Shown one piece after another: positions 1 to 64,000 of a DNA stretch of 64,000 nucleotides. How positions within the stretch are numbered: the stretch's first letter is position 1; each line of letters opens with the position of its first letter. The notes under the pieces were generated by a model. The model worked only from the letters and a program-made list of their open reading frames with translations, had not been told where the DNA came from and did no database searches. Position numbers and translations under genes: made by a program. This DNA comes from Escherichia coli (lineage in GTDB: Bacteria; Pseudomonadota; Gammaproteobacteria; Enterobacterales; Enterobacteriaceae). Where the stretch lies: assembly GCF_050320075.1 (NCBI RefSeq), contig NZ_CP190018.1; one strand, given 5' to 3'.

Positions 1-1553
1 AACGCAACAACAGCCCCTGTTTGCCTGTCAACAACCTGTGCGCTCAGGACAGCGATATCATCACTTCCATCTTCGTTAACGATGCGCACTTCACGTTCTG
101 AACCGTACACTTCACGCGCCATTGACAGCCATACTTCACCAGCGCGTTTAAGACTTTTCGCCATATTGTCCAGATAGATAAACGAAGCCATATCTGCTCT
201 GTTCATCAAGTTGTTAACCGTTTCCTGAGCAATATTACTTGGCATCTGCTGCATGGCCTGACTGCCGCCTGTAACCTCCTGAATATCTGCACTGGTTTGC
301 TGTAGTAATGCAGCCAATGCCTGATTCATAACCGCAGGCTGTGTATATCCTGCCGGGGTAGCTCCAGCGATAATGTTGCCAGATTTATCTCTCACTTCGC
401 GCAACGGCAAGAACGCTGGGCGTTTCTTGTTGCGAGCCTCCCAGTGCTTCTCAAGTCCACGAATTTGCTCCATGCCAACTATAGGGATCTGACCGGGGTC
501 TTGCGCTGCAGTATCAGCCAGCATTGAAACCTGAAGGTTGTACAAACGCTGTGGATCCATTGCTTTTGCAATGTGCCCTTCGACACGCTCAATGTCATCA
601 ATGAACCAGCGTTTTCCATAAACCGGGATGAGGGGGATATGCTCACCAGGAATACGTCGAGGTTTCTCAAGGAAACCATCACCATCCACTACGGATACAT
701 ACACACGACGGCGCTTCACTGAGCGCCTTGCCACTTCCTGAAATCCAGATATTGCCAGTTCATCTTCAATATCTTCAACCTGATCACTGTCGTATGTTGC
801 AATCTCTCCAGTGATTGGATGTCGATAACTGATGACGTCAACAGACTCTTTACGAACTTCGTAATACTTCGCTATGTAAATAACATCTGCATCAAACCAG
901 TCATATTCCCAACTGGTCATAGACGTTACATCCAGAGAAGCAGGAGGTTTCTTTCCGTATTCAGCCTCATATTTTTCAGGTGACAACGAATACATGCAGA
1001 ACGCCCACAACGCGTCAGATTTGTCGTACTTCTTAGCGTCAGGGTCAAACCACACAGAGCGCGACGGGTCGTATATTGGTTCAATAGCAATGCGCTGACG
1101 ATCGTCCATGGGGTCGTATTCATTGACCAGCATCGACGTCAAACGGAAGCAACCGAAACCACCAGTAGCAGCGTCGTCAAATGCATTATCGCAAGCCTCA
1201 CCGCCATCAGTTTCTTCGTAGTCAGCACGGAACAGACCATTTAATTTATTGGCTAACTCTTCGCTTGCCTCTCTGTCACCAGGACGAAACTTAACGGTGA
1301 TTCTATTATTGCGGTATTCTGCAATGATGCGGTTAAGTTCAGTTGCTACCTTATTGATTTCAAACTTAGGATACTTCTCGAACTGCTCATCAAGCTTAGT
1401 TCCAGCCGCCGTTGCTCCTTCCCATTGACCTCCGGGGACACGAGCAAACCTCGTAGCTTCAATGCACTTTTCGCGCACTTCCTTCTGTGGAGAATAGGCG
1501 CGGTCAAACCTGAGCATGATCCGCTCATGTTTTTTCTCTAATGTCTCTGCCAT
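1..1553 (-). CDS. Phage portal protein, P22/Sf6-type (partial; C-terminus lies beyond the left edge)
   Basis: Open frame from ATG at 1553 to the window edge with no stop (absent from ORF track because it has no in-window stop); translation begins MAETLEKKHERIMLRFD and continues with portal-like sequence; start is 2 nt after the terL stop. Confidence 0.8.
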   Translation of the reverse strand, partial: MAETLEKKHERIMLRFDRAYSPQKEVREKCIEATRFARVPGGQWEGATAAGTKLDEQFEKYPKFEINKVATELNRIIAEYRNNRITVKFRPGDREASEELANKLNGLFRADYEETDGGEACDNAFDDAATGGFGCFRLTSMLVNEYDPMDDRQRIAIEPIYDPSRSVWFDPDAKKYDKSDALWAFCMYSLSPEKYEAEYGKKPPASLDVTSMTSWEYDWFDADVIYIAKYYEVRKESVDVISYRHPITGEIATYDSDQVEDIEDELAISGFQEVARRSVKRRRVYVSVVDGDGFLEKPRRIPGEHIPLIPVYGKRWFIDDIERVEGHIAKAMDPQRLYNLQVSMLADTAAQDPGQIPIVGMEQIRGLEKHWEARNKKRPAFLPLREVRDKSGNIIAGATPAGYTQPAVMNQALAALLQQTSADIQEVTGGSQAMQQMPSNIAQETVNNLMNRADMASFIYLDNMAKSLKRAGEVWLSMAREVYGSEREVRIVNEDGSDDIAVLSAQVVDRQTGAVVA

Positions 1554-1555
1554 GT

Positions 1556-2968
1556 TTACCAACCGGAGGATGAGGGAACGTATATTTCTGTTTCTTCGCG
1601 GACCAATGCCGGGCAATGCATACACATCATCAGCGCATCAGCCAGGTTAGGAGATGGAATACCGAGCTTCTGCTTCATTTCGACCTTAGTCATTAGCTCA
1701 AGCTTCCCGTTGTTATTGAATTTGCGCTGAATCTGCGTCAGTTCTGCAAACAGCTTCTCCAGCATCTTCTCGCCTATCGCTTCTTTGTCGAAGCTCAGCA
1801 TGTCGTCGGGGTCTGCATACTCACCGTGGACAACCGCCCGATATGTCAGATACAGCCTGTCAGCCAGCGCGTAATAGAATTGCGCTCGCTTATTGCGGAA
1901 TACATCGCCAATAGTGCGAACGTTGTCGCCCTGTACGACTTCATCAGCCCATGCTCCGGCCTGATAAGGCCCATCTTCATCGAATGGCGATTCGCTGCCC
2001 TTGAACATCGTGGCGGTAATTTTCTTGCCGGAGAATGCTTCCGTTGTCTGTCTGCGTAGCCCTGCACCGACACCATCGCCATCCCACAGGTAATGGTCAG
2101 CGCCGTCTTCAATCGCCAGCGAAGTAGCCCAGTCAGCACCCTCGTTGATGTCCATCAGCAGACCTTCGGCAATGCGCTTAACCACCGAACCGTGACGCGA
2201 TGCGTAACCTTTAGCATCTGGCCCTGTATCTGATGGATCATGTGCAGAGACAACAGCGCCTTTCGCTTTCCATCCGAGTTTCTTGTGCGCATCGGTTGCG
2301 GCTTCAAGCCATTCACGTTTGATGATTGCCATATCACTTGCGCTTACTGGCTCACCAAGCCAGATGTGACGATACAGTGTCGGGTTTCTGCGTTTACACT
2401 CTTCCATCTCCAGACGGAGAACTTCAGGAAAGTGCGGGTTGTCGGTGTAGTTCACCGTCAGCAGGCAAATATCATCTGGAGGATTTATGACGAATCGCTG
2501 ATAGGTATCGTCGAGAATGTTTTTCGGGTTAAAGCTCACCCATATTTCGGAAAACGGCTTGCGGATGGTTGGTATCAGGATATCCCATGATTCCTTCGTT
2601 ACCGCTTCCGCTTCCTCCACCCAGCAAATATCAATACCTTCTAGCGATTTAATCTTCGTCGGGTTGTTTTTGATGCCGTAGAACATGAATTCAGCATTCG
2701 TTCCGAGATGACGAATCATGGAACGCTGAATTTCAAACTCAGCCGAATAGCCTTCCCGCTCTATGGTGTCTTCAAGCAACCGGATTACCGAATCGCTGAT
2801 ACTGTTTTGCAGTTCACGAGCGCAGAGAATACGCACTGGCTGCCGACGCGCCGCTTCAACAAGCAGCCTCGCAATTGCCCATGACTTACCGCTACCTCGA
2901 CCGCCTTTGGCGACTTTGTAGCGATGCGCCTCAATGAACGGTTCAAAGATAGGATTAATCGAGGTCAT
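1556..2968 (-). CDS. Terminase large subunit (headful/pac type)
   Basis: 470 aa ORF with Walker A KGGRGSGKS near the N-terminus; matches Sf6/P22-family TerL from memory; sits between terS and portal. Confidence 0.9.
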   Translation of the reverse strand: MTSINPIFEPFIEAHRYKVAKGGRGSGKSWAIARLLVEAARRQPVRILCARELQNSISDSVIRLLEDTIEREGYSAEFEIQRSMIRHLGTNAEFMFYGIKNNPTKIKSLEGIDICWVEEAEAVTKESWDILIPTIRKPFSEIWVSFNPKNILDDTYQRFVINPPDDICLLTVNYTDNPHFPEVLRLEMEECKRRNPTLYRHIWLGEPVSASDMAIIKREWLEAATDAHKKLGWKAKGAVVSAHDPSDTGPDAKGYASRHGSVVKRIAEGLLMDINEGADWATSLAIEDGADHYLWDGDGVGAGLRRQTTEAFSGKKITATMFKGSESPFDEDGPYQAGAWADEVVQGDNVRTIGDVFRNKRAQFYYALADRLYLTYRAVVHGEYADPDDMLSFDKEAIGEKMLEKLFAELTQIQRKFNNNGKLELMTKVEMKQKLGIPSPNLADALMMCMHCPALVREETEIYVPSSSGW

Positions 2969-3405
2969 TTTCCGAATAGAGTGCTCATCGGTGATGTTTC
3001 AATCTGAATTGCGCCGCCGTCTTTGCCTGTTAGCTCGTGATCAACCTTGTCGCGCCATTTATCCTTCTGTCGGTTCTTAAGCCAGAAAATGGCAGCGGTT
3101 GTATCAGGCGGGTAATACTTCTCAAGCGGAGTTTCGACAATTCTGTTTTCAATAACACGAATATCGATATCTGGAGCCACGAAGCCCATAGCGCGTTGAT
3201 AAAGACGATCACTAACTTCTGCATCAGCGACGGCCTTACCCTTTTTTATGGACTCCGAAAACTTAGGATAATCAAGCTTCCACTTGTTAATAGTTGACTC
3301 ACTGACTTCAAAGAAATCAGCAAGTTCTGCATCGGTGTAGCCCAGCAAGCACAGTTTGCGTGCCTGTTCGGCATACGCCTCTTGATACTTTGTTGGGCGC
3401 GCCAT
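2965..3405 (-). CDS. Terminase small subunit
   Basis: 146 aa ORF overlapping the terL start by 4 nt; HTH-like N-terminus; position immediately upstream of terL. Confidence 0.7.
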   Translation of the reverse strand: MARPTKYQEAYAEQARKLCLLGYTDAELADFFEVSESTINKWKLDYPKFSESIKKGKAVADAEVSDRLYQRAMGFVAPDIDIRVIENRIVETPLEKYYPPDTTAAIFWLKNRQKDKWRDKVDHELTGKDGGAIQIETSPMSTLFGK

Positions 3406-3407
3406 GT

Positions 3408-3650
3408 TTATGCTCCGGTGGTGAACAGGTCTAACGCTTCCTTCGATTTACGCACCGCTTCGATAGTGCGGGTCGTGATATCCGAATTAGCGCCGCCTGA
3501 CTGGAAGTGAATTTTGAATAGCTCAAGCTTCAGCTCGTCAGTGCCAATGAACTGAAATGCTTCTTCTGCGGCTGCGTTCTGGTTCATGACCAGCTTGTAA
3601 ATCTCTAACTGGAATTTCTGTTCTTCAGTCATGGGAATAATCTCTGCCAT
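3408..3650 (-). CDS. Hypothetical phage protein upstream of terS
   Basis: 80 aa ORF, same strand, ends 3 nt before the terS start; no recognisable motif. Confidence 0.4.
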   Translation of the reverse strand: MAEIIPMTEEQKFQLEIYKLVMNQNAAAEEAFQFIGTDELKLELFKIHFQSGGANSDITTRTIEAVRKSKEALDLFTTGA

Positions 3651-3754
3651 TATTGGCTCCGTTTATCCGTTAAAAGGGATATCAGTTAAGTTATCCCGTG
3701 CAGGGTATAAGCCATTATCAAAGCCACTCTGTAGGGAATGGATTTTGTGATGGC

Positions 3755-3779
3755 AATAAAAAACCGCCCGTAGGCGGCA
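3755..3779 (-). terminator. Intrinsic terminator-like hairpin (GCCGCC-TACG-GGCGG followed by a U-run on the minus strand)
   Basis: Perfect GC-rich stem at 3764-3778 with an A-run on the plus strand (T-run on minus) at 3755-3762. Confidence 0.4.
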
Positions 3780-3890
3780 AAATTAATGTTTCGTAATTGC
3801 GTCAGATCATTAACCATAGTTATTGTGTAGCTGCTTTGTGTCGTTGGGGTGAACGACGAAAAAGCGAACAACATAATTAATGAGGTGACT

Positions 3891-4421
3891 ATGGAAGTCG
3901 AAAAAATGCTGGTCAAGGACCGGAAGTGTGGCTCTTGCTCAGTTTGCTGTGTTTCTTTGGCAATAGATGAGCCCGAATTGAAAAAAAAGCATGCGGTACC
4001 GTGTACCTATCTCAGGCCTCAGGGTGGTTGCTCGATCTATGCTGATCGACCGTCATTGTGCAAAACATGGCACTGCGGATGGCGGATGATGCCTTTCATG
4101 GGGCCTGCGTTAAGACCAGATCGGTCCAATCTCCTAGTGCGCTTCACGGGAGAATGTTGGATTTTCGGTGATGCTGACGACCAAAGGGAATCTGCATTAA
4201 TGAATAATGATACTTTAAACGCAATGAGCGCTCTGGTCTCGCGTAATATGAAAGTTTCAGTATCAGTTCCAACTAAGCCGGGTTATTGCGACGCTGAACA
4301 TGTCATCAATGATGATATTATGGAGGCGGTAAAAGAACGGTCTTTGTCAAAAGTTAAAGAAATAATTTGGACAGTAATTTGCCGGTGCAAAGTCTCCGCG
4401 ACCAACCCGCGAAAGCAATAA
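3891..4421 (+). CDS. YkgJ-like CxxCxxCC cysteine-cluster protein (putative Zn/Fe-binding), moron on the strand opposite the late genes
   Basis: ORF 3849-4421; preferred start is ATG 3891 preceded by GAGGTG; motif CGSCSVCC plus further Cys residues; opposite orientation to the flanking late operon. Confidence 0.6.
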   Translation: MEVEKMLVKDRKCGSCSVCCVSLAIDEPELKKKHAVPCTYLRPQGGCSIYADRPSLCKTWHCGWRMMPFMGPALRPDRSNLLVRFTGECWIFGDADDQRESALMNNDTLNAMSALVSRNMKVSVSVPTKPGYCDAEHVINDDIMEAVKERSLSKVKEIIWTVICRCKVSATNPRKQ

Positions 4422-4430
4422 ATTAAGCTG

Positions 4431-4460
4431 AACGCCAAATTTATCCGAAATTTGGCGTTA
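4431..4460. terminator. Bidirectional terminator-like hairpin between convergent genes
   Basis: Perfect 12-bp inverted repeat AACGCCAAATTT / AAATTTGGCGTT directly after the stop of 3891-4421 (+) and the stop of 4458-4646 (-). Confidence 0.4.
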
Positions 4461-4646
4461 CATTAATTCAAATGTCGGCATAGCCAACCAATCATCTGGT
4501 AAGCATGTGTTTTCGACAGACTGCATTAACCGCTCATCACTTCGACATGTGAAAGTTTCTTTGTGACCGAGCGAGCCCTGTGAAGAATTAGGGCAATCCA
4601 TATCTTCACCTGTTTTTTTCACTAGAGCGTTATTAATCTCAATCAT
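4458..4646 (-). CDS. Hypothetical small Cys-containing protein (62 aa)
   Basis: ORF ends at the convergent hairpin; no recognisable family. Confidence 0.3.
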   Translation of the reverse strand: MIEINNALVKKTGEDMDCPNSSQGSLGHKETFTCRSDERLMQSVENTCLPDDWLAMPTFELM

Positions 4647-4871
4647 TGTGAGTTCCAGACCTCAGACTAATTAATTTCAACCCCACTATTGCGAGGCTAA
4701 ATCCTGGTATTTGTAATGACTGGCTCTTATCTCAACGCAGCCCCTTACCGCGCGCAAGATGCTCAATATCAAGCATCAGCAATGAGATGTTTAATCTGGA
4801 TTCACTCCAGAAGTGATCACCACCCTGTCTACAGAGCCAGATGTGAAGGATGATGAGTAAAATTATCGCTA

Positions 4872-5309
4872 TCATCGAAGGCATTGCGTCCTGATGTACT
4901 CCTGCAGGTAGTTAACCTGCGCGGTTATCCTGTCGATTCCACTTCGGAGACGGTAATAATTGAGTTCAGCATCTGCTGTAAGTCTTGGGCTTTCTCCATC
5001 GCCCATGCTGCTGGCTCCGGTCGTTGACTTTGCACAGGTGGCGGCGACTTGCAGGCGTTTACGACCAGCAGAAACATCAGCACGGAGACTTTCGATAGTC
5101 GCGTTAGCATCAGCAAGCTCCTTTGTGTATCTGGCGTCGAGTTCTGCTACATCATGTTGCCGCTTCTGCATATCAGCGATAATAGATGTGGCTTTATCGC
5201 GCTGTTCTTTATAGGTAATGGCGTTATCACGGTAATGATTAACAGCCCATGACAGGCAGACGATGATGCAGATAACCAGAGCGGAGATAATCGCGGTTAC
5301 TCTGCTCAT
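4872..5309 (-). CDS. Rz: Rz i-spanin (lysis)
   Basis: 145 aa with N-terminal TM segment; lambda Rz-like; overlaps the R stop. Confidence 0.9.
4925..5116 (-). CDS. Rz1: Rz1 o-spanin lipoprotein embedded in the +1 frame of Rz
   Basis: 63 aa ORF nested inside Rz; lipobox-like VVNAC followed by a Pro-rich stretch, as in lambda Rz1. Confidence 0.7.
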
Positions 5310-5782
5310 ACCTCAATCTCTCTGACCGTTCCGCCAGCCTCTTTGAATTTTGCAATCAGGCTGTCAGCCTTATGCTCGAACTGACCATAACCAGCCCCCG
5401 GCAGTGAAGCCCAGATATTGCTGCAACGGTCGATAGCCTGACGGATATCACCGCGATCAATCATCGGCAAAGCGCCACGCTCCTTAATCTGCTGCAGCGC
5501 AACAGCGTCCTGGCTTTTGGGAGAGAAGTCTTTCAGTCCAAGCTGCTTGCGGTAAGCATCCCACCAACGGGAAAGAAGCTGGTAACGTCCGGCTGCTGTT
5601 GATTTGAGTTTTGGGTTTAGCGTGACAAGTTTGCGAGGGTGATCGGAGTAATCAGTGAATAGCTCTCCTCCTACAATGACGTCATAACCATGATTTCTGG
5701 TTTTCTGACGTCCGTTATCAGTTCCCTCTGACCACGCCAGCATATCGAGGAACGCCTTACGTTGATTATTGATTTCCACCAT
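5306..5782 (-). CDS. R: Endolysin, lambda R-type lytic transglycosylase
   Basis: 158 aa, [26 protein letters not shown]..., near-identical to lambda R from memory. Confidence 0.95.
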
Positions 5783-6089
5783 CTTCTACTCCGGCTTTTT
5801 TAGCAGCGAAGCGTTTGAGAAGCGAACCAATCGAGTCAGTACCGATGTAGCCGATGAACACGCTCGTTATATAAGCGAGATTGCTACTTAGTCCGGCGAA
5901 GTCGAGAAGGTCACGAATGAACCAGGCGATAATGGCGCACATCGTTGCGTCGATTACTGTTTTTGTAAACGCACCGCCATTATATCTGCCGCGAAGGTAC
6001 GCCATTGCAAACGCAAGGATTGCCCCGATGCCTTGTTCCTTTGCCGCGAGAATGGCGGCTAACAGGTCATGTTTTTCTGGCATCTTCAT
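5766..6089 (-). CDS. S: Holin, lambda S-type (dual-start MKMPEK)
   Basis: 107 aa, [35 protein letters not shown]..., lambda S-like. Confidence 0.95.
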
Positions 6090-6482
6090 GTCTTACCCCC
6101 AATAAGGGGATTTGCTCTATTTAATTAGGAATAAGGTCGATTACTGATAGAACAAATCCAGGCTACTGTGTTTAGTAATCAGATTTGTTCGTGACCGATA
6201 TGCACGGGCAAAACGGCAGGAGGTTGTTAGCGCGACCTCCTGCCACCCGCTTTCACGAAGATCATGTGTAGAAGGCCGCAGCGTAACTATCACTGATGAA
6301 TTCAGGATAGCCAGTGGCTACGGCTCAGTTTTGGTTGTGCTGTTGCTGGGCGGCGATGACGCCTGTACGCATTTGGTGATCCGGTTCTGCTTCCGGCATT
6401 CGCTTAATTCAGCACAACGATAAGAGCACTCGGTGCATTTAAGCCAAGCCCCATAAGGGAGAATGCTCTTACCTGTTGCACA

Positions 6483-6550
6483 GGTATAAAAAATCCCGAA
6501 ACCGTTATGCAGGCTCTAACTATTACCTGCGAACTGTTTCGGGATTGCAT
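6483..6550 (-). terminator. tR' late terminator (lambda-type)
   Basis: Minus-strand hairpin ATCCCGAAAC...GGTTTCGGGAT followed by TTTTTTATA; matches remembered lambda tR' sequence. Confidence 0.7.
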
Positions 6551-6679
6551 TTTGCAGACCTCTCAGCCTGCGATGGTTGGAGTTCCAGACGATACGTCGA
6601 AGTGACCAACTAGGCGGAATCGGTAGTAAGCGCCGCCTCTTTTTATCTCACTACCACAACGAGCGAATTAACCCATCGT
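6487..6679 (-). ncRNA. Lambda 6S-like short late transcript (pR' to tR')
   Basis: Interval between the pR' start region and tR'; ends are approximate. Confidence 0.45.
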
Positions 6680-6686
6680 TGGGTCA

Positions 6687-6715
6687 AATTTACCCAAGTT
6701 TATTCAAAAAGTCAA
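6687..6715 (-). promoter_or_regulatory. pR' late promoter (-35 TTGACT, 17-bp spacer, -10 TAAATT) with adjacent qut region
   Basis: Minus-strand TTGACT at 6715-6710 and TAAATT at 6692-6687; sequence tracks the lambda pR'/qut region. Confidence 0.65.
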
Positions 6716-6757
6716 TATTATGCCGTTAATATGTTGCCATCCGTGGCAATCATGCTG

Positions 6758-7381
6758 CTAACGTGTGACCGTATTCAAAATGTTGTCTGCGATTGACTCT
6801 TCTTTGTGGCATTGCACCACCAGAGCGTCATACAGCGGCTTAACAGTGCGTGACCAGGTGGGTTGAGTAAGGTTTGGGATTAGCATCGTTACAGCGCGAT
6901 ATGCGGCGCTTGCTGGCATTCTTGAATAGCCGACACCTTTGCATCTTCCGCATTCTTTCTCAACAACTATCCCCCACAGCTCTGTTTTTGATATATCAAC
7001 CGCACGGCCTGTACCGTGGCAATCTCTGCATCTTGCGCCCGGCGTCGCGGCACTACGGCAATAATCCGCATAAGCGAATGTTGCGAGCACTTGCAGTACC
7101 TTTGCCTTAGTATTTCCTTCAAGCTTTGCAACGCCACGGTATTTCCCCGATACCTTGTGTGCAAACTGCATCAGATAGTTGATAGCCTTTTGTTTGTCGT
7201 TCTGGCTGAGTTCGTGCTTACCGCAAAATGCAGCCATTCCGAATCCGGCTTGTGATTGCGCCATCCCCATAGCAGCCATCACATCAGTACCGGAAAGAGA
7301 GTCAGAAGCCGTAGCCCGTGGTGAGTCACTCATCATCGGGCTTTTTGGCGAATGAAATTTAGCTACGCTTTCGAGTCTCAT
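6758..7381 (-). CDS. Q: Late antiterminator Q (lambda type)
   Basis: 207 aa, MRLESVAKFHSPKSPMMSDSPRATASDSLSGTDVMAAMGMAQSQAGFG..., lambda Q-like including zinc-finger Cys residues. Confidence 0.95.
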   Translation of the reverse strand: MRLESVAKFHSPKSPMMSDSPRATASDSLSGTDVMAAMGMAQSQAGFGMAAFCGKHELSQNDKQKAINYLMQFAHKVSGKYRGVAKLEGNTKAKVLQVLATFAYADYCRSAATPGARCRDCHGTGRAVDISKTELWGIVVEKECGRCKGVGYSRMPASAAYRAVTMLIPNLTQPTWSRTVKPLYDALVVQCHKEESIADNILNTVTR

Positions 7382-7566
7382 GGCCTTCCCCTTTTGCCCT
7401 GCTTGACCATCAGGACGCCGTTAACTATTACGTGACGCTCGCCTTTGCTGTCTCGGTTGTACTTGAGCACTGTTCCTCTTGCGCAGGAAAGCATCCTTGC
7501 CACTTCGGTCTGATTGCCTCGTGTCTGGATAAGAAGCTCTGGTATCGTTTGAATTGTGGCGTTCAT
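7378..7566 (-). CDS. ninH: NinH-like small DNA-binding protein
   Basis: 62 aa; GNQTEVARMLSCARGTVLKY resembles lambda NinH; overlaps the Q start. Confidence 0.7.
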   Translation of the reverse strand: MNATIQTIPELLIQTRGNQTEVARMLSCARGTVLKYNRDSKGERHVIVNGVLMVKQGKRGRP

Positions 7567-7925
7567 GCGTTCTCCAGTTCGGTGATTTTTATTCCAAGCC
7601 TTCCGCCTGGTACTTTCACGCCACGAATTACGCGAATGTCATCGAATTGCTCGTCGTCTTCCGCAAATCCGGCGTGGATAAGGGAGTCGAGTAAACCTTT
7701 CAGGATGTTGTCGAGGTCGCGACGGCGGGAGTCCGGAACATCTACGATGACTTTGATGCGGAGTCGTGATTTGGTGAAAATGTCTAACTTAAGTTGGCGG
7801 ATGATTTGCTGAACGTCTTTTCGGTATTTCTGGCCTTTATCGCTGATGTAGTATTGGCTTCCCCGTCTTCGCCAGTAGGTGTTCAGCGACGGCGGGTATG
7901 GAAGCACAAACTGATATTCGTTCAT
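7563..7925 (-). CDS. rusA: Holliday junction resolvase RusA
   Basis: 120 aa; MNEYQFVLPYPPSLNTYW... with acidic catalytic residues; RusA family. Confidence 0.9.
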   Translation of the reverse strand: MNEYQFVLPYPPSLNTYWRRRGSQYYISDKGQKYRKDVQQIIRQLKLDIFTKSRLRIKVIVDVPDSRRRDLDNILKGLLDSLIHAGFAEDDEQFDDIRVIRGVKVPGGRLGIKITELENA

Positions 7926-8212
7926 GACTTAATCTTCCCCTCCTTCAGCAGTATCGCCTGCGTCCTGATAACGCCTTCGAGGTGGTAAAGTCTGGTGTCT
8001 TTGTTGTCGAGGTTATGGGTGCGTCGGTCGATTTCATCGTGACACGCGCTACAAGCCCATGCGCCGATCAGGTCGTCAGGCTTCATTCCCGTTCCGCAAA
8101 TTCCAGCCATCCGGTAATGTGCCAGAACTGTAGTTTCAGGATTGCCATTGCATATGCCGTAAATACGTACCTGGCATTCTCTGCCGCGCGCTTCTTTGCG
8201 TAGATTAGCCAT
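7922..8212 (-). CDS. YbcO-like DUF1364 protein (Cys-rich, putative nuclease)
   Basis: 96 aa; ARGRECQVRIYGICNGNPETTVLAHYR...CSACHDEIDRRTH resembles DLP12 YbcO. Confidence 0.7.
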   Translation of the reverse strand: MANLRKEARGRECQVRIYGICNGNPETTVLAHYRMAGICGTGMKPDDLIGAWACSACHDEIDRRTHNLDNKDTRLYHLEGVIRTQAILLKEGKIKS

Positions 8213-8934
8213 TAAGCAGCCTCACCTGTTACTTTCAGCATTCCGTTATCGAGCAGCTTTCTGGTCAGCCACTGTTGACCACGCCCGGTGATTTTTGTGG
8301 TGAACGATATCTGTATTCCGTGATTTGTGTTGACCGCTGTTTCTTTCACTGTGAAATAGCCGCGATCCATATATTCCTGCATTGGCACATTGCGCCGGGA
8401 ACCTGAAGCAATAAGGATTTTGTGATCGCGCATCCACGCAAACAGTTTGTTTGGACCAATACCGACAACTTTTGCAAAGTTTCCAATCAAAATTCCGCTG
8501 GCCTCGCCAACGCGATCGGCAAACTCAACTTTAGGTGCGGCAATTGCGAGCTGGTTTTCCAGTTGCATTTTCTGCTCAGCAAGATCAGCAGCAAGGCGCA
8601 ACGCTTCTGGTAGCGTTTTGGGGATATTAACCGCAGCTTCTTCAAGCTCTCGCCAACGGTCAACAAGGCGAGCGGTGAACTCTGGCGACAACTGGGCAAC
8701 AACGACAATACTATCTCGCTTACCTTGTTCGCCTTCGAAGACGTAATGCTCGTACTGAACATTGAACCCTAAGTTATTGATTCTTTCGAAAACCTCAATT
8801 TGAGGAAGCCGGATAACACCATTTTTAGCCAGCGTTTCGATGGTACGCTTCACATTGTCATGACGCTTACCAACCAACTCAGCGATTTCAATGCTTGTCA
8901 TTTTGATGGCATTGCCATTTATTAACTCATTCAT
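8212..8934 (-). CDS. Phage regulatory protein Rha / antirepressor-like (KilA-C type C-terminus)
   Basis: 240 aa; N-terminal Rha-like region and C-terminal antirepressor-like domain by motif recall. Confidence 0.65.
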   Translation of the reverse strand: MNELINGNAIKMTSIEIAELVGKRHDNVKRTIETLAKNGVIRLPQIEVFERINNLGFNVQYEHYVFEGEQGKRDSIVVVAQLSPEFTARLVDRWRELEEAAVNIPKTLPEALRLAADLAEQKMQLENQLAIAAPKVEFADRVGEASGILIGNFAKVVGIGPNKLFAWMRDHKILIASGSRRNVPMQEYMDRGYFTVKETAVNTNHGIQISFTTKITGRGQQWLTRKLLDNGMLKVTGEAA

Positions 8935-9097
8935 CGTCTTCTTCCTCGTACATTGAACTATTCGGATCGCTCATCAGTTCTGCGCAGCAATCGGAGCACA
9001 CGTGAACTTCCAGCACATGCAGCTTCTGACCGCAGTTAGCGCACGTTAAAGCCCGCTCGACGCTTTCTTGTTCGTAACTTCGATTTGGGTCAATCAC
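8927..9097 (-). CDS. ninF: NinF-like small Cys-rich protein (GTG start)
   Basis: 56 aa read from the sequence ([56 protein letters not shown]); GTG overlaps the ninE stop, stop overlaps the Rha start; not in ORF track. Confidence 0.6.
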
Positions 9098-9276
9098 CTT
9101 GTTTTCCTCGCACGTTCTCTAAGCCACCGGATATCCCACAGGTGAGCCGTGTAGTTGAAGGTTTTTACGTCAGATTCTTTTGGGATTGGCTTGCGTTTAT
9201 TTCTGGAGCGTTTCGTTGGAAGGTATTTGCAGTTTTCGCAGATTATGTCGGTGATGCTTCGTCGCTGTCGTCTCAT
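9094..9276 (-). CDS. ninE: NinE-like protein
   Basis: 60 aa [23 protein letters not shown]... resembling lambda NinE. Confidence 0.7.
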
Positions 9277-9683
9277 TCGTACCTCCTGTCGGTAAATCTG
9301 ACACCCTTACCAATAGCCCATGCTGTCGTGTACTCAATCAGACTTGCCATACGCTTCACGCTCATCTGTGCGCTGCTCTCACGAATGTTGACGTATTCGC
9401 CTTCAAGCCCGGGCAAAACATCAGCTTCCTGCTTTGTCGCCACTGCATGACCGCTTATCAACAAAACCTTCCATTGTTCTGGTTTTAACCATTTATCGCA
9501 CCATTGAACCTGACGTGCGATATCCGCCAGCATCGCGTGAAATTTTGCGTTCTGGTCAAGGTTGCGCTTGTAGTCAGTAATGCGGATGGTGACTGGCTTG
9601 TCTTTATCGAGTGGTGTTGCGAGGATGGCATTTATTGCAGCTTGCTGTTGTTGCTTAGTTCGGAGGAAGATTGTTTGCTTCAC
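9273..9683 (-). CDS. ninB: NinB recombination protein (lambda Orf family)
   Basis: 136 aa; lambda NinB-like including the [22 protein letters not shown] stretch. Confidence 0.85.
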
Positions 9684-9694
9684 TGAATACTCCT

Positions 9695-9886
9695 TTATTT
9701 TTTATGCCTGTAACCCCATTCTTCCAGCAACCTTGCGGCGTACCACCCAAGAAACAAAGGAAAGAACATTACAATGAGATATTCCCCGCCACGGTCAATG
9801 TTCGAAATTGACCAGATTACGATGTAACCAGTGCAGGACAGGAATATTACAAACCCCAAAAAGCTACTTCGTCGACTCATGCTCAC
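9695..9886 (-). CDS. Hypothetical small membrane protein
   Basis: 63 aa, hydrophobic core, in-operon position. Confidence 0.4.
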   Translation of the reverse strand: MSMSRRSSFLGFVIFLSCTGYIVIWSISNIDRGGEYLIVMFFPLFLGWYAARLLEEWGYRHKK

Positions 9887-10158
9887 TCCTTCACTTTTAT
9901 TCCAGCAGCGCGGATGTTTTCCTCATAAGCATCCATTGCATCACCGAAGCCATTGGAATAATCAACAGTAAACCCTTTGGCTAATGCTTCTCTGCTGTCG
10001 ATAAACTTTGGCGCGGTTATTTCAATAGCTGCGCGAGATGCCTGCCATGCCCTCCATGCCATTTCCGTGGATGAATAAACATACCCGCAATCACCATATG
10101 CAAGGCTTAAATTTTGCTTTTTCGCGAACTCCAAAAACTGCTTTCTTGATTCGTCCAT
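9883..10158 (-). CDS. Hypothetical phage protein
   Basis: 91 aa, 4-nt overlap with the downstream gene. Confidence 0.45.
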   Translation of the reverse strand: MDESRKQFLEFAKKQNLSLAYGDCGYVYSSTEMAWRAWQASRAAIEITAPKFIDSREALAKGFTVDYSNGFGDAMDAYEENIRAAGIKVKE

Positions 10159-10175
10159 CGATACTTACCCTCAGT

Positions 10176-10382
10176 TCAACTAACAAAACGCCACGCCATT
10201 TTTGCTACGACAACAGGCATAACACCGATAATCACCCAGACAAATGCAGCGCCAAACAACGTATACCATGGGTCTTTACCGTCATTCACAAGACGAATGT
10301 AGCTATGCAGAACAATAAAAAACGTCAGAAGAATCCATCCAACGCCAACGCATTTGCATGCGACGAGCATAAACTCAGCCAC
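10176..10382 (-). CDS. Hypothetical small membrane protein
   Basis: 68 aa with two hydrophobic segments. Confidence 0.4.
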   Translation of the reverse strand: MAEFMLVACKCVGVGWILLTFFIVLHSYIRLVNDGKDPWYTLFGAAFVWVIIGVMPVVVAKMAWRFVS

Positions 10383-10458
10383 GATTTACTCTCCCCCAAA
10401 TAAAAAGGCCTGCGATTACCAGCAGGCCTGTTATTAGCTCAGTGATGTAGATGGTCAT

Positions 10459-12339
10459 TTAATACTCCGTCACGTTTTCCTGTCGCCACGCCTCGTCATA
10501 TTCCGATTTCGGCATATTGGCGATGTAGCTATATGGCGATCCTGATTCAAGTTGCAGGAACTGGTGCGATTGCTCGTCAAGGAACAACGGGACACCACCT
10601 TCCCAACCTTCGCCGTTACGTTGCTTTTCAAGCATCAAAACAGATGCCGGAGATGCCAGTAGCTGTTCGTCCTTCTCTGACATCCTTTCACCACTCTGAA
10701 CTCTCTGTAACGCTCTCTCGCGAGCCTTGTTACGCCAGATGATGAAAAGGTTGTCTGTCAGGTCTGTTATCGCTCCAGAGCCTTTTACGTCCATTTTCCC
10801 GGTTGGTTTTTCTTCGCTGTCACCTTTTCGCGAGTGAGTAACGAGAATGACGTGGGAGTTTGTTTTGTTTTTGAAATCGCAAATCGAGTCAACAAACGCC
10901 TTCTGCCCGTTATAGTCATCGTCGCCTATGCCACATTTCATCAGGCTGTCGATGATGAATAACTGGATGCCGTATCGGCGGCGAGCGTAGTCGAATATTT
11001 CGATCAGCCTGTCGGCTTTCGCCGTTCCGGTCAGACCAAACACCCAAAGTCTTTCGTCATAAAATTTAAATGCAGAGTCAATTTCCAGCACTGGCGGCAT
11101 CTTGCAGCACGTCGCCTGACGGGTAAGTCGTTTAAGGAGAATGCCTGGCTTCAGCTCAAGTGACGCGATGCACGTCTTCACACCCTGACGCATTGCCTCA
11201 AGTGCCATATGCCCGACAACCTCCGTTTTTCCGTGACCGTTCACACCATTGACCAGCGTCAACTCGGCCTCACGGAACTGGAATTTATCTGCCAGAGATT
11301 CCCACGGTGGATTAAACAGATACTGCTGCTTGCCGTAGAAAGCGTTGATAGTGTCCTGGTAAAACTCTCGCGCGCTGTAGAGTTCTTCAGGATCGAAGTA
11401 GGATGCCGTGCCGATGTACTGCCAGATTTCATCCTCGGTAACACCGTTCATCAGGCATTCGTTGATGTCTTTGTACGGCAGAGTAACAAGACGGCAACGA
11501 TGTTCACCGAGTCGGCTTGCGATTTCCCTTGCGGCTTCACGACCAACATCATCAACGTCCATCGAGATGAATATTTCCTCAAACCTGTCGAGGTTGTGAT
11601 ACTCAAACTCAATCCACTGTTGCTTAGCGCCTTTCCCGCCACCAAACGGCACGGATAACGCCGAGATGCCGTATTGCGCATAGCTCATACAATCAATTTC
11701 GCCTTCGCAAAGTACAACCGCCCTCACGCCAGCGTCCAGAGCCTGCCATCCGAACAGACAAGGTTCGCAATCACCCTCTGCCATAATGACTTTCTTCCCG
11801 TCCGGGCGCTCAGTGCTGATTCGCTTGACCTGCAACAACTCACCATCGCGTTTGTACGGAAGCACCAGTGCATCAAGTTCTCGTTCTCCATTCCACACCT
11901 TGCCGCTGACAACCTCGTAGCGCTTTACGACTTCTGGCGATATGCCACGCGATTGCAGGTACTCAAGATGGGATTCTGTTCTGGTAACGTAGCGGGCGAT
12001 TTTCTTGCGGTCAGGTCTGGAGAATTTCTTCTCACGTTTGGCATCGAAATGGTGATCGTCATCCTTGATTCCGAGAAAGGCTTTCGCTTCCTGCATAGCC
12101 TGATGCAGGTTAATTCCACGACATGCCATCCACAAATCAAGCATGTCACCGCCGTCTCCCTCAGCGAAATCAGCCCATTTTTTCTTGCCGCTAAGGTTGA
12201 CCTTAAGGCTGTTTCCCTTGTCACCGTTGACGTTACCGGCAACCCACTCATGCCCCTCTTTCTTGCCGTTTGGCAACAGGTGCGGAGCCACCCTGTCAAC
12301 CTGCGCCCAAAGCAGGTCGCTAAGTTCACTTGGCGTCAT
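10459..12339 (-). CDS. Bifunctional DNA primase-helicase (Toprim primase + DnaB-family helicase)
   Basis: 626 aa; Toprim-like CEGEIDCMS, Walker A GVNGHGKTE, Walker B LFIIDSL. Confidence 0.8.
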   Translation of the reverse strand: MTPSELSDLLWAQVDRVAPHLLPNGKKEGHEWVAGNVNGDKGNSLKVNLSGKKKWADFAEGDGGDMLDLWMACRGINLHQAMQEAKAFLGIKDDDHHFDAKREKKFSRPDRKKIARYVTRTESHLEYLQSRGISPEVVKRYEVVSGKVWNGERELDALVLPYKRDGELLQVKRISTERPDGKKVIMAEGDCEPCLFGWQALDAGVRAVVLCEGEIDCMSYAQYGISALSVPFGGGKGAKQQWIEFEYHNLDRFEEIFISMDVDDVGREAAREIASRLGEHRCRLVTLPYKDINECLMNGVTEDEIWQYIGTASYFDPEELYSAREFYQDTINAFYGKQQYLFNPPWESLADKFQFREAELTLVNGVNGHGKTEVVGHMALEAMRQGVKTCIASLELKPGILLKRLTRQATCCKMPPVLEIDSAFKFYDERLWVFGLTGTAKADRLIEIFDYARRRYGIQLFIIDSLMKCGIGDDDYNGQKAFVDSICDFKNKTNSHVILVTHSRKGDSEEKPTGKMDVKGSGAITDLTDNLFIIWRNKARERALQRVQSGERMSEKDEQLLASPASVLMLEKQRNGEGWEGGVPLFLDEQSHQFLQLESGSPYSYIANMPKSEYDEAWRQENVTEY

Positions 12340-12446
12340 GATTCCCTCAGATTGAGATTTTTAAACCAGAAATCGACAAACGAAATACTTAACCAGCCGT
12401 GGTTATAACCAGCGACCAGTAGCGATTTGATTTTTGATTTCATGGT

Positions 12447-13307
12447 TCACCTGTCGAAAAACACGTAGCCAGTTTTCGATACGGTGATTGCGGATGGTGG
12501 TTTGGATTGTGGTTGAATGGTTTCTGGCTTTTCGTCGTTCCAGCGCTGACCGTTCAGGTAGCTCGATGGTAACAACCTGTCGAATCCGAACTGCTTACCA
12601 TTCCTGCATGCGATGTCTTCTGCCAGCATCGTGGCAAACTCGCTTGCCGTACCCCTTGTAGTTTTACGCCATTCCCTGAACTGTGTTCTGAATGCCGAAG
12701 CCGCGTTTTTCTTCCCGGCTTTCCGCATGCCTGCACACCAGAATATTTCCTCGAATGCCTTGTCGGTTTCTTCGTGACGGTCAGGTGATTTTTCACACTC
12801 CGTCCGAACACTTTCGGACATAGTGTTTTTATTATTTCTTTTTTCTTTTGTAATAGTTTCTTTTGTGTGTCCCTGTTTTGGTGACAGCGCTGTCACCGTT
12901 TTGGTGACACTTTTTGTCACCAATGCAGTGACATTATCACCAGAGTAGTGACACCCTTCGATTTGCCATTCCTCGATGTTCTTGTTAGGCCCGATTTGCT
13001 GGCCTTCGCGAAGGATTACCTTCATCGCGATAAGCTCATTCTTGGCCTTGTTTACCTTCTGTCTTGGCAGCCTGGTAATTTGAGCTAACTGACTATCAGA
13101 GATGCGATCCATCTTTTTACCGTAGCCGTATGTTTTACGGCATATGGCGTGGGCAACCTTGCTCTGATTTTTCGTTAAATCTGCGCCGATAAGCTCTTCA
13201 TACAGGGCATTTGCAAGACGGGTATAACCATCTTCAACTTCTGCCACACGACGCTCCACAGGCCGTTGTGAAGACCTTAAATGTGTTACGGTTGCAAGAT
13301 TACTCAT
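12447..13307 (-). CDS. Replication initiator with lambda O-like N-terminal DNA-binding domain
   Basis: 286 aa; position after cII; iteron-like repeats inside its coding region. Confidence 0.7.
12850..12960. repeat. Candidate replication origin: iteron cluster with flanking A+T-rich tract inside the O-like gene
   Basis: Repeated GGTGACAGCGCTGTCACC, GGTGACACTTTTTGTCACC, GTGACATTATCACC, GTGACACCC units; adjacent tract ttattatttcttttttcttttgtaatagtttcttttgtgtg. Confidence 0.5.
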
Positions 13308-13439
13308 GACCTTTCTCCTTCTGCATCAGCTTCACTTTTTCCAACTCAGCCCGGAATCGACCAGGCTGCTTGAAGCTGGACAGGAAGCGATCACGTAGTA
13401 TGTGTTTGTGAATTTTGTCCTGGTAAGGACTGAGTTGTT

Positions 13440-13521
13440 TTGTCATAATTACTTCTGTGGATTGATCCAGTCTTTCTACATCAGGCCTCGAAGAATTCGC
13501 CGTTCTTCGGGGCTTTTTCTT
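13440..13521 (+). ncRNA. OOP-like antisense RNA candidate overlapping the 3' end of cII
   Basis: Plus-strand hairpin CGAAGAA-TTCGCCG-TTCTTCG followed by GGGCTTTTTCTTTT inside the last codons of minus-strand cII; promoter not confidently placed. Confidence 0.3.
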
Positions 13522-13762
13522 TTGTCAGGTAATCGGCAAGCCGCTTAGTCAATTCAGCCATTTCATCGTCTTCGATTCCGTATTCCAGAACAGCAAGCAT
13601 CATGCTTACCTGCGAGAAGAAACCATTCTTCCATCGGCTTACCTGATATTCAGGAACCCCCATTGCTCGAGCGAATGTCTTCTGCCCCATCAGTGCCAGT
13701 TTGTTCAGCAAGGCTGACTCGATGCGAGCCGCTTTCTTGCTTTTAGTTGCAATAGTACCCAT
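13481..13762 (-). CDS. cII: CII transcriptional activator
   Basis: 93 aa; [14 protein letters not shown]...SRWK...FSMLLAVLEYG matches lambda CII from memory. Confidence 0.85.
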
Positions 13763-13839
13763 AGATAATTTCCTTAATGATTAGATAGAGTTGGCTTCGC
13801 AAAGAAACGCAAAACCATAGAGATTTGTTTCTGGTAATG

Positions 13840-13871
13840 CCCTTTTTCAGGGCTGTGATGTGTAAGAGCTA
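13840..13871 (-). promoter_or_regulatory. nutR (boxA GCTCTTACACA, boxB GCCCTGAAAAAGGGC)
   Basis: Minus-strand boxA/boxB downstream of cro. Confidence 0.7.
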
Positions 13872-13878
13872 GAATGTC

Positions 13879-14094
13879 TTAAGCGGCTTTGCGTTCCGGC
13901 GGGAACACGTCATCAAGACTGACTTTTGCGCCTAACTTGTTTAGGCACTCAACAAGAGCACGGCATGTTTTAAGGTCTGGGAAGCGACGACCAGATTCCC
14001 AATGTCCGATAGCTCCCTGTGTGCATCCAACTGCCTTAGCAAGTGTTGTTTGAGAGATATTCAGTGACTCTCGATATTTTCGTAGGTTGCTCAT
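13879..14094 (-). CDS. cro: Cro-like HTH repressor
   Basis: 71 aa from ATG 14094 (MSNLRKYRESLNISQTTLAKAVGCTQGAIGHWESG...); ORF track extends further upstream to 14265. Confidence 0.8.
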   Translation of the reverse strand: MSNLRKYRESLNISQTTLAKAVGCTQGAIGHWESGRRFPDLKTCRALVECLNKLGAKVSLDDVFPPERKAA

Positions 14095-14205
14095 ATGCCC
14101 TCCATAGTAACCATGAAACAATAATACGATATGTACTTTTAGAATGCAAACAAAAAATACATCTTGTGCGTGGATGATTTTAGTACAGAGCGTAATAATA
14201 AGGGT

Positions 14206-14865
14206 ATGAAAATGAAATGGTATGAACTGGCTAGATCCAGAATGAAAGAGCTCGGCATAACTCAAGAGAAGTTAGCTGAAGAGCTTGGTATGACGCAGGG
14301 TGGAATTGGTCACTGGTTGCGCGGATCTCGTCATCCATCTCTTGACGAGATTGGTGTGGTGTTTAAATACCTTGGTATTGATAACGTCTCATTCAACCAC
14401 GACGGTACATTTTCACCTGTTGGCGAATACTCATCTGCCCCCGTTAAAAAACAATATGAGTACCCTGTTTTTTCTCATGTTCAGGCCGGGATGTTCTCGC
14501 CTGAGCTTAGAACCTTTACCAAAGGTGATGCGGAGAGATGGGTCAGCACAACCAAAAAAGCCAGTGATTGTGCGTTCTGGCTTGAAGTTGAAGGTAATTC
14601 CATGACCGCGCCAACAGGATCCAAGCCAAGCTTTCCTGACGGGATGTTAATTCTCGTTGACCCTGAGCAGGCTGTTGAGCCAGGTGATTTCTGCATAGCC
14701 AGACTTGGTGGTGACGAGTTTACCTTCAAGAAGCTGATCAGGGATAGCGGGCAGGTGTTCCTACAGCCACTAAACCCGCAATATCCAATGATTCCATGCA
14801 ATGATAGCTGTTCCGTAGTAGGGAAAGTTATCGCCAGCCAGTGGCCTGAAGAGACATTTAGTTAA
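14206..14865 (+). CDS. cI: CI repressor (LexA-like S24 autocleaving); lambda-type C-terminal domain with a different N-terminal DNA-binding domain
   Basis: C-terminal [26 protein letters not shown]...[17 protein letters not shown]... near-identical to lambda CI; N-terminal HTH differs; divergent from cro. Confidence 0.9.
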
Positions 14866-14888
14866 CAGCCTCACAACTCTAAAACACA

Positions 14889-14920
14889 CATCAATAACCC
14901 GACCTTAGCGTCGGGTTTTC
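14889..14920 (+). terminator. Terminator-like hairpin after cI
   Basis: CCCGAC-CTTAGC-GTCGGG followed by TTTTCTTTTT. Confidence 0.5.
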
Positions 14921-14990
14921 TTTTTCCAAAATATAAACCCATTAAATACAAAGCGTTATAAAAAACTAATTATATTTAGAACATTTTGTA

Positions 14991-15019
14991 TTGACTCGAT
15001 AAAGTACAAATCGTACTAT
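14991..15019 (+). promoter_or_regulatory. pL-like promoter (-35 TTGACT, 17 bp, -10 TACTAT) overlapping a palindromic operator candidate AGTACAAATCGTACT
   Basis: Hexamers at 14991-14996 and 15014-15019; palindrome 15003-15017; upstream of nutL and N. Confidence 0.45.
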
Positions 15020-15058
15020 TTAGCCATCAGCAGGACGCACTAACCACCATGAAGGTGA

Positions 15059-15089
15059 TGCTCTTAAAAATTTAGCCCTGAAGAAGGGC
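15059..15089 (+). promoter_or_regulatory. nutL (boxA-like GCTCTTAAAAATT, boxB GCCCTGAAGAAGGGC)
   Basis: boxB at 15075-15089 is identical to the remembered lambda nutL boxB. Confidence 0.7.
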
Positions 15090-15199
15090 AGCATTCAAAG
15101 CAGAAAGCTTTGAGTAGCGCGAAATGCAGCTGCAAGACAGCAACCGTGGAGATAAGCATCACGGCGCGTTACTCAAAGCTAACTGACAGGAGAATCCAG

Positions 15200-15526
15200 A
15201 TGAATGCACAAACACGCCGCCGCGAACGTCGCGCAGAGAAACAGGCTCAATGGAAAGCAGCAAATCCCCTGTTGGTTGGGGTAAGCGCAAAACCAGTTAA
15301 CCGCCCAATTCTCTCGCTGAATCGCAAACCGAAATCACGAGTAGAAAGCGCACTGAATCCGATAGACCTTACGGTGCTGGCTGAATACCACGAACAGATT
15401 GAAAGCAACCTGCAACGTATTGAGCGCAAGAATCAGCGCACATGGTACAGCAAGCCACGCAGTGAAATGGGTGTGACTTGTGTTGGTCGCCAGAAAATGA
15501 AATTAGGCAGCAAACCACTTATTTGA
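15200..15526 (+). CDS. N: Antiterminator N (lambda type)
   Basis: From ATG 15200 preceded by AGGAG; arginine-rich motif MNAQTRRRERRAEKQAQWKAAN; ORF track start 15110 is upstream. Confidence 0.9.
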   Translation: MNAQTRRRERRAEKQAQWKAANPLLVGVSAKPVNRPILSLNRKPKSRVESALNPIDLTVLAEYHEQIESNLQRIERKNQRTWYSKPRSEMGVTCVGRQKMKLGSKPLI

Positions 15527-15534
15527 GGTGAGAT

Positions 15535-15786
15535 ATGGAGTTTCATGAAAGTGCGATTTGTGATTTTCGCGCTAACGCAAATTCAGTAAAACCACAGCCA
15601 ATTGCAGTTCTTTTTAAAACAATGGGGGCGTGGGCTGTTTTATGCTTCGCCGCTGACGACACTGACGCAAGAATGGCAATAGGCCAAGAGATGGAGATGG
15701 ACCCGACAAACGATGAATTCATAATTTATGGCGCTCCATCTAATTACTTACTTGATACCTGCAACATTTACAACAAGGCTGCCTGA
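15535..15786 (+). CDS. Small early protein, possibly Ral-like
   Basis: 83 aa with a good RBS (GAGGTGAG); C-terminal NKAA as in lambda Ral; weak similarity only. Confidence 0.4.
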   Translation: MEFHESAICDFRANANSVKPQPIAVLFKTMGAWAVLCFAADDTDARMAIGQEMEMDPTNDEFIIYGAPSNYLLDTCNIYNKAA

Positions 15787-16012
15787 TGGTGGCCTTTATT
15801 TTTGGCATAAACAACAGAATAAACACTGCACTGTGTATTCATTCCAACGAGTGAATACACGGAGCAATGTCGCTCGTAACTAAACAGGAGCCGACTTGTT
15901 CTGATTATTGGAAATCTTCTTTGCCCTCCAGTGTGGGGGCTTTTTTATATGCATACCAATAACGCTTCACTCGAGGCGTTTTCGTTATGCAATCAAACAG
16001 AAGGAGCATCCT

Positions 16013-16183
16013 ATGCAACAGTTCGCTATTGCAGGGGCGGCATCGGTTCGCCCTTTCAACCCGATTTTATCGGTACAGCATTCACGAAAAAATATTTTAA
16101 CCGGAGCAGACTTTAAACAACCAAGAATGAAAAGTTTGCTCGAAAAGCTTTGGGATATTTTGAAACAACAAGGCCGTCCATGA
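16013..16183 (+). CDS. cIII: CIII-like protein
   Basis: 56 aa from ATG 16013 after GGAG; AIAG...SLLEKLWDILKQQGRP resembles lambda CIII. Confidence 0.7.
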   Translation: MQQFAIAGAASVRPFNPILSVQHSRKNILTGADFKQPRMKSLLEKLWDILKQQGRP

Positions 16184-16338
16184 GTTTTACGGATAACTGG
16201 TCAGACGAAGAATTCATTCGTCAGATGAAAGAATTAATCGGTAACGAAGGAGATATTCATGTCACTTGCAACCACAGTGAAGGAGAGCAAGTTACAGAGA
16301 CGCATGTACACGCAGAAAGCTCTCTGGTATCGCCATAA
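16180..16338 (+). CDS. Hypothetical small protein, translationally coupled (ATGA overlap) to cIII
   Basis: 52 aa from the internal Met of ORF 16150-16338. Confidence 0.35.
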   Translation: MSFTDNWSDEEFIRQMKELIGNEGDIHVTCNHSEGEQVTETHVHAESSLVSP

Positions 16339-16439
16339 TGGCGACCGCGAAGGAATGCGGGTATGCCTTAATTTGTCCCGAGTCGAAGTATTAAATCAGC
16401 GTTATTTCCTTGGGCCATGTCCATTCTGAGAACAATCAT

Positions 16440-17045
16440 ATGAGCAAAGAATTTTACGCAAGACTGGCAGCTATTCAGGAGAATCTGAACGCGCCAAAGA
16501 ATCAGTACAACTCATTCGGTAAATATAAATACAGAAGCTGCGAAGACATTCTTGAAGGCGTTAAGCCGTTACTGAATGGCCTGTTTTTATCAATCAGCGA
16601 TGAAGTTGTGTTGATTGGTGATCGGTATTATGTGAAAGCCACGGCAACTATTACCGATGGCGAAAACAGTCATACGGCAACCGCACTAGCACGAGAGGAA
16701 GAAAGCAAGAAAGGAATGGATTCTGCACAAGTTACGGGGGCTACAAGCTCTTATGCACGCAAGTATTGCCTCAATGGTTTGTTCGGCATTGATGATGCGA
16801 AAGATGCAGATACCGACGAGCATAAACATCAGCAGAACGCAGCAGCAAAGCAATCAAAACCATCACCTACACCTGAACAGGTTCTAAAAGCATTCACTGA
16901 CGCAGCAATGCAGAAAAACACCGTAGAAGAGCTTAAACAGGCGTTCGCCAAAGCGTGGAAGATGCTCGAAGGGACGCCGGAGCAGCACAAAGCGCAGGAC
17001 GTTTACAACATCAGACGAGGCGAATTAGAAGGGGCAACTGCTTAA
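16440..17045 (+). CDS. erf: Erf single-strand annealing protein (P22 Erf family)
   Basis: MSKEFYARLAAIQENLNAPKNQYNSFGKYKYRSCEDILEGVKPLL... matches P22 Erf from memory. Confidence 0.9.
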   Translation: MSKEFYARLAAIQENLNAPKNQYNSFGKYKYRSCEDILEGVKPLLNGLFLSISDEVVLIGDRYYVKATATITDGENSHTATALAREEESKKGMDSAQVTGATSSYARKYCLNGLFGIDDAKDADTDEHKHQQNAAAKQSKPSPTPEQVLKAFTDAAMQKNTVEELKQAFAKAWKMLEGTPEQHKAQDVYNIRRGELEGATA

Positions 17046-17428
17046 TGGCACATTCGATTACAGTAAGACTAAACAAGCCCGCAAGAGAGTTTCAGGCCGG
17101 GGAAAATATCGGATTCAACATCCGTGCTGGCGTTCAGTATTACGATCGCCAGACAAAAAAGAAAGAATGGACAAACTACAGCGCCGTTGTATTTGCCAAG
17201 CCGGGGGCGCAAGCGGATTACTACCGTAGTGTTCTTGTTGAAGGTGGCATTGTTGAAGTTACCGGAGAAAACATCAGGGTTGATGTTTATCAGGGGCAAA
17301 ATGGTCAATCAATCACTCTTGAATTACTGAATGCAAAGATTGGATTTGCAGCTTCAGGAAACAGCCAACAGCAGCAAAGTAGCAATCATCAAAATAATCC
17401 TGAATACGACGATTCAATTCCCTTCTAA
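17045..17428 (+). CDS. SSB-like single-stranded DNA-binding protein
   Basis: 127 aa from ATG 17045 (TAATG overlap with erf stop); ends with the SSB-type acidic tail ...EYDDSIPF. Confidence 0.75.
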   Translation: MAHSITVRLNKPAREFQAGENIGFNIRAGVQYYDRQTKKKEWTNYSAVVFAKPGAQADYYRSVLVEGGIVEVTGENIRVDVYQGQNGQSITLELLNAKIGFAASGNSQQQQSSNHQNNPEYDDSIPF

Positions 17429-17451
17429 ATTAGCAAAATAAGGATTCCATT

Positions 17452-17748
17452 ATGCCAGCGCCTCTGTATGGTGCGGATGACCCGCGCCGCTGTTCCGGCA
17501 ATTCCGTATCGGAGGTGCTGGATAAATTCAGAAAAAACTACGATCGGATAATGTCGCTACCGCAGGAAACGAAAAAGGAAAAGGAATTTCGCCACTGTAT
17601 ATGGCTTGCAGAGAAAGAAGAACGCGAGCTAATTTACCAGACATCAATCCGACCATTCCGCAAAGCCACATATACCCACTTCCCTGAATATATCGACCCG
17701 CGCCTGCGTAATTACCGCTCACGCTATGGCGCTATCAGTAATGACTGA
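17452..17748 (+). CDS. Hypothetical early accessory protein
   Basis: 98 aa ORF in the early-left operon. Confidence 0.5.
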   Translation: MPAPLYGADDPRRCSGNSVSEVLDKFRKNYDRIMSLPQETKKEKEFRHCIWLAEKEERELIYQTSIRPFRKATYTHFPEYIDPRLRNYRSRYGAISND

Positions 17749-17758
17749 GGAATTAACA

Positions 17759-18049
17759 ATGAAAACAATGAAGATAAACATCGACCTCGGAAAATACGTT
17801 ATTACCGGAACCAAACACGATCTGATTCTTAGTGAAAGAGGAATTATCAAAGAAGGCGAGAATGCAGGGAAAGAAACACTAAGCCGTATCGGTTATTACA
17901 GCAAGTTTGAGCATCTGGTTAAAGAATTATGCAACCGTGAAATCCTGTTATCTCAGGCGCAGACGCTACAGGATATTCAGCAACATATCGAGAATTTAGG
18001 TGTGTCACTTAGCATGGCTATTGACCAGTTCGTGGAGAGTAAATCATGA
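17759..18049 (+). CDS. Hypothetical early accessory protein (start uncertain)
   Basis: Internal Met of ORF 17726-18049. Confidence 0.4.
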
Positions 18050-18206
18050 GAGGACTTGCATACAATCCCGGCATTCTTCCGGCAGAAATGATTATTCGCC
18101 AACGCGTAAAGCCAATGCCATCGAGAGAGGAATTGCTCAAGAGAAATTCTTTTCCGTCAGTAAATCAAAACAAATATCTGAATGCGATGTGGCGGAGTGG
18201 GAAGAA

Positions 18207-18647
18207 ATGAAACAAATGTCACTAATTGAGATGGATGGTTTTCTGAAAGGTAAATGCATCCCAAGTGATTTAAAGGTTAACGAAACAAACGCTGAATATC
18301 TTGTCCGTAAGTTCGGTGAACTTGAATCAAAACTCAACGAGCAGCGTGAGTATTACGAAGGTGTTATCTCGGATGGGAGTAAGCGTATTGCAGAACTGGA
18401 AAGCAACGAAGTCCATGAAGACGGAAATCAGTTTCTTGTTGTTCGCCACCCCGGGAAATCTCCGGTAATCAAGCACTGCACTGGTGACCTGGAAGAGTTT
18501 CTGCGGAAGTTAATCGAACAAGACCCGTTAGTAACTATCGACATCATTACGCATCGCTATTACGGGATTGGCGGTCAATGGGTTCAGGATGCAGTTGAGT
18601 ATCTGCATATGATGTCTGAAGCTGGCATTCGCATCAAAGGAGAGTGA
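18207..18647 (+). CDS. Hypothetical early accessory protein (start uncertain; ORF track gives 18000)
   Basis: In-frame Met after GGAG; shares a ...SPVI... stretch with the next gene. Confidence 0.4.
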
Positions 18648-18648
18648 T

Positions 18649-19728
18649 ATGAGCACTATCACTAAAGAACGTATCGAATTGTTCATTAAATCCCCGCTTG
18701 AAAACGGGCTTACCCGTGGCGAACAAATGGAACTGGCACGAATTGCACTGGCATCACTGGAACGCGAACAGATTCGCCACGAGCATGCCAAATGGTCTGA
18801 CTCCACATTTGGCTGCGTTGGCCCCATTGGTCCACTGAAACACCTCTCAAAAGAGGCACTGGAAGCCGCAGCCGAACCAGACGATCTTAGCGAGTGGGCT
18901 GATATGCAGTTTCTGTTGTGGGATGCACAGCGCCGTGCTGGCATCAGCGATGCTGAAATTACCGCTGCTATGGAAGATAAATTGAAGATCAACATGGAGC
19001 GCCAGTGGCCTGAACCAAAAGATGGTGAGCCTCGCTTGCACATTAAAGAACCCGGCAACTCTCCGGTAATTCCGGATGGTTTATCCACGGTATGCGCTGA
19101 GGCTTATCAGGTTGTAGGAGTTATGGCAGATGCGCTTGGTGTATTCGGTGATGCAGCAGTACAGAAAGTTCTGGATAACCTGTCACAGCAAAAACTTGTT
19201 CACAGAGATGTGCTGCCGTTCTCGCTTCCGGTGACTCCGGATGGTTGGATAAGCTGTAGTGAGCGAATGCCTGTAATTGGCGAGCTAAATTGGAGAACTA
19301 GTTTTCCTTTACTGGTTACGTGTGAGATCGGCGTTATACCTGCTTATTACGGCTTTGTGAGCGTTAATGGTGATAGGCATTATGGCTTTATGGAGAGTCT
19401 TAAATACGGAGACGATAACGGCAACCATCCTCAAACTAATGAATATGGTCTGATTAGCAATGTCACACACTGGATGCCACTACCAGAACGCCGCAGGAGT
19501 CGAACAGTGAATAATGCAGAGTTATTTCAGAAAATTTCGGCTCTCGCGACTGAATGCCACGCTATAGCATCTGAGCTTGATGTTGGCGATGAACGAACCG
19601 AGATGTTCGAAATATACAGTGTGCTGCGCAATCTCTGTCGGCGTGGCTACGCCACTCAAGTAGGGCGAATGACTAACCCACTACTCTCATTCTGTGATGA
19701 GGATGACTCGGATGAGGATGACGAATGA
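18649..19728 (+). CDS. Two-domain early accessory protein with DUF551-like C-terminal region
   Basis: 359 aa; W-x-S-x-S-E-R-x-P motif (WISCSERMP); acidic C-terminus. Confidence 0.55.
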   Translation: MSTITKERIELFIKSPLENGLTRGEQMELARIALASLEREQIRHEHAKWSDSTFGCVGPIGPLKHLSKEALEAAAEPDDLSEWADMQFLLWDAQRRAGISDAEITAAMEDKLKINMERQWPEPKDGEPRLHIKEPGNSPVIPDGLSTVCAEAYQVVGVMADALGVFGDAAVQKVLDNLSQQKLVHRDVLPFSLPVTPDGWISCSERMPVIGELNWRTSFPLLVTCEIGVIPAYYGFVSVNGDRHYGFMESLKYGDDNGNHPQTNEYGLISNVTHWMPLPERRRSRTVNNAELFQKISALATECHAIASELDVGDERTEMFEIYSVLRNLCRRGYATQVGRMTNPLLSFCDEDDSDEDDE

Positions 19729-20108
19729 TGCATAAATCAGTAGCCGGTGAGTTTCAGAAGGAAGTCGATAATACCACTGATCTATTGGACGATATTTTAA
19801 GCATTCTCGCGCTGCTTGAGGCTGGCGATTGGTCAGAACATTGCACTAAAACAGAGCTAGGCGGTCGGCTTGAAAGAGAGATTACACGACTGATTAGCGA
19901 TGCCCAAAATGATTTGTCACCTGAGCATCTCCCCTGCGATGTAGTTCTTGTGCCAGGGATGAGGATACACGAAGGCGTCAGAACGAAAACATTATTAACC
20001 GCATTACAGAGGAGAGCCGAACTAAGCTCGCGGATAAAGTTGATGCCATCCAAAATATTTGATGTCGTCAAATTTACGCCATCGCAACATACTGAGAGAG
20101 ATAAATGA
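19725..20108 (+). CDS. Hypothetical early accessory protein
   Basis: 127 aa; 4-nt overlaps with neighbours. Confidence 0.5.
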   Translation: MMHKSVAGEFQKEVDNTTDLLDDILSILALLEAGDWSEHCTKTELGGRLEREITRLISDAQNDLSPEHLPCDVVLVPGMRIHEGVRTKTLLTALQRRAELSSRIKLMPSKIFDVVKFTPSQHTERDK

Positions 20109-20731
20109 GCACGGTAGCGAACGATCTCACAGAAGATATTCTCAATGAAATTATTGCTGGTGCAAATACCTCGCTTGAGCAACTTCTTGCGTTAGCACTG
20201 AGAGCCGAACGTCGAGACAGAAATCGTTTTTATGAGCGATTACCAGGGAAGCGACCAGATAGATCGGATGAAGAAGGTTGCGATATAGACTACATGGAGC
20301 CTTCAGAGATTTATCAACTTGGTAAAGATGACGGCTGGAACGCTTATCACGATGCTGTGATGAAGTTGGATGAAAAAGTTAAACCTCTTTCTCGACCGGT
20401 AGATCACGGTTTCCGCGATAACTGCGAATGCTCTAGTTGCCAGACCACGACCCGTATTTGTTCCGAATTGACAGATAAGTCCAGCCTAATCTACGAAGTT
20501 AATGTAGGCGGTAATACATGGGTCGAATGCACAAGAGCTGCATACGTAAGAGCAAAAGACAAGGGTGAATTAACCAGAGTTGTTACCAATCACCCAAATA
20601 ATGAGCTTAAAGATCACCAGATTCGAGAACTGGTGAACGAGTTGAGAGATATTGCGGTTCAGTACCACGGAACGCAGCAATTGCGGGAGAAGATTGCCAG
20701 AGCAGTGAACAACTCAGTCCGTAAAAAATAA
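20105..20731 (+). CDS. Hypothetical early accessory protein (Cys cluster CECSSCQ)
   Basis: 208 aa ORF; last gene before the ORF-free gap. Confidence 0.55.
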   Translation: MSTVANDLTEDILNEIIAGANTSLEQLLALALRAERRDRNRFYERLPGKRPDRSDEEGCDIDYMEPSEIYQLGKDDGWNAYHDAVMKLDEKVKPLSRPVDHGFRDNCECSSCQTTTRICSELTDKSSLIYEVNVGGNTWVECTRAAYVRAKDKGELTRVVTNHPNNELKDHQIRELVNELRDIAVQYHGTQQLREKIARAVNNSVRKK

Positions 20732-20748
20732 GCAATAGTACGATAAAG

Positions 20749-20773
20749 AGGCCCCATGCTCTTGATGGGGCCT
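20749..20773 (-). terminator. Intrinsic terminator for the small peptide gene
   Basis: 9-bp stem AGGCCCCAT/ATGGGGCCT with 7-nt loop, 14 nt after the peptide stop; on the minus strand followed by CTCTTTATCG...TTATTTTTTAC. Confidence 0.45.
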
Positions 20774-20786
20774 GTAGCAACTAGCG

Positions 20787-20870
20787 TTATGGACGCTGGT
20801 TTACGTACTCAATGATCGCTTTGATAATCGCGAACATCGGCGGCACGATTTTGAACAGTAAGTTAACCAT
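20787..20870 (-). CDS. Candidate type I toxin: 27-aa hydrophobic peptide MVNLLFKIVPPMFAIIKAIIEYVNQRP
   Basis: ATG 20870 preceded by GAGG at -8; stop 20787-20789; terminator follows; not in ORF track (below size cutoff). Confidence 0.4.
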   Translation of the reverse strand: MVNLLFKIVPPMFAIIKAIIEYVNQRP

Positions 20871-21117
20871 AACAGGCCTCACTTAGTTTTATCGCGCCTA
20901 GCTGCAAATACCTTTGGGCTTGCCTTTGCAGTTGCAATATCTGTAGTCGCCAGATACTTACGGCACGATTTCGAGTTAAGGTAAGGTTTTAGAGTCACCA
21001 AAAACCTGGACTTAAATCTTCTTTGAGAACAACGATGTTTAGTAAATGGTCATTATTACCTGGTATGACCACTCAACGTTTCTTGATGAATCCAGTACAT
21101 TCGGTTAATCTTAATTC

Positions 21118-21201
21118 AGTCGCCAGATACTTATGGCTCAGGAACAGAGCCGCAAACTCTGTTTCCTTTTAAAAAGCCCAGCCTAGTCAACTGGGCTTTT
21201 T
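21118..21201 (+). ncRNA. Candidate antitoxin sRNA with 5' seed complementary to the peptide mRNA leader
   Basis: Promoter-like TTGATG (21083-21088), 17 bp, TAATCT (21106-21111); 5' AGUCGCCAGAUACUUAUGG pairs with the leader copy at 20945-20963; internal hairpin; intrinsic terminator AGCCCAG...CTGGGCT + T-run at 21171-21201. Confidence 0.4.
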
Positions 21202-21496
21202 AATGTCTATTTTTAACCCAATGAACCTTCAATACCGTAACATCAGTGTCTTGCGAATTAAGATAGTGTGTATAGGTTATGCATGCAAGTACATAACTCT
21301 GTGGATAACTCAGGAAGGAAAAAGTAGCTCCCGCGCAATTTAGGCCAGACAAGGCTTTCGCAAAAGTCAACAGAGAGAAAAAATTTGTTAAAAATAACGT
21401 TTGTTGGAATTGTATATATTTATGCCTTTCAATAGTTAGCATCTTATTAACATCTTTTTTAAGAGATAGAGTTCAAAAATATATAGCTTCAACATA

Positions 21497-21516
21497 TACT
21501 GTATGTGTATACAGTA
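21497..21516 (+). promoter_or_regulatory. LexA (SOS) box TACTGTATGTGTATACAGTA upstream of the humD-like gene
   Basis: Perfect CTGT-N8-ACAG palindrome about 17 bp upstream of ATG 21533. Confidence 0.75.
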
Positions 21517-21532
21517 TTAAGAGGCGAGTATT

Positions 21533-21922
21533 ATGGGCTTCCCTTCTCCTGCGGCGGATTATGCTGAGAGCCGTATTTCTCTTGATCAGCAGATAATTAG
21601 ACATCCTTCAGCGACCTACTTCATGAGGGCAGCTGATAGTCATCATCGTGAGGGAATATTACAGGGTGCATTGCTGGTGGTCGATTCCTCACTTACCCCG
21701 GTTGATGGTTCTCTGCTTGTATGCGCTCTGGATGGGGAATATCGCGTAAAAAGATACCGGAAGTATCCACGTCAGCATCTGGAGGATTTAAGAACCGGTA
21801 AGAAGGAAGCATTGCCAAAGGATGACGATGGATGCACGGGCAGCAATGCCGTGTTTGGTGTGATCACTCACATTATCAACGACGCAAGAAGTGGCGAGTT
21901 TGATGATTGTCCCGTGATGTAG
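21533..21922 (+). CDS. UmuD/HumD-like S24 peptidase (translesion synthesis accessory)
   Basis: 129 aa; UmuD-like sequence; SOS box upstream; no umuC partner in the window. Confidence 0.75.
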   Translation: MGFPSPAADYAESRISLDQQIIRHPSATYFMRAADSHHREGILQGALLVVDSSLTPVDGSLLVCALDGEYRVKRYRKYPRQHLEDLRTGKKEALPKDDDGCTGSNAVFGVITHIINDARSGEFDDCPVM

Positions 21923-22227
21923 GAGAACTGATTAGGCGGTGCAATGCACCGCCTTTTTATCACACTGCGCGGAATGCGATTTCGCCAGGTATTACTTCAC
22001 CTTGCCAATACATTTGGACAGCAGACTTTCGGCGATGCGTTGCACTTGTTGAGCAGATTCCAGAAATCAGAGATTCATTCGACAAGGTTGCAAAGCGCGT
22101 TCCGGCATTCAAAGGAATCCTCAACGAATGGGATTCCCTCGTTGATCTGTTGAAGTCTGAAATGAAGATACACGGAAACAAAGCACCAGAGACTTACAGA
22201 AGAATTAGCGAGTTACGCAAGGACTAA
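21907..22227 (+). CDS. Hypothetical protein downstream of the humD-like gene
   Basis: 106 aa ORF overlapping the humD end; no recognisable motif. Confidence 0.35.
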   Translation: MSRDVGELIRRCNAPPFYHTARNAISPGITSPCQYIWTADFRRCVALVEQIPEIRDSFDKVAKRVPAFKGILNEWDSLVDLLKSEMKIHGNKAPETYRRISELRKD

Positions 22228-22317
22228 CCACAGCCTCATACTCGATGAGGCCTGTTCATTGCTCAATGATATCCAGACCTACCGCAATAATACCAATCCA
22301 ATAAATGGAGATTCCAG

Positions 22318-22665
22318 GTGGAAGAAGAAATCTTCACTCGTGAAGAGGCAGCGTCGTATCTGAAGGTAGACAAAGGCACTATCACGCAGTGGATACGAAG
22401 TGGACGACTTCAGGCCGCAAAGATAAATCCAGATAAACCTAAAAGCCCATATCGCATTTGCAAGTCAGACTGCATTGCGGCGCTTAAGTCTGTGAGACAC
22501 AATAGCGCGGTGAATGCGGTTGATGTGCAGGAGGTTAAAGCATGTCAATCAAACTACGCGGTGGCACGTGGCACTGCGATTTCGTCGCGCCAGATGGATC
22601 AAGAGTTAGACGCTCTCTTGAAACATCGGACAAAAGGCAAGCGCAAGAACTTCACGATCGTCTGA
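22318..22665 (+). CDS. xis: Excisionase (Xis), P22-like; 3' end uncertain
   Basis: Immediately upstream of int; ORF overlaps the int start by about 120 nt. Confidence 0.55.
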   Translation: MEEEIFTREEAASYLKVDKGTITQWIRSGRLQAAKINPDKPKSPYRICKSDCIAALKSVRHNSAVNAVDVQEVKACQSNYAVARGTAISSRQMDQELDALLKHRTKGKRKNFTIV

Positions 22666-23702
22666 AAGCAGAAGCGTGGAGAGTAAAAAATCTCGGGGAA
22701 TCACCGAAAAAGCTATTCAAGGAAGCCTGCATACGGTGGCTGCGTGAGAAATCGGATAAGAAGTCCATTGATGATGACAAGAGCATTATATCGTTCTGGA
22801 TGTTGCACTTCAGAGAAGCCATTCTCTCTGACATAACAACAGAAAAAATAATGGAGGCGGTAGATGGGATGGAAAACCGCCGCCATCGCCTGAACTGGGA
22901 GATGAGCCGGGACAGGTGTTTGCGACTTGGCAATCCGGTGCCGGAGTATAAACCAAAGCTTGCAAGCAAAGGAACGAAGACGAGGCATCTGGCAATACTT
23001 CGCGCCATTCTCAATATGGCTGTTGAATGGGGATGGCTTGACAGGGCACCCAAAATATCAACACCACGCGTTAAGAATGGACGCATCAGATGGCTTACAG
23101 AGGAGGAATCGAAGCGCCTGTTTGCAGAAATTGCTCCTCACTTCTTCCCTGTGGTCATGTTTGCAATCACGACAGGCCTTCGCCGTTCCAACGTTACAGA
23201 CCTTGAGTGGTCACAGGTCGATCTGGATAAGAAAATGGCATGGATACACCCTGATGAAACAAAAGCTGGCAATGCGATCGGAGTTCCTCTTAACGAAACC
23301 GCATGCCAGATATTAAGAAAACAGCAGGGGCTCCATAAGAGATGGGTATTTGTCCACACCAAACCTGCCTACCGAAGCGACGGAACAAAAACAGCAGCGG
23401 TAAGGAAGATGAGAACCGACAGCAACAAGGCATGGAAGGGAGCGTTAAAGCGGGCAGGCATTAGTAACTTCCGCTTCCATGATCTGAGGCATACCTGGGC
23501 AAGCTGGCTGGTTCAGTCCGGTGTCTCTCTTCTTGCACTTAAAGAGATGGGAGGATGGGAAACTCTCGAAATGGTTCAAAGATACGCCCACCTTTCAGCC
23601 GGGCATCTCACCGAGCACGCAAGCAAAATCGATGCGATTATAAGTCGCAATGGCACAAATACGGCACAAGAGGAGAACGTGGTGTATTTAAATATGGGGT
23701 AA
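22542..23702 (+). CDS. int: Tyrosine integrase, P22-type, thrW-specific
   Basis: 386 aa; aligns from the N-terminus with remembered P22 Int; catalytic HDLRHTWASWLVQ...YAHL motif; adjacent to tRNA-Thr. Confidence 0.9.
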   Translation: MSIKLRGGTWHCDFVAPDGSRVRRSLETSDKRQAQELHDRLKAEAWRVKNLGESPKKLFKEACIRWLREKSDKKSIDDDKSIISFWMLHFREAILSDITTEKIMEAVDGMENRRHRLNWEMSRDRCLRLGNPVPEYKPKLASKGTKTRHLAILRAILNMAVEWGWLDRAPKISTPRVKNGRIRWLTEEESKRLFAEIAPHFFPVVMFAITTGLRRSNVTDLEWSQVDLDKKMAWIHPDETKAGNAIGVPLNETACQILRKQQGLHKRWVFVHTKPAYRSDGTKTAAVRKMRTDSNKAWKGALKRAGISNFRFHDLRHTWASWLVQSGVSLLALKEMGGWETLEMVQRYAHLSAGHLTEHASKIDAIISRNGTNTAQEENVVYLNMG

Positions 23703-23716
23703 CTACTTGATTTAAA

Positions 23717-23792
23717 TGGTGCCGATAATAGGAGTCGAACCTACGACCTTCGCATTACGAATGCGCTGCTCTACCAACTGAGCTATATCGGC
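23717..23792 (-). tRNA. thrW: tRNA-Thr (anticodon CGU)
   Basis: 76-nt minus-strand sequence GCCGATATAGCTCAGTTGGTAGAGCAGCGCATTCGTAATGCG...CGGCACCA with cloverleaf. Confidence 0.95.
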
Positions 23793-23906
23793 CCTGAAAG
23801 GACATGTTCACGAACGTGAATCACGGTGGACAAGGTTAAAACTAACCGGGCGATGCGTCAATGGCCTTGTGAATCAAATGGCTACTTTTGCATCACCCGG
23901 TTTTAT

Positions 23907-25160
23907 TTACGCACGAATGGTGTAATCACCAATGCCGATCCACTTGTAAGTGGTCAGTGCTTCCAGCCCCATTGGGCCACGCGCGTGGAGTTTTTGTGTG
24001 CTTACCGCCACTTCCGCACCCAGACCAAACTGGCCGCCATCGGTAAAACGCGTAGAGGCGTTAACGTAAACAGCGGACGAATCCACTTCGTTAACAAAAC
24101 GCTGGGCGTTGCGCATATCGCGGGTCAGGATCGCATCGGAGTGTTGTGTGCCGTGTTCACGAATATGGGCGATGGCATCGTCAAGATCGCTGACGATTTT
24201 AACGTTCAAATCTAATGACAGAAACTCATCGTCATACTCTTCGGCTTTAACAGCCACCACCTTCGCGGGGCCTGCCTGCAACTGCGCCAGCGCAGCTACA
24301 TCTGCGTGTAATGCCACGCTGCTTTCCGCCATTTGCTTGCTTAATGCGGGCAGGAAGCTATCGGCGATGTTTTTATTTACCAGCAACGTTTCTACCGTAT
24401 TACATGTGCTCGGACGCTGAGTTTTTGCGTTGACGATTACTTTCAGGGCTTCAGCGATCTCTGCACTTTCATCAACGTAAATATGGCATACGCCTATACC
24501 GCCTGTGATCACCGGGATTGTCGACTGTTCGCGGCACAGCTTATGCAGGCCAGCGCCTCCACGCGGGATCAGCATGTCGATGTATTTATCCATACGCAGC
24601 ATTTCACTGACCAGCGCACGGTCAGGATTATCAATCGCCTGCACGGCACCCGCCGGTAAGCCGCAGGATTTCAGGGCGTCCTGAATCACCGCTACCGTTG
24701 CAGCGTTAGTGCGACAGGTTTCTTTGCCACCACGCAGGATCACCGCGTTACCGGTTTTCAGGCACAGCGAAGCGACATCAACCGTCACGTTCGGGCGCGC
24801 TTCATAAATCACGCCAATAACCCCCAGCGGTACGCGACGACGCTCAAGACGCAGGCCGCTGTCCAGTACGCCGCCATCGATTACCTGCCCCACCGGATCG
24901 GCGAGATTACACACCTGACGCACATCGTCGGCGATGCCTTTCAGCCGTGCGGGCGTCAGTGCCAGACGGTCAAGCATCGCTTCGCTAAGGCCATTGGCAC
25001 GCGCGTCAGCAACATCCTGGGCGTTAGCGTTGAGGATGATTTCGCTTTGTGCTTCCAGTTCATCGGCGATTTTTTCCAGCACGCGATTTTTTTCGCGGCT
25101 GGAGAGTTGCGCTAATTTATACGAGGCTTGCTTCGCGGCAATGCCCATTTGTTCCAGCAT
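23907..25160 (-). CDS. proA: Gamma-glutamyl phosphate reductase
   Basis: 417 aa; [19 protein letters not shown]... Confidence 0.95.
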
Positions 25161-25171
25161 CAGCCTGCTCC

Positions 25172-26275
25172 TTAACGGGTAATCATGTCATCACGGTGAA
25201 CGGCAACCGGGCCATATTCATATCCCAGTATTGCATCAATTTCTTGCGAGTGGTGTCCGGCAATGCGGCGTAATGCATCGCTGTTGTAACGACTGACGCC
25301 GTGAGCGATATCGCGACCTTCGAGGTTGCAAATGCGGATGACTTCACCACGCGAGAAATTGCCAGTCACGCTTTTAATGCCTTTCGGCAACAGGGAACTG
25401 CCGCGTTCAAGAATGGCGGCAGTTGCCCCTTCATCTACCGTGATTTCACCCGCCGGCGGCGCACCGAAAATCCAGCGTTTACGGTTTTCAAGCGGAGTCG
25501 CCTGGGCATGGAACAGCGTACCGACGGAAATGCCTTCCATCACATCACCAATAACGCCCGGCTTGCTGCCCGCGGCAATAATGGTGTCGATACCCGCACG
25601 GCAAGCCACGTCCGCGGCCTGCAATTTGGTACTCATGCCGCCAGTTCCGAGGCCTGAAACGCTGTCACCGGCAATCGCGCGCAGTGCGTCATCAATGCCG
25701 TAAACATCTTTAATCAGTTCTGCCTGCGGATTGCTGCGCGGGTCAGCGGTATACAAACCTTTTTGATCGGTCAGCAGCAACAGTTTATCGGCACCCGCCA
25801 GAATCGCCGCCAGCGCAGAAAGGTTATCGTTATCGCCGACCTTAATCTCTGCCGTAGCGACAGCATCGTTCTCATTGATTACCGGAACGATATTGTTATC
25901 GAGCAACGCACGCAGGGTGTCGCGGGCGTTCAGGAAGCGTTCACGGTCTTCCATATCAGCACGAGTCAGCAGCATTTGCCCGACGTGAATGCCATAAATC
26001 GAAAACAGCTGTTCCCACAGTTGAATCAGTCGACTCTGCCCTACCGCCGCCAGCAGTTGTTTCGAGGCGATAGTCGCTGGCAGTTCCGGGTAACCCAGGT
26101 GCTCACGTCCGGCGGCGATCGCGCCCGACGTCACAATAACAATCCGATGCCCGGCGGCATGTAACTGCGCGCACTGGCGAACAAGTTCAACGATATGGGC
26201 ACGGTTCAGGCGGCGCGATCCGCCTGTTAGCACACTGGTGCCGAGTTTTACCACCAGCGTCTGGCTGTCACTCAT
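25172..26275 (-). CDS. proB: Glutamate 5-kinase
   Basis: 367 aa from ATG 26275 ([19 protein letters not shown]...); ORF track start 26362 is an upstream extension. Confidence 0.95.
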
Positions 26276-26463
26276 GATTCTCTGCCATTCAATTTTAGGA
26301 AAAATGATATCAAACGAACGTTTTAGCAGGACTGTCGTCGGTTGCCAACCATCTGCGAGCAAAGCATGGCGTTTTGTTGCGCGGGATCAGCAAGCGTAGC
26401 GGCAGTTGTTTACGCTTTTATTACAGATTTAATAAATTACCACATTTTAAGAATATTATTAAT

Positions 26464-26483
26464 CTGTAATATATCTTTAACAA
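26464..26483 (+). promoter_or_regulatory. Pho box (PhoB site) of the phoE promoter
   Basis: CTGTAATATATCTTTAACAA about 80 bp upstream of phoE. Confidence 0.65.
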
Positions 26484-26562
26484 TCTCAGGTTAAAAACTT
26501 TCCTGTTTTCAACGGGACTCTCCCGCTGAATATTCGCGCGTTAATTAAAATCAGGAATGAAA

Positions 26563-27618
26563 ATGAAAAAGAGCACTCTGGCATTAGTGGTGATGGGCAT
26601 TGTGGCATCTGCATCCGTACAGGCCGCAGAAATATATAACAAAGACGGTAATAAACTGGATGTCTATGGCAAAGTTAAAGCCATGCATTATATGAGTGAT
26701 AACGACAGTAAAGATGGCGACCAGAGTTATATCCGTTTTGGTTTTAAAGGCGAAACACAAATTAACGATCAACTGACGGGTTATGGTCGTTGGGAAGCAG
26801 AGTTTGCCGGTAATAAAGCGGAGAGTGATACTGCACAGCAAAAAACGCGTCTCGCTTTTGCCGGGTTGAAATATAAAGATTTGGGTTCTTTCGATTATGG
26901 TCGTAACCTGGGCGCGCTGTATGACGTGGAAGCCTGGACCGATATGTTCCCGGAATTTGGTGGCGACTCCTCGGCGCAGACCGACAACTTTATGACCAAA
27001 CGCGCCAGCGGTCTGGCGACGTATCGGAACACCGACTTCTTCGGCGTTATCGATGGCCTGAACTTAACCCTGCAATATCAAGGGAAAAACGAAAACCGCG
27101 ACGTTAAAAAGCAAAACGGCGATGGCTTCGGTACGTCATTGACATATGACTTTGGTGGCAGCGATTTCGCCATCAGTGGGGCCTATACCAACTCCGATCG
27201 CACTAACGAGCAGAACCTGCAAAGCCGTGGCACAGGCAAGCGTGCAGAAGCATGGGCAACAGGTCTGAAATACGATGCCAATAATATTTATCTGGCAACT
27301 TTCTATTCTGAAACACGCAAAATGACGCCAATAACTGGCGGCTTTGCCAATAAGACACAGAACTTTGAAGCGGTCGCCCAATACCAGTTTGACTTTGGTC
27401 TGCGTCCGTCGCTGGGTTATGTCTTATCGAAAGGGAAAGATATTGAAGGCATCGGTGATGAAGATCTGGTCAATTATATCGACGTCGGTGCTACATATTA
27501 TTTCAACAAAAATATGTCAGCGTTTGTTGATTATAAAATCAACCAACTGGATAGCGATAATAAGCTGAACATCAATAATGATGATATTGTCGCGGTTGGC
27601 ATGACCTATCAGTTTTAA
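26563..27618 (+). CDS. phoE: Outer membrane phosphoporin PhoE
   Basis: 351 aa from [21 protein letters not shown]; porin sequence ending ...VAVGMTYQF. Confidence 0.95.
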
Positions 27619-27656
27619 TGGATATTGCCGGATGTGATGCATCCGGCACATTTCAC

Positions 27657-28115
<459 letters not shown>

Positions 28116-29360
28116 TTAACACAATCGTTTTTCAATCCAGTCTGTTATTTCCTGAAGACCTTTGTCAAAATTCCGATACACCGGGTTAAATGGGATCTCT
28201 AACAATTTACCGTCAGCAGATGATGAGGTGATTAAGCGTGAGTCCTCTTCCGGGCTGAACGGATCGTTCTTCCAGTAGCCTGATAACATTGGCGTTGGGC
28301 AGCGACGTCCCAGCAATCCTTGCACTTTTAATGAATAGCGATTCAGCTCCACGCGCAACGCTTCGTCGGAAGCATCATGCATCCCCAAACGGCTCGCCAG
28401 AACGTCAAGATACATTTCCGGCACCTGTTGCTGGCACTTAAAATCACTCAACAGGGTATGAACTACCGGACCAAGACAGGCAACCGCTTTCAGACGCGGC
28501 GATTCAAGGTATGCCAGACGCACGGCAACGTTAGCGCCGAAACGGAAACCAAAGGCCGCGACGCGAGTGTGATCTACCCACGGTACGTTAGGCAGCGCCT
28601 TTAAGACGTGCTGATGCAACAGGCTGGAGTCCTGGGTGAGCTTCCATTTTGAAGAAAAGCCCACCGACGGCATATCAATAGTCAGCATCGCAATGCCGCG
28701 CGGCGCAAAATAACGTTCATACAGGCTGTAATAGTCCGTCTGCATCGCATCCAGACCACCACACATTAATACTGTCGGGAACGGGCCATCGCCTTTCGGC
28801 ATATGCAAAAAGCCGGTGATGGGCGCACCGCCGGGTACGGTAAACTCCATCTGCCGCATGGTGCCCGGCAGACGCTGAGCGGCCTCTTCATAGGCGCGGT
28901 TTGACAAAGCCTGCGCTTGCTCGGCCAGGTCATCTCCTTTCAGATGAGGATAGGCGGCAATGTTGTACAACGTAGCCGCATGCAGCCAGTGACGACCACT
29001 GAGTTGCGGATCTTCTTCCGCACAGGCTTTTTGTTGCCACACCATCGCCTGGGTGGCCCACTCATAAATCCAGTTGCCACCACGGTAGCCAATCACCGTA
29101 TCGTATAAATCATCGTCGGTACGTTCGGCATCGCTCATCACAATACGTGCCTGGACGTCGAGGATTTCACGTGGGTCAATGCCGCGCCAGATCCACATCA
29201 GACGGTTAATCATGCGATACCAGTGAGGGATGGTTTTACCATCAAGGGCCGACTGCACAGGCGGTTGTGCGCCGTGATTAAAGCGGCGGACTAGCGTCGA
29301 GGTTTCAGGATGTTTAAAGCGGGGTTTGAACAGGGTTTCGCTCAGGTTTGCCTGTGTCAT
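28116..29360 (-). CDS. frsA: Esterase FrsA
   Basis: 414 aa; alpha/beta hydrolase. Confidence 0.95.
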
Positions 29361-29451
29361 GGATGCAGCCTCCAGAATACTTACTGGAAACTATTGTAAC
29401 CCGCCTGAAGTTAAAAAGAACAACGCCCGGCAGTGCCAGGCGTTGAAAAGA

Positions 29452-29910
29452 TTAGCGACCGGAGATTGGCGGGACGAATACGACGCCCATATCCCACGGT
29501 TGTTCGATCCAGGTATCTTGCGGGATATCAACAACATAGTCATCAACCAGCGGACGACCAGCCGGTTTTGCGAAGATGGTGACAAAGTGCGCTTTTGGAT
29601 ACATTTCACGAATCGCAACCGCAGTGCCACCGGTATCCACCAGGTCATCAATAACGATGAAGCCTTCGCCATCGCCTTCTGCGCGTTTCAGCACTTTAAG
29701 CTCGCGCTGGTTGTCGTGATCGTAGCTGGAAATACAAACGGTATCGACATGACGAATACCCAGTTCACGCGCCAGTAACGCACCCGGTACCAGACCGCCA
29801 CGGCTTACGGCAATAATGCCTTTCCATTGTTCAGAAGGCATCAGTCGGCTTGCGAGTTTACGTGCATGGATCTGCAACATGTCCCAGGTGACGATGTATT
29901 TTTCGCTCAT
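29452..29910 (-). CDS. gpt: Xanthine-guanine phosphoribosyltransferase
   Basis: 152 aa; [23 protein letters not shown]... Confidence 0.95.
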
Positions 29911-30170
29911 GTGAAGTGTCCCAGCCTGTTTATCTACGGCTTAAAAAGTGTTCGAGGGGAAAATAGGTTGCGCGAGATTATAGAGATCTGGCGCACTAAA
30001 AACCAGTATTTCACATGAGTCCGCGTCTTTTTACGCACTGCCTCTCCCTGACGCGGGATAAAGTGGTATTCTCAAACATATCTCGCAAGCCTGTCTTGTG
30101 TTGACAACATTTTCTGCTAACCCTGTGACCTGCAATACTGTTTTGCGGGTGATCGACAAGGAGACTTAAC

Positions 30171-31628
30171 GTGTCTGAACTGTCTCAATTATCTCCACAG
30201 CCGCTGTGGGATATTTTTGCCAAAATCTGTTCTATTCCTCACCCGTCCTATCATGAAGAGCAACTCGCTGAATACATTGTTGGTTGGGCAAAAGAGAAAG
30301 GTTTCCATGTCGAACGCGATCAGGTAGGTAATATCCTGATTCGTAAACCTGCTACCGCAGGTATGGAAAATCGTAAACCGGTCGTCTTGCAGGCCCACCT
30401 CGATATGGTGCCACAGAAAAATAACGACACCGTGCATGACTTCACTAAAGATCCTATCCAGCCTTATATTGATGGCGAATGGGTTAAAGCGCGCGGCACC
30501 ACGCTGGGTGCGGATAACGGCATTGGTATGGCGTCTGCGCTGGCGGTTCTGGCTGACGAAAACGTGGTTCACGGCCCGCTGGAAGTGCTGCTGACCATGA
30601 CCGAAGAAGCCGGTATGGATGGTGCTTTTGGCTTACAGAGCAACTGGTTGCAGGCTGATATTCTGATTAACACCGACTCCGAAGAGGAAGGTGAAATCTA
30701 CATGGGTTGCGCGGGGGGTATCGACTTCACCTCCAACCTGCATTTAGATCGTGAAGCAGTTCCAGCTGGTTTTGAAACCTTCAAGTTAACCTTAAAAGGT
30801 CTAAAAGGCGGTCACTCCGGCGGTGAAATCCACGTTGGCCTGGGTAATGCCAACAAACTGCTGGTGCGCTTCCTGGCGGGTCATGCAGAAGAGCTGGACC
30901 TGCGCCTTATCGATTTCAACGGTGGCACACTGCGTAACGCCATCCCGCGTGAAGCCTTTGCGACCATTGCTGTCGCAGCTGATAAAGTCGACGCCCTGAA
31001 ATCTCTGGTGAATACCTATCAGGAAATCCTGAAAAACGAGCTGGCAGAGAAAGAGAAAAATCTGGCATTGCTGCTGGACTCTGTTGCGAACGATAAAGCT
31101 GCCCTGATTGCGAAATCTCGCGATACCTTTATTCGTCTGCTGAACGCCACCCCGAACGGTGTGATCCGCAACTCCGACGTGGCAAAAGGTGTGGTCGAAA
31201 CCTCCCTGAACGTCGGTGTGGTGACCATGACTGACAATAACGTAGAAATTCACTGCCTGATCCGTTCTCTGATCGACAGCGGTAAAGACTACGTGGTGAG
31301 CATGCTGGATTCGCTGGGTAAACTGGCTGGCGCGAAAACCGAAGCGAAAGGCGCATATCCTGGCTGGCAGCCGGACGCTAATTCTCCGGTGATGCATCTG
31401 GTACGTGAAACCTATCAGCGACTGTTCAACAAGACGCCGAACATCCAGATTATTCACGCGGGCCTGGAATGTGGTCTGTTTAAAAAACCGTATCCGGAAA
31501 TGGACATGGTTTCTATCGGGCCAACAATCACCGGTCCACACTCTCCGGATGAGCAAGTTCACATCGAAAGCGTAGGTCATTACTGGACACTGCTGACTGA
31601 ACTGCTGAAAGAAATTCCGGCGAAGTAA
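30171..31628 (+). CDS. pepD: Cytosol non-specific dipeptidase PepD
   Basis: 485 aa; M20 peptidase. Confidence 0.95.
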   Translation: MSELSQLSPQPLWDIFAKICSIPHPSYHEEQLAEYIVGWAKEKGFHVERDQVGNILIRKPATAGMENRKPVVLQAHLDMVPQKNNDTVHDFTKDPIQPYIDGEWVKARGTTLGADNGIGMASALAVLADENVVHGPLEVLLTMTEEAGMDGAFGLQSNWLQADILINTDSEEEGEIYMGCAGGIDFTSNLHLDREAVPAGFETFKLTLKGLKGGHSGGEIHVGLGNANKLLVRFLAGHAEELDLRLIDFNGGTLRNAIPREAFATIAVAADKVDALKSLVNTYQEILKNELAEKEKNLALLLDSVANDKAALIAKSRDTFIRLLNATPNGVIRNSDVAKGVVETSLNVGVVTMTDNNVEIHCLIRSLIDSGKDYVVSMLDSLGKLAGAKTEAKGAYPGWQPDANSPVMHLVRETYQRLFNKTPNIQIIHAGLECGLFKKPYPEMDMVSIGPTITGPHSPDEQVHIESVGHYWTLLTELLKEIPAK

Positions 31629-31684
31629 TTATTTGATTTGCTGCCGGATGGCGTTTAATCGCCTTCCGGCAGTTTCATCCTTCA

Positions 31685-32240
31685 TTATCCTTCGATAAAA
31701 GCCATCCCTGTAAATGTCCGTCTCGGGTTGCCACGTTCAATCTGGTGATGGAACATTCGCCGCTGCGATTTCAGCACCGCGCTATTTTCCTGTTGCTGTT
31801 GTTCCAGCTTCCAGGCAATCAGCAATCGCGCCAGCCGCTTGTTAGCATGCCCAGAAACAAGTTTTTGCGCCCATGATGAGGCCGATACGGACTCGGACAA
31901 ATCCACTGAATAGTGCCGCACCAACTTTCGCTTAATGCCCATGCGTTATCGCCATCCAGAGAAATCAGCGCCGAACGCAGCGTGTCAGAGCAGCGGCCCG
32001 TTTCTGTTTCCAGCACCGTTACCGCGACGTCTTGCCGGGTAAAAACGACCAACAGAGAATAACGCTGCGCCAATCGGGTAGCCGCGTCCGGGGTGTAAAT
32101 CTGGCATCCCTACTACGCGCTGCATGTTGGGTAAATTTGCCGTGGTGTGTAATTGTTGGATCGCTAAACTCTCGATCCACAGGTCATCAGATGCGATGGT
32201 AAATACCGCATCGGATAAGGGACGAATATATTTGCCCATG
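31685..32240 (-). pseudogene. prfH: Remnants of an rtcB-like / prfH ribosome-rescue pair (fragmented)
   Basis: Three overlapping ORF fragments in different frames: RtcB-like N-terminal fragment, PrfH-like middle and PrfH C-terminus. Confidence 0.7.
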
Positions 32241-32484
32241 TATCATTCCATTTATACTCGTCATACTTCAAGTTGCATGTACTGCGACTCGAATTATTTA
32301 GAGTATATAAATATAAAAATCAGGAAATGGCAGACGAATCCAGGGCAAGAAAAAAAGAATTAATCCTGGAAAGGTCTGCAAAGAGTCATTGATAAAGGAT
32401 TTGTCATGATTTACCTCCTTGCAGTTTGTGGAATAAGAAAACGCGCACATACTAGGCGGGCGTTATTTTCATTGCAAGCTGGAT

Positions 32485-32937
32485 TTAATGTTGCGGTTTA
32501 TATCGTATATAAAAATTAGTAAACCACGCTCCCCGGCATTCAACGCGCTGCTGCTTAACTGTCTGAAAACCATAACGTTCAAAAAAGGGTTTTGCGGTTA
32601 TGCTGGCATCTACCGTTAGTTCGGATTCAGACTTAATCAAAGGTTTTAACAAAGCGCTGGCAACCCCACGGCGGGTGTATTCAGGGTCAACAAATAACAT
32701 ATCGATATAATGTTCAACGCAGGTAATAAAGCCGACCAGTTTTGCATTAATGACTGCAACCCGCACTTGTGATTTCGCGAGTTTCTCCTTCCAGCGAGAT
32801 TCGTCAATCTGCGCCCAGGCGGCAATTTGTTGTGGTGAATAATGCTGACTGGCGGTCATCGTAACCGCTCTAATGAAAATAGCGCATAGTTGCTGAAAAT
32901 CGCCAGGCTGATAATCTCTTATTTGTATGTTATTCAT
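32485..32937 (-). CDS. yafP: GNAT acetyltransferase YafP
   Basis: 150 aa; last gene of the dinB operon. Confidence 0.9.
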   Translation of the reverse strand: MNNIQIRDYQPGDFQQLCAIFIRAVTMTASQHYSPQQIAAWAQIDESRWKEKLAKSQVRVAVINAKLVGFITCVEHYIDMLFVDPEYTRRGVASALLKPLIKSESELTVDASITAKPFFERYGFQTVKQQRVECRGAWFTNFYIRYKPQH

Positions 32938-32946
32938 AATATAAAT

Positions 32947-33345
32947 TCAAAAACGCATGCGAAACGCTTCTGCCATTTTTCCAATTTTATGCATTTGGTT
33001 GTTATCTCGAGCCAGTTTATGAGGTTCAGGCTTCAGAATGGCAATGAGCAACCATGCTTGCTCATCAAACGCACCCTGACAATATACCAAATGCGCTTCG
33101 TCATTCGTTCTGCTGAATTGGCGCAACTGTGGCGGAAATGGATTATTCACATTTGCCAGATGAATATGAGCAACTCGCTCAAATTTGATTAATGGCCAGG
33201 TAAACGAGTCGTCGTAGAGTGCATCGCGACCAAATATATCTGGCAAAACACCGTCACGCTTATAGGAAATAAAATCCGCCGTTAACGCATCAAGTTCCTC
33301 TGCTGTAAGTTGCAGGCGAATAAGTTTTGTTTTGAATACCCGCAT
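32947..33345 (-). CDS. yafO: YafO ribosome-dependent mRNA interferase toxin
   Basis: 132 aa; follows yafN. Confidence 0.9.
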   Translation of the reverse strand: MRVFKTKLIRLQLTAEELDALTADFISYKRDGVLPDIFGRDALYDDSFTWPLIKFERVAHIHLANVNNPFPPQLRQFSRTNDEAHLVYCQGAFDEQAWLLIAILKPEPHKLARDNNQMHKIGKMAEAFRMRF

Positions 33346-33347
33346 CC

Positions 33348-33641
33348 TTATTCCTTAAAGTCATTGAAATCATCATCCGTCATATCATTAAGATATTGTT
33401 CAGCGCGGCGTGTAATTTCCTCTAATCTTGCGGCACTCGGACGGAAGCGCGCCTTCACCAGTTTTTTCTCCTCTTGTTCTGCAAGCATGTCCATTAACGC
33501 TTCGAATGCGCTGGCACTTAAGAGATATCCTGCGGGGCGATTATTAGAAAGAACCGCAACCGGTTGATCAATAAAGTATTTTGCTGGATTTTTACGTAAC
33601 TCAGTGATATTGACCGATTTTTCAGCGAGAATTCGATGCAT
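33348..33641 (-). CDS. yafN: YafN antitoxin
   Basis: 97 aa; Phd/YefM-like. Confidence 0.9.
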   Translation of the reverse strand: MHRILAEKSVNITELRKNPAKYFIDQPVAVLSNNRPAGYLLSASAFEALMDMLAEQEEKKLVKARFRPSAARLEEITRRAEQYLNDMTDDDFNDFKE

Positions 33642-33692
33642 ACAGTGATACCCTCATAATAATGCACACCAGAATATACATAATAGTATACA

Positions 33693-34748
33693 TCATAATC
33701 CCAGCACCAGTTGTCTTTCCATTTGCGGGTCAAGCAACGTCACATGCAGCCCCACCAGCCGCACACCGCGCCCGCCGCGACGTTCATCCCAGGTTTTACG
33801 CGCGGTGGCAATTAAGTCAGCTTTATTCAGCCGCGGCCAGACGTGCTCCTGAGTGGTTTGCTGAAAATCATCAAACTTTAATTTCACCCCCTGGCGAGCA
33901 ATCAGTAAATCAGGTTTTACTTTTGCCAGACGGCGTTCAAGTTCCGGGTACAGCCGCTCGATAATCGCTTCACATTCAGACCAGTGATGAATATCTTCCG
34001 CCATCGTGCGTTCCACGCCGACGGATTTTCGCAACCGTTCGCTGTTAACGTCGCGCTCGTCAATCCCCTGACTACGCTCCCACAAAATGCGGCCAAATTT
34101 GCCAAAACGTTTGAGCAGAGTCACCAGATCACACTTTTGCACATCACCGCAGGTCCGCAGCCCCATCGCTTCCAGTTTTGCCGCCGAGACTTTGCCGACG
34201 CCGGGGATTTTTGCCAGCGGTAAGGTTTGTAAAAATGTCGGAACTTCTGCCGGCGTAATCACAAACTGGCCGTTGGGTTTATTCATGTCGGAGGCGATTT
34301 TGGCGAGAAACTTTACTGGTGCCACGCCCGCAGACGCCGTCAGTTGCAGCTCGCTGAAAATCGTCTGGCGGATTTCCTGGGCGATGAGGGTCGCAGAACC
34401 GTGGCAATGGACGCTATCGGTGACATCGAGATAGGCCTCATCCAGTGACAACGGTTCAATGCGCGAGGTGTAGCGCGAGAAGATTTCACGGATATGATTT
34501 GAGGCTTCTTTGTAGGCGTCAAAGCGCCCCGGAAGCAAGGTGAGATGTGGGCATAATTTGAGCGCCATCCCAGTAGGCATAGCGCTACGTACGCCAAATT
34601 TACGCGCGGGATAATTGGCGGTGCTGATCACCCCCCGACGTTCGCGGCTGCCGCCAATAGCAATAGGGATATCGCGCAGGGCGGGATTGTCGCGCATCTC
34701 CACTGCGGCGAAAAAGCAGTCCATATCCACATGAATGATTTTACGCAT
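33693..34748 (-). CDS. dinB: DNA polymerase IV
   Basis: 351 aa; [33 protein letters not shown]... Confidence 0.95.
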
Positions 34749-34762
34749 TGCTCACCTCTCAA

Positions 34763-34782
34763 CACTGGTAAAGTATACAGTG
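34763..34782 (-). promoter_or_regulatory. LexA box of dinB (CACTGTATACTTTACCAGTG)
   Basis: Minus-strand SOS box about 15 bp upstream of the dinB ATG. Confidence 0.85.
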
Positions 34783-34818
34783 ATTTCAGGGTTTGAGAAA
34801 TGCGTAAAGATTCAGCAT

Positions 34819-35515
34819 CTAGCGCGTTCGCTGCGAAAGCACCTGCTGCTTATCCAGCTTTTGCACCAGCGGCTGCACCACTTTATCCCCATGCTGACCA
34901 AAGTATTGATACAGCGTATCGGACGCACTTTTGGTCAGCACCATAATCTCAATGCGTCGGTTGCCCGCGCTTTGCGGATTTTTCGCGTCCAGCAGCATCT
35001 GGTCCGCCATCGCGCTCACCTGCATCACTTTATCTTCCGGCATTCCGGCCTCTTCCAGCACCCGACGAGCCGAAAGCGCGCGATCGCCCGAAAGGTTCCA
35101 GTTGTTGTAGATATTGTTTTTGTAGGCCATCGCATCGGTATGCCCGGTAATAATAATTTTGTTATCGAGCGAGTCGAACACTGGCGCGAGCTCCACCAGC
35201 AAAGTTTTAAAGAACGGCATAATCTGTGCGCTGCCGCGTTCAAACATATTGCGGTTCTGGTCATCTTTAATCAGCACGCGCAGTCCCTGGGGAACAATCT
35301 CCATCTCCAGATTCGCTTCCATATGTGCATCACGGGCAATGGTGTTGATACTGGTCGCCAGCTCGCCAAGCTCAGTAGCGGATTTCTTCTTCAGCAGCGC
35401 CGTTTTCTCATTGACGTCACGCGCTTTTTTCTCCGTCTCTTCCGGCACCGCCACGGTGGCAGGTTTTGGCGGATGAGACAGGCTGATTTTATTTAACGGC
35501 GACAACCCGCCGCCA
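34819..35515 (-). pseudogene. lafU: lafU (mbhA) remnant, MotB-like, N-terminally truncated (Flag-2 remnant)
   Basis: OmpA-like peptidoglycan-binding C-terminal region; upstream part of the ORF is not protein-like and overlaps lfhA. Confidence 0.7.
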
Positions 35516-37288
35516 TTGAAAATCGACTGCCCGTGCAGCGCGGCGATAATGCTTTCACGCTCGGATTTACTGACGCTGTTGACAATCAACTTTATCGTCG
35601 TCACCAAAGGGGCCGAGCGTATTTCCGAGGTTTCTGCCCGCTTTACCCTGGACGCGATGCCCGGCAAACAGATGGCGATTGACGCCGATCTTAACGCCGG
35701 GTTGATCAACCAGGCGCAGGCGCAAACCCGGCGTAAAGATGTTGCCAGCGAGGCCGATTTCTACGGCGCAATGGACGGGGCATCGAAGTTTGTGCGCGGG
35801 GATGCCATCGCCGGGATGATGATTCTGGCGATCAACCTGATCGGCGGCGTCTGTATCGGGATCTTCAAATACAACCTGAGCGCCGATGCCGCCTTCCAGC
35901 AATATGTGCTGATGACCATCGGCGACGGCCTGGTGGCGCAGATCCCGTCCCTGCTGCTTTCCACCGCGGCGGCGATTATCGTCACCCGCGTCAGCGACAA
36001 CGGCGATATTGCCCATGACGTGCGTAACCAGTTGCTGGCAAGCCCGTCGGTGCTCTACACCGCCACCGGGATCATGTTTGTGCTGGCGGTTGTGCCGGGG
36101 ATGCCGCATCTGCCGTTTTTGCTGTTCAGCGCCCTGCTTGGTTTTACCGGCTGGCGGATGAGCAAACGCCCGCAGGCGGCGGAGGCGGAGGAGAAAAGCC
36201 TCGAAACGCTGACCCGCACCATCACCGAAACCAGCGAGCAACAGGTCAGTTGGGAGACTATTCCGCTGATCGAACCCATCAGTTTAAGCCTCGGTTACAA
36301 ACTGGTGGCGCTGGTCGATAAAGCGCAGGGTAACCCACTCACCCAGCGTATTCGCGGCGTGCGGCAAGTGATATCCGACGGCAACGGCGTGCTGCTGCCG
36401 GAGATCCGTATTCGGGAAAACTTCCGCCTCAAGCCCAGCCAGTACGCCATATTCATCAACGGCATTAAGGCCGATGAAGCGGATATTCCGGCGGATAAAC
36501 TGATGGCCCTGCCCTCCAGCGAAACCTACGGCGAGATTGACGGCGTGCTGGGGAACGACCCGGCGTACGGGATGCCGGTGACCTGGATCCAGCCCGCGCA
36601 GAAAGCGAAAGCGCTGAATATGGGGTATCAGGTGATCGACAGCGCCAGCGTGATCGCTACCCATGTGAACAAGATTGTGCGCAGCTATATTCCTGATTTG
36701 TTTAACTATGATGACATCACGCAGTTGCATAACCGTTTGTCGTCGATGGCACCGCGCCTGGCGGAAGATTTGAGCGCGGCGCTCAATTACAGCCAATTGC
36801 TGAAAGTGTACCGGGCGCTGCTGACCGAAGGCGTTTCCCTGCGCGATATTGTCACCATCGCCACCGTGCTGGTCGCCAGTAGCACAGTGACCAAAGATCA
36901 TATCCTGCTGGCGGCCGATGTGCGCCTGGCATTGCGGCGCAGCATTACCCATCCGTTCGTTCGCAAGCAGGAGCTGACGGTGTATACGCTGAATAATGAG
37001 CTGGAAAATCTGCTCACCAACGTGGTGAATCAGGCGCAACAGGGCGGGAAAGTGATGCTCGACAGCGTGCCGGTCGATCCGAATATGCTCAACCAGTTCC
37101 AGAGTACGATGCCGCAGGTAAAAGAGCAGATGAAAGCGGCGGGGAAAGACCCGGTGCTGCTGGTGCCGCCGCAGTTGCGTCCTTTGCTGGCGCGTTATGC
37201 AAGGTTGTTTGCGCCGGGGCTGCATGTGCTGTCGTATAACGAAGTGCCGGACGAGCTGGAGTTGAAGATTATGGGGGCGTTGAGTTGA
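35516..37288 (+). pseudogene. lfhA: lfhA remnant, FlhA-family export-gate protein lacking its N-terminus (Flag-2 remnant)
   Basis: FHIPEP-family sequence from about residue 45 of the ORF; garbled N-terminal 40 aa. Confidence 0.75.
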
Positions 37289-37371
37289 TTGAGGAATCTT
37301 TTCCATGCTTTGCAGCACCTGACACCATTAATTGACGTCACACTGCAAAGAGACTACGATGACACCATACA

Positions 37372-37671
37372 ATGACGTCATGGATTGATAGTATGATTAA
37401 GGTCAGCGCGCTAGGCTCTCGTCATAGAAAAACATTCGACGATGTAATGACGGAGCCGCCAAAATCTGGAATTAAATGGGATGATGTTGTTGCACTCATT
37501 AAAGCTGTGGGTGGAACAATAAAAAATAACAACGGCTCCAGACGAAAATTTCAGATTGGAACGACCAAATTCAGCACACATGAGCCACATCCAAAGAATG
37601 TGATGGATAAAGGCGCAGTAGCAGGTCTTAAGGAGTGGTTTGTTAACTGTGTAGGGGTAGATTATGAATAA
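37372..37671 (+). CDS. HicA/YcfA-family toxin-like protein (start uncertain)
   Basis: GSRRKFQIG...THEPHPKNVMDKGAVAGLKEW resembles the HicA G-S-H...PHPKKD core; followed by a HicB-like gene. Confidence 0.55.
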   Translation: MTSWIDSMIKVSALGSRHRKTFDDVMTEPPKSGIKWDDVVALIKAVGGTIKNNNGSRRKFQIGTTKFSTHEPHPKNVMDKGAVAGLKEWFVNCVGVDYE

Positions 37672-38020
37672 AGCATCGAACATTATCACAATTAAAGGTC
37701 AACCAGCCGCAGTGACATTTGAAGCCGATATCAACGCATTTCGCGGCAAGTTCCTCAATGTAAACGGTTATTGTGACTTTGTAGCCACAAGTATTGAGGC
37801 ATTATATCGTGAAGGCGAAAGCGCGCTGGATGAGTGGATGGCGGATTGTGAAGAGGACGGTATTGCCCCTTTTCGTGAAGAAGAAGAGCAAAAACGCCTG
37901 ACGCTTCGTGTTCCTCATCACATTGATTCGCGGCTGACCATCGTCGCCAGACAACATTCCATTTCAAAAAACCAGCTCATTGTTGATGTCTTAGAACGTG
38001 AGTTTTCAGCCCAGATGTAA
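37664..38020 (+). CDS. HicB-family antitoxin-like protein with C-terminal RHH-type region
   Basis: 118 aa; ATG after AGGGGTAG; overlaps the upstream stop; C-terminus RLTLRVPHHIDSRLTIVARQHSISKNQLIVDVLEREF. Confidence 0.55.
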   Translation: MNKASNIITIKGQPAAVTFEADINAFRGKFLNVNGYCDFVATSIEALYREGESALDEWMADCEEDGIAPFREEEEQKRLTLRVPHHIDSRLTIVARQHSISKNQLIVDVLEREFSAQM

Positions 38021-38076
38021 ACAGGTCGGATGCCGCGTGGCATCCGACCTTTTGCCAGTTCGTCAATATTACCCAT

Positions 38077-38835
38077 TTACAAAATCGTCTCTTCCGTCAA
38101 AATCCGGCGCGCGCCTAAAAAATGGTCCTGCCAGAAAGGTTCAGCTAACCGACTTACCCGTATGGTTTCCCCGGTGCGCGGCGACTCAATAAACTGTCCA
38201 TCGCCCAGATACACGCCCATATGGTCGGCAATCTCGCGGCTGTGGATATGAAAAAACAGCAAATCTCCCCGGCGCAGGTCGTTATTCGCCACAATGGTTG
38301 CCCGGCGATAGTGATACATCTCATTAGCCGTGCGTGGGAGCTTCGCCTCGAGGATCTTGTTGTAGGCATAAAAAACCAACCCGCTACAGTCGAAGCCTTG
38401 ATCGGGCCGCGTGCCGCCCCAGACGTAAGGCTTGCCAAGCTGCTGCTCCAGGCGGTGAATCGCCACTTCGGTGATGTTGTGTAGATGGTCGCTGCTTAAG
38501 AAATGGTTGTTCTCCGCCAGCGCCTGCCAGCGTCTGTCACTTGCCTTGAGCGGCGCAGGAAACCATTCTGGATGCTGTTTTATCTGTTCGCGGTTGTGCT
38601 GGCGCAGCGCCTTTCTGCTTTCGGCATTGCCTTCCACAATATAGCTGGCCTGTTTTTTCAGATGGGTTTGGTACTGTTTTAATAAACGCGCACGGTTTTG
38701 CATCCGCTGGCGGGCGGCGTAGCTGAAAGAGATATGTGATGTGGTGGCGCTGGCGAGTAAAGGGAGCAAAACGCATAACGAAAACACGCCTGGATGCAGA
38801 AATCTGCCGAGCAAGAACGAAGACATGAAGGACAT
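38077..38835 (-). CDS. yafL: NlpC/P60-family lipoprotein peptidase YafL
   Basis: Signal peptide; catalytic region DCSGLVFYAY. Confidence 0.85.
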   Translation of the reverse strand: MSFMSSFLLGRFLHPGVFSLCVLLPLLASATTSHISFSYAARQRMQNRARLLKQYQTHLKKQASYIVEGNAESRKALRQHNREQIKQHPEWFPAPLKASDRRWQALAENNHFLSSDHLHNITEVAIHRLEQQLGKPYVWGGTRPDQGFDCSGLVFYAYNKILEAKLPRTANEMYHYRRATIVANNDLRRGDLLFFHIHSREIADHMGVYLGDGQFIESPRTGETIRVSRLAEPFWQDHFLGARRILTEETIL

Positions 38836-39126
38836 AAACCGGCTGAATGAAGGTGAGAATTTTAAAAGACCAGAGGAGTAAACGGGATTATTAATTGCTT
38901 ATTTGCATATTACTATTGAGGTTTCATAATCTTAGGAAATAAATGATACATGCGCTTTTCGGACTATTGAAAACTGCCCCTGTGCTAAATTTGTAAACCC
39001 TGCGCCGACAGGCTTGCGTAAAACTCTTTTGGTGATAATGTGAGCCTTCCCAATCCAGACTATTCCGATTTGGGATCCATTTTGCCGTCCTGGCGTGTGT
39101 AACCGTTTTATCAAGGAATAAGCAGT

Positions 39127-39867
39127 ATGCGTAAAATCGCATTAATTCTTGCGATGTTGTTGATCCCGTGCGTTTCGTTTGCCGGTTTGCTGGGCAGCAG
39201 TAGCTCGACCACGCCAGTGAGCAAAGAGTATAAGCAGCAGTTGATGGGATCCCCTGTCTACATCCAGATCTTCAAGGAAGAACGTACACTCGATCTCTAC
39301 GTCAAAATGGGCGAGCAATATCAACTGCTCGACAGCTATAAAATCTGTAAATATTCCGGCGGCTTAGGGCCAAAACAGCGTCAGGGCGATTTCAAAAGCC
39401 CGGAAGGGTTTTATAGCGTCCAGCGTAATCAGTTAAAACCAGACAGCCGTTACTACAAAGCGATTAATATTGGATTCCCCAATGCCTATGACCGTGCGCA
39501 TGGTTATGAAGGGAAATATCTGATGATCCACGGCGATTGTGTTTCCATCGGCTGCTACGCGATGACCAATCAGGGTATTGATGAGATCTTCCAGTTCGTT
39601 ACTGGTGCGCTGGTTTTTGGTCAGCCGAGCGTGCAAGTGAGTATTTACCCGTTCCGCATGACCGACGCCAATATGAAGCGCCATAAATATTCCAACTTTA
39701 AGGACTTCTGGGAGCAACTGAAGCCGGGCTACGACTACTTTGAGCAAACCCGTAAGCCACCGACCGTTTCTGTGGTCAATGGCCGTTACGTGGTCAGCAA
39801 GCCGTTAAGCCACGAAGTTGTGCAACCACAGCTGGCATCAAACTACACGCTCCCCGAGGCAAAATAA
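39127..39867 (+). CDS. yafK: L,D-transpeptidase-domain protein YafK
   Basis: 246 aa with signal peptide and YkuD-like region. Confidence 0.9.
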
Positions 39868-40605
39868 GCGCCATTCGCCTGGCATAATCTTTTGCCAGGT
39901 TTCATTGCCCGTCAGCGGCTGTGTCGCAATCACCGTGACCACATCATTCGGTGTGGTCTGCGAGCTGAAGTCGATTTCCACATCCTGATCCAGCAACGTT
40001 GCCACGCCAAACGGCGCGCGGCGGGTGATCCAGTGTAAATTAGTCGAGCAATACGCCATTACATAGCGCCCGTCAGAAAGCAGCATGTTGAAAACGCCCT
40101 TCTGCCGCAGTTCATCCGCCAGTGAGGCGATATATTTAAACACTGCCGCCATGTTGCCCGGTGTGCGCGGGTAACGCTGCGTTAATTTATGCAGGAGCCA
40201 GCAGAAGGCTTTTTCGCTGTCGGTTTCACCGACCGGGCGGAAGTTGCCGGTTTCCAGTGATTTGTATCCCGTCAGTTGTCCGTTATGGGCATAAGTCCAG
40301 TTACGCCCCCATAACTCGCGGGTAAACGGGTGAGTATTTTCCAGCGCCACCTCGCCCCGATTCGCCTGGCGAATATGAGCCACCACCGAACAGGATTTTA
40401 TCGGGTAGTCCTGGACAAGTTTGGCGATGGGGGAATTAAAGCTGGGTTGCGGATCTTTAAATGTGCGACAGCCTTTACCTTCGTAAAAGGTAATGCCCCA
40501 GCCATCTTTATGTGGCCCGGTTCCACCACCACGCTGTACAAGTCCGGTGAAACTAAAGCAGATATCGGTAGGGACGTTGGCGCTCATCCCGAGCAATTCG
40601 CACAT
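39838..40605 (-). CDS. yafJ: Class II glutamine amidotransferase YafJ
   Basis: Starts [12 protein letters not shown] (N-terminal nucleophile Cys) from ATG 40605. Confidence 0.9.
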
Positions 40606-40709
40606 AGGTAACCCCCACAACAGCGGGAGCGCATGGCCCCCGGCGAAGATTGATTTAAGTATTTTCAGGTCGGATGCGGCGTAAACGCATTATTCGGCCT
40701 ACGCCAGAC

Positions 40710-41288
40710 TTACTTAACCATCTCTTTTTCAATTAACTGGATCAGGATATGGATCACTTTAATGTGGATCTCCTGAATGCGGTCGGCATAACCAAAGTGC
40801 GGTACGCGAATTTCGATATCCGCTGTGCCAGCCATTTTACCGCCGTCTTTACCGGTCAGGGTGATCACTTTCATCCCCTTCTCACGCGCCGCCGCGATCG
40901 CTTTGATCACGTTTGCAGAGTTACCGGAGGTGGAGATCCCCAGTAGTACATCGCCTTCGCGACCTACCGCTTCAACGTAACGGGAGAAAATATCGTTGAA
41001 ACCAAAATCGTTACCGACGCAGGAAATATGACTAACGTCAGAAATGGCAATCGCCGGATAGCCCGGACGGTTTTCACGGTAGCGCCCCGTCAACTCTTCG
41101 GCAAAGTGCATAGCGTCGCAATGGGAGCCGCCGTTGCCACAGGAAAGCACTTTGCCACCAGCTTTAAAACTGTCTGCTAACAGGACCGCCGCGCGCTGAA
41201 TGGCGTGAATATTGGCGTCATCTTTTAAAAAGTTAGCCAGCGTTTCCGCCGCTTCGTTCAGTTCGTTACGAATAAGATCCTGGTACAT
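40710..41288 (-). CDS. gmhA: Phosphoheptose isomerase
   Basis: 192 aa from ATG 41288 ([21 protein letters not shown]...). Confidence 0.95.
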
Positions 41289-41527
41289 GAGGATATCCTT
41301 CAGCATAAATGTAATAGACAAAATGCAGTGTACCGGATACCGCCAAAAGCGAGAAGTACGGGCAGGTGCTATGACCAGGACTTTTTGACCTGAAGTGCGG
41401 ATAAAAACAGCAACAATGTGAGCTTTGTTGTAATTATATTGTAAACACATTGCTAAATATTTTTACATCCACTACAACCATATCATCACAAGTGGTCAGA
41501 CCTCCTACAAGTAAGGGGCTTTTCGTT

Positions 41528-43972
41528 ATGATGATTTTGAGTATTCTCGCTACGGTTGTCCTGCTCGGCGCGTTGTTCTATCACCGCGTGAGCTTATTTA
41601 TCAGCAGTCTGATTTTGCTCGCCTGGACAGCCGCCCTCGGCGTTGCTGGTCTGTGGTCGGCGTGGGTACTGGTGCCGCTGGCCATTATCCTCGTGCCGTT
41701 TAACTTTGCACCTATGCGTAAGTCGATGATTTCCGCGCCGGTATTTCGCGGTTTCCGTAAGGTGATGCCGCCGATGTCGCGCACTGAGAAAGAAGCGATT
41801 GATGCGGGCACCACCTGGTGGGAGGGCGACTTGTTCCAGGGCAAGCCGGACTGGAAAAAGCTGCATAACTATCCGCAGCCGCGCCTGACCGCCGAAGAGC
41901 AAGCGTTTCTCGACGGCCCGGTAGAAGAAGCCTGCCGGATGGCGAATGATTTCCAGATCACCCATGAGCTGGCGGATCTGCCGCCGGAGTTGTGGGCGTA
42001 CCTTAAAGAGCATCGTTTCTTCGCGATGATTATCAAAAAAGAGTACGGCGGGCTGGAGTTCTCGGCTTATGCCCAGTCTCGCGTGCTGCAAAAACTCTCC
42101 GGCGTGAGCGGGATCCTGGCGATTACCGTCGGCGTGCCAAACTCATTAGGCCCGGGCGAGCTGCTGCAACATTACGGCACTGACGAGCAGAAAAATCACT
42201 ATCTGCCGCGTCTGGCGCGTGGTCAGGAGATCCCTTGCTTTGCACTGACAAGCCCCGAAGCGGGTTCCGATGCGGGCGCGATTCCGGACACCGGGATTGT
42301 CTGCATGGGCGAATGGCAGGGCCAGCAGGTGCTGGGCATGCGTCTGACCTGGAACAAGCGTTACATTACGCTGGCACCGATTGCGACTGTGCTTGGCCTG
42401 GCGTTTAAACTCTCCGACCCGGAAAAACTGCTGGGTGGCGCAGAAGATTTAGGTATTACCTGTGCGCTGATCCCGACCACCACGCCGGGCGTGGAAATTG
42501 GTCGTCGCCATTTCCCGCTGAACGTACCGTTCCAGAACGGACCGACGCGCGGTAAAGATGTCTTCGTACCGATCGATTACATTATCGGCGGACCAAAAAT
42601 GGCCGGGCAAGGCTGGCGGATGCTGGTGGAGTGCCTCTCGGTAGGCCGCGGCATCACCCTGCCTTCCAACTCAACCGGCGGTGTGAAATCGGTAGCGCTG
42701 GCAACGGGCGCGTATGCGCACATTCGCCGTCAGTTCAAAATTTCTATTGGTAAGATGGAAGGGATTGAAGAGCCGCTGGCGCGTATTGCCGGTAATGCCT
42801 ATGTGATGGATGCTGCGGCATCGCTGATTACCTACGGCATTATGCTCGGTGAAAAACCTGCCGTGCTGTCGGCTATCGTTAAGTATCACTGTACCCACCG
42901 CGGGCAGCAGTCGATTATTGATGCGATGGATATTACCGGCGGTAAAGGCATTATGCTCGGGCAAAGCAACTTCCTGGCGCGTGCTTACCAGGGCGCACCG
43001 ATTGCCATCACCGTTGAAGGGGCTAACATTCTGACCCGCAGCATGATGATCTTCGGACAAGGAGCGATTCGTTGCCATCCGTACGTGCTGGAAGAGATGG
43101 AAGCGGCGAAGAACAATGACGTTAACGCGTTCGATAAACTGCTGTTCAAACATATCGGTCACGTCGGCAGTAACAAAGTTCGCAGCTTCTGGCTGGGCCT
43201 GACGCGCGGTTTAACCAGCAGCACGCCAACCGGCGATGCCACTAAACGCTACTATCAGCACCTGAACCGCCTGAGCGCCAACCTCGCCCTGCTTTCTGAT
43301 GTCTCGATGGCTGTGCTGGGCGGCAGCCTGAAACGTCGTGAGCGTATCTCGGCCCGCCTGGGGGATATTTTAAGCCAGCTTTACCTCGCCTCTGCCGTTC
43401 TGAAGCGTTATGACGACGAAGGCCGTAATGAAGCCGATCTGCCGCTGGTGCACTGGGGCGTACAGGATGCGCTGTATAAGGCTGAACAGGCGATGGACGA
43501 TTTACTGCAAAACTTCCCGAACCGCGTGGTTGCCGGGCTGCTGAATGTAGTGATCTTCCCGACCGGACGTCATTATCTGGCACCGTCTGACAAGCTGGAT
43601 CATAAAGTGGCGAAGATTTTACAAGTGCCGAACGCCACCCGTTCCCGCATTGGTCGCGGTCAGTACCTGACGCCGAGCGAGCATAATCCGGTTGGCTTGC
43701 TGGAAGAGGCGCTGGTGGATGTGATTGCCGCCGACCCAATTCATCAGCGGATCTGTAAAGAGCTGGGTAAAAACCTGCCGTTTACCCGTCTGGATGAACT
43801 GGCGCATAACGCGCTGGCGAAGGGGCTGATTGATAAAGATGAAGCCGCTATTCTGGTGAAAGCTGAAGAAAGCCGTCTGCGCAGTATTAACGTTGATGAC
43901 TTTGATCCGGAAGAGCTGGCGACGAAGCCGGTAAAGTTGCCGGATAAAGTGCGGAAAGTTGAAGCCGCGTAA
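41528..43972 (+). CDS. fadE: Acyl-CoA dehydrogenase FadE
   Basis: 814 aa from [11 protein letters not shown]; ORF track start 41450 is upstream. Confidence 0.95.
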
Positions 43973-43978
43973 TTGAAT

Positions 43979-44005
43979 AACGGAGCCGAAAGGCTCCGTT
44001 TCTTT
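43979..44005. terminator. Bidirectional terminator between fadE and ivy
   Basis: CGGAGCC-GAAA-GGCTCCG followed by TTTCTTT. Confidence 0.5.
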
Positions 44006-44014
44006 ATCCGCTAA

Positions 44015-44488
44015 TTATTTAAAATTAAAGCCATCCGGATGGTTTTCCAGGCTGCCGGTCAACGCCGCGAACAGCACCGTTTTACCATCAATCGAAAGCG
44101 CATCGTTCACATTCAGCCAGGTGAGTTTCTCTTGCGACGTTTTCTCATCAATAGTCGAGAACAGCCCCGTCATCTGATTAGATTTCTCGGACCACATCAC
44201 AGCGATACGTTGCGAGCCACAGTCATGCGGTTTGCACGCGCTCATCACCTGATACGTCTCATCTCCCAACGTTACGGTTTGTGCGGGAGTATAAGTACCG
44301 CCTTTCATCACCCATGCAGGTAGCTTATGCCCTTGCACCATCTGATTAAACGCAGCTTTGGTGGTTTCGCCCTTTGCAAGGCTGCTAATGGTTAAATCAT
44401 CCTGCGCCATTGCACTGGTGGCGATGACCAGAGCGGCGACTGTCGTTATTGCCTTAAACATCATTCCTCCCGAGCTTATCCTGCCCAT
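44015..44488 (-). CDS. ivy: Inhibitor of vertebrate lysozyme Ivy
   Basis: 157 aa with signal peptide; MKGGTYTPAQT...CKPHDCGSQRIAVMW. Confidence 0.9.
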   Translation of the reverse strand: MGRISSGGMMFKAITTVAALVIATSAMAQDDLTISSLAKGETTKAAFNQMVQGHKLPAWVMKGGTYTPAQTVTLGDETYQVMSACKPHDCGSQRIAVMWSEKSNQMTGLFSTIDEKTSQEKLTWLNVNDALSIDGKTVLFAALTGSLENHPDGFNFK

Positions 44489-44641
44489 GTTATTAACCTC
44501 CTAAAGCCTGGCGATAACACGATAATTTGCAAATCAGATATTTCCAATATCAGCATTTGTTATCAATTTATTCTGCGCTAAGGCAACTGCCTGATAAGGT
44601 GTTAGAGTTATAAAACCCTTCGCATAAAGGAGTTGTACACC

Positions 44642-45412
44642 GTGTCTGGTTTGAAGATTACGCTTTTACAGCAACCACTGGTGTGGATGGATGGTCCTGC
44701 CAACCTGCGTCATTTTGATCGTCAACTGGAAGGTATTACCGGACGCGATGTGATCGTTCTACCGGAGATGTTTACCAGCGGCTTTGCCATGGAAGCGGCA
44801 GCTTCGTCGCTAGCACAAGATGACGTAGTGAACTGGATGACAGCCAAAGCGCAGCAGTGCAATGCGCTGATTGCAGGCAGTGTTGCATTACAAACGGAGT
44901 CTGGTTCGGTTAACCGCTTTTTGCTGGTTGAGCCGGGCGGCACGGTACATTTTTATGATAAGCGTCATCTGTTCCGCATGGCAGATGAGCATCTACATTA
45001 TAAAGCGGGCAATGCGCGAGTGATTGTGGAATGGCGCGGCTGGCGTATTTTGCCGCTGGTGTGCTACGACTTACGTTTTCCTGTGTGGTCGCGCAATCTC
45101 AACGATTATGACCTCGCCCTATACGTCGCCAACTGGCCTGCTCCGCGCTCTCTGCACTGGCAGGCATTGCTGACGGCCCGCGCGATTGAGAATCAGGCGT
45201 ATGTGGCGGGATGCAATCGCGTCGGCAGCGATGGCAACGGCTGCCATTATCGCGGTGACAGCCGGGTGATTAATCCACAGGGCGAGATTATCGCTACTGC
45301 CGACGCGCATCAGGCAACGCGCATTGATGCGGAGCTGTCGATGGTGGCGTTGCGGGAATATAGAGAAAAGTTTCCGGCATGGCGGGATGCGGATGAGTTT
45401 AGGTTGTGGTGA
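44642..45412 (+). CDS. yafV: Carbon-nitrogen hydrolase (omega-amidase) YafV
   Basis: Preferred GTG start 44642 after AGGAG; 256 aa. Confidence 0.9.
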   Translation: MSGLKITLLQQPLVWMDGPANLRHFDRQLEGITGRDVIVLPEMFTSGFAMEAAASSLAQDDVVNWMTAKAQQCNALIAGSVALQTESGSVNRFLLVEPGGTVHFYDKRHLFRMADEHLHYKAGNARVIVEWRGWRILPLVCYDLRFPVWSRNLNDYDLALYVANWPAPRSLHWQALLTARAIENQAYVAGCNRVGSDGNGCHYRGDSRVINPQGEIIATADAHQATRIDAELSMVALREYREKFPAWRDADEFRLW

Positions 45413-45463
45413 GTGGGTGTTGTGTTTAGGGGCGGGGTAAGACTACGGGTCAGGGCAAGATTA

Positions 45464-45831
45464 CGAAAGCCCGGAGCCTGTCCATCATTCTGTGTAAATG
45501 CCTTTCTCAGAAGTGACCGTCAAGGCGGTCACCGAACTCGATAATAAAGCGACTCATCCCTATCCGCCAGTCCTGAAGTGGCATCGTCCATTTTTGCGAC
45601 GCTGACTGGAAAGCCAGCCACACCACTTTTTTCACCGACTCATCTGTCGGGAACACTTTCCGTTTCTTTATCGCATGTGTGATGATGCTATTCAGCGATT
45701 CGATTGCGTTAGTGGTGTAGATAACCTTGCGGATCGCCTCCGGGTACACGAAGAATGTGGCAACATTCGGCCAGTTTGCCCGCCAGCTGCGACTTATCTG
45801 CGGGTACCGTGCATCCCATTCCTTCCCAGGG
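45464..45831 (-). mobile_element. IS256-family transposase remnant (C-terminal fragment only)
   Basis: ORF 45507-45749 resembles the C-terminal end of mutator/IS256-type transposases; bracketed by a 15-bp direct repeat AGATTACGAAAGCCC at 45449-45463 and 45832-45846. Confidence 0.55.
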
Positions 45832-45836
45832 AAAGA

Positions 45837-46958
45837 TTACGAAAGCCCGCTCCCCGCAAGGACTGACGCCAGATAGTTTCTGTCCATGGCTGCTTTTCGC
45901 ATCTTACGTCTTAACCCTGCCTTGAATACCTTATCATTCGTCAAAATATTAATAGCGATGTGCCGTATCCCTGAAAATAATTCTGCTGCGTTTCCTCTTC
46001 TTATTTTGCAGTCGTCTTCATTCATTACCACGTCCAGACGCCAGTGCAGCTTATTCTCCACGTGCCAGTGGTTTCGGATTGCTGTGGCGAACTTCTCTGC
46101 GGTTAAATCAGCAGAACTAATATAATATCTGACCGTCATTTCTGGCTCTTTCTTTTGTTCTGCTATTATTGACCGAAAGGAGACTGCCACGCATAATTTC
46201 TTCAGACCTTTCCATTCAAACGTGAAATCAATAAGTTCATCAGGGACATCGCAAACAATGTGAAGACGGATTTCTTCTCTGCCGTGACTCTTTTCACTCA
46301 TTGCGTAACTGTCATGCTCTGGATTATTTAATTCTTTCAGCGGAAATTTTTCCTCGAAGGCTTTATTTAGCCGCCCCTGGTTTCCTTTTACAGCGAATAA
46401 ATAATCACCTCCCTGTTTTTGTATCTTCTCTGCAATATCTTTCTGGCAACCCATCGCATCAGTTGTGATGATTTTTCCTTTAATATCCAGCATGTTAAGA
46501 AGTTCTGGGATAGCTATAATTTCATTGGATTTCTCATCCGTCCTGATCTGTCCGATGACCAGACTGTGCATTGTTGAGAACGCACTAATGACATGAATCG
46601 CTCCCTTGCGGCGACTCTTGTCATAAGAATGCCGGAGTGTTTTTCCATCAATTGCGATGACGTCTTTATCATCTGAAGTATGGCAATCTCGCATCCAGTT
46701 AATAAAGCACTCGTGAAATTTTGCAGGACTGATACAGGATACAACTCTGGCGATGGTATCGTGAACAGGAATACCATTTTCAAAATCACCGTATTGTTTT
46801 AAAAAATCGAGATGTGTTTCCCCAAAATCCTCTATATCTTCCCAACCTTCCGCACCCGAAATAACGGCACAAATAGTCAACAGTAGAATATCCGATAATT
46901 TATGTTCCACTTTCCAGGCTTGTCTGTAATCGGGGATAATAGAAATATGCCCCATCAA
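45837..46958 (-). CDS. ISAs1-family (H-repeat) transposase
   Basis: 373 aa; H-rpt/ISAs1-type transposase; directly downstream of an Rhs toxin-immunity pair. Confidence 0.85.
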
Positions 46959-47193
46959 TTTTTTAAGTTCTATTTTGTTCTCCTTAATTATGTAAGGAGT
47001 ATTTGATCATGTATAAGCAATAAAAAACAGCTTTAGGTAATGAGGAATATCTCAATTTTTAAACATAAAATGCGAATTATTTAGTACAAAAAAGCAGCGT
47101 TACGTGATCTTTCCCTGCACTTCACCCTAACTTTAATTTAACTTCAAGAAGTATTAAGGCCTCAATAGCGAACTTAATACTTCTTAAAGAATA

Positions 47194-47571
47194 TCACTCC
47201 TGACCAAAATCTTTCCACACTAATGCATGAGACTTTGATTTATCACCCAAAAATTTACTTACATCTTTCCAAAGTAAAGAATTGCTATCGGTCGCAGTGA
47301 CTATTGCCTCTATAAGCCCTGTAGCTACAACTGTGGCCAATTCATCATCAATCGAGACCATACCATCTTCGACATGTTTAAATATTTTTTCTCTTTCAAT
47401 ATCACCCATTTCATAAAAATTTTTTACAATCGTTTTTCCAATCTGAGAGAACAACATAACCACCGGTGGAGTTTCTGGATGCCAGTATTCATTAGCTAAT
47501 GAGACTGTCTCAGACAAAACAGTGGAAAACGATGCCATTTTTTCTATATAATTAGCAATATATTGGTTCAT
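47194..47571 (-). CDS. Putative immunity protein for the Rhs C-terminal toxin
   Basis: 125 aa, low-GC ORF starting at the Rhs stop; position is the only evidence. Confidence 0.5.
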   Translation of the reverse strand: MNQYIANYIEKMASFSTVLSETVSLANEYWHPETPPVVMLFSQIGKTIVKNFYEMGDIEREKIFKHVEDGMVSIDDELATVVATGLIEAIVTATDSNSLLWKDVSKFLGDKSKSHALVWKDFGQE

Positions 47572-50500
47572 TACTTGCCTCCCAAAGCATTCTGTAAATC
47601 CTGAAGAACGTTTTCTGCTGCTGCTCGATCCCCTGGAGATGCTGTTGGATTCTTATCCAACCAATCCTGTAAAGCCCTTGTATAATCCTGTGCTTTCAAT
47701 ACATGTCCTCTACCACCAACTTTTTCACCTGTGGCCAATTCATAACGAACAGCATCTGCTGTGCTTCCACTTCCTACTTTTGCATTTGGCCGATAAAGAT
47801 CGTCTATAATATTTTTCAAATTTGAATCTGTAACGTCAGGTTTTCCCATCTTCTGTCGCAATTCATCTTTATACCGTTCATGCTGCATACGATCTCTTGC
47901 GCTATTCTCATCTTCTGGTCCCCATCCTCCCGGGCTTCCCGTACTGCCACCACCCAGGCAGTTCTTCTCTTCCTCCGTCAAATCCTTCCCGACATTTGGA
48001 TTCTCTTTTGATGAATCATCATTTCCAAACACGCTGGAAAAAGCACCATAGGGATCTCGCCAGAATTCCATTTGACTTTGTGCATTTAATAATTCGGCTT
48101 CACCCTGCATCTCCATACTTTTCTCAATCGCGTCCCCAACAGCCTCGCGATTGTTGTATATTATTATACCACCACCAATAACCACCGTACCGACTGCCGC
48201 ACCGACTAACATCCCCGGAGGGCCTCCTACCGAACCGATCTCTGTACCTACTTCAGAACCAGTTCCCATGGCAGTTAATGCTCCTGCGCCCAACGCCGCA
48301 CTTAATCCCAGCGGATCCAGCCGTTGCACCGGGTTCAGTGGATACGCATACAGGTTCCATCCCCCCTTCAGCCCAATCGGATCCTGGGTGATATACCTCC
48401 CCTGTAGCGGGTCATAGTACCGGTGACGGTTGTAGTACAGCCCCGACTCCTCATCATACTGCTGCCCCGGCAGACGGAGTGACTGTTGAAGGTGCTGCGT
48501 GCTTTCCTCTCCCAGCAGGTTTCCCCACTCGTCATACTCCCCGCGCCACGCCGTTTCCCCTTCCGGGCTGATAAGCGCCTGCGGCAGCCCACGGTGGTCA
48601 CAGTGGTAAAGATGAAGTTTCCTCTCCGGGATGTATTCCGCCTCCAGTTGCGCCGCCATCTGTTCCGCCGTCAACCCACACTGTGCAAGCCACTGCTGGC
48701 TTTCTTCACTCACGCTGCCCTGCCGCAGTTCCCGCTCCAGCCTCCCCAGCATCACCGCCAGCTCCGCCGGTAGCGTCACACCCGTGTCCTCCTGCAACAC
48801 CTCCGCCAGGCTACGGTGCCGCGCCTTCGCCTGTTCGCCATTCTCTGTTTCGATTCTCAGGAGCGGCGTGAAGCTCCCCGGCTGGTATACCGTCTGGATA
48901 CGCGTGGTGTCGGTCTGTACCGTCGTCAGCCTGTCGCCGTCCCACCCGTACCAGGTCACCTCCGGTTTACGCGACAGCGACATCCACCCCGTCAGGTCAC
49001 GCTCCCGCCGCCACACCCGTTTTCCCGTCCGGCGGCCCAGCGGGTCATAGAGGTAGCGGCTCTCCACCTGTGGCTCGCCGTGCTGTATCCGCGTGTAGAA
49101 CACCAGGCGGTGCTGGCTGTCGTAATGGTAGTGGTGCGTCCGCTCGTCGTGCATCCGTATCACCCCTTCCGGGATACGGTCCGTCTTCTCCGCCAGCCTG
49201 CCGTATTCATCGTAGCGGTAGACATAGTGCGCATCTTCCGTGATGCGGTTATCCGGCCATGCCGTGAGGGTGCTGTCCGGGTGCAGTTCCGGGTCCGGCA
49301 GCCGGTTTCCTGCCGGGTCCGTCGCATACGGGATATCAATGTCCAGGTTCGCTGCCGTGGTGTGGACGCCCGTCAGCCTTCCCGTGTCGCTGTAACGGTA
49401 CTCCCGGCTCTCCTGCGGGCCGCTGATGCGAATTAGCTGTCCGTTGTCGTTCCAGTCGTAGTCACGGTCAAGCTGCGGAAGGTTCAGGTGCCTGCTCCGG
49501 AGCTGGCCGCTGGTATTCCAGGCGGTGGCAAGCTCATATGCCTCCCCGCCGAAGCTGCGGGCCGTCTCACGGTGCAGCCGGTCCCGCGTGTACTCGACCA
49601 GTGGCGTACCACCCAGCTTCATTCCCGCAAGATAACCGCTGCCATACGTCAGCCACTCCACCGGCGGCAGACCGTCCGGCTCCTGACGGGTCGCCAGCCC
49701 CTGTTCGCTGTACGCGTGCTTCGTCTCATGCTCCCACAGCATCTCCCCCGTCTCCGGGTTCTCCACCGTCTGCCGTTCGCCCGTCAGGCGGCCTTTATCG
49801 TCGTGGCCGTAGTGGACCGCCACACGGTGGCCTTCGCTGATATGGCTGATTTCTGTCAGCCAGCCGTGCTCATCATACTGCCACTGCTCCGCCGGGTCGC
49901 CGTTCACCGTCCGGTGCGTGATGCGGTCCGACGCATCGTAATGCCAGAGGGTGATAAGTCCCTCGTCTTCACTGTGGACAAGCTGCCCTGTGGCGCTGTA
50001 CCGGTAACGCTGCGTCCTGCCGTCAAAGCCGCGCTGCTCCGTCAGCCTGTCCACCGGGTCATACCGGAACGTGGACTGGCTGCCGTTCTCGTTGGTCAGC
50101 ACGGTGATGCGCCCGGCAGCGTCATACCCCATGCTGCGCGTCAGACCGCCTTCCGTCACACTCACCGGACGCCCGCGTTTATCATATTCGATGGTGCTGC
50201 GTTTACCGTCCGGTGATATCGTTGCTGTCAGGTCGCCTGCGGCGCTGTACTCATAACGGGTTTCACGCCCCTGCGCATCCTTCTGACTGACCAGTTGGCC
50301 TCGCGGGTTATAACTGCTGTAAGTGCTGATGCCTTCCTCCCGGTGAACGGCGATTTGTTGACCGTACCGGTCATACTCATACCGCGTCATGTACCCCGAG
50401 CAGTCCGTGAAGGCCCGAAGCTGACCGTACCGGTTTCGCGTTATTCTCCGCGTCACCCCGATTCCGTCTTCCACCGCGCCGGGCAGGCTACTGCGGGGGG

Positions 50501-50792
50501 AGTCATAAAACCAGCGCGTAATGTTACCGTTGCGCGAGATCTCTTCTGCCAGTCGGCCCTGACGGTCATATTTCCGGCTGCTGCGTAAACCATCCGGATA
50601 TGTCACTGAAGTCAGTTGCAACTGGCTGTTGTAACCATACCGTACCGTCCTGCCGTCCGGCAGTATCACTGAAGTCAGCTTTCCAGACGCCATATGCAGC
50701 CGGTACTCCGTCCGCCGTCCTGCCGCATCCGTCTGCGCCTTCAGCCTCCCCCGCCTCATCATACTCGCTGCGGGTGATGCTCCCGTCGGCAT
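47571..50792 (-). CDS. Rhs polymorphic toxin, core YD-repeat region and variable C-terminal toxin domain (downstream part of a frameshifted gene)
   Basis: 1073 aa; YD repeats; DPxGL boundary (RLDPLGL) then Gly-zipper segment and about 150 aa unassigned C-terminal domain. Confidence 0.85.
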
Positions 50793-52071
50793 GCTCCTTC
50801 TTCACCACACGCTTCAGGCCACCCCCGCCTTCCGTGTACAGCACCTCCCGCCGGTTCAGGCTGTCCGTGATGGTCACACGGTCCTGCCCGTACTCAAAGC
50901 GGTAGTCCAGCCCCTCCGGGTTGACCTGCTCCGTCACCCGCCCGGTATCATCATACCGGTAGCGGCTCTCCGGCCTCCCTGCATAATGGTGCGCCACCAT
51001 CCGCCCGGCGTGCTCCGCATCATAAGTAAACCCGCGCACCTGCGTCCCGCTGCGGTCATACACCGCCCGCAGTTCTCCGCTGGCCGTGTACGTATAGCGC
51101 GCCAGCGGCGCAGTCGGCTGTTCATCCGGGTATGCCGGGTCGTGTGTCAGCCACACCGCCTCCAGCCGGATACCGTTATCGGCACCGTATTCTGTACCGG
51201 CGGGCAGCGTATCGGGGAAAACCTGAGAAGAGGAAACAGAACGGGGACCGGCTGGAGAAGATAAAGAAGAGGCGCGCTGTTTACGGAAGGCTTCCGCCCG
51301 CTGCGCCTGCGTGCTCAGCGCCAGGTGAAAACAGCGGCCCGCGCCGTCCGTCACCCCCGTCACCGCACCCGCCACGTCACCCTCTGCCGCCCGGTGGAAG
51401 GCCAGCGTCCGCCCGAAGCCGTCCACCACGCCCGTCAGCACCCGGTATGCGGGCGGCTCCGGCGGCAGCACCTCGTCCGCCCCCGGCACCCGCTCCGGCC
51501 AGCCGAGCACCAGCCACTGCCCGGTTGTGCTGGCAGCCATCATATAGATGTGTGGACTCAGACGGACCGCTTCCGGCAACGCCCGCCAGAGCCGCGCAAG
51601 CGGGTGGCCTTTGTGCTGTTTCAGCACCCCGCACCGCGCCAGCCAGAACGACTCGCTGCGGCTGTAGCTTATCTCGCCGGGAAACAGGGGTTCAAAGTGA
51701 ATGCTCCTGCCGCCGCTGTCGTTGAGTATCAGGCCTTCATCGCGTATCTGTAAGCGGATATCGAAGGGGGCTTTCCAGCCGGGACCAAACCCCCCCACCG
51801 GCGCGGGCGTCCTGGTCCGGTAGCTGCTGTAGGCGCGGAAAAGAACAAACGGCAGCGGGCCGGACAGTGCCAGGTCGGTTTCAGCAGGCAGCACCTTCGC
51901 TCCCAGCAGCGGGTTTACCGGATTGCCATATTTCGGCGTGGCTTCCCCTGTGGGACACACCGAGCAGGCCACACCGGTTGGCGCACCTATCAGCACCCCT
52001 GCTGAACCCTGCACAATATCCAGTCCCTTGCGGGTCATGTCACCCTGCCGCGCCGCCGGTTTTCCACCCAT
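50566..52071 (-). CDS. PAAR-domain N-terminal part of the Rhs effector (upstream part of the frameshifted gene)
   Basis: 501 aa starting [13 protein letters not shown] (PAAR-like); overlaps the downstream ORF at 50566-50792 in another frame. Confidence 0.8.
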
Positions 52072-52146
52072 GAATCAATTCCTTCTGCTTTTAATATGGT
52101 TTATCTGGTCACTGCACCAGTTCCGTTTTAATTTTTTGCACCTGAC

Positions 52147-54288
52147 TCAAAATTGCCGCATATCCGGCATTCCGGGGGGTAAATCTTTCGGCACAGGCGC
52201 ATCCGGTACAGGTTGTGTGGCACCACAGTTCCAGTTAATCACCGGCGCATCACCGTTCACATCCGACTCTCCTTCCAGATGAATGTGCGTACCATTGAGA
52301 AATATGCTTCCGTCCTTCGTCAGCACCAACCTTGCCTTACCGCAGCAGAGTTCCAGATGCTCACCGGCAGAATAAACTGCTGTTTGTCCGGTGTTTTCCT
52401 TCATCGTCTTGCCCACCGAGAAGGTGACGTTATTCCCTACATTGACGCTGTAGCCCATTCCCACCATCAGTGATTTATGCAGCCCTACCTGTGAGGACTG
52501 CAACAACGCCACCGAGGTATTCATGATGCCGCCTACCGTCGTCTGGTAAGCCACGCCCACCGTCAGCGCACGAATGATCCCCACCTTTTCAACCTGGTTT
52601 GAACCCACTTTGACAATCTGGTTGCTGCCTACCGTTTCCACCTGGTTGACACCAACCGTCTGTATCTGATTAACGCCAATGTTCTGGATCTGGTTATTGG
52701 TAACGGTGATCGCCTGGTTGTTACCTATTTTTTCGGCATGGTTGTTTATCACATCAGTGGTGCGGTTATTCAGCACCTCGGTGTTCATGTTCTTCTGCGC
52801 GTGGATGTAGACCTGTTCTTTCCCTGTCGCATCGTCAAACTTCAGTTCATTAAACCCGCTGCCCTTATAGGTTTTTGAACGAATGGTCATCTGCGTCTTT
52901 GTTCCCGGCAGGCTGCCGGGGGTGCGGTTTTCCTGGTGGTAGGTGCGCCCCATAATAATCGGCTGGTCCGGATCGCCGTTGAGGAAGTCCACAATGACTT
53001 CCTGACCCACACGCGGTATCGCCAGGTTGCCAAAGCCGGTGCCTGCCCACGCCTGTGCCACACGGATCCAGCATGAACTGTCCTGGTTTGACGGGTTATA
53101 GCGGTCCCAGTTAAATTTCACCCGCACGCGGCCATGTTCATCACAGAAGATTTCTTCTCCTGCCGGTCCCGTCACGACGGCGCTCTGCGGGCCGTCCACC
53201 AGCGGTTTCAGCAACGGCTGTGGCCGCCATGTTCTGTCTGCCGGTATTACCGCAAAGTGGTTATTCAGCGTGGTACCTGAACCCCTGCGTCCCGGCACCG
53301 CCTGCGGCTGCTCGCCGTGCAGTTCACTTGCCACCACCTGCCATTCCCGGTTCAGGTTCGCCTGCGGATGCCCCGTCAGCGCAATTCGCCGTCCCGGCCA
53401 TATCTCCGGCGAACGGCTTGTTCCGCGCGCCACTTCTGCGTTGTTTCGCCAGCCATCCATCTGCCAGCAGGCAAAGTTCTGCCCGTGGGCACCCTTGAAA
53501 CGTCCGGGGTAGTCATACACTTCATACTGTGTGCGCTGGTAATCCTGGTGCTGGCCTTCCTGATCAAAACGCCCTGCCCAGCCGGGTCGTTTAAAGGTGT
53601 AGTCTTTGGTCACCACGGAAGATGGGCGGATTTGTGCGCTGTAGAGGAACTGGCTGATGCATAGGGTGCTCACCTCGGTACGGGTGTTCGGATTCCAGGG
53701 GATCTCAAAGGACTCCGGCAGATAACGCACGGTGTCGCACAGGACCAGGCTCTGGTCGGTACTTTTTTGCGCGTGCTCCTCATAAAAGAAGATGCCTTCC
53801 TCCGCCGCCATCCGGCACAGGAAATCGTAATCGGTTTCGCCGTACTGGACACAAAACTCACGGGAAGGATGCGGCTCGCTGAACAGCGGACTCCACTCGG
53901 TCACCCCGTTTTCTTTCAGGATCGTCGCGAGTATGCTTTCGATGTCCTCATTCTGGAAGATACGGAAGTTCTGGCGCAGCCCTGTGCGCCACAGCGGTGG
54001 GCACACCTTCATGCTGTACAGCATCTGGTTTTTGTCGTTCTCCCCCAGTTCAAACCAGGTCACCACACCTTTCACCCGGCGCTGTACGTCATCGCCCTGC
54101 CATACCGTCAGGTAGGCCATTTTGTCCAGCACCTGCGCAAATTCAAGGGAGAGAAACTGCTGGCTGACCAGAGAGAGATCGAGGGAAAAGAGCGAAGAGA
54201 GTGACTGGTTCAGATGAAAGGAGACCACCGCAAACGCGTCCGGTGGCAGGCCGTCCACTTCCAGCGTGAAACGTAATCCGGTTGACAT
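52147..54288 (-). CDS. vgrG: Type VI secretion spike protein VgrG
   Basis: 713 aa; gp27/gp5-like with C-terminal beta-helix repeats. Confidence 0.9.
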   Translation of the reverse strand: MSTGLRFTLEVDGLPPDAFAVVSFHLNQSLSSLFSLDLSLVSQQFLSLEFAQVLDKMAYLTVWQGDDVQRRVKGVVTWFELGENDKNQMLYSMKVCPPLWRTGLRQNFRIFQNEDIESILATILKENGVTEWSPLFSEPHPSREFCVQYGETDYDFLCRMAAEEGIFFYEEHAQKSTDQSLVLCDTVRYLPESFEIPWNPNTRTEVSTLCISQFLYSAQIRPSSVVTKDYTFKRPGWAGRFDQEGQHQDYQRTQYEVYDYPGRFKGAHGQNFACWQMDGWRNNAEVARGTSRSPEIWPGRRIALTGHPQANLNREWQVVASELHGEQPQAVPGRRGSGTTLNNHFAVIPADRTWRPQPLLKPLVDGPQSAVVTGPAGEEIFCDEHGRVRVKFNWDRYNPSNQDSSCWIRVAQAWAGTGFGNLAIPRVGQEVIVDFLNGDPDQPIIMGRTYHQENRTPGSLPGTKTQMTIRSKTYKGSGFNELKFDDATGKEQVYIHAQKNMNTEVLNNRTTDVINNHAEKIGNNQAITVTNNQIQNIGVNQIQTVGVNQVETVGSNQIVKVGSNQVEKVGIIRALTVGVAYQTTVGGIMNTSVALLQSSQVGLHKSLMVGMGYSVNVGNNVTFSVGKTMKENTGQTAVYSAGEHLELCCGKARLVLTKDGSIFLNGTHIHLEGESDVNGDAPVINWNCGATQPVPDAPVPKDLPPGMPDMRQF

Positions 54289-54497
54289 AGCAACCTCCGG
54301 GTTTAAGGAAAAACAGACAGTTCGCTGTTAAAGCGGCTGTAACAGTACAGTGTTACGCTTGCGTTCAGGCACGCTACCGCCGAAGTTTCCGGCATCCGCC
54401 ATCTCCCGTGAACGTAACCCCTTACTGACAACCTTTCTTTTTACGGCGTAATACAAAAACAGCATCCGGCCTAATAGCCGGATGCTGTTGGCTTAAC

Positions 54498-55016
54498 TTA
54501 TGCTTCCAGCGGTGCGCGCCAGTCGTCGGCACCGGAGGTGCCAGACTTGACGTGTTCCCACTCTATTTTGCGGTAGGCCAGTGAAACTTCGAGCAACTGG
54601 GTGAACTCGCGTTTCGCCGGATCCTGGCAATGCGGCATATGCAGTTTCATATCGACAATCGTCGAATCGGTCAGGCGGGTGGTGAAATAATGCTCCTGTT
54701 TGCCTTCCACAGAGGTACGCCACCAGTGAAGTTCAGTGGTTGGCAGCATTTCGCCGGAGGCCAGTGCGTTGTACATCAGCGGAACAGCTTTGTTCAGCGC
54801 CACGGTAAAAATGAACGGCTTGTGAGCACGCTGACCCGCAGGCTGGCCGGACTGAGGATCGGTCGGGACAGTAACGTTATGCAGGAATTCCTGCACCAGC
54901 ATCTCGTCTTCGTGCCCCTGCACATAGATGTTGCCGACAGAATCAGCGGTAAATGCACCTGCAGTAATATTTCCCTGGGTCTGACCAGTGATGGAGATAT
55001 AACACGGTGTTGGCAT
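54498..55016 (-). CDS. hcp: Type VI secretion tube protein Hcp
   Basis: 172 aa; Hcp-family sequence upstream of vgrG. Confidence 0.9.
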   Translation of the reverse strand: MPTPCYISITGQTQGNITAGAFTADSVGNIYVQGHEDEMLVQEFLHNVTVPTDPQSGQPAGQRAHKPFIFTVALNKAVPLMYNALASGEMLPTTELHWWRTSVEGKQEHYFTTRLTDSTIVDMKLHMPHCQDPAKREFTQLLEVSLAYRKIEWEHVKSGTSGADDWRAPLEA

Positions 55017-55712
55017 TTGTAAACTCCTTGTTAACGTGGTTAATTACTACTTACAATGACCTGCCGTTAATCCCAGACAGGCAGATGCAACTCACTTCAC
55101 GGAACCGCATCATTTTTCAGTATTTTTTACATACAAACCGAGCTAGAATTTACGGTTGTCGTAAAAACTATTTTTAAAATCATTAAATCTCTTATTCAGC
55201 AATAAGTTAATAATATATATCTGGATAACCATACCCAACTGTTCAAAGTCCGTATTGCCTCCATAAAATGGCCAAAGCTGAATCATGAATAAATATTGTA
55301 TTTATCCTTTCTGAATTATCATTTTGATAATTTTTGAGATATTCCTTAAAAATACCCACTTAATCAATCACAAAACAAATATATAAACAAGCAATCATCA
55401 GATTAGCTTATGTTTAATGAAATTATTATATAATTCAATAAGTTACATAAAAACTCTATATTTAAATTATTGCCATAATACACCTGACGCGAATTTCGCA
55501 GGTTCACACAATCTATTTAACGCTTGCAGAATACCTCTCTTTACGATCGATAAAAAGTCCTTTTCTTATTTATTTTGAAGCGTAGAATGCGGGGTGATGA
55601 AGGAGTGGTGATTTTATTTTCACCGCCATTAGGGCGGCATTGCCGATATTTTTTTGCGGTACAAATATGCCGTGTTCATGGCCTGTACGAGATAACATGA
55701 CGGATCACTTTT

Positions 55713-56213
55713 ATGAGCAAAAAATTTGAAGGCAGCGTCGCGCCTCGCGAGCGTATAAATATATCCTATGTCCCGAAGACGGACGGCCAGACGGCTGAAG
55801 TGGAGCTTCCGCTTAACATGCTCGTTGTCGGCGATACCGGAAATACGCAGGAGACATCCCCACTGGATGAACGTCAGGCAGTTTCCGTTAACAAGCACAA
55901 TTTCGGTGCGGTGATGGCTGAAGCAGCCATTGGCCTCAATTTTACCGTCCCCGCCACGCTGAAGGGAAGCACAACGGACGATGAACTGAATGTGGCGCTG
56001 AATATCAAGTCACTGGATGATTTTTCACCGGACAGCGTGGCCCGGCAGGTTCCGGAAGTTAATAAATTGCTGGAATTGCGTGAAGCACTGACTGCGCTGA
56101 AGGGGCCGATGGGCAACCTTCCGGCATTCCGTACCCAGCTCCAGGCATTGCTGGAAAATGAGGAGTCCCGCGAGCAGTTGCTCAAAGAAATCGGCCAAGT
56201 GAGTGGGAAATAA
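55713..56213 (+). CDS. tssB: T6SS sheath small subunit TssB (VipA)
   Basis: 166 aa; MSKKFEGSVAPRERINISY... Confidence 0.9.
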   Translation: MSKKFEGSVAPRERINISYVPKTDGQTAEVELPLNMLVVGDTGNTQETSPLDERQAVSVNKHNFGAVMAEAAIGLNFTVPATLKGSTTDDELNVALNIKSLDDFSPDSVARQVPEVNKLLELREALTALKGPMGNLPAFRTQLQALLENEESREQLLKEIGQVSGK

Positions 56214-56247
56214 CCACCACTATTTCATTAAACAGGGTTATCCAGAC

Positions 56248-56472
56248 ATGGCGGCACACAAAAATATCTCCGGGAAACACCCCCTCTCTGACGAAGACAT
56301 TTTGCAGGCGGTTTACCGGGTATGTTTCAGCCCGTCCGGTGAAATCAACCGGGATGGCGTGGATGCGCTGATTACAACACTGGATCGCCGTATCAGTGAT
56401 CTATTGGATGAGATTATCCATCTTTGTGAGTTTCAGCAGAGCGCGCCGTACTGGCGGCGCGTACTTCACTGA
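56248..56472 (+). CDS. Small hypothetical ORF between tssB and tssC
   Basis: 74 aa from the internal ATG of ORF 56203-56472; no recognisable family. Confidence 0.3.
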   Translation: MAAHKNISGKHPLSDEDILQAVYRVCFSPSGEINRDGVDALITTLDRRISDLLDEIIHLCEFQQSAPYWRRVLH

Positions 56473-56522
56473 CGGCGAAAACCCGGTTTCAGAAACACAG
56501 CTAAAACAGAAGGATTTTCAGT

Positions 56523-57998
56523 ATGTCTTTACAGGAAGAGGAACTCGTTTCCAGTCATGCCGGGCAGACTGATCAGGCATCGTCGCTGCTTGATCAAATC
56601 ATGGCTCAGACCCGTATTCAGCCCGGTTCAGAAGGTTATGACGTTGCCCGCCAGGGTGTGACAGCCTTTATTGCCAGCATCCTGCAATCCACTGCATCTG
56701 CCGAACCGGTCAATAAACTGGCCGTGGACAGCATGATTGCAGATATTGATGAACGCATCAGCCGCCAGATGGATGTCATCATCCATGCGCCTGCCTTTCA
56801 GCAGGTCGAGTCGTTCTGGCGCTCACTGAAAACCATGGTGGATCGCGTTGATTTCCGTGAAAACATCAAGGTCAACGTGCTTCATGTCACCAAGCAGGAA
56901 CTTCTGGAAGACTTTGAGTTTGCGCCAGAAATTATTCAGTCCGGATTTTATAAGCACGTTTATTCGTCCGGTTTCGGACAGTTTGGCGGTGAACCCATCG
57001 CTGCCGTGCTGGGCGCTTATGAGTTCAAAAATACCGCGCCTGACATGAAACTGCTGCAATACGTCAGTGCCGTGGGCGCAATGGCGCACGCACCGTTCCT
57101 GTCCTCCGTTTCCCCGGAGTTTATGGGGCTGAACTCGTGGACCGAACTGCCTAATATCAAAGATCTTTATGCCATCTTTGAAGGTCCGGCCTACACCAAA
57201 TGGCGCGCCCTGCGTGACTCGGAAGATTCGCGCTATTTAGGGCTTACGGCACCCCGCTTCCTGCTTCGCCAGCCCTATTCACCAACAGATAACCCTGTTA
57301 AGAACTTTAACTATTACGAAGATGTCAGCCAGAACCACGAAGATTATCTGTGGGGTAATACGGCCTGGATGCTGGCATGCAATATCGCAGACAGTTTTGC
57401 CAAATACCGCTGGTGTCCAAACATTATCGGTCCGCAAAGCGGCGGCGCAGTGAAAGATCTGCCGGTGCATCTGTTCGAAACGATGGGGCAGATTCAGGCC
57501 AAAATCCCAACCGAGGTGCTGGTCACCGATCGCCGCGAATTTGAACTGGCTGAAGAGGGTTTTATCACCCTTACCATGCGTAAAGACTCTGATAATGCAG
57601 CCTTTTTCTCTGCAAACTCGGTACAAAAACCGAAGCACTTTCCGGGAAAAGACGCAGAAACCAACTATAAGCTGGGTACGCAGCTTCCTTATCTCTTCAT
57701 CATCAATCGGTTAGCGCACTACATCAAGGTGTTGCAGCGTGAACAACTGGGGTCATGGAAAGAAAGGAGCGACTTAGAAAGAGAGCTTAATACCTGGATC
57801 CGTCAGTATGTTGCCGACCAGGAAAACCCGCCTGCAGACGTGCGCAGCCGCAAACCTCTGCGCGCTGCCAAAGTTGAGGTTATGGATGTAGAAGGCGAAC
57901 CCGGCTGGTACCAGGTTGCGCTAAGCGTGAGGCCTCATTTTAAATTTATGGGGGCAAATTTTGAGCTTTCCCTGGTTGGCCGGTTAGACAGGGAGTAA
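56523..57998 (+). CDS. tssC: T6SS sheath large subunit TssC (VipB)
   Basis: 491 aa. Confidence 0.95.
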   Translation: MSLQEEELVSSHAGQTDQASSLLDQIMAQTRIQPGSEGYDVARQGVTAFIASILQSTASAEPVNKLAVDSMIADIDERISRQMDVIIHAPAFQQVESFWRSLKTMVDRVDFRENIKVNVLHVTKQELLEDFEFAPEIIQSGFYKHVYSSGFGQFGGEPIAAVLGAYEFKNTAPDMKLLQYVSAVGAMAHAPFLSSVSPEFMGLNSWTELPNIKDLYAIFEGPAYTKWRALRDSEDSRYLGLTAPRFLLRQPYSPTDNPVKNFNYYEDVSQNHEDYLWGNTAWMLACNIADSFAKYRWCPNIIGPQSGGAVKDLPVHLFETMGQIQAKIPTEVLVTDRREFELAEEGFITLTMRKDSDNAAFFSANSVQKPKHFPGKDAETNYKLGTQLPYLFIINRLAHYIKVLQREQLGSWKERSDLERELNTWIRQYVADQENPPADVRSRKPLRAAKVEVMDVEGEPGWYQVALSVRPHFKFMGANFELSLVGRLDRE

Positions 57999-58004
57999 CA
58001 CACC

Positions 58005-58418
58005 ATGATACCGGATCGGGAAAGAACCACAGGTTCTCTTTTTGAGCGTATGGAAGCCTCTTCAGCCAGAAACCGGCAGGGAGGCAGTATTCATTCGCTC
58101 AGGCAATCCATTCGCCAGAACCTACGAAACATTCTTAATACCCGGTCCGGTAGTTGCCGGGGTGCGCCTGAGCTGGGCATTGATGAACCGGAAGGGGCTG
58201 AAAACTTCCGCGAATCAATGAGTCGGGCCATCGCGCAATGTATAGAACGCTATGAACCCCGGATCTCACGCGCTGAAGTGCAGGCAGTGGTTTCATCCGC
58301 CTCCAGCCCGCTGGATATGACGTTTCATATTACAGCCTGGGTGACATTTAACGAAACGCATGAGGTGCTTGAATTTGATATGGCACCGAATGGCAGCCAG
58401 CATTACCGGGTGGACTGA
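58005..58418 (+). CDS. tssE: T6SS baseplate protein TssE (gp25-like)
   Basis: 137 aa. Confidence 0.85.
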   Translation: MIPDRERTTGSLFERMEASSARNRQGGSIHSLRQSIRQNLRNILNTRSGSCRGAPELGIDEPEGAENFRESMSRAIAQCIERYEPRISRAEVQAVVSSASSPLDMTFHITAWVTFNETHEVLEFDMAPNGSQHYRVD

Positions 58419-58421
58419 CAA

Positions 58422-60272
58422 ATGGAATTTGAAGAACGCTATTTCCGGGAAGAACTCGATTACCTGCGCCAGCTTAGCAAGCTGCTGGCAACGGAAAAAC
58501 CCCATCTGGCCCGCTTCCTGGCCGAAAAAGATGCAGATCCGGATATTGAACGCCTGCTGGAAGGGGTGGCTTTTCTTACCGGCAATCTCCGCCAGAAAAT
58601 TGAGGATGAATTCCCAGAACTGACGCACGGGCTTATTAAGATGCTATGGCCTAATTACCTGCGTCCGGTTCCGGCAATGACCCTTATTGAATATACGCCG
58701 GATATGGATAAGTCTTCTGTGCCGGTGTTAATCCCCCGTAATGAGCAGTTTACAACCAACGCCGGGGAAATTAGAGTCGATGAAGTGCTGCCCTCCGATG
58801 CTAAAAAGGAGGAGCCGCCTCCCTGTACCTTCACCCTCTGCCGGGATATCTGGCTGCTGCCCGTTCGCCTGGAGCAGATTGAAAACCGCAGTACGACCCG
58901 TAATGGTGTTATCAACATCACCTTTTCGGTCGCACCGGGAACGGACTTCCGCACGCTGGATCTGAACAAACTTCGCTTCTGGCTCGGCAATGACGACAAC
59001 TATACCCGTGACCAGCTTTATTTATGGTTCTGTGAATACTTGCAGGGTGCCGACCTGACTGTGGGTGAACAGCATATTCGCCTGCCTGAGTTTATGCTGA
59101 AAGCTGTCGGTTTTGAGCCACAGGATGCCATGCTGCCCTGGCCGAAAAACGTCCACAGCGGCTACCGGATCCTTCAGGAGTATTTCTGTTACCCGGATGC
59201 GTTTCTCTTTTTTGATCTTTGTGGTTGTCCGGCGTTGCCTGACGGATTGCAGGCTGAATCCTTTACCCTGCAACTGCGTTTTTCGCGCCCATTGCCCGTG
59301 GACATCCGGTTGCGCCGCGACTCCCTGCGCCTGTATTGCGCACCTGCCATTAATTTATTTATCCACCATGCAGAAGCCATCACGCTGGACAACCGGCGGG
59401 CAGACTATCCGCTGGTTCCCAGCCGCCATTATCCGGAACATTACGATGTCTTTTCCGTTAACGGCGTGATAAGCCAGGTGCAGGATATGTTCAGGAAAAA
59501 AGATCTGGGGCGTCCTGTTTCGACGCAGGCCGCGCGCCAGTGGCCTGCCTTTGAAAGTTTCAGCCATCAGATGGAATACAGCCGGAAGCGGGAAGTGGTG
59601 TACTGGCATCACCGGACCAAAACATCCCTGTTCCATCGCGGCTTTGATCATACCCTTGCTTTTATACATGCTGATGGCAGTTATCCGTCAGACGAATCGC
59701 TGCTCAGTAATGAAGTGGTTTCGGTATCGCTGACCTGTACCAACCGTGAGCTTCCGTCACAAATTCGTTCCGGCGATATCACCGGCACAACCGGTAAAAA
59801 TGCGGCTGTTGCTTCATTTCGCAACATTACCCGCCCGACGCAACCGCTCTGGCCGGTCATTGATGGCAGCCTGCACTGGTCCCTGCTCTCCGCCATGAAC
59901 CTGAATTATCTGTCATTACTGGATACGGACGCGCTGAAGCAGGTCATCGCCAACTTTGATCGCCACGCAATCCATCATCCGCAGACGGCGCGGCTGTCAC
60001 AACAAAAGCTGGATGCCATTGAGCGTCTGGAGACTCGCCCTGTCGACCGCCTGTTTACGGGCATTCCCGTCCGGGGGCTGGCCTCCACGCTGTATCTGCA
60101 CCCGGAGCCGTTTGTCTGTGAAGGGGAAATGTATCTGCTCGGTACGGTGCTTTCGCATTTTCTGTCGCTGTACGCCAGCGTTAACTCATTCCACATGCTG
60201 ACCGTTGTGAACACAGAAAGCCAGGAGACATGGAAATGGACGGAAAGAACCGGGCAGCATCCTCTTATCTGA
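58422..60272 (+). CDS. tssF: T6SS baseplate protein TssF
   Basis: 616 aa. Confidence 0.9.
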   Translation: MEFEERYFREELDYLRQLSKLLATEKPHLARFLAEKDADPDIERLLEGVAFLTGNLRQKIEDEFPELTHGLIKMLWPNYLRPVPAMTLIEYTPDMDKSSVPVLIPRNEQFTTNAGEIRVDEVLPSDAKKEEPPPCTFTLCRDIWLLPVRLEQIENRSTTRNGVINITFSVAPGTDFRTLDLNKLRFWLGNDDNYTRDQLYLWFCEYLQGADLTVGEQHIRLPEFMLKAVGFEPQDAMLPWPKNVHSGYRILQEYFCYPDAFLFFDLCGCPALPDGLQAESFTLQLRFSRPLPVDIRLRRDSLRLYCAPAINLFIHHAEAITLDNRRADYPLVPSRHYPEHYDVFSVNGVISQVQDMFRKKDLGRPVSTQAARQWPAFESFSHQMEYSRKREVVYWHHRTKTSLFHRGFDHTLAFIHADGSYPSDESLLSNEVVSVSLTCTNRELPSQIRSGDITGTTGKNAAVASFRNITRPTQPLWPVIDGSLHWSLLSAMNLNYLSLLDTDALKQVIANFDRHAIHHPQTARLSQQKLDAIERLETRPVDRLFTGIPVRGLASTLYLHPEPFVCEGEMYLLGTVLSHFLSLYASVNSFHMLTVVNTESQETWKWTERTGQHPLI

Positions 60273-61318
60273 GTCCGGGAAATCCCCCGGCAGATAAAGA
60301 GCAGAATGATCCGCTGGCACAGGTTTTTCATAACGCCTGCTCTTACAATTTTTTTGCGATGGCGGAGCTGTTGCACCGCCTGGCACAGGGTGAAAAGGGG
60401 ACGCCGGAATTATCCCTGCGCGACGATCCGGCACAGGAAACCCTGCGTTTCAGCGCCGATGCCAGCCTTGCGTTTCCCCTGAGTGATATCAGTGCGCTGA
60501 AACGGGATACGTCAGGGGCATTCAGGATGACCACTACCTTTATGGGGTTACAGGGGAGCCAGTCGCCTCTCCCCGGTTATTACCTCGATCACCTGGCCTG
60601 GAAAGCGGTACATGAACAAAGTCCGGTAGGTGATTTTCTGGATATGTTCAGCCACCGCCTGACCCAGTTTGTCTGGCATATCTGGCGTAAGTACCGCTAT
60701 CACATCAGTTTTCGTAACGGCGGTGTGGATGCGTTCTCGCAGCGCATGTACTCCCTTGTTGGGCTGGGCCACCGCCAGCTTCGCGATAAGCTGGCGATTA
60801 ATCACAGCAAAATGCTGGCGTATTCCGGGATCCTGGCAAATCCGGGACGATCCCCGGAAATAATCTGCGGTCTGGTGTCCCACTGTTTTGATTTGTCAGA
60901 CGTGACGCTGCAAAACTGGCAACGTCGCAAGGTGGATATTGAACCGGATCAGCAAAATAGCCTGGGGAGTTATTCACTTAAAAATGGCGAAAAACTGGCA
61001 GGAAGATCGGTACTGGGCAACTTTGTTCTGGGTACACGGGTGCCCGATCTCAGCGGAAAATTCCAGCTCAGTATTACCAGCCTGACCCGAAAACAGTTCC
61101 TCTCTTTTCTGCCGTCCGGCGAAAACTTCCTGCCACTGACGATGTTTGTGTCCTTCATCCTGCGCGATCAGCTTGCCTGGGACTTACATCTGGGGCTGGC
61201 GCCGGAGCAGGTGGGCGCAATGCGCCTGGGCGATAACAAAAGTGCGCTGCTGGGCTGGACCAGCTTCCTCGGCACACCGGAAGAACGACCTTCAGTCACC
61301 ATCAGGGTACGGTCGTAA
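60236..61318 (+). CDS. tssG: T6SS baseplate protein TssG
   Basis: Start at second ATG after AGGAG; overlaps the tssF end. Confidence 0.85.
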   Translation: MDGKNRAASSYLSPGNPPADKEQNDPLAQVFHNACSYNFFAMAELLHRLAQGEKGTPELSLRDDPAQETLRFSADASLAFPLSDISALKRDTSGAFRMTTTFMGLQGSQSPLPGYYLDHLAWKAVHEQSPVGDFLDMFSHRLTQFVWHIWRKYRYHISFRNGGVDAFSQRMYSLVGLGHRQLRDKLAINHSKMLAYSGILANPGRSPEIICGLVSHCFDLSDVTLQNWQRRKVDIEPDQQNSLGSYSLKNGEKLAGRSVLGNFVLGTRVPDLSGKFQLSITSLTRKQFLSFLPSGENFLPLTMFVSFILRDQLAWDLHLGLAPEQVGAMRLGDNKSALLGWTSFLGTPEERPSVTIRVRS

Positions 61319-61342
61319 ATTATGATAATCACGGAGCAGAAT

Positions 61343-62623
61343 ATGCCGGAAGAGAAACTACAGACGCTTTCATTGCAGGTCATTAACGGCAGTGAGCTGG
61401 AAAGCGGGCGGGCGGCGCGCTGTCTGTTCACACAGCAGGGAAATGTCGGCCATGGCCCCGAATGCCACTGGTCGGTACAGGATCGTCAGCAGAGCATTCC
61501 GGCTCAGGCTTTTACCGTTATCCTGCACGATGGCACATTTTGTCTGCGCCCGCAGACGGCACAACTGTGGCTGAACCAGGCAAAAGTCACAGCAACATCA
61601 GACCTGATACAGCTGCGCCAGGGCGATGAGATCCAGATAGGGCGTCTGATGGTGAGGGTTCATCTGAACCGGGGAGATATCCCCCATTACGATGAGGAAA
61701 TGGCCACTCCCGAAACCATCGTCACCAATCGCGATATGCTCACGGATACCCTGCTGTCAACGGAGGGTGCGCCACACTATCCGGGAATGACTCACCGGCA
61801 TCAGCTTGCAGACACCGTGGTAAACGGTTTTTCTACCGATCCACTCCAGGCACTTCAGTCCGAAAGCCTGATTACCACGGGCGATCCGCTTTCAGGCATT
61901 GCGGCTGTCCGGCCATCGGCACCGCTGTCCGATCCGGCAAGTAATGGTGGGATCAATACTCCGTTTATGGATCTACCGCCCATTTATGCCAGCCCCGGCG
62001 ATCGTAATGATGACTTCCCTGTGGCAGAAATGGCGCAACGCCACCTTGCGGTCACCCCCTTACTGCGCGGTCTCGGCGGCTCGCTTACCGTGAGCAATTC
62101 TGACGATGCGGATGATTTTCTGGAAGAGGCCGGACGCACGTTACAGGCCGCAATAAAAGGTCTGCTCGATTTGCAGCAACAGCGTAACAGCCTCTCAGAC
62201 AAACATTTGCGCCCGCTGGAAGATAACCCGCTGCGCCTGAACATGGATTACGCCACCGCGCTCGACGTGATGTTTGCCGAAGGTAAAAGTCCGGTACATC
62301 TGGCGGCTCCCGCCGCTGTCAGTGAAAGCCTGCGTAATGTCCGCCACCACGAAGAAGCTAACCGGGCAGCGATTGTGGAGTCACTTCGTGTCCTGCTTGA
62401 CGCTTTCTCACCACAAAATCTGCTGCGCCGCTTTGTGCAGTACCGCCGCAGCCATGAACTGCGCCAGCCGCTGGATGATGCCGGAGCATGGCAAATGTAC
62501 AGCCATTATTACGAAGAACTGGCCTCCGATCGCCAGCAGGGGTTTGAGATGCTGTTTAACGAGGTCTACGCCCAGATCTATGACCGGGTGCTTCGTGAAA
62601 AACAGCGGGAGCCGGAAGCATGA
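61343..62623 (+). CDS. tagH: T6SS FHA-domain protein TagH
   Basis: N-terminal FHA-like region; start at ATG 61343 after GGAG (ORF track 61322). Confidence 0.8.
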   Translation: MPEEKLQTLSLQVINGSELESGRAARCLFTQQGNVGHGPECHWSVQDRQQSIPAQAFTVILHDGTFCLRPQTAQLWLNQAKVTATSDLIQLRQGDEIQIGRLMVRVHLNRGDIPHYDEEMATPETIVTNRDMLTDTLLSTEGAPHYPGMTHRHQLADTVVNGFSTDPLQALQSESLITTGDPLSGIAAVRPSAPLSDPASNGGINTPFMDLPPIYASPGDRNDDFPVAEMAQRHLAVTPLLRGLGGSLTVSNSDDADDFLEEAGRTLQAAIKGLLDLQQQRNSLSDKHLRPLEDNPLRLNMDYATALDVMFAEGKSPVHLAAPAAVSESLRNVRHHEEANRAAIVESLRVLLDAFSPQNLLRRFVQYRRSHELRQPLDDAGAWQMYSHYYEELASDRQQGFEMLFNEVYAQIYDRVLREKQREPEA

Positions 62624-63144
62624 ACAGGAAGGCGTTTCTGGCCTGCGTGCTGATGTGCGTCATATTAACCGGCTGCGAAACGGCGAAAAAAATCAGCGAG
62701 GTGATCAAAAACCCGGATATCCAGGTCGGGAGCCTGAAGGAGCAACCTTCGGAAATAACCGTCACCCTGCTGACCGAACCGGACACCAATACCAATGCGG
62801 AGGGTGAATCAGCCGCCGTGGATGTGCAACTGGTGTACCTGACTGACGACTCAAAATTGCTGGCAGCCGACTATGACCAGATAGCCAGTACGCCGCTACC
62901 GGATGTGTTGGGTAAAAACTATATCGACCACCAGGATTTCAACCTGTTGCCGGACACCATCAAAACCCTGCCGCCGGTAAAGCTGGATGAGAAAACGCAG
63001 TTTATTGGTGTCGTGGCCTATTTCTCCGATGACCAGGCCACTGAATGGAAACAAATCGAGACGGTGGAAGGAACCGGCCACCATTACCGCCTGCTGGTGC
63101 ATGTACGTCAAAGCAGCATCGAAATGAAAAAAGAGGATGAATAA
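62620..63144 (+). CDS. tssJ: T6SS outer-membrane lipoprotein TssJ
   Basis: 174 aa with lipobox LTGC. Confidence 0.8.
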   Translation: MNRKAFLACVLMCVILTGCETAKKISEVIKNPDIQVGSLKEQPSEITVTLLTEPDTNTNAEGESAAVDVQLVYLTDDSKLLAADYDQIASTPLPDVLGKNYIDHQDFNLLPDTIKTLPPVKLDEKTQFIGVVAYFSDDQATEWKQIETVEGTGHHYRLLVHVRQSSIEMKKEDE

Positions 63145-63146
63145 TT

Positions 63147-64000
63147 ATGGCAACCACCCGCAACAAGGTGATGTGGCAGGAAGGGATGCTGATGCGCCCA
63201 CACCATTTCCAGCAACAGCAGCGTTACAACGACTACCTGGATAACCAGCGTTTCCGGGCCATGAATGATTTATCCTGGGGATTTACCGAACTCACCCTCA
63301 ACAATGAACTGCTGGCGCAGGGTAAGATCATGATTGACAGCGCGTCAGGCACACTGCCCGACGGCACCGTCTTTTCTATCCCCGACCAGGACGCACTGCC
63401 CGATCCGCTGCACCCGCAACATTTTCCGGACGAAAGAAGCCGCAATATTTACCTCGCTCTGCCGGTCGCCAGTGATGTGAGAAATGAAATCAGCGACGGG
63501 CGGCGAATCGGGCGTTACCGGCTGAATTATGCCGATGTCCGGGATCTGCATTCAGAAGAAGGTGACGCGCGAACACTGACGCTGGGTCAACTGACGCCGC
63601 GCATTATGAGCGGTGCAGAAGATATGAGCGCCTATATTACGCTCCCGCTTTGCCGTATCAGCGATCGCCATGCCGACGGCTCCCTGACGCTGGATGACGA
63701 TTTTATCCCCTCCTGCCAGAATATTCAGGTCAGTAAGAAACTGCGTGTTTATCTCAAAGAGGTACAGGGGGCCATTGGCGGACGGGCAAGCGATCTGGCA
63801 AACCGCATTGGCTCTCCGGCGCAGAGCGGCATCGCGGATGTGGCGGAATTTATGATGTTGCAGTTACTTAACCGTAACCAGACCCGGTTTACCCATCGCG
63901 CTCGTCGATCCCAGCTCCACCCGGAAGATTTCTACCTTGATCTTGCCGGGTTGCTGGGTGAACTGATGACCTTTACCGAGCCGTCGCGCCTGCCCTGCCC
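63147..64000 (+). CDS. tssK: T6SS baseplate protein TssK (partial; continues past the right edge)
   Basis: ATG 63147; MATTRNKVMWQEGMLMRPHHFQQQQRY...; open to the window end (not in ORF track). Confidence 0.85.
   Translation, partial: MATTRNKVMWQEGMLMRPHHFQQQQRYNDYLDNQRFRAMNDLSWGFTELTLNNELLAQGKIMIDSASGTLPDGTVFSIPDQDALPDPLHPQHFPDERSRNIYLALPVASDVRNEISDGRRIGRYRLNYADVRDLHSEEGDARTLTLGQLTPRIMSGAEDMSAYITLPLCRISDRHADGSLTLDDDFIPSCQNIQVSKKLRVYLKEVQGAIGGRASDLANRIGSPAQSGIADVAEFMMLQLLNRNQTRFTHRARRSQLHPEDFYLDLAGLLGELMTFTEPSRLPC

Follow-up and report, generated by a model that had tools for sequence, protein, structure and literature searches.

A mosaic P22-like podovirus prophage integrated at the thrW tRNA gene of Escherichia coli

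Positions 1–23762 of the window, the whole 64,000-nucleotide stretch of E. coli contig NZ_CP190018.1 that we analysed, make up the right-hand ~24 kb of a 38.9-kb lambdoid podovirus prophage, namely its early, lysis and packaging half. The same prophage is present at 100% identity in three complete E. coli genomes, in which its full extent and gene map were read; the gene content to the left of the window was taken from the RefSeq annotation of these identical copies. We conclude that the element is very probably a complete temperate P22-like prophage (Lederbergvirus-like, with an Sf6-type virion) that integrated site-specifically into thrW. All of its modules are already known from lambda, Sf6, CUS-3, HK620 and mEp043, and what is new is their combination. 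A preliminary description had read the region as a mosaic lambdoid prophage of mixed-source modules at thrW, and every element of that reading held when examined; it had placed the prophage at 1–23795, with correct coordinates, the exact end being 23762. The three identical copies could stem from clonal descent rather than recent infection.

The boundaries and integration functions at the right end are as follows.

23716–23762: attR, a 47-bp exact direct repeat comprising thrW nucleotides 31–76 plus 1 nt
23717–23792, minus strand: thrW, tRNA-Thr(CGT), intact (ARAGORN; Rfam 71.8 bits)
22548–23702, plus strand: tyrosine integrase of the P22 family, thrW-specific, 384 aa (PF00589, E=1e-35)
22318–22665, plus strand: excisionase, HTH_17 (PF12728; 98% identical to mEp043 and 42% to P22 Xis)

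The two ends of the prophage carry exact 47-bp direct repeats that correspond to the 3′ part of thrW. As had been anticipated, the att core overlaps the tRNA gene (the repeat includes its 3′ 46 nt), and both the duplicated segment at the far end and the structural genes beyond the left edge were located in the identical genomes: attL lies 15.15 kb left of the window, and an identical 47-bp copy is found 38.9 kb leftward of attR in NZ_CP123240. A simulated prophage-free junction, in which the DNA between the 47-bp repeats was deleted, was found continuous in 120 genomes, and the insertion is therefore precise. P22 carries 46 of the 47 bp of the att block and mEp043 all 47, in each case beside int. 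The integrase, 99% identical to mEp043 Int and 55% to P22 Int, ends 15 nt from the 3′ end of the tRNA, and xis overlaps int as it does in P22. The catalytic domain, the int-adjacent att block duplicating the 3′ part of thrW and the flanking repeats, the traits of a P22-family thrW integrase, are all present; thrW is the integration site reported for P22, ST64T and ST104 (PMC2629481). Such an integrase would have recombined the tRNA gene with a phage attP in which the 3′-terminal 46 nt of thrW are duplicated, regenerating an intact thrW at attR and leaving the 47-bp partial copy at attL.

In this lineage thrW is a hotspot occupied by more than one element, here the P22-like phage together with a P4-like satellite. 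The satellite, which has its own integrase, lies in tandem to the left of attL and wholly outside the repeats; a further integrase remnant is also found left of attL, and integrase remnants occur among the neighbouring thrW-linked elements. A 176-bp scar resembling a lambda attP arm and a fragment of a tail-fibre gene lie near attL. Tandem occupancy of this kind raises the question of whether two independent elements have been misread as one, with int-xis-att, for example, belonging to a separate thrW island. We regard this as very improbable: exact deletion between the repeats recreates the junction that is uninterrupted in the 120 genomes, int-xis-att is contiguous with the ea and early-left region exactly as in P22 and mEp043, and the P4-like element stays entirely outside the repeats.

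The left end of the window carries the start of the packaging and virion genes.

1–1553, minus strand: portal, first 517 of 708 codons, the remainder lying left of the window (PF16510, P22_portal, E=2e-141)
1556–2968, minus strand: terminase large subunit, Sf6 (headful) type (PF04466, Terminase_3, E=4e-41; 100% aa identity to Sf6 gp2)
2965–3405, minus strand: terminase small subunit, CUS-3 type (phrog_309, E=1e-67)
3408–3650, minus strand: DUF2560 gene, HK620 hkbM / P22 orf80 (100% aa to HK620 and Sf6, 99% to P22; RefSeq annotation)

The portal is 99% identical at the amino acid level to those of Sf6 and HK620 and 32% to that of P22, TerL has no tblastn match in P22 or lambda, and terS is 98–99.5% identical in nucleotide sequence to CUS-3 terS, with likeness to Sf6 and HK620 confined to its C-terminal 21%. 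The expected P22-type packaging was thus right as to the P22/Sf6 family of terL and portal but not as to P22's own type, TerL and portal being of Sf6 type and TerS of CUS-3 type. Lambda cosN is absent, in line with the prediction that no cos site would be present, as is any homology to the lambda cos region. Together with the identity of TerL to Sf6 gp2, these observations suggest that packaging of the DNA would be headful and would start at a pac site rather than at cos.

The virion cluster is collinear (terS-terL-portal-scaffold-coat-gp4-gp10-gp26-gp14-gp7-gp20-gp16, then tailspike). The 12 virion ORFs that lie left of the window are all open, and they are 97–99% identical to those of Sf6 except for the variable tailspike, gp16 and gp20. 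The 639-aa tailspike, annotated as a phage head-binding domain-containing protein, retains the conserved N-terminal head-binding domain (18–29% of the protein, 67–74% identical to Sf6, HK620 and P22), and its remainder is unrelated. The immI region keeps arc, without ant or mnt, as in HK620 and Sf6. Because the siphovirus mEp043 is among the best phage matches of the early half (97% identity over 46% of the query) and the late-control and lysis genes are of lambda type, one could suppose a lambda- or mEp043-like siphovirus prophage with a small P22/Sf6-like insert. The complete podovirus virion cluster in Sf6 order, from portal through tailspike, makes this reading almost untenable, as does the absence of tape-measure and major-tail genes between attL and attR in the gene map of the identical prophage; moreover, the packaging and virion region is unmatched in lambda and mEp043.

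To the right of terS and the DUF2560 gene, the P22-like prophage carries a late-control and lysis block of largely lambda type.

7378–9683, minus strand: nin region with ninH, rusA, DUF1364, roi (KilAC antirepressor-like), ninF, ninE and ninB (RefSeq annotation)
6758–7381, minus strand: late antiterminator Q, lambda specificity type (PF03589, E=4e-58; 99% aa to lambda Q)
6090–6757, minus strand: late control region with pR′, qut, 6S leader and tR′ (96% identical to lambda 44495–45200, from the end of Q to the start of S)
5766–6089, minus strand: holin S, lambda type (PF05106, E=3e-30; 98% aa to lambda S)
5306–5782, minus strand: endolysin R, lambda type (99% aa to lambda R)
4872–5309, minus strand: Rz i-spanin with embedded Rz1 (about 4925–5110), Sf6/P22 type (PF03245, E=5e-36)

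Window positions 5061–7391 align with lambda 43875–46235 in one 2365-bp HSP at 93.5% identity. The promoter scan places pR′ (TTGACT-17-TAAATT) with its −35 at 6715–6710 and its −10 at 6692–6687, and tR′ lies at about 6488–6530. The proposed near-identity of Q, pR′, S and R to lambda was borne out, at 98–99% for the proteins and 93.5–96% for the nucleotide sequence of the region; as a description of the lysis genes, lambda type fits S and R but not Rz/Rz1, Rz being 99% identical to Sf6, 90% to P22 and 59% to lambda. The nin region proteins are 95–100% identical to those of HK620. A lambda-specificity Q is common among P22-like phages (PMC2629481). The lambda-type Q would act at pR′/qut/tR′ to allow expression of S, R and Rz/Rz1, and then of TerS, TerL, portal and the Sf6-type virion genes.

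The regulatory circuit follows the lambda order, with divergent cI and cro and their operators, N with nutL and nutR, cII and cIII, and Q with pR′/qut ahead of the lysis genes.

13481–13762, minus strand: cII (PF05269, E=4e-30)
13839–13853, minus strand: nutR boxB, identical to lambda (exact GCCCTGAAAAAGGGC; 0.01 expected by chance)
13879–14094, minus strand: cro (HTH_3), non-lambda (PF01381)
14095–14211: putative OR/pR/pRM interval with AGTAC-N5-GTAnT operator half-site pairs (from sequence)
14212–14865, plus strand: cI repressor, HTH plus S24 autopeptidase with HVQAG cleavage site (PF00717, PF01381)
14940–15020, plus strand: putative OL operators and pL, TTGACT at 14991–14996 and TACTAT at 15014–15019 (from sequence and repeats)
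15075–15089, plus strand: nutL boxB, identical to lambda (exact GCCCTGAAGAAGGGC)
15200–15526, plus strand: antiterminator N, lambda type (PF11438, E=2e-25; 90% aa to lambda N)
16013–16183, plus strand: cIII-like gene (phrog_550, E=1e-22)

The repressor is 71% identical to lambda cI at the amino acid level, with nucleotide homology confined to the C-terminal domain, and its cleavage and catalytic motifs are present. The cro gene is 99% identical in nucleotide sequence to that of vB_EcoP-683R2 and 94% to that of Nil2, and had no match in the comparison with lambda. An inverted repeat in the OR interval also occurs at OL, and the immunity region as a whole is 94–99% identical to the CP-933H/Nil2/vB_EcoP-683R2 type. 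Membership in the lambda immunity group was considered and rejected, as cro lacks a lambda match and the nucleotide similarity of cI to lambda is limited to the C-terminal domain. The "lambda control" of the preliminary description therefore stands for N/nut and Q/qut only; the N-terminal domain of cI, cro and the operators are of another known immunity type. CII boxes occur at the pRE and paQ positions, the former (TTGC-N6-TTGC at 13737–13750, on the strand opposite cII) marking pRE. In the lysogen, a LexA-like cI of non-lambda specificity would shut off pL and pR; SOS induction is expected to provoke cI self-cleavage at the lambda-like Ala-Gly site, after which lambda-type N would act at the lambda-identical nutL and nutR.

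The replication and recombination genes flank this region.

10459–12339, minus strand: bifunctional primase-helicase, Toprim plus DnaB-family ATPase, 626 aa (PF13155, PF13481, PF03796)
12447–13307, minus strand: O-like replication initiator (PF04492, E=1e-37)
16440–17045, plus strand: Erf single-strand annealing protein (PF04404, E=2e-44, 151.6 bits against a cut-off of 25)
17045–17428, plus strand: divergent SSB-like protein, 127 aa (phrog_44, 'single strand DNA binding protein', E=2e-28)
17452–17748, plus strand: Abc2 anti-RecBCD (96% to HK620 and Sf6, 91% to P22; RefSeq name)

The proposal of primase-helicase replication agrees with the 626-aa protein, which combines Toprim_2 and DnaB_C, is 100% identical to mEp043 gp55, has the Walker A motif GVNGHGKT and is homologous to T7 gp4 (E=3e-23, residues 190–538) and to Twinkle. 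Its N-terminal domain differs from the T7 gp4 type: the N-terminal Cys4 zinc-binding domain is absent, Cys does not occur ahead of residue 73, and CxxC pairs are missing from residues 1–190. The O-like initiator is 99% identical to that of mEp043, and the N-terminal 56% of the protein is 49% identical to lambda O; four ~19-bp iterons (TGTCACC-N5-GGTGACA) at 12868–12953, inside its gene, form the ori. The initiator may bind these iterons and recruit the T7-gp4-like primase-helicase, which would take the place of lambda P and of the host's DnaB and DnaG. In the suggested Erf-SSB recombination module, Erf is 99% identical to mEp043 and 76% to P22. The SSB-like gene follows erf, and its product is divergent: it fails the Pfam SSB model, matches no Pfam family at E<=0.01 and has a weak PDB SSB match (7d8j, E=0.047), while its C-terminus is DDSIPF after a Gln/Gly-rich linker (sequence end ...SQQQQSSNHQNNPEYDDSIPF), which fits the D-D-(D/S)-I-P-F tip by which SSBs bind their partners. 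Recombination would be supplied by Erf, the SSB-like protein and Abc2.

The remaining genes are accessory.

3891–4421, plus strand: antisense moron encoding a 176-aa YkgJ-like cysteine-cluster protein (phrog_9155, weak PF03692)
17768–20731, plus strand: ea region with DUF5405, DUF2737, ead/Ea22, a dATP/dGTP pyrophosphohydrolase-DUF551 fusion and two unknown ORFs
21533–21922, plus strand: HumD/UmuD′-like S24 protein (phrog_811, E=3e-54; PF00717)

The moron occupies the slot that lambda uses for bor. Its family has eight invariant Cys, and in at least four different types of lambdoid prophage the gene lies in antisense orientation, with the lysis genes on one side and terS on the other; a search of 50,697 phage records gave no close homologue of the protein, which also has no PADLOC match and no solved-structure match. 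It is conceivable, though rather doubtful, that this is an unrecognised prophage-expressed gene for lysogenic conversion or superinfection exclusion (defence) in the bor slot. The HumD/UmuD′-like protein begins at the UmuD′ N-terminus (MGFPSPAADY) and could influence SOS mutagenesis; it lies in a cassette (19240–22024) that is 97–99% identical to phage records of about 108 kb. The acyltransferase of the prophage and the specificity of its tailspike may also lead to changes in the O-antigen.

Two small pseudogene fragments are annotated in the ea region (18649–18774 and 22021–22227). Along with the scar and tail-fibre fragment by attL and the integrase remnants among neighbouring thrW-linked elements, they could indicate a defective (cryptic) remnant that no longer excises or forms particles and is kept for its lysogenic-conversion genes. 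We consider this unlikely, since the ea region is dispensable, both att copies are exact, and int, xis, cI, cro, N, Q, O, the primase-helicase, the lysis genes, terS, terL, portal and the virion ORFs are all full length and 95–100% identical to genes of plaque-forming phages. The size of 38.9 kb is also typical (Sf6, 39.0 kb; HK620, 38.3 kb). Disrupted essential genes outside the window or a missing second att repeat had been named beforehand as signs of a defective element; the second repeat exists, and the virion ORFs outside the window are all open. The stretch thus appears to hold a standard, probably inducible, temperate phage of Sf6/P22 type that matters little beyond annotation, one more shuffle of lambdoid modules in which a lambda late-control block, Sf6 virion genes and a CUS-3 TerS are joined to the mEp043 modules for replication and integration and to a cassette common to large phage records.

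Alignment to lambda, P22, Sf6 and HK620 gave the module identities that had been proposed for Q, S, R, terL, portal, int and erf. Sf6 shares TerL (100%), portal (99%), scaffold, coat, gp4, gp10, needle, gp14 and gp7 (98–100% aa), S, R, Rz, N and Abc2 (92–99%), the gene order and an O-antigen acyltransferase beside the tailspike, but it integrates at argW by an unrelated integrase, its Q is of phage-21 type and its immunity of 434 type, it pairs O with a DnaB-like helicase, its TerS is of a type of its own, and its tailspike has another receptor domain. P22 shares the thrW site with the same 46-bp att identity block, xis overlapping int, the overall lambdoid podovirus architecture, and Int (55%), Erf (76%), Abc2 (91%), Q (96%), Rz (90%) and gp10/gp14/gp7 (83–93%); it differs in TerL, coat, scaffold and portal, whose sequences are of another type (no match, or 32%), in replicating by means of gp18/gp12 (an O-like initiator with a DnaB-like helicase), and in carrying a complete immI (mnt-arc-ant), the gtrABC conversion genes, a lysozyme-type endolysin and control genes c2/cro/gene 24 of its own.

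The siphovirus mEp043 (Aguilavirus) matches in int-xis-att (97% nt), in erf, the SSB-like gene and abc2 (96%), in cII, O and the primase-helicase (98.7% nt, 99–100% aa) and in Q, S, R and Rz (97%); it differs in its cos packaging and long-tail genes, both lambda/HK97-like, and in the immunity region and the nin genes. Lambda shares the Q-pR′-qut-tR′-S-R block (93.5–96% nt), N (90%), identical nutL and nutR boxB, the cI C-terminal domain, ninE, ninF and the same regulatory logic; the prophage lacks cos, Nu1/A, the lambda head and tail genes, Red and Gam, has the primase-helicase instead of P, and departs from lambda in operator specificity, Rz type and attachment site (thrW versus lambda attB at gal-bio). 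The best overall phage matches are the E. coli K1 phage CUS-3, which has the same TerS type (98–99.5% nt), vB_EcoP-720R6, which aligns over 56% of the window part with 97.4% identity, and vB_EcoP-683R2, which like 720R6 has the same immunity region at 99%. Coverage of the 23.8-kb segment does not exceed 56% for any of the three, and they differ from the prophage in int/att, the ea region and the morons.

The best-supported reading of the prophage is one in which a lambdoid circuit of the standard type, for both lysogeny and lytic growth, would drive an Sf6-type podovirus morphogenetic module, with a P22-family Int/Xis pair that would integrate and excise the element at thrW. The sole tRNA gene in the window, as called by ARAGORN and Rfam, is a tRNA-Thr(CGT) on the minus strand (23717-23792); Rfam at its gathering threshold returned nothing besides this tRNA. 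The RefSeq annotation places proA and proB to its right, and the tRNA is therefore thrW. To the left of thrW, positions 1-23702 are densely packed with phage genes throughout, and the signs of the GC and AT skews both flip near 14 kb, at the point from which transcription diverges. The integrase lies at the edge of thrW:

22548-23702, plus strand, tyrosine integrase of 384 aa (PF00589, E=1e-35), ending 15 nt from the tRNA 3′ end

A preliminary description had placed a mosaic prophage at thrW (1-23795), and the tRNA, the packed phage genes and the adjoining integrase establish that this phage object is real and that its given position is right. A megablast search of 5,426 complete E. coli genomes recovered window positions 1-23795 at 100% identity and as a single piece in three chromosomes:

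YZLc1-3, from chicken
Ec-U3, from human
SB0258h1, from river water

The ends of the element are defined by a 47-bp direct repeat consisting of thrW nucleotides 31-76 plus one base, found at window positions 23716-23762 (attR) and at 3976430-3976476 of NZ_CP123240 (attL), the record used for coordinates left of the window, 15.15 kb to the left of window base 1. These positions give a prophage of 38.9 kb, similar in size to Sf6 (39.0 kb) and HK620 (38.3 kb). A simulated empty site, in which the DNA left of attL was joined to the DNA right of attR through one copy of the repeat, has an uninterrupted, single-piece counterpart in 120 complete genomes (98.5-98.9% identity), showing that the insertion was precise. 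On this test, together with gene content, we rejected a reading to which we give little weight, namely that the region is two elements misread as one. The repeat has counterparts next to int in P22 (46/47 bp) and mEp043 (47/47), and the prophage att is the classical P22-type attP/thrW arrangement. Integration at thrW has been reported for P22, ST64T and ST104 (PMC2629481).

Directly left of attL lies a P4-like satellite (NZ_CP123240 3966000-3976430; positions 1-10430 of L002, our extract from that record), in tandem with the prophage at the partial copy of thrW and carrying an integrase, a HEPN-domain protein, psu, an ogr/delta-like gene, an icd-like gene and a primase. With satellite and prophage both at this site, thrW is therefore occupied in tandem. 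Past the satellite lie part of another related integrase and a degenerate 3′ end of thrW (L002 16-250).

The prophage was compared with lambda, P22, HK620, Sf6 and mEp043 by blastn and tblastn. In the RefSeq annotation, YZLc1-3 continues to the left of the window with the remaining portal gene followed by scaffold and coat, and further left gp4, gp10, the needle (gp26), gp14, gp7, gp20 and gp16, as well as the arc gene, tailspike and acyltransferase. All 12 of the virion ORFs there are open and share 97-99% identity with Sf6 or HK620, save for gp16, gp20 and the tailspike receptor domain, which normally varies. Annotated pseudogenes are limited to a pair of small fragments, both in the dispensable ea region. 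The preliminary description had held that broken essential genes outside the window, or a missing second att repeat, would indicate a defective element; the virion genes proved open and both att copies exact. We give low weight to a cryptic remnant, a reading to which the two pseudogene fragments would belong; the prophage is probably inducible.

The packaging genes are of Sf6 and CUS-3 type. TerL is 100% and portal 99% identical to the Sf6 proteins; the P22 portal, by comparison, is 32% identical and P22 TerL gave no tblastn match. TerS is of the CUS-3 type (98-99.5% nucleotide identity), its likeness to Sf6 TerS being confined to the C-terminal fifth. Because TerL is identical to that of Sf6, packaging is probably headful. 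A search for lambda cosN did not find it, and blastn against lambda found no homology to the cos region.

The acyltransferase and tailspike genes (NZ_CP123240 3977467-3980510) depart from those of the reference phages. The acyltransferase (374 aa) is 24% identical to Sf6 Oac, and the tailspike matches Sf6, HK620 and P22 in its N-terminal head-binding domain only, which suggests a prophage with a different O-antigen specificity and possibly serotype conversion. Between attL and the acyltransferase gene, in the interval at about 3977038-3977399 of NZ_CP123240, a tail-fibre gene fragment adjoins a 176-bp segment that shares 85% identity with the lambda attP arm (lambda 27534-27708) and has the look of a scar left by exchange with a lambda-like phage.

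Late control and most of the lysis genes are of lambda type. Lambda 43875-46235 aligns with window 5061-7391 in one HSP (2365 bp, 93.5%), and the prophage Q, S and R proteins are 99%, 98% and 99% identical to their lambda counterparts. Between the end of Q and the start of S, the sequence shares 96% identity with lambda and takes in pR′ (TTGACT-17-TAAATT), qut, the 6S leader and tR′. Rz/Rz1, by contrast, are 99% identical to Sf6 and 90% to P22 but just 59% to lambda. N is 90% identical to that of lambda, and exact lambda boxB hairpins, of which 0.01 are expected by chance, occupy the nutR (13839-13853) and nutL (15075-15089) positions. CI is 71% identical to lambda CI overall, with nucleotide homology only in the C-terminal autopeptidase domain, where HVQAG, GNSM and FKKL are kept; cro had no match in lambda. 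The immunity region is of a known type, 94-99% identical to vB_EcoP-683R2, Nil2 and CP-933H. AGTAC-N5-GTACT dyads resembling operators are repeated across the OR and OL intervals, overlapping a good pL. Boxes of the form TTGC-N6-TTGC stand at the expected pRE and paQ positions. Across the whole window this CII-box pattern is not above chance (5 found vs 5.35 expected), and the boxes have meaning only in the positions of these two sites. The lambda-like genes might suggest a lambda-like siphovirus, a reading of low weight that gene content and the empty-site test led us to reject. The preferred reading remains a lambdoid circuit joined to an Sf6-type podovirus module.

Two replication proteins are encoded. 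One is an O-like initiator of 286 aa (PF04492), whose gene contains four iterons of ~19 bp (TGTCACC-N5-GGTGACA) at 12868-12953 and whose C-terminal half differs from that of lambda O. The other is a primase-helicase, as the preliminary description had proposed:

10459-12339, minus strand, Toprim_2 and DnaB_C primase-helicase of 626 aa, 100% identical to mEp043 gp55

The claim is supported by these domains, by a Walker A motif and by homology to T7 gp4 (E=3e-23, residues 190-538) and Twinkle, although the protein lacks the N-terminal Cys4 zinc finger of T7 gp4. Its first ~190 residues form a domain of their own, its partner is the lambda O-like initiator, and this N-terminal domain may be an O-contact surface.

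Recombination involves three proteins: Erf, an SSB-like protein and Abc2. Erf (PF04404, E=2e-44) is 76% identical to P22 Erf. The 127-aa protein encoded directly 3′ of erf matches phrog_44 (SSB) at E=2e-28 and combines a linker rich in Gln with DDSIPF, the canonical tip of SSB proteins. The predicted Erf-SSB pair thus holds, although the SSB is a divergent one: Pfam returned nothing for it, the SSB model having failed. As Pfam also gave no match for TerS or R, all three were assigned by PHROGs, sequence motifs and identity to the reference phages.

A further gene, orf176, lies antisense between the lysis genes and terS, the slot in which lambda carries bor:

3891-4421, plus strand, orf176, YkgJ-like protein of 176 aa

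This moron belongs to a small enterobacterial group annotated as "YkgJ family cysteine cluster", with eight invariant Cys, and is accompanied by a bidirectional terminator-like hairpin (~4427-4458). Homologues with 31-55% identity occupy the same slot and antisense orientation in Citrobacter, Klebsiella and metagenomic lambdoid prophages with unrelated terminases. The surrounding region (~3.7-4.7 kb) had no near match in 50,697 phage records, and tblastn of orf176 against all phage records returned only cyanophage hypothetical proteins, matching the Cys-rich N-terminus alone at 35-39%. Foldseek with an AlphaFold2 model (pLDDT 82) gave no match in the PDB at E<=0.001. PADLOC assigned none of ten unassigned or accessory proteins, orf176 included, to a defence-system family; weak DRT RTasDnaG-like (primase-like) matches, to the primase-helicase only, were rejected as due to its Toprim domain.

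In the ea region, window 19240-22024 is 97-99% identical to phage records of ~108 kb (CMS-2020a, Cyrano and PhiR41_1) and includes:

21533-21922, plus strand, S24 protein of 129 aa, starting exactly at the UmuD′ N-terminus (MGFPSPAADY)

To judge from its sequence, this protein is a pre-processed UmuD′/HumD-like form and resembles P1 HumD; a umuC partner is absent near the gene. Also in the ea region, 18826-19728 (plus strand) encodes a 300-aa protein in which a dATP/dGTP pyrophosphohydrolase domain (PF04447) is fused to DUF551; over 80% of its length this protein is 42% identical to P22 EaA.

The rest of the window holds ordinary E. coli core genes, a Flag-2 remnant, hicAB and ISAs1. Pseudogene fragments of prfH and an rtcB-like gene lie at ~31700-32240, and a Flag-2 lateral flagellar remnant (lafU and a truncated flhA-like pseudogene) followed by the hicAB toxin-antitoxin pair at ~34400-38600. 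GC content swings from 0.39-0.41 at 46-48 kb to 0.58-0.66 at 48-52 kb, within an interval (~46000-54000) that contains an ISAs1 transposase, a small ORF and a frameshifted Rhs core gene adjoining vgrG, hcp and a T6SS cluster. We rejected the GC-rich block (48-53 kb) as a foreign island, since it is the Rhs core gene beside vgrG/hcp and the T6SS cluster; such composition is typical of Rhs.

The prophage is already present in RefSeq genomes, where it is annotated automatically. Among 50,697 phage genomes, the widest cover of the 23.8-kb segment by any record is 56%. Nearly all modules of the prophage, however, reach 93% identity or more to a described phage; the moron region and part of the ea region do not. 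What is new in the prophage is the mosaic combination, while the kind to which it belongs is very well known.

Follow-up and report, generated by a model that had tools for sequence, protein, structure and literature searches.

What does a prophage carry in a cysteine-rich gene that runs against its own late operon, and does this gene act alone? The question arises from a P22-like/lambdoid prophage of Escherichia coli, located in a window of 64,000 nucleotides (the whole stretch of DNA that was analysed, to which all positions refer). Here, the initial annotation had placed a moron island at 3651-4870, between the lysis and the packaging genes. Based on our comparison, the cargo itself is confined to 3763-4680 and is a self-contained two-gene moron, which combines the cysteine gene (gene 1) with a small convergent partner (gene 2). 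The features used throughout the text are the following:

3763-4680, unstranded: cargo cassette (“moron”) of 918 bp, with terminator stem, regulatory region, gene 1, hairpin and gene 2.
3757-3778, minus strand: rho-independent terminator at the distal cassette end, which serves transcripts of the minus strand (late direction), GCCGCC-TACG-GGCGG(T) followed by TTTTTTATT.
3808-3826, plus strand: conserved non-coding block 5' of gene 1, CATTAACCAT-N3-TATTGT.
3882-3887, plus strand: Shine-Dalgarno (SD) sequence of gene 1, GAGGTG, 3 nt 5' of the ATG at 3891, read from the sequence.
3891-4421, plus strand: gene 1, a soluble two-domain protein of 176 aa, antisense to the late operon (ORF list, PGAP, homologs).
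3927-4076, plus strand: cysteine cluster of gene 1, C13-x2-C16-x2-C19-C20...C38...C47-x-I-Y-x2-R-P-x2-C57...C62-G-W.
4431-4459, unstranded: hairpin between the convergent stops, with perfect 12-bp arms (4431-4442 and 4448-4459) and a 5-nt loop.
4458-4646, minus strand: gene 2, 62 aa, on the strand of the late operon and convergent with gene 1 (ORF list, PGAP).
4524-4541, minus strand: gene-2 core motif SDERLM; its first base, 4541, lies 120 nt from the gene-1 stop.
4677-4693, minus strand: stem left over from the ancestral backbone terminator, at the right junction and now without a T tract.

Extent and signals of the cassette

The cassette has lysis genes (Rz) on one side and packaging genes (DUF2560, terS, terL) on the other, and its site is a terminator. 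Comparison with other prophages identified 3641-3762 and 4681-4904 as conserved backbone flanks, which takes both edges of the originally proposed island out of the cargo. In the “empty” prophage L002 the two flanks are 1 bp apart without any cassette, and in prophage L003 an unrelated cassette lies between them; at the right junction, the empty site reads GCCTCGCATTCGCGGGGC-TTTTTATTGCC and the window GCCTCGCAATAGTGGGG-TTGAAATT. Flank identity amounts to 96-98% among close relatives in which the cassette is missing or replaced, and the region therefore behaves as a moron in its presence and absence. Elsewhere in E. coli prophages and phages, these flanks hold either nothing or genes for Rha, KilA-N, DUF2829 or GIY-YIG proteins. 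This is in line with the suggestion of a lambda bor-like slot, as the site is a variable cargo position between lysis and packaging modules with the place and orientation of bor. The whole cassette is present in three of 5,426 complete E. coli genomes with 100% identity, and none of 50,697 isolated phage genomes contains a full-length gene-1 homolog. Since the GC content of the cassette (41-49%) is near that of the flanks (46-51%), there is no strong foreign signature.

All features of the initial annotation are present where it had placed them, but some of its signals need a different reading. The proposed minus-strand terminator upstream of terS was recovered by terminator scan and folding (stem 3763-3778; -13.4 kcal/mol, z = -2.75), but an 80-aa DUF2560 gene intervenes between the terminator and terS. 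The border “CAATAAAAAA + hairpin” is also found 5' of the cysteine gene in the prophage loci L031-L034 and L040, and the terminator moves together with the cassette; annotations of related phages also show a terminator behind the lysis genes. It is reasonable to assume that the packaging genes depend on Q and that there is expression in the lysogen.

The shared hairpin that was thought to terminate gene 1 is indeed perfect over 12 bp, and the stop codon of gene 2 lies inside its arm. It folds with -16.8 kcal/mol on the plus strand (z = -4.7) and with -17.8 kcal/mol on the minus strand (z = -4.3), and none of 200 shuffles folds as well. However, it is not a canonical intrinsic terminator, because neither strand has a U tract, and the terminator scan did not call it; it may act as a weak bidirectional terminator or as an RNA-stabilising element. 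Relatives also have a hairpin at this place; in L008, TTTTATTT comes after it on the plus strand.

The notion that gene 1 has private signals holds for the ribosome binding site and the hairpin, but not for a promoter: no convincing sigma-70 promoter was detected upstream of gene 1, where the best consensus match is 7-8/12. A candidate -10 element is TATTGT (3821-3826) at the end of the conserved block, together with a weak -35 element, TTGCGT (3797-3802). This block occurs once in the window and is kept 5' of cysteine genes whose proteins are only 40-50% identical. Since its consensus score is only 7/12, it is better described as a presumed than as an evident promoter. A LexA box, considered because of a CTG...CAG palindrome 5' of the genes of relatives, was rejected, as the window lacks this palindrome and its spacing is N9 instead of N10. 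An Rfam search over 3300-5400 returned no RNA family.

The cysteine protein and its superfamily

The opposite-strand ORF had been given a length of 176-190 aa, and both starts exist: a GTG (3849-4421, plus strand, 190 aa) and the ATG (3891-4421, 176 aa). Because the alignment of homologs, which have 175-180 aa, begins at the ATG, the 176-aa protein is the supported product. The announced ribosome binding site GAGGTG is in place in front of this ATG, and with the following base (GAGGTGA) it matches the anti-SD complement over 7 nt. In the identical RefSeq record, NCBI PGAP calls the same ORF (WP_124046848.1, “hypothetical protein”).

Gene 1 belongs to a conserved family of full-length proteins and is not decayed, contrary to the fear that it might be a fragment. 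Its close homologs form 22 clusters (E 1e-116 to 5e-18), full-length homologs reach E-values down to 1e-60, and a profile search found 173 representative clusters at E <= 1e-30 and 6,873 at E <= 1e-3. The AF2 model (pLDDT 82, pTM 0.79) contains an N-terminal domain (residues 1-80) with eight invariant cysteines and a confidently modelled alpha/beta domain at the C terminus (residues 81-176). No transmembrane segment was predicted for this presumably cytoplasmic protein (maximum hydropathy 0.94), and no relative has a solved structure. Searches in Pfam, NCBIfam and PADLOC gave nothing significant for gene 1; the significant exception was phrog_9155, a family of unknown function. In PADLOC-DB 2.0, all four proteins searched matched 0 families at E <= 1.

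The reported CGSCSVCC motif corresponds to residues 13-20 (nt 3927-3950). Besides its four cysteines (C13, C16, C19, C20), C38, C47, C57 and C62 are also invariant in our two alignments, A1 with 22 close and A2 with 90 diverse homologs, and these cysteines are kept in full-length homologs at 30-55% identity. Y50, R53 and P54 are nearly invariant in both alignments. The eight cysteines most likely hold an Fe-S cluster together with a second metal site.

A relationship to YkgJ had been proposed from the cysteine motif, and at the superfamily level this assignment to the YkgJ/CxxCxxCC group is supported by sequence pattern and modelled fold. Gene 1 has the N-terminal C-x2-C-x2-C-C signature of the superfamily as well as the downstream cysteines including C-x-[IV]-Y-x2-R-P-x2-C, and aligns with E. 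coli YkgJ. Using Foldseek against AFDB50, the gene-1 model found 205 matches at E <= 1e-3, and the top matches, annotated as YkgJ family or zinc/iron-chelating proteins, share the fold over the full length with TM 0.6-0.84. Several homologs are named “YkgJ family cysteine cluster protein” by NCBI. In contrast, membership in the Pfam family PF03692 itself stays below threshold for gene 1 (E = 0.077, 14.1 bits). It is nevertheless the only recurrent cysteine-domain Pfam match, reached by 14/22 and 23/90 homologs of the two alignments at E <= 0.1, but by only 1/22 and 2/90 at E <= 1e-3; hhalign against E. coli YkgJ gave a probability of 29%. The two proteins also differ in architecture and context: E. 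coli YkgJ has 109 aa in total, whereas gene 1 carries a further ~95 aa at its C terminus, which form a well-folded alpha/beta domain, is prophage-borne and antisense to late genes, and is paired with a small partner gene. No function is known for YkgJ.

The convergent partner and the distribution of the pair

The small ORF opposite gene 1 had attracted attention by its cysteines, which turned out not to be conserved among relatives. What distinguishes it, and what adds a new point to the earlier description, is that it is a conserved and obligate partner of the cysteine gene. PGAP lists it as WP_112889108.1. Apart from the ATG at 4646 (62 aa), an alternative ATG at 4601 would yield 47 aa and has the better SD sequence (AGGTGA, 4611-4606). 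From comparison across relatives, we regard gene 2 as a partner gene conserved at the protein level: a core of the type SDxxLM...FxF, which in the window starts with SDERLM and ends with PTFELM at the C terminus, is found 99-127 nt past the gene-1 stop in ~16 diverged lineages. With a background of 3.6e-5 per codon for SDxxLM, ~0.001 occurrences are expected per locus at that offset. The codons of the motif vary across lineages, with serine encoded by both TCN and AGY and leucine by TTA, TTG or CTN, and SD sequences precede the counterparts in relatives. The 3' ends of both genes overlap by 46-64 nt in many relatives.

A conserved gene-2 partner lies downstream of nearly every prophage-borne gene-1 homolog. 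The pair occurs on at least five different lambdoid backbones of the Enterobacterales, almost always between lysis and terminase genes and always with gene 1 antisense to the late operon, and this position and orientation are constant across unrelated phage backbones. In Citrobacter, Rahnella, Klebsiella and ~35 IMG/VR prophage loci, gene 1 is placed antisense between spanin/lysis genes and HNH/terS/terL, and across these loci the terminases fall into five types and several Q and lysis modules are represented. The distant gene-1 homologs are chromosomal, not phage-borne, and have neither a gene-2 partner nor a consistent neighbourhood; at the 26 further loci whose downstream sequence was inspected, which comprise distant chromosomal homologs as well as short contigs, SDxxLM was not found. 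As a separate observation, a SEC-C motif recurs, fused or adjacent, at the distant chromosomal homologs.

Gene 2 has no match in Pfam, NCBIfam, PADLOC, PHROG or PDB. Its place is in the Q-dependent late operon, and no promoter dedicated to it could be recognised. We modelled both proteins with AF2 as a fusion (gene 1, a (G4S)6 linker and gene 2) using a paired 18-row alignment. The small protein remained unstructured, and its pLDDT of 36-48 lends no support to binding to gene 1; given the shallow alignment and a model without metals, this counts as a weak negative. Charge complementarity between both proteins was also considered and dropped, as 18 pairs showed no consistent pattern.

Possible roles and comparison with known systems

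For the working of the pair, we tentatively favour a defence-plus-antidote moron, at a likelihood that stays short of even. It would follow the logic of a “noncontiguous operon”, as in phage phi80, where the defence gene tai and the late-expressed counter-defence gene ati are inherited together (PMC11364771). In the lysogen, gene 1 would have a promoter of its own, probably a regulated one, and its product would serve the lysogen, most likely by interfering with other phages. Upon induction, Q-modified RNA polymerase would come from the lysis genes, pass gene 2, continue antisense across gene 1 and ignore both the hairpin and the terminator at 3757-3778. Such read-through would therefore lead to production of the small protein and silencing of gene 1, at exactly the stage at which replication and packaging of the prophage itself are due; with this timing, gene 2 would act as the cognate antidote or regulator of a protein that protects the lysogen.

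A more specific version is a good deal less probable, namely that the pair is an undescribed prophage defence system made of a CxxCxxCC Fe-S-type enzyme and a late-only inhibitor with a 30-aa core (SDxxLM...FxF). In this version, incoming phages would be disabled by the enzyme, which would be produced in the lysogen and may resemble FliB/DpdM and transfer methyl groups or radicals. The resident prophage would escape its own weapon, as the inhibitor would come only from the Q-dependent late transcript. Late transcription, being convergent, would in addition keep the enzyme gene silent.

We consider it similarly doubtful that the cassette encodes an enzyme with its substrate or specificity factor, in which case the outcome would be lysogenic conversion and not immunity. 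Gene 1 would then be a FliB/DpdM-like modifying enzyme with a metal cluster, possibly SAM-dependent, and gene 2 either its substrate or a subunit that steers it to a target in host or phage, for example DNA, proteins or small molecules. FliB and DpdM, which alone have been characterised within this motif class, are both methyltransferases that depend on a metal cluster (PMC8598068; 10.1101/2023.04.13.536721), and a short conserved core beside variable regions in gene 2, in a pair that is strictly co-inherited, would fit such a role. Moreover, the chromosomal homologs without partner suggest a general enzymatic activity that was recruited by phages. However, enzyme and substrate are normally co-transcribed, which makes the convergent opposite strands unusual, the fused model shows no docking, neither a SAM-binding motif nor a known methyltransferase fold was detected in gene 1, and its cysteine spacing is unlike that of FliB and DpdM.

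It is improbable that, as in lambda bor, only the cysteine protein matters, for example in metal/redox homeostasis or stress tolerance, with the small ORF being an incidental frame of the late operon or a spacer for transcription or translation. Slot and orientation agree with bor, YkgJ-family proteins of unknown function are widely encoded on chromosomes, and the small ORF lacks a Pfam, PHROG or PDB match. Nevertheless, this ORF lies inside the cassette boundaries; in ~16 lineages it is conserved as a protein at a constant distance, is preceded by SD sequences and shows serine codons that switch between TCN and AGY. Even less probable is a toxin-antitoxin or addiction pair that stabilises the prophage, with one product harmful, the other neutralising it and the antisense 3' overlap adding control. 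This idea would suit two genes that are packed into a compact cassette, converge at their 3' ends, with the overlap of 46-64 nt mentioned above in many relatives, and move as a unit across many backbones. However, toxin-antitoxin pairs are normally co-transcribed, no known family of this kind was matched, and gene 2 lies in the Q-dependent late operon and lacks a promoter of its own that could be recognised. Finally, the weak Pfam match, the rarity of the cassette in E. coli and an annotation as mere “hypothetical protein” might point to a non-functional region with a decayed fragment or a chance ORF and chance hairpins, but this is already refuted by the conservation of full-length homologs with invariant cysteines, alongside the confident gene-1 model, the thousands of representative clusters and the hairpin z-scores.

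The YkgJ/CxxCxxCC superfamily is large, as already the profile search with the gene-1 subfamily alone returned 6,873 representative clusters, and the only known activities come from the two distant relatives FliB and DpdM. A phage-borne subfamily with fixed position, fixed orientation and a small partner thus offers a tractable genetic handle. If the defence-plus-antidote reading is true, it would extend the “noncontiguous operon” design of immunity by a protein chemistry new to it and mark the lambdoid lysis-packaging junction as a place to mine for further systems; if gene 1 and gene 2 are enzyme and substrate, a function would be assigned to the family.

Among known lambdoid morons, bor of lambda shares the placement, as our cassette also follows directly after Rz, on the opposite strand and in the same slot. 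As described for lambdoid morons, some prophages have the cassette and others, almost identical in the rest, lack it, and its borders are at terminators. In contrast, Bor is a 97-aa lipoprotein from a single gene, whereas we find two genes and no clear sigma-70 promoter, and Bor has no similarity to either product.

FliB and DpdM resemble gene 1 in the class of the cysteine motif and in eight conserved cysteines, a comparison by motif only. FliB, the flagellin lysine methyltransferase, is a SAM-dependent enzyme with eight conserved cysteines that binds one [4Fe-4S] cluster (PMC8598068), and DpdM, a phage dPreQ1 DNA methyltransferase with two predicted metal pockets, methylates dPreQ1 (bioRxiv 10.1101/2023.04.13.536721). 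The spacing differs, with CX4CX3CC in FliB (PMC8598068) and CxxxCxxCC in DpdM (10.1101/2023.04.13.536721) versus CxxCxxCC in gene 1. No match named FliB or DpdM appeared among the homolog clusters or Foldseek matches, and neither flagellin nor 7-deazaguanine genes were found near the cassette.

At the protein level, the phi80 system is not related in a detectable manner: blastp with TaiEcA and AtiEcA gave E >= 0.06 over short segments only, tblastn found no match in the window, and TaiEcA (204 aa) lacks the CxxCxxCC cluster of gene 1. The arrangement differs as well, as the phi80 pair is divergent with ati downstream of tai, whereas our pair is convergent with gene 2 upstream of gene 1. In phi80, the invading phage's tail assembly is blocked and the antidote binds the immune protein. 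Nevertheless, the layout is common to both: taiEcA also runs antisense in the Q operon within the lysis-packaging interval, accompanied by the small late-strand antidote gene atiEcA (PMC11364771), just as gene 1 lies antisense in the late operon with the small late-strand gene 2 adjacent to it.

Extent and borders of the cargo

The window begins inside a P22-like/lambdoid prophage whose late operon lies on the minus strand in the order Q, holin, lysozyme, Rz, 50-aa ORF, island, DUF2560 gene, terS, terL, as called from the window ORFs and from an identical RefSeq record annotated by PGAP:

6758-7381, minus strand, Q antiterminator
5766-6089, minus strand, lambda-family holin
5306-5782, minus strand, GH24 lysozyme
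4872-5309, minus strand, Rz spanin
4732-4884, minus strand, 50-aa ORF, labelled just hypothetical by PGAP
3408-3650, minus strand, DUF2560 gene
2965-3405, minus strand, terS
1556-2968, minus strand, PBSX-type terL

Besides, an Rz1-type o-spanin of 63 aa (4925-5116, minus strand), unannotated in the identical record, is located inside Rz in the +1 frame and has a Pro-rich stretch after its lipobox, LVVNAC. The 50-aa ORF shows a hydrophobic N-terminal segment, overlaps the Rz stop codon and is part of the conserved backbone flank present in ~2,600 E. coli records.

All features listed in the initial annotation (ORFs, RBS, motif, hairpin and terminator) are present in the window, but the moron island, placed there at 3651-4870, turned out to be smaller. 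This whole stretch is found in 3 of 5,426 complete E. coli genomes, and ~2,600 E. coli records match just both of its ends. In a local alignment with an "empty" prophage (L002), the backbone stops at 3762 and restarts at 4681, with the flanks 1 bp apart in L002, and in a further prophage (L003) the same flanks enclose an unrelated cassette. This sets the true cargo at 3763-4680 (918 bp). A blastn search with the cassette only, down to roughly 65-70% identity, again retrieved the same three E. coli genomes and no others. Their 100% identity over the 1,220 bp points to a recent spread of one prophage. The three genomes (NZ_CP071954.1, NZ_CP123240.1, NZ_CM192149.1) come from river water (New Zealand), chicken and human.

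The proposed equivalence of the slot to that of lambda bor holds, as bor has the same place and orientation, and related phages carry Rha, KilA-N, DUF2829 or GIY-YIG genes here. At the empty site of L002 there is a single terminator, GCCTCGCATTCGCGGGGC-TTTTTATTGCC. The window has kept its stem, without the T tract, at 4677-4693 and its T tract, now beside a new stem, at 3751-3762, and several relatives show a "CAATAAAAAA plus hairpin" border upstream of the cysteine gene. Cassettes of this slot have thus evidently been swapped at terminators. The borders fall within terminators, the insertion splitting the ancestral one, and a "GGCAATAAAAA(A) + hairpin" junction is repeated at the borders of unrelated cassettes, which suggests that terminators are the recombination points of the slot:

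window, 3751-3778 and 4677-4693, border terminators
L002, 1601-1630, terminator of the empty site
L003, 1601-1626 and 2475-2505, border terminators

In several prophages the slot additionally carries a 484-496-aa glycosyltransferase-like gene and a ~204-aa late-strand gene (L008, 3386-4840; L033-L036, just beyond the small ORF), and the slot is therefore able to stack more than one cargo unit.

Gene 1, a family with eight invariant cysteines

The plus-strand ORF of the cassette (gene 1) ends at 4421 and has possible starts at 3849 and 3891. Its product had been given as 176-190 aa; the ORF stands, but the longer start does not, since the alignment with homologs of 175-180 aa begins at the ATG of 3891, and the product is 176 aa. 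GAGGTG, the RBS, is located at 3882-3887 and CGSCSVCC forms residues 13-20. A word-indexed search returned 22 homolog clusters (176-197 aa, E down to 1e-60) with 31-55% identity, except for one near-identical cluster (99%), and when 1.84 billion representatives were searched exhaustively with a profile, 6,873 mostly full-length matches appeared at E <= 1e-3, 173 of them at E <= 1e-30. Eight cysteines (C13, C16, C19, C20, C38, C47, C57, C62) as well as G63-W64 and R75-P76-D77 are invariant in the 22-homolog alignment, and all eight cysteines still are among 90 diverse representatives.

NCBI labels some homologs "YkgJ family cysteine cluster protein". The assignment to a YkgJ-type cluster is borne out at superfamily level by cysteine pattern and fold neighbours, whereas the Pfam match to PF03692 stays below threshold (E = 0.077). 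This family reaches 1e-3 in just 1/22 and 2/90 relatives and E <= 0.1 in 14/22 and 23/90, and is the sole recurrent cysteine-domain match; hhalign against E. coli YkgJ aligns the cysteine patterns with low probability. The AF2 model (pLDDT 82, pTM 0.79) is best in the C-terminal alpha/beta domain (>90) and lower in the cysteine region, modelled metal-free (62-70); its Foldseek neighbours are annotated as YkgJ family or zinc/iron-chelating (TM 0.6-0.84). FliB, which has a CX4CX3CC motif, eight conserved cysteines and one [4Fe-4S] cluster, carries out SAM-dependent flagellin methylation (PMC8598068), and DpdM, described as a YkgJ homolog, methylates dPreQ1 in DNA and has two predicted metal pockets from the motif and four other cysteines (10.1101/2023.04.13.536721). 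By analogy with both, binding of an Fe-S cluster and/or Zn is most likely for the gene-1 protein, which may be an enzyme.

In prophages of Citrobacter, Rahnella, Klebsiella and another gammaproteobacterium the gene is flanked by lysis genes on one side and terminase genes on the other and is antisense to both groups. These prophages differ in terminases (TerL_ATPase/Terminase_4, Nu1, Terminase_2, Terminase_3), lysins and Q proteins. Among 52 loci from IMG/VR viral contigs, this arrangement recurs for ~35 close homologs, whereas two are placed between Q and lysis genes. The distant homologs from Alpha- and Betaproteobacteria sit on chromosomes, where they share no neighbourhood. No full-length homolog was found among 50,697 isolated phage genomes, including those of enterobacterial phages. 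T4-like cyanophages have the cysteine domain alone (query residues 11-83), and a Rhizobium phage protein matches residues 8-126; these proteins (H61-H92, e.g. Synechococcus phage S-ShM2 134569-134799; L054-L056) are probably phrog_9155. Some distant homologs (P0029, P0036, P0040) have a C-terminally fused SEC-C zinc motif (CPCGSG..YK.CHG), and on one metagenomic contig (L096, 2364-3998) the gene of a 544-aa SEC-C protein precedes that of a homolog by 3 nt in the same orientation.

Gene 2, the conserved small partner, and signals of the cassette

Nearly every prophage-borne gene-1 homolog is followed by a convergent ORF of 51-75 aa (gene 2). These ORFs share a common core, [ST]-[ST]-D-x-x-L-M, ~15 residues, L-x-K-[ILF] and F-x-F, and in ~16 lineages, whose gene-1 proteins are just 38-52% identical, the first base of the motif falls 99-127 nt beyond the gene-1 stop (120 nt in the window). 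From the background of 3.6e-5 per codon in all DNA analysed, ~0.001 occurrences are expected per locus at that offset, and the motif is absent downstream of 26/26 other loci (a few of them short contigs, the rest loci of remote chromosomal homologs). Motif serines use both TCN and AGY codons, leucines TTA, TTG and CTN, the codon of an arginine at a variable position differs between two lineages (CGG, AGA), and most lineages have a good Shine-Dalgarno sequence ahead of the start. These codon switches and Shine-Dalgarno sequences point to selection on gene 2 as a protein.

In the window, gene 2 (4458-4646, minus strand) may have its start at 4646, giving 62 aa, or at 4601, giving 47 aa and with the better Shine-Dalgarno sequence, AGGTGA. 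The small ORF had been described as containing cysteines; none of its three is conserved among the partner ORFs. Pfam, PHROG and PDB hold nothing that matches this family, and just seven clusters of a 5.8-billion-protein collection do, all "hypothetical".

The perfect 12-bp hairpin between the genes was recovered (arms 4431-4442 and 4448-4459; 4431-4459 folds with -16.8 kcal/mol, z -4.7, on the plus and -17.8, z -4.3, on the minus strand); as it is without a U tract, it is at best a weak terminator. The minus-strand terminator likewise exists, with a stem at 3763-3778 followed by TTTTTTATT (-13.4 kcal/mol); in related phages and phi80, terminators are annotated after the lysis genes. Upstream of gene 1, CATTAACCAT-N3-TATTGT (3808-3826) is conserved across cassettes. 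Of the private signals claimed for this gene, RBS and hairpin stand, whereas the candidate promoter scores only 7/12 for sigma-70 (TTGCGT-18-TATTGT), and a standard scan of the plus strand found nothing here. This leaves a private promoter plausible, and it would probably be regulated. Further upstream, most relatives, but not the window, additionally have TATCAGGAT as well as a palindrome, CTG-N9-CAG. The palindrome, overlapping TATCAGGAT ~60-110 nt upstream of the cysteine gene, may be a binding site for a regulator; its spacing rules out a LexA box. It is carried by L004, L013, L019, L020, L032-L034, L036, L040 and L048 and absent from the window and L031. The reverse complement of the TATTGTA block is -10-like on the minus strand (TACAATA in the majority of relatives; the window has CACAATA). 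With this site and the terminator at 3763-3778 as its limits, a minus-strand RNA of ~57 nt could exist (window 3757-3826), for which Rfam gave no match. For gene 2 the standard scan revealed no promoter-like site, and since the backbone terminator upstream is without T tract, expression within the late transcript fits.

Proposed working and comparison with known systems

The strong terminator at 3757-3778 would halt unmodified polymerase coming antisense through gene 1, before DUF2560/terS. In lambdoid phages Q-modified polymerase ignores such terminators, and it would pass this one as well.

In phi80, an antisense gene and a small adjacent late-strand gene form a "noncontiguous operon" (PMC11364771). 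This Tai/Ati pair is a direct precedent for the design of the cassette: both have, where the lysis and packaging genes meet, an antisense gene in the Q operon with a small late-strand neighbour. In contrast, the proteins are unrelated and the geometry is convergent here and divergent in phi80. An AF2 model of the fused gene-1/gene-2 pair gave no sign of binding. Because the precedent in design is tempered by these three points, we regard a defence-plus-antidote pair as the leading but tentative reading. An enzyme-substrate or specificity-factor pair, which has the analogy to FliB and DpdM for it and the same fused model against it, is unlikely. A single-gene moron with an incidental small ORF would agree with the cargo slot and has to face the recurring gene-2 motif; we consider it improbable. 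A TA-like module of the two adjacent genes is quite improbable, and a non-functional region, beside eight invariant cysteines, is close to negligible.

The cassette matches no catalogued defence system, and in the literature we found neither this prophage subfamily nor the small gene conserved beside it nor the whole cassette described. It is real, conserved, rare in E. coli and experimentally tractable. Morons of this slot, proteins of the YkgJ family and defence operons of noncontiguous design are each known already.

Follow-up and report, generated by a model that had tools for sequence, protein, structure and literature searches.

In phage lambda, the C-terminal domain of the initiator O binds P, P hijacks the host helicase DnaB, and DnaK, DnaJ and GrpE are needed to release P. 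For O and P, the design in which the N-domain reads the iterons and the C-domain contacts the helicase or its loader was established with lambda-phi80 and lambda-P22 hybrids. Plasmid iterons are direct repeats that lie outside the rep gene and serve copy control by handcuffing.

Several phage replication modules offer points of comparison with the locus studied here. The origins of the Stx phages 933W and P27 contain six iterons, and the extra copies, which lie on the N-domain side, lengthen O (PMC7466680). In P22 (gene 18/gene 12) and in phage L, the partner of the initiator is a phage-encoded helicase and not a loader (PMC8022706). The Eru1-3 replication classes of Stx phages include modules with an SF2 helicase and a Toprim protein and modules with an O-like protein and a DnaB-type helicase (PMC8044961). 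An O-like protein with a primase-helicase, as in the module considered below, is described in the genome paper of epsilon34 (PMC2629481). The N-domain of ES18 and epsilon34 is reported to be 94% identical to lambda gpO aa 17-148. The ES18 record (AY736146) carries a rep_origin 'similar to lambda ori' inside gp59, an O-like gene, followed by gp60 and by gp61, the last annotated as 'putative primase/helicase; similar to phage T7 gene 4'.

Here, we analysed a 64-kb stretch of DNA (the window) that contains a repeat array inside an O-family gene. Comparison of the sequences makes it a well-supported reading that this element is a lambda-type phage origin with a different iteron specificity.

Results

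The prophage and its O-family initiator

A P22/HK620-like prophage, ending at a tRNA-Thr(CGT) gene, occupies the left 23.7 kb of the window. It runs off the left window end at the portal/terminase genes, so that only part of it lies in the window; the rest of the window is taken to be host chromosome. Its replication genes are arranged as follows.

12447..13307, minus strand: O-family replication initiator gene, 286 aa, with Pfam PF04492 (Phage_rep_O) at aa 20-114
12954-13307, minus strand: predicted N-terminal origin-binding domain of O, about aa 1-118
Minus strand, about aa 119-160: linker of O, encoded by the ori
12447-12839, minus strand: predicted C-terminal, partner-specific domain of O, about aa 157-286
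12336..12443, minus strand: 35-aa ORF between O and the primase-helicase, homologue of ES18 gp60
10459..12339, minus strand: T7 gp4-like bifunctional primase-helicase, 626 aa

Upstream of O, the same strand carries a cII homologue together with a cro-like gene; a cI-like repressor gene is on the opposite strand.

The O protein scored 128.8 bits against PF04492, for which the gathering cut-off is 28.7 (E = 1.2e-37), and its N part matched PHROG 277 and 2365 ('replication initiation O-like'), while aa 157-286 matched phrog_33384. An AlphaFold2 model of the N-domain, built on a 10-sequence alignment, reached a pLDDT of 72.7 and has the topology H-H-(bridge)-H-H-hairpin. When this model was submitted to Foldseek, the best PDB matches were all winged-helix proteins (MarR, CRP, IclR and Sso10a), although they were weak (best E = 0.026, TM ~0.5); a PDB sequence search with O returned no relative and no solved O-family structure. 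In the N-domain alignment, the predicted recognition helix differs by class, reading VKRCNEAKLEL in lambda and ES18 and consisting of 11 other residues in the window. From the alignment and the model, we infer that the class-specific differences of the N-domain sit in this predicted helix.

The iteron array and the flanking elements

Four 19-bp units of the form TGTCACC-N5-GGTGACA were found at 12868-12953. They start right after the coding part of the Phage_rep_O domain and lie between the regions coding for the N- and C-domains. The units are listed here in O-sense order, with mismatches scored on the + strand against TGTCACCNNNNNGGTGACA.

12935-12953, minus strand: iteron 1, furthest from the A+T tract; + strand TATCACCAGAGTAGTGACA, O-sense TGTCACTACTCTGGTGATA; 2 mismatches; translated CHYSGD, frame 0
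12915-12933, minus strand: iteron 2; + strand TGTCACCAATGCAGTGACA, O-sense TGTCACTGCATTGGTGACA; 1 mismatch; translated VTALVT, frame 2
12891-12909, minus strand: iteron 3; + strand TGTCACCGTTTTGGTGACA, O-sense TGTCACCAAAACGGTGACA; 0 mismatches to the consensus; translated VTKTVT, frame 2
12868-12886, minus strand: iteron 4, adjoining the A+T tract; + strand TGTCCCTGTTTTGGTGACA, O-sense TGTCACCAAAACAGGGACA; 2 mismatches; translated SPKQGH, frame 1; right half like that of lambda ITN4 (AGGGGGA)
12822..12867, minus strand: A+T-rich tract, presumed DNA-unwinding element; GC 0.15 at 12820-12859
12795..12826, no strand assigned: imperfect inverted repeat with 14-nt arms ACACTCCGTCCGAA / TTCGGACATAGTGT, 86% complementary

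Within the 64-kb window, these four are the only sites with at most 2 mismatches to TGTCACCNNNNNGGTGACA, and all fall within 86 bp. At up to 3 mismatches, 11 sites were found against 2.09 +/- 1.41 expected, a count that none of 100 shuffles reached. A repeat search recovered the same direct and inverted families. Every unit has an inner spacer of 5 nt. Neighbouring units are separated by 4, 5 and 1 nt in the window and by anything from 0 to 5 nt in relatives. Because the inner spacer is constant and the gaps vary, the phase of the unit is TGTCACC-N5-GGTGACA. The initial annotation had rightly recognised four inverted-repeat units, but the phase in which it wrote them, GGTGACA...TGTCACC, bridges two neighbouring units and has to be replaced. 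It had also placed the repeats inside an O-like gene and beside an A+T-rich tract, and both placements agree with the Phage_rep_O match of the ORF and with the base composition given above. The span that it assigned to the origin, 12830-12965, covers the iterons fully and the A+T tract mostly, not wholly.

In the ori region, Rfam gave no match and a promoter scan gave nothing above chance. Terminator-like matches in the array were rejected, as they are just the palindromes of the iterons with T-runs after them on the antisense strand.

Comparison with lambda ori

In O-sense, the region is collinear with lambda ori in the alignment. The start-to-start spacing of the iterons is 20/24/23, and the same values follow from the annotated lambda iterons at 39034, 39054, 39078 and 39101. 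Like lambda ori, the element lies inside the O gene, between the parts coding for the N- and C-domains, and has four dyad-symmetric iterons of 18-19 bp with an A-rich centre, AAAAC. As in lambda, the A+T tract lies on the promoter-distal side of the iterons with a dyad beyond it. The first 34 nt after iteron 4 are ACACAAAAGAAACTATTACAAAAGAAAAAAGAAA, of which 33 are as in lambda, and the inverted repeat at 12795-12826, promoter-distal to the tract, matches in position the dyad to the right of lambda ori. The inverted repeat is also present in ES18, where it differs by two changes; these are non-compensating and give no covariation support. The earlier proposal that the element mirrors lambda ori within O was borne out by its placement, its 20/24/23 spacing and the shared tract positions.

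The N-domain of lambda O is 53% identical to that of the window. Several features set the two systems apart. The half-sites are TGTCACC/GGTGACA in the window versus TCCCTC/GAGGGA in lambda. The C-domain of the window O is unrelated to that of lambda by BLAST, and the partner is a T7 gp4-like primase-helicase in place of the DnaB-hijacking loader P.

Conservation of the repeat in relatives

One DNA motif is read in three frames across the four copies, as CHYSGD, as VTALVT and VTKTVT, and as SPKQGH, and the same frame pattern was present in 50 of 52 unique arrays. Since four copies are translated in three frames, it is the DNA that is repeated and not a peptide.

A pattern scan of viral contigs returned 120 loci. 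In 103 of these, at least 3 such iterons lie in an O-like ORF, giving 52-53 distinct arrays of 4, 5 or 6 copies; two others, L094 and L108, were rejected as family members because their GTCAC-type repeats are located in unrelated HTH proteins. Nearly all complete arrays end with the spacings 20, 24 and 23, L123 (29, 24, 23) being the sole exception, and the TGTCACC arrays of 5 and 6 iterons add spacings of 18 and 24. In an alignment of 72 distinct iteron sequences, positions 1-8 and 14-19 carry 1.3-1.9 bits of information, compared with 0.3-1.0 bits for positions 9-13.

We then considered a diverged set of 40 arrays whose N-domains are less than 80% identical to that of the window. Their identity to the window is 91% in the half-sites, 61% in the centres and spacers and 63% in the N-domain DNA, where it should be borne in mind that the pattern scan was ascertained on three exact half-sites, which inflates half-site identity. 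This ascertainment was corrected for with a second set of 80 loci chosen by protein similarity of the O N-domain alone. All 80 have 3-5 such iterons with the same spacing, and in each the array starts no more than a few bases from where the N-domain match ends. The initial annotation had named conservation in related phages as a check on the array, and the repeats are indeed kept there, at 91% in the half-sites against a background of about 62% and in 80/80 loci. This pattern of conservation indicates that the repeat is selected, and acts, at the DNA level.

Modular structure of the O gene

The O gene is mosaic, and its two parts join in the A+T tract and iteron 4. The C-terminal half (12447 to ~12880) is common to ES18, epsilon34, g341c and several Stx2 phages, all of which carry the primase-helicase, and the N-terminal half with the iterons (12835-13307) is common to the PhiR12 phages, which have a lambda C-domain and P. 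In PhiR12_1 to PhiR12_5, the N-half and the iterons are identical to those of the window. The breakpoints of homology fall in the zone of the A+T tract and iteron 4, the PhiR12 match extending from 12835 and the ES18 match up to 12880; the tract itself keeps a mean identity of 78% across the 40 diverged relatives. Judged by these breakpoints, the A+T tract is the apparent exchange zone between N-domain/iteron modules and C-domain/partner modules.

Neither lambda nor ES18, both with a lambda-class N-domain, contains a TGTCACC-type site; their iterons are of the TCCCTC type. On these comparisons, TGTCACC iterons evidently travel with one class of O N-domain. At the other end of the protein, the C-domain is linked to the downstream partner. 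The window-type C-domain stands beside a primase-helicase in 33/33 loci, the lambda-type C-domain beside a P homologue in 15/15 and the Proteus-phage-V3-type C-domain beside a DnaB-type helicase in 14/14, whereas other C-domains (a group of 27) are mostly found beside DnaC/IstB-like ATPases (representatives scanned were ORFs of 284 aa and 246 aa). Among the pattern-scan loci with downstream DNA available, the pairing of C-domain and partner is without exception. A single N-domain/iteron class is therefore joined to four partners, namely primase-helicase, P, DnaB-type helicase and DnaC-type loader. This is the pattern expected if the N-domain reads the iterons and the C-domain contacts the helicase or loader, which are the roles that it suggests for the two domains.

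The 35-aa ORF and the primase-helicase

The stop codon of the 35-aa ORF overlaps the start of the primase-helicase gene (ATGA). Its product belongs to PHROG 21848 (E = 4e-26), whose function is unknown in PHROG. The ORF is intact in all 14 distinct versions of primase-helicase-type modules, including the diverged L051, and nucleotide differences among near-identical versions are mostly synonymous. An accessory role is possible for this conserved protein.

The product of 10459..12339 is a fusion of a Toprim primase domain with a RecA-type (DnaB-family) hexameric helicase domain. Toprim_2 was matched at aa 209-296 (E = 3e-12), and AAA_25 and DnaB_C at aa 355-594, although of these two only AAA_25 beats the curated cut-off. 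The protein also matched PHROG 239, 'DNA primase/helicase' (E = 2e-171), and the PDB entries of T7 gp4 (5ikn, 6n7i and 1q57) with E = 1e-21 to 1e-23, the match over aa 191-539 having E = 3e-23; Twinkle was matched as well. No match to Phage_lambda_P (PF06992) was found downstream of O, whereas lambda P and the relative L055 do match this family, and there is no P, DnaC-like or DnaB gene beside O in the window. The initial annotation was thus correct in naming the partner a primase-helicase and not a lambda P-type loader.

The first 100 residues of the protein contain a single cysteine, so that it is without the Cys4 zinc ribbon of T7 gp4. In T7 gp4, this ribbon serves primer-site recognition, and the N-terminus of metazoan Twinkle, which is zinc-less, resembles that of the present protein. 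Because the ribbon is absent and the helicase homology is unaffected, a primase function appears less certain than a helicase function. By analogy with lambda, the primase-helicase is presumed to be the replicative helicase recruited by O.

Relatives and distribution

The O gene is 98.6-99.2% identical in DNA to those of mEp043, vB_EcoP-720R6 (720R6), Sf101 and SEN22, which have the same primase-helicase. A 181-bp ori segment is 99.4-100% identical in the four phages and 100% identical in mEp043. The plaque-forming phages mEp043, Sf101 and 720R6 have O, the 35-aa ORF and the primase-helicase at 98-99% identity to the window. Under the O matches, the records of mEp043, 720R6, Sf101 and SEN22 have no rep_origin feature; they carry an O or 'replication protein' CDS there, and the mEp043 stretch, inspected in full, likewise contains no rep_origin feature. 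The ori segment was found in 179 of 5426 complete E. coli genomes (~3%). The N-domain class of the window is a minority, with 17 of 356 O-bearing deposited phage records at least 60% identical. At 99% identity in the isolated phages mEp043, Sf101, SEN22 and 720R6, the module evidently works in live phages.

Discussion

Proposed mechanism and alternatives

We consider it very probable that the element serves a lambdoid (P22/HK620-like) prophage as its replication origin, follows the lambda plan and is used by O in the manner proposed here. This is the best explanation; the analysis shows the anatomy, the homology and collinearity with lambda ori, the half-site conservation and both linkages, of iterons with N-domain and of partner with C-domain. 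By analogy with lambda, dimers of the N-terminal, predicted winged-helix domain of O would bind the four 19-bp iterons within the O gene. The resulting nucleoprotein complex would wrap and bend the DNA and thereby destabilise the A+T tract of 45 bp next to the iterons, and the C-terminal domain of O would then bring in the replicative helicase, here through an ES18-type C-domain and a T7 gp4-like primase-helicase. The 35-aa protein could possibly help in helicase recruitment.

The repeats might instead be a by-product of a Val-Thr-rich (VTxxVT) linker in O and have no function as DNA. Iterons 2 and 3 do encode VTALVT and VTKTVT, and the unrelated HTH proteins of L094 and L108 also have VT-rich repeats, but iterons 1 and 4 lie in the other two frames, the frame pattern recurs in 50/52 unique arrays, and the half-sites are conserved at 91%, codon third positions included, when the intervening bases at ~61% do not rise above background. 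The geometry, moreover, equals that of the proven iterons of lambda, and we regard this explanation, which the frame analysis already contradicts, as extremely improbable. It is also highly improbable that the prophage is decaying and the element a relic without activity. The prophage runs off the left window end, and its completeness is not judgeable from the window; however, its O, 35-aa ORF and primase-helicase genes are intact, their identity to plaque-forming mEp043, Sf101 and 720R6 is 98-99%, and the ori segment is the same as that of mEp043 over all 181 bp.

A third explanation accepts the array as a true O-binding site but has the primase-helicase act independently of O, with O working through host DnaB. 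The T7 primary origin, at which transcription opens the DNA, is an example of a model for such independent action. A contact between O and the primase-helicase is predicted from their co-occurrence, the C-domain family phrog_33384 is without known function, and the 35-aa ORF may be a real adaptor or unrelated. However, the window-type C-domain accompanies the primase-helicase in 33/33 loci and in the sampled loci never stands beside P, a DnaB-type helicase or a DnaC-type loader, even though all four partners are found with the one N-domain/iteron class, and O has no P, DnaC-like or DnaB gene as a neighbour in the window. Such exclusive co-occurrence is what an interacting pair of O C-domain and primase-helicase would be expected to produce, and it parallels lambda, in which P is bound by the C-terminal domain of O. 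We therefore consider the independent action of the primase-helicase unlikely, and retain an O-directed lambda-type origin as the preferred reading.

A more specific proposal within this reading is that the ES18-type C-domain, perhaps together with the 35-aa protein, loads the primase-helicase directly, so that initiation would dispense with host DnaB, DnaC and DnaG as well as with the DnaK/DnaJ/GrpE step. We hold the chances of this proposal to be evenly balanced. The four partner classes on one N-domain/iteron class would form a ready panel for studying how the C-domain chooses its helicase.

The origin can now be annotated precisely in the prophage and in mEp043, Sf101, SEN22 and 720R6. TGTCACC-N5-GGTGACA and its candidate recognition helix make, with those of lambda, a natural pair for specificity swaps, and the coupling of C-domain and partner over four partner classes puts numbers on the modular design of lambdoid replication genes. 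The sole new detail is the iteron specificity TGTCACC-N5-GGTGACA, for which we found no earlier description in open-access text.

Comparison with known systems

The plasmid origins of pSC101, R6K, P1 and RK2 resemble the element in having clustered initiator-binding repeats beside an A+T-rich unwinding element. A plasmid-type iteron origin was nevertheless ruled out, as the units are palindromic and the array lies inside the initiator ORF.

The Stx-phage origins share with the window the lambda plan inside O, and forms with extra iterons also occur in the TGTCACC class. In contrast to the window, whose four iterons differ in specificity and go with a primase-helicase, 933W and P27 combine lambda-type iterons with O and P. 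Among the Eru1-3 replication classes, considered as a possible match, none consists of O with a gp4-like primase-helicase (PMC8044961). P22 and L are like the window in having an O-homologue initiator with repeats in its coding region; the N-domain of P22 is 50% identical to that of the window, and the prophage is otherwise P22/HK620-like. They differ in their repeats, which in L are six copies of an 11-bp sequence, and in their helicase, which is of the DnaB type without a primase domain.

ES18, epsilon34 and g341c share with the window the C-terminal half of O (92-95% DNA identity), the A+T tract, the right-hand dyad, the small ORF and the primase-helicase (~87% DNA identity). The difference is that ES18 and epsilon34 have a lambda-class N-domain with TCCCTC iterons, whereas the window has the other N-domain class with TGTCACC iterons. 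The layout, with a rep_origin at the homologous place, and the pairing of O with a primase-helicase are already annotated in ES18. Taken together, the origin is an ordinary one that follows the textbook lambda plan, in a module that has already been sequenced many times.

Small ORF and primase-helicase downstream of O

A short ORF lies between the initiator gene O and the T7 gp4-like primase-helicase gene.

12336-12443, minus strand: 35-aa ORF MKSKIKSLLVAGYNHGWLSISFVDFWFKNLNLRES, homologue of ES18 gp60; PHROG 21848, function unknown

Its stop codon overlaps the primase-helicase start (ATGA). The ORF was uninterrupted in all 14 distinct versions of the module, one of which is diverged, and the nucleotide differences among near-identical versions were mostly synonymous. 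The ORF therefore probably represents a real gene, whose product is possibly an accessory replication factor.

The primase-helicase itself (10459-12339, minus strand) has a single cysteine within its N-terminal 100 residues and therefore, unlike T7 gp4, lacks a Cys4 zinc ribbon. The N-terminus may resemble the degenerate zinc-binding domain of Twinkle. In some relatives the gene appears to be interrupted. Homologues in the Stx2 phages Min27, vB_EcoP_24B, Stx2a_F403/F451 and phiXuzhou21 and in the Klebsiella phage phiKp_30 (hits H61-H72) aligned in two pieces spanning ~2.9 kb, as against 1.88 kb, implying an insertion of ~1 kb inside the gene of those phages. Could this insert be a mobile element, an intein or a homing-endonuclease gene? 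Several of these records label the homologous gene 'P'. A different insertion was observed in L025 and L066, two viral-contig loci recovered by the half-site pattern scan, where a 165-aa ORF separates the 35-aa ORF from the primase-helicase.

Region from cII to O

Two features were found on the other side of O.

13483-13515 (region 13440-13525), plus strand: strong hairpin resembling a terminator, with a T-run after its 14-bp stem
13300-13446, minus strand: 48-aa ORF between cII and O, matching PHROG 1913

The hairpin lies opposite the cII 3' end, on the antisense strand, in the same position and orientation as the terminator of the lambda OOP antisense RNA; Rfam returned no family for region 13440-13525. 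The 48-aa ORF overlaps the start of O and has counterparts in P22 orf48, HK97 gene 53 and an mEp043 gene annotated as DUF2740. PHROG 1913 carries the label 'tail protein', which RefSeq records repeat and which looks like an annotation error.

Prophage boundaries

The prophage extends past the left end of the window, inside the portal/terminase genes. The phage-homologous region ends on the right at a tRNA gene, which is likely the attachment site of this P22/HK620-like prophage.

23717-23792, minus strand: tRNA-Thr(CGT) gene

Variation in iteron arrays

GTCAC-containing repeats also occurred in two unrelated helix-turn-helix proteins (loci L094 and L108, one from a high-GC contig), where they encode VT-rich linkers downstream of the helix-turn-helix region. 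These repeats suggest that initiator-gene-embedded origins with similar half-sites occur well beyond enterobacterial lambdoid phages.

Within the TGTCACC class, five iterons were present in L010, L022, L048 and others, and six in L052, L058, L059, L068, L070, L082, L088 and L096. The one or two additional units, which bring extra spacings of 18 and 24 bp, are placed on the side of the N-domain, and the O linker lengthens in step with them. Wherever downstream DNA was available, DnaC/IstB-like partners adjoin the six-iteron arrays, as they do most five-iteron arrays; L048 instead has a P homologue. These extended arrays parallel the six-iteron origins of the Stx phages 933W and P27.

Follow-up and report, generated by a model that had tools for sequence, protein, structure and literature searches.

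A P22-type pO-oop-tO unit predicted at the 3′ end of a prophage cII gene in Escherichia coli

Gene content of the cII region

The region considered here surrounds the 3′ end of a cII gene in the window, by which we mean the whole 64-kb stretch of Escherichia coli DNA that was analyzed. The encoded activator shares 48–49% identity with lambda CII and P22 C1 and 90% with the BTP1 homolog, and its stop codon lies at 13481–13483 on the minus strand (Table 1). The genes on that strand run in the order cro-like HTH gene, cII, orf48, Phage_rep_O gene, and Toprim/DnaB-like gene. Together with the cI-type repressor, these surroundings are a typical lambdoid immunity and replication module. Segment 13250–13800 matches coliphage mEp043 and Shigella phage Sf101 at 99.3% identity and P22-like Salmonella phages, including BTP1, L, and ST64T, at ~87%; compared with the BTP1-group copies, the immunity region of the window is of the mEp043/Sf101 type. 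Stretch 13400–13560 finds a match in 715 of 5426 complete E. coli genomes, and three of the genome records listed are 100% identical over the full query. At these matches, PGAP lists just the CII and DUF2740 genes.

Table 1 Features at the cII 3′ end and in its vicinity (window coordinates).
Feature	Position	Strand	Evidence or remark
cII/C1-like transcriptional activator, 93 aa (target gene)	13481–13762	−	Pfam Phage_CII, E = 4e-30, residues 5–92
orf48 (DUF2740), 48 aa	13300–13446	−	Pfam DUF2740, E = 9e-29; P22 orf48 at same position
cI-type repressor (HTH + Peptidase_S24)	14164–14865	+	Immunity module
Predicted pO −35, TGGTAA	13421–13426	+	3/6 consensus matches, weak; 17 bp upstream of −10
Predicted pO extended −10, TGT+CATAAT	13441–13449	+	Same as lambda pO TGTCATAAT
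Conserved CTGTGGATTGATCCAG block	13455–13470		CTG-N10-CAG, LexA-box-like; GATC; ATCCACA (other strand), DnaA-box-like
Predicted OOP-like antisense RNA	13457–13523	+	~64–67 nt; 5′ end 13457 or 13460
5′ stem-loop GUGGA...UCUAC, inner 3-bp stem	13457–13479	+	MFE folds; weak in P22-type form
tO-type intrinsic terminator hairpin	13483–13515	+	12–14 pairs, 5-nt loop; terminator scan, folds
Terminator U-run UUUUUCUUUU	13514–13523	+	Opposite strand encodes K-E-K of cII

Other elements of the module can be recognized around these features. The 5′ codons of cII contain TTGC-TTTTAG-TTGC on the plus strand (13737–13750), facing cI. The motif represents the CII-binding repeat of an establishment promoter of the PRE type and is annotated in mEp043 as a putative CII binding site. 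Between cro and cII, the minus strand carries GCCCTGAAAAAGGGC (13839–13853), which we take to be identical to the lambda nutR boxB hairpin; if so, a lambda-type N antiterminator would be implied. Just after the cI stop codon, a plus-strand hairpin, AACCCGACC..GGTCGGGTT, is followed by a T-run (14896–14917) and is probably the terminator of the immunity transcript, an analog of timm. GGTGACA/TGTCACC motifs repeated at ~12876–12960 within the O-like gene are probably the iterons of the origin, and they most likely also account for ‘terminator-like’ matches at 12879–12898 and 12891–12909 and for weak matches to miRNA families in the Rfam scan. The minus-strand gene at 10459–12339 encodes a 626-aa fused Toprim and DnaB-like protein similar to ES18 gp61, which stands in place of a helicase or loader of the lambda P or P22 gene 12 type.

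A terminator hairpin inside the last codons of cII

Read on the minus strand, 13484–13525 encodes the last 14 residues of the cII product, and the plus-strand hairpin and T-run therefore lie inside the last cII codons. A preliminary description of this DNA had noted a plus-strand hairpin and U-run at this place, an observation that the terminator scan, the predicted fold, and the ORF coordinates all confirm. The CGAAGAA/TTCTTCG palindrome it named is real, but it forms only the core of a longer stem. The plus strand at 13483–13515 reads AGGCCTCGAAGAAT-TCGCC-GTTCTTCGGGGCTT and continues into TTTTTCTTTT, which ends at 13523; by reading of the sequence, the T-run occupies 13514–13518 and, after an intervening C, 13520–13523. 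The stem comprises 12 pairs from G13485-C13513 to U13496-G13502, or 14 when A13483-U13515 and G13484-U13514 are counted (G-U pairs included).

The terminator scan of 12400–15000 returned eight terminator-like sites, compared with 2.6 expected from shuffles, and ranked this hairpin as the strongest. A 74-nt RNA covering 13455–13528 folds with a free energy of −27.9 kcal/mol (z = −5.3), a stability reached by none of 200 dinucleotide shuffles. Bidirectional termination was also considered for the hairpin and rejected, as no U-run follows it on the minus strand.

A promoter over the orf48 start codon

The predicted pO elements lie immediately upstream, over the beginning of orf48. The −35 hexamer of the window corresponds to the −35 end of a 29-nt ‘promoter oop’ feature in the curated P22 record BK000583 when that feature is mapped onto the window, reading TGGTAA where P22 has TGGTCA. 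CATAAT occupies 13444–13449, and the TGT of the extended −10 (13441–13443) forms the end of the 17-bp spacer. The first three bases of this hexamer are the reverse complement of the orf48 ATG (13446–13444), so that the −10 element overlaps the start codon; the orf48 Shine-Dalgarno sequence (13452–13456) also falls within the overlap with pO. The same arrangement is seen in lambda, where the −10 sequence TGTCATAAT overlaps the start codon of O, the next gene, and at P22 orf48. In lambda, pO is inactivated by mutation of the −10 region (PMC3985674).

A consensus sigma-70 scan does not list pO, which has 8 of 12 matches and falls below the cut-off. This low score explains why the simple scan missed the promoter and why the preliminary description reported no convincing one; a pO can nonetheless be placed at 13421–13449 by homology, on which its position depends. 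The loci that we fetched provide 14 distinct upstream contexts, with at least five different N-termini of the downstream gene (orf48, HK97 gp53-like, lambda O-like, and others). CATAAT is present in 11 of the 14 contexts and is replaced by TATAAT, TAGAAT, or TAAAAT in the other three; TGn occurs in 8, and the −35 region is variable.

The poor −35 element and the failure in the consensus scan could be read to mean that the hairpin merely terminates stray plus-strand transcription from the replication genes, with neither a dedicated promoter nor a regulatory RNA, and all upstream genes on this stretch do lie on the other strand. We consider this reading very improbable. The extended −10 is identical to that of lambda pO, keeps a fixed distance from the hairpin, and is retained in front of unrelated genes, and the reads from P22 begin at a defined position, 11 nt past the −10 hexamer.

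The −35 position has a further peculiarity. CCTGG(T/A)A, which includes a Dcm CCWGG site, coincides exactly with it (13419–13426 in the window) and occurs at the same offset in loci L006, L046, and others. The motif is carried by three small downstream genes without other obvious similarity, namely orf48 (encoding PYQ), an HK97 gp53-like gene (KYQ), and a third gene (KFQ); the lambda counterpart at this position is TTGAGT. Promoter constraint, methylation, or a mosaic-boundary remnant may account for it.

The predicted RNA and its conserved 5′ block

From its position over the orf48 start codon, pO would act as a weak constitutive promoter and start a plus-strand RNA at ~13457. This 5′ end follows from lambda homology and spacing to the −10 element: the 5′ end of lambda oop is presumably GUUGAUAG, and the window start that matches it is G13457. 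A second estimate comes from P22C-oop, a 63-nt RNA detected by small-RNA sequencing that ends in UUUUCUUU (PMC13397905). P22C-oop maps to 32273–32335 of BK000583, between the curated terminator and promoter, and its first 30 nt are identical to 13460–13489 of the window. Because the 5′ end of the P22 reads, equivalent to 13460, lies 3 nt downstream of the lambda-based start, the +1 position is uncertain. With these two starts and the end of the U-run, the RNA would measure ~64–67 nt, which corrects the earlier figure of roughly 80 nt.

Over its first ~24 nt, the RNA is complementary to the stretch between cII and orf48 in the rightward early mRNA, which here runs on the minus strand, and over its last ~42 nt to the cII stop codon and the last 13 cII codons. 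Folding predicts a weak 5′ stem-loop ahead of the terminator hairpin. In its helix 1, four of the five pairs are replaced on both sides among relatives (G-C by A-U, for example).

The CTGTGGATTGATCCAG block, at the 5′ end of the RNA, hardly varies between lambda and the P22-like phages, and the conserved unit of pO −10 and oop 5′ block is present in at least 75 fetched loci. A CTG-N10-CAG motif at 13455–13470 is kept as in lambda; it carries little information and is a putative LexA site judged from sequence. A LexA binding sequence has been described within lambda oop-pO (PMC5869508), and DnaA boxes lie downstream of lambda pO (PMC3985674).

Conservation of this kind raises the question of whether the unit matters mainly as DNA, with the RNA secondary: pO firing would oppose the convergent early-right transcription and tune replication-gene expression and origin activation, and the conserved 33-bp block would serve as a LexA, DnaA, or SeqA (GATC) site and as a recombination boundary between immunity and replication modules. 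CTG-N10-CAG, GATC, and ATCCACA are all conserved, in Sf6 the block bears the annotation ‘bsq5 boundary sequence’, and it sits exactly where unrelated downstream genes join the same cII tail. In lambda, moreover, plasmid copy number falls and read-through from pR increases when pO is inactivated, and replication responds little to additional OOP RNA (PMC3985674). As an account of the locus on its own, we find this reading quite unlikely, because it leaves unexplained both a terminator hairpin with compensatory changes inside cII codons and the discrete RNAs of P22 and BTP1. A role as DNA or promoter is an addition to the antisense RNA more than an alternative to it.

A sequence difference of the window falls right beside this block. 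Over 551 bases, the window and mEp043 differ only at 13274, 13454, 13715, and 13779, and at 13454 the window has T where mEp043 and all other fetched relatives with the conserved block have C (CTCCTG to CTTCTG). For orf48, on the minus strand, the change means a weaker Shine-Dalgarno sequence (AGAAG in place of AGGAG); relative to the predicted oop start on the plus strand, it occupies position −3.

Conservation of the RNA structure among relatives

The 3′ regions of cII were collected from 96 loci in IMG/VR and phage records. The IMG/VR scan with a cII alignment yielded mostly near-identical loci, and the phage collection supplied the diversity. All 18 diverse representatives, from phages of Escherichia, Salmonella, Shigella, Klebsiella, Hafnia, and Edwardsiella, fold into a 5′ stem-loop, a terminator hairpin, and a U-run. 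The terminators of 16 representatives comprise 15 distinct stems, all of which fold, with 8–14 canonical pairs. These stems encode different CII tails, including RPAATERSEQIQMEF, and yet all of them pair.

A covariance model (R1) built from 17 sequences has a single match in the window, at 13444–13526 on the plus strand (102 bits), and recovers lambda-type copies weakly. Since a MAFFT alignment (A3) placed the 3′ arm of the P22 type one column off, pairs were counted in per-sequence folds and in a covariance-model alignment of 30 distinct rows. In the latter, 79% of cells pair, and 12 of the 21 modeled pairs change on both sides, a value reached by none of 500 shuffles. Percent paired, double-changed cells, and covariation score were likewise each reached by 0 of 500 shuffles, and the count of further pair types by 23 of 500, statistics that overstate independence, given that the sequences are related to one another and were aligned by fitting to the model. 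When partners were slid by 1–3 columns, pairing dropped to 42–50%.

These results bear on whether the hairpin could be a chance palindrome in coding sequence, or whether a plus-strand ORF of 48 aa with a GTG start (13402–13548), which does appear in the mechanical ORF list, could be a real gene. Both ideas are scarcely credible, and we reject them: none of the shuffles matched the stability of the fold (z = −5.3), compensatory changes preserve the stem as the CII tail peptide varies, and the stretch differs in length and sequence between the lambda and P22 types, with indels.

A permissive Rfam scan of 12000–16000 found no OOP family and gave only chance-level matches, the best of which fell below threshold (trpB motif, 22 bits against 59; ctRNA_p42d, 19 bits against 50), so that no curated model confirms OOP membership. 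OOP is also unmarked by PGAP and in the mEp043 and Sf101 records, an annotation gap that a covariance model such as R1 could fill.

One relative departs from the common form. Klebsiella phage RCIP0034 (L090) carries at 708–790 on the minus strand an oop-like copy with a strong 14-bp hairpin and an interrupted U-run, AUCUCUUUU; its record annotates cII as ending early. This copy may represent a degenerate or variant terminator.

Proposed function

OOP is a textbook antisense regulator. In lambda, its mechanism has been described (PMC5869508, PMC3985674, PMC2327240), and the likely function of the RNA in the window, by analogy, is antisense pairing followed by RNase III cleavage of cII mRNA, with lysis favored. 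The RNA would pair with the early mRNA, with which its complementarity over cII is perfect by construction; RNase III would cleave the duplex, after which the cII mRNA would decay from its 3′ end. The resulting drop in CII would push the phage toward lytic growth. The evidence that RNase III cleavage lowers cII comes from lambda alone (Krinke and Wulff, as cited by PMC2327240, PMC5869508, PMC3985674), and even there the role of OOP in CII removal after SOS induction is minor at most (PMC2327240). We infer for this host that pO is transcribed and that RNase III acts in the same way, and the RNA ends in Table 1 are likewise predictions.

The C-terminal tail of CII is dispensable for activation and is needed for control by FtsH and OOP (PMC5869508, PMC3349717), and its dispensability fits tail codons that are shaped by the hairpin.

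Two further effects may be envisaged. One is that pO, by firing against the convergent early-right transcripts, may lower expression of the replication genes; in lambda, pO interferes with convergent pR transcription and affects replication (PMC3985674). In addition, the 5′ end of the RNA (13457) adjoins the orf48 Shine-Dalgarno sequence (13452–13456), and orf48 overlaps the start of the O-like gene. Pairing up to the Shine-Dalgarno sequence, combined with this overlap, could thus block translation of orf48 and coupled translation of the initiator. We think it unlikely that the short OOP variant does block orf48 translation and, through translational coupling, the replication initiator; were it so, there would be a direct tie between the lysis-lysogeny switch and replication that is not known from lambda.

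Comparison with lambda and P22-type OOP units

The OOP unit of lambda (pO, 77-nt oop, and tO) separates cII from the replication genes and runs antisense to the cII 3′ end. In the window, the predicted RNA has the same placement, antisense to the cII 3′ end and between cII and the early-right replication genes. As in lambda, two stem-loops are present, and the intrinsic terminator is inside cII codons. On the oop strand, lambda reads TTGAGT-N17-CATAATGACTCCTGTTGATAGATCCAGT and the window TGGTAA-N17-CATAATTACTTCTGTGGATTGATCCAGT; the −35 hexamers differ because the gene under pO is orf48 in the window and not O. Alignment to the lambda oop/pO region, a check that had been named beforehand, finds the similarity expected of an OOP unit: TTTGTCATAAT, ACT, CTGT, GAT, and GATCCAGT are conserved between the two over pO and the 5′ end of oop. 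This shared −10 and 5′ block, together with the matching layout of the curated P22 record, supports the preliminary proposal of an OOP-like antisense RNA.

Differences from lambda lie in the body of the RNA. The window RNA is ~10–13 nt shorter, its weak 5′ stem has 5 bp compared with ~10 bp in lambda, its overlap with cII is ~42 nt compared with 52–55 nt (PMC5869508, PMC3349717), and its terminator sequence is unrelated to lambda tO.

The closest parallels are found among P22-like phages. Record BK000583 places ‘promoter oop; similar to phage lambda’ over the start of P22 orf48 and, covering the end of c1, ‘terminator oop; similar to phage lambda’, and the P22 layout (c1/cII, oop, orf48, O-like gene) is that of the window, with a near-identical −35 region. 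The orf48 found between oop and gene 18 of P22 is missing from lambda (Hayes et al., PMC3349717). The terminator stems of the two differ at several pairs in a compensatory manner, with GAAGAA/UUCUUC in the window and AAAACUG/CAGUCUU in P22, and the encoded 10-residue CII tail, PQDCGNSFEA in P22, differs in the window.

In BTP1, an RNA termed OOP^BTP1 has been annotated from RNA-seq transcriptomes of the prophage (PMC7067206). Stretch 13460–13523 of the window is 100% identical in BTP1 and phage L, and Sf6 and CP-1639 have the same terminator type and CII tail as the window. Copies in BTP1, ST64T, phage L, Sf6, and CP-1639 differ from the window by 1–3 bases just upstream of the RNA body, and the predicted start is GUU in BTP1 and GUG in the window. 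The record of HK633 carries a feature ‘similar to lambda oop mRNA’. Hayes et al. (PMC3349717) reported a conserved pO/oop block of 33 bp and the layout cII-oop-orf-O-P for 23 lambdoid phages, a set that includes CP-1639, ST64T, and Sf6, which carry the terminator type of the window.

Taken together, these comparisons indicate that 13421–13523 on the plus strand is very probably the pO-oop-tO unit of a lambdoid prophage in its P22-type form. All of the features of the OOP family that sequence allows to be checked are found in this unit. The points against the assignment are the poor −35 element (3/6), a 5′ stem-loop much weaker than that of lambda, and an RNase III dependence known from lambda only. 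The importance of the locus beyond annotation is small, given that OOP is a well-known antisense regulator and that the RNA body is the same as copies already aligned, curated, or detected in P22-like phages. What overlaps the end of this lysogeny gene is an ordinary and already described P22-type counterpart of the lambda OOP antisense RNA, and the shorter RNA, weaker 5′ stem, and unrelated terminator that set it apart from lambda are known P22-type features.
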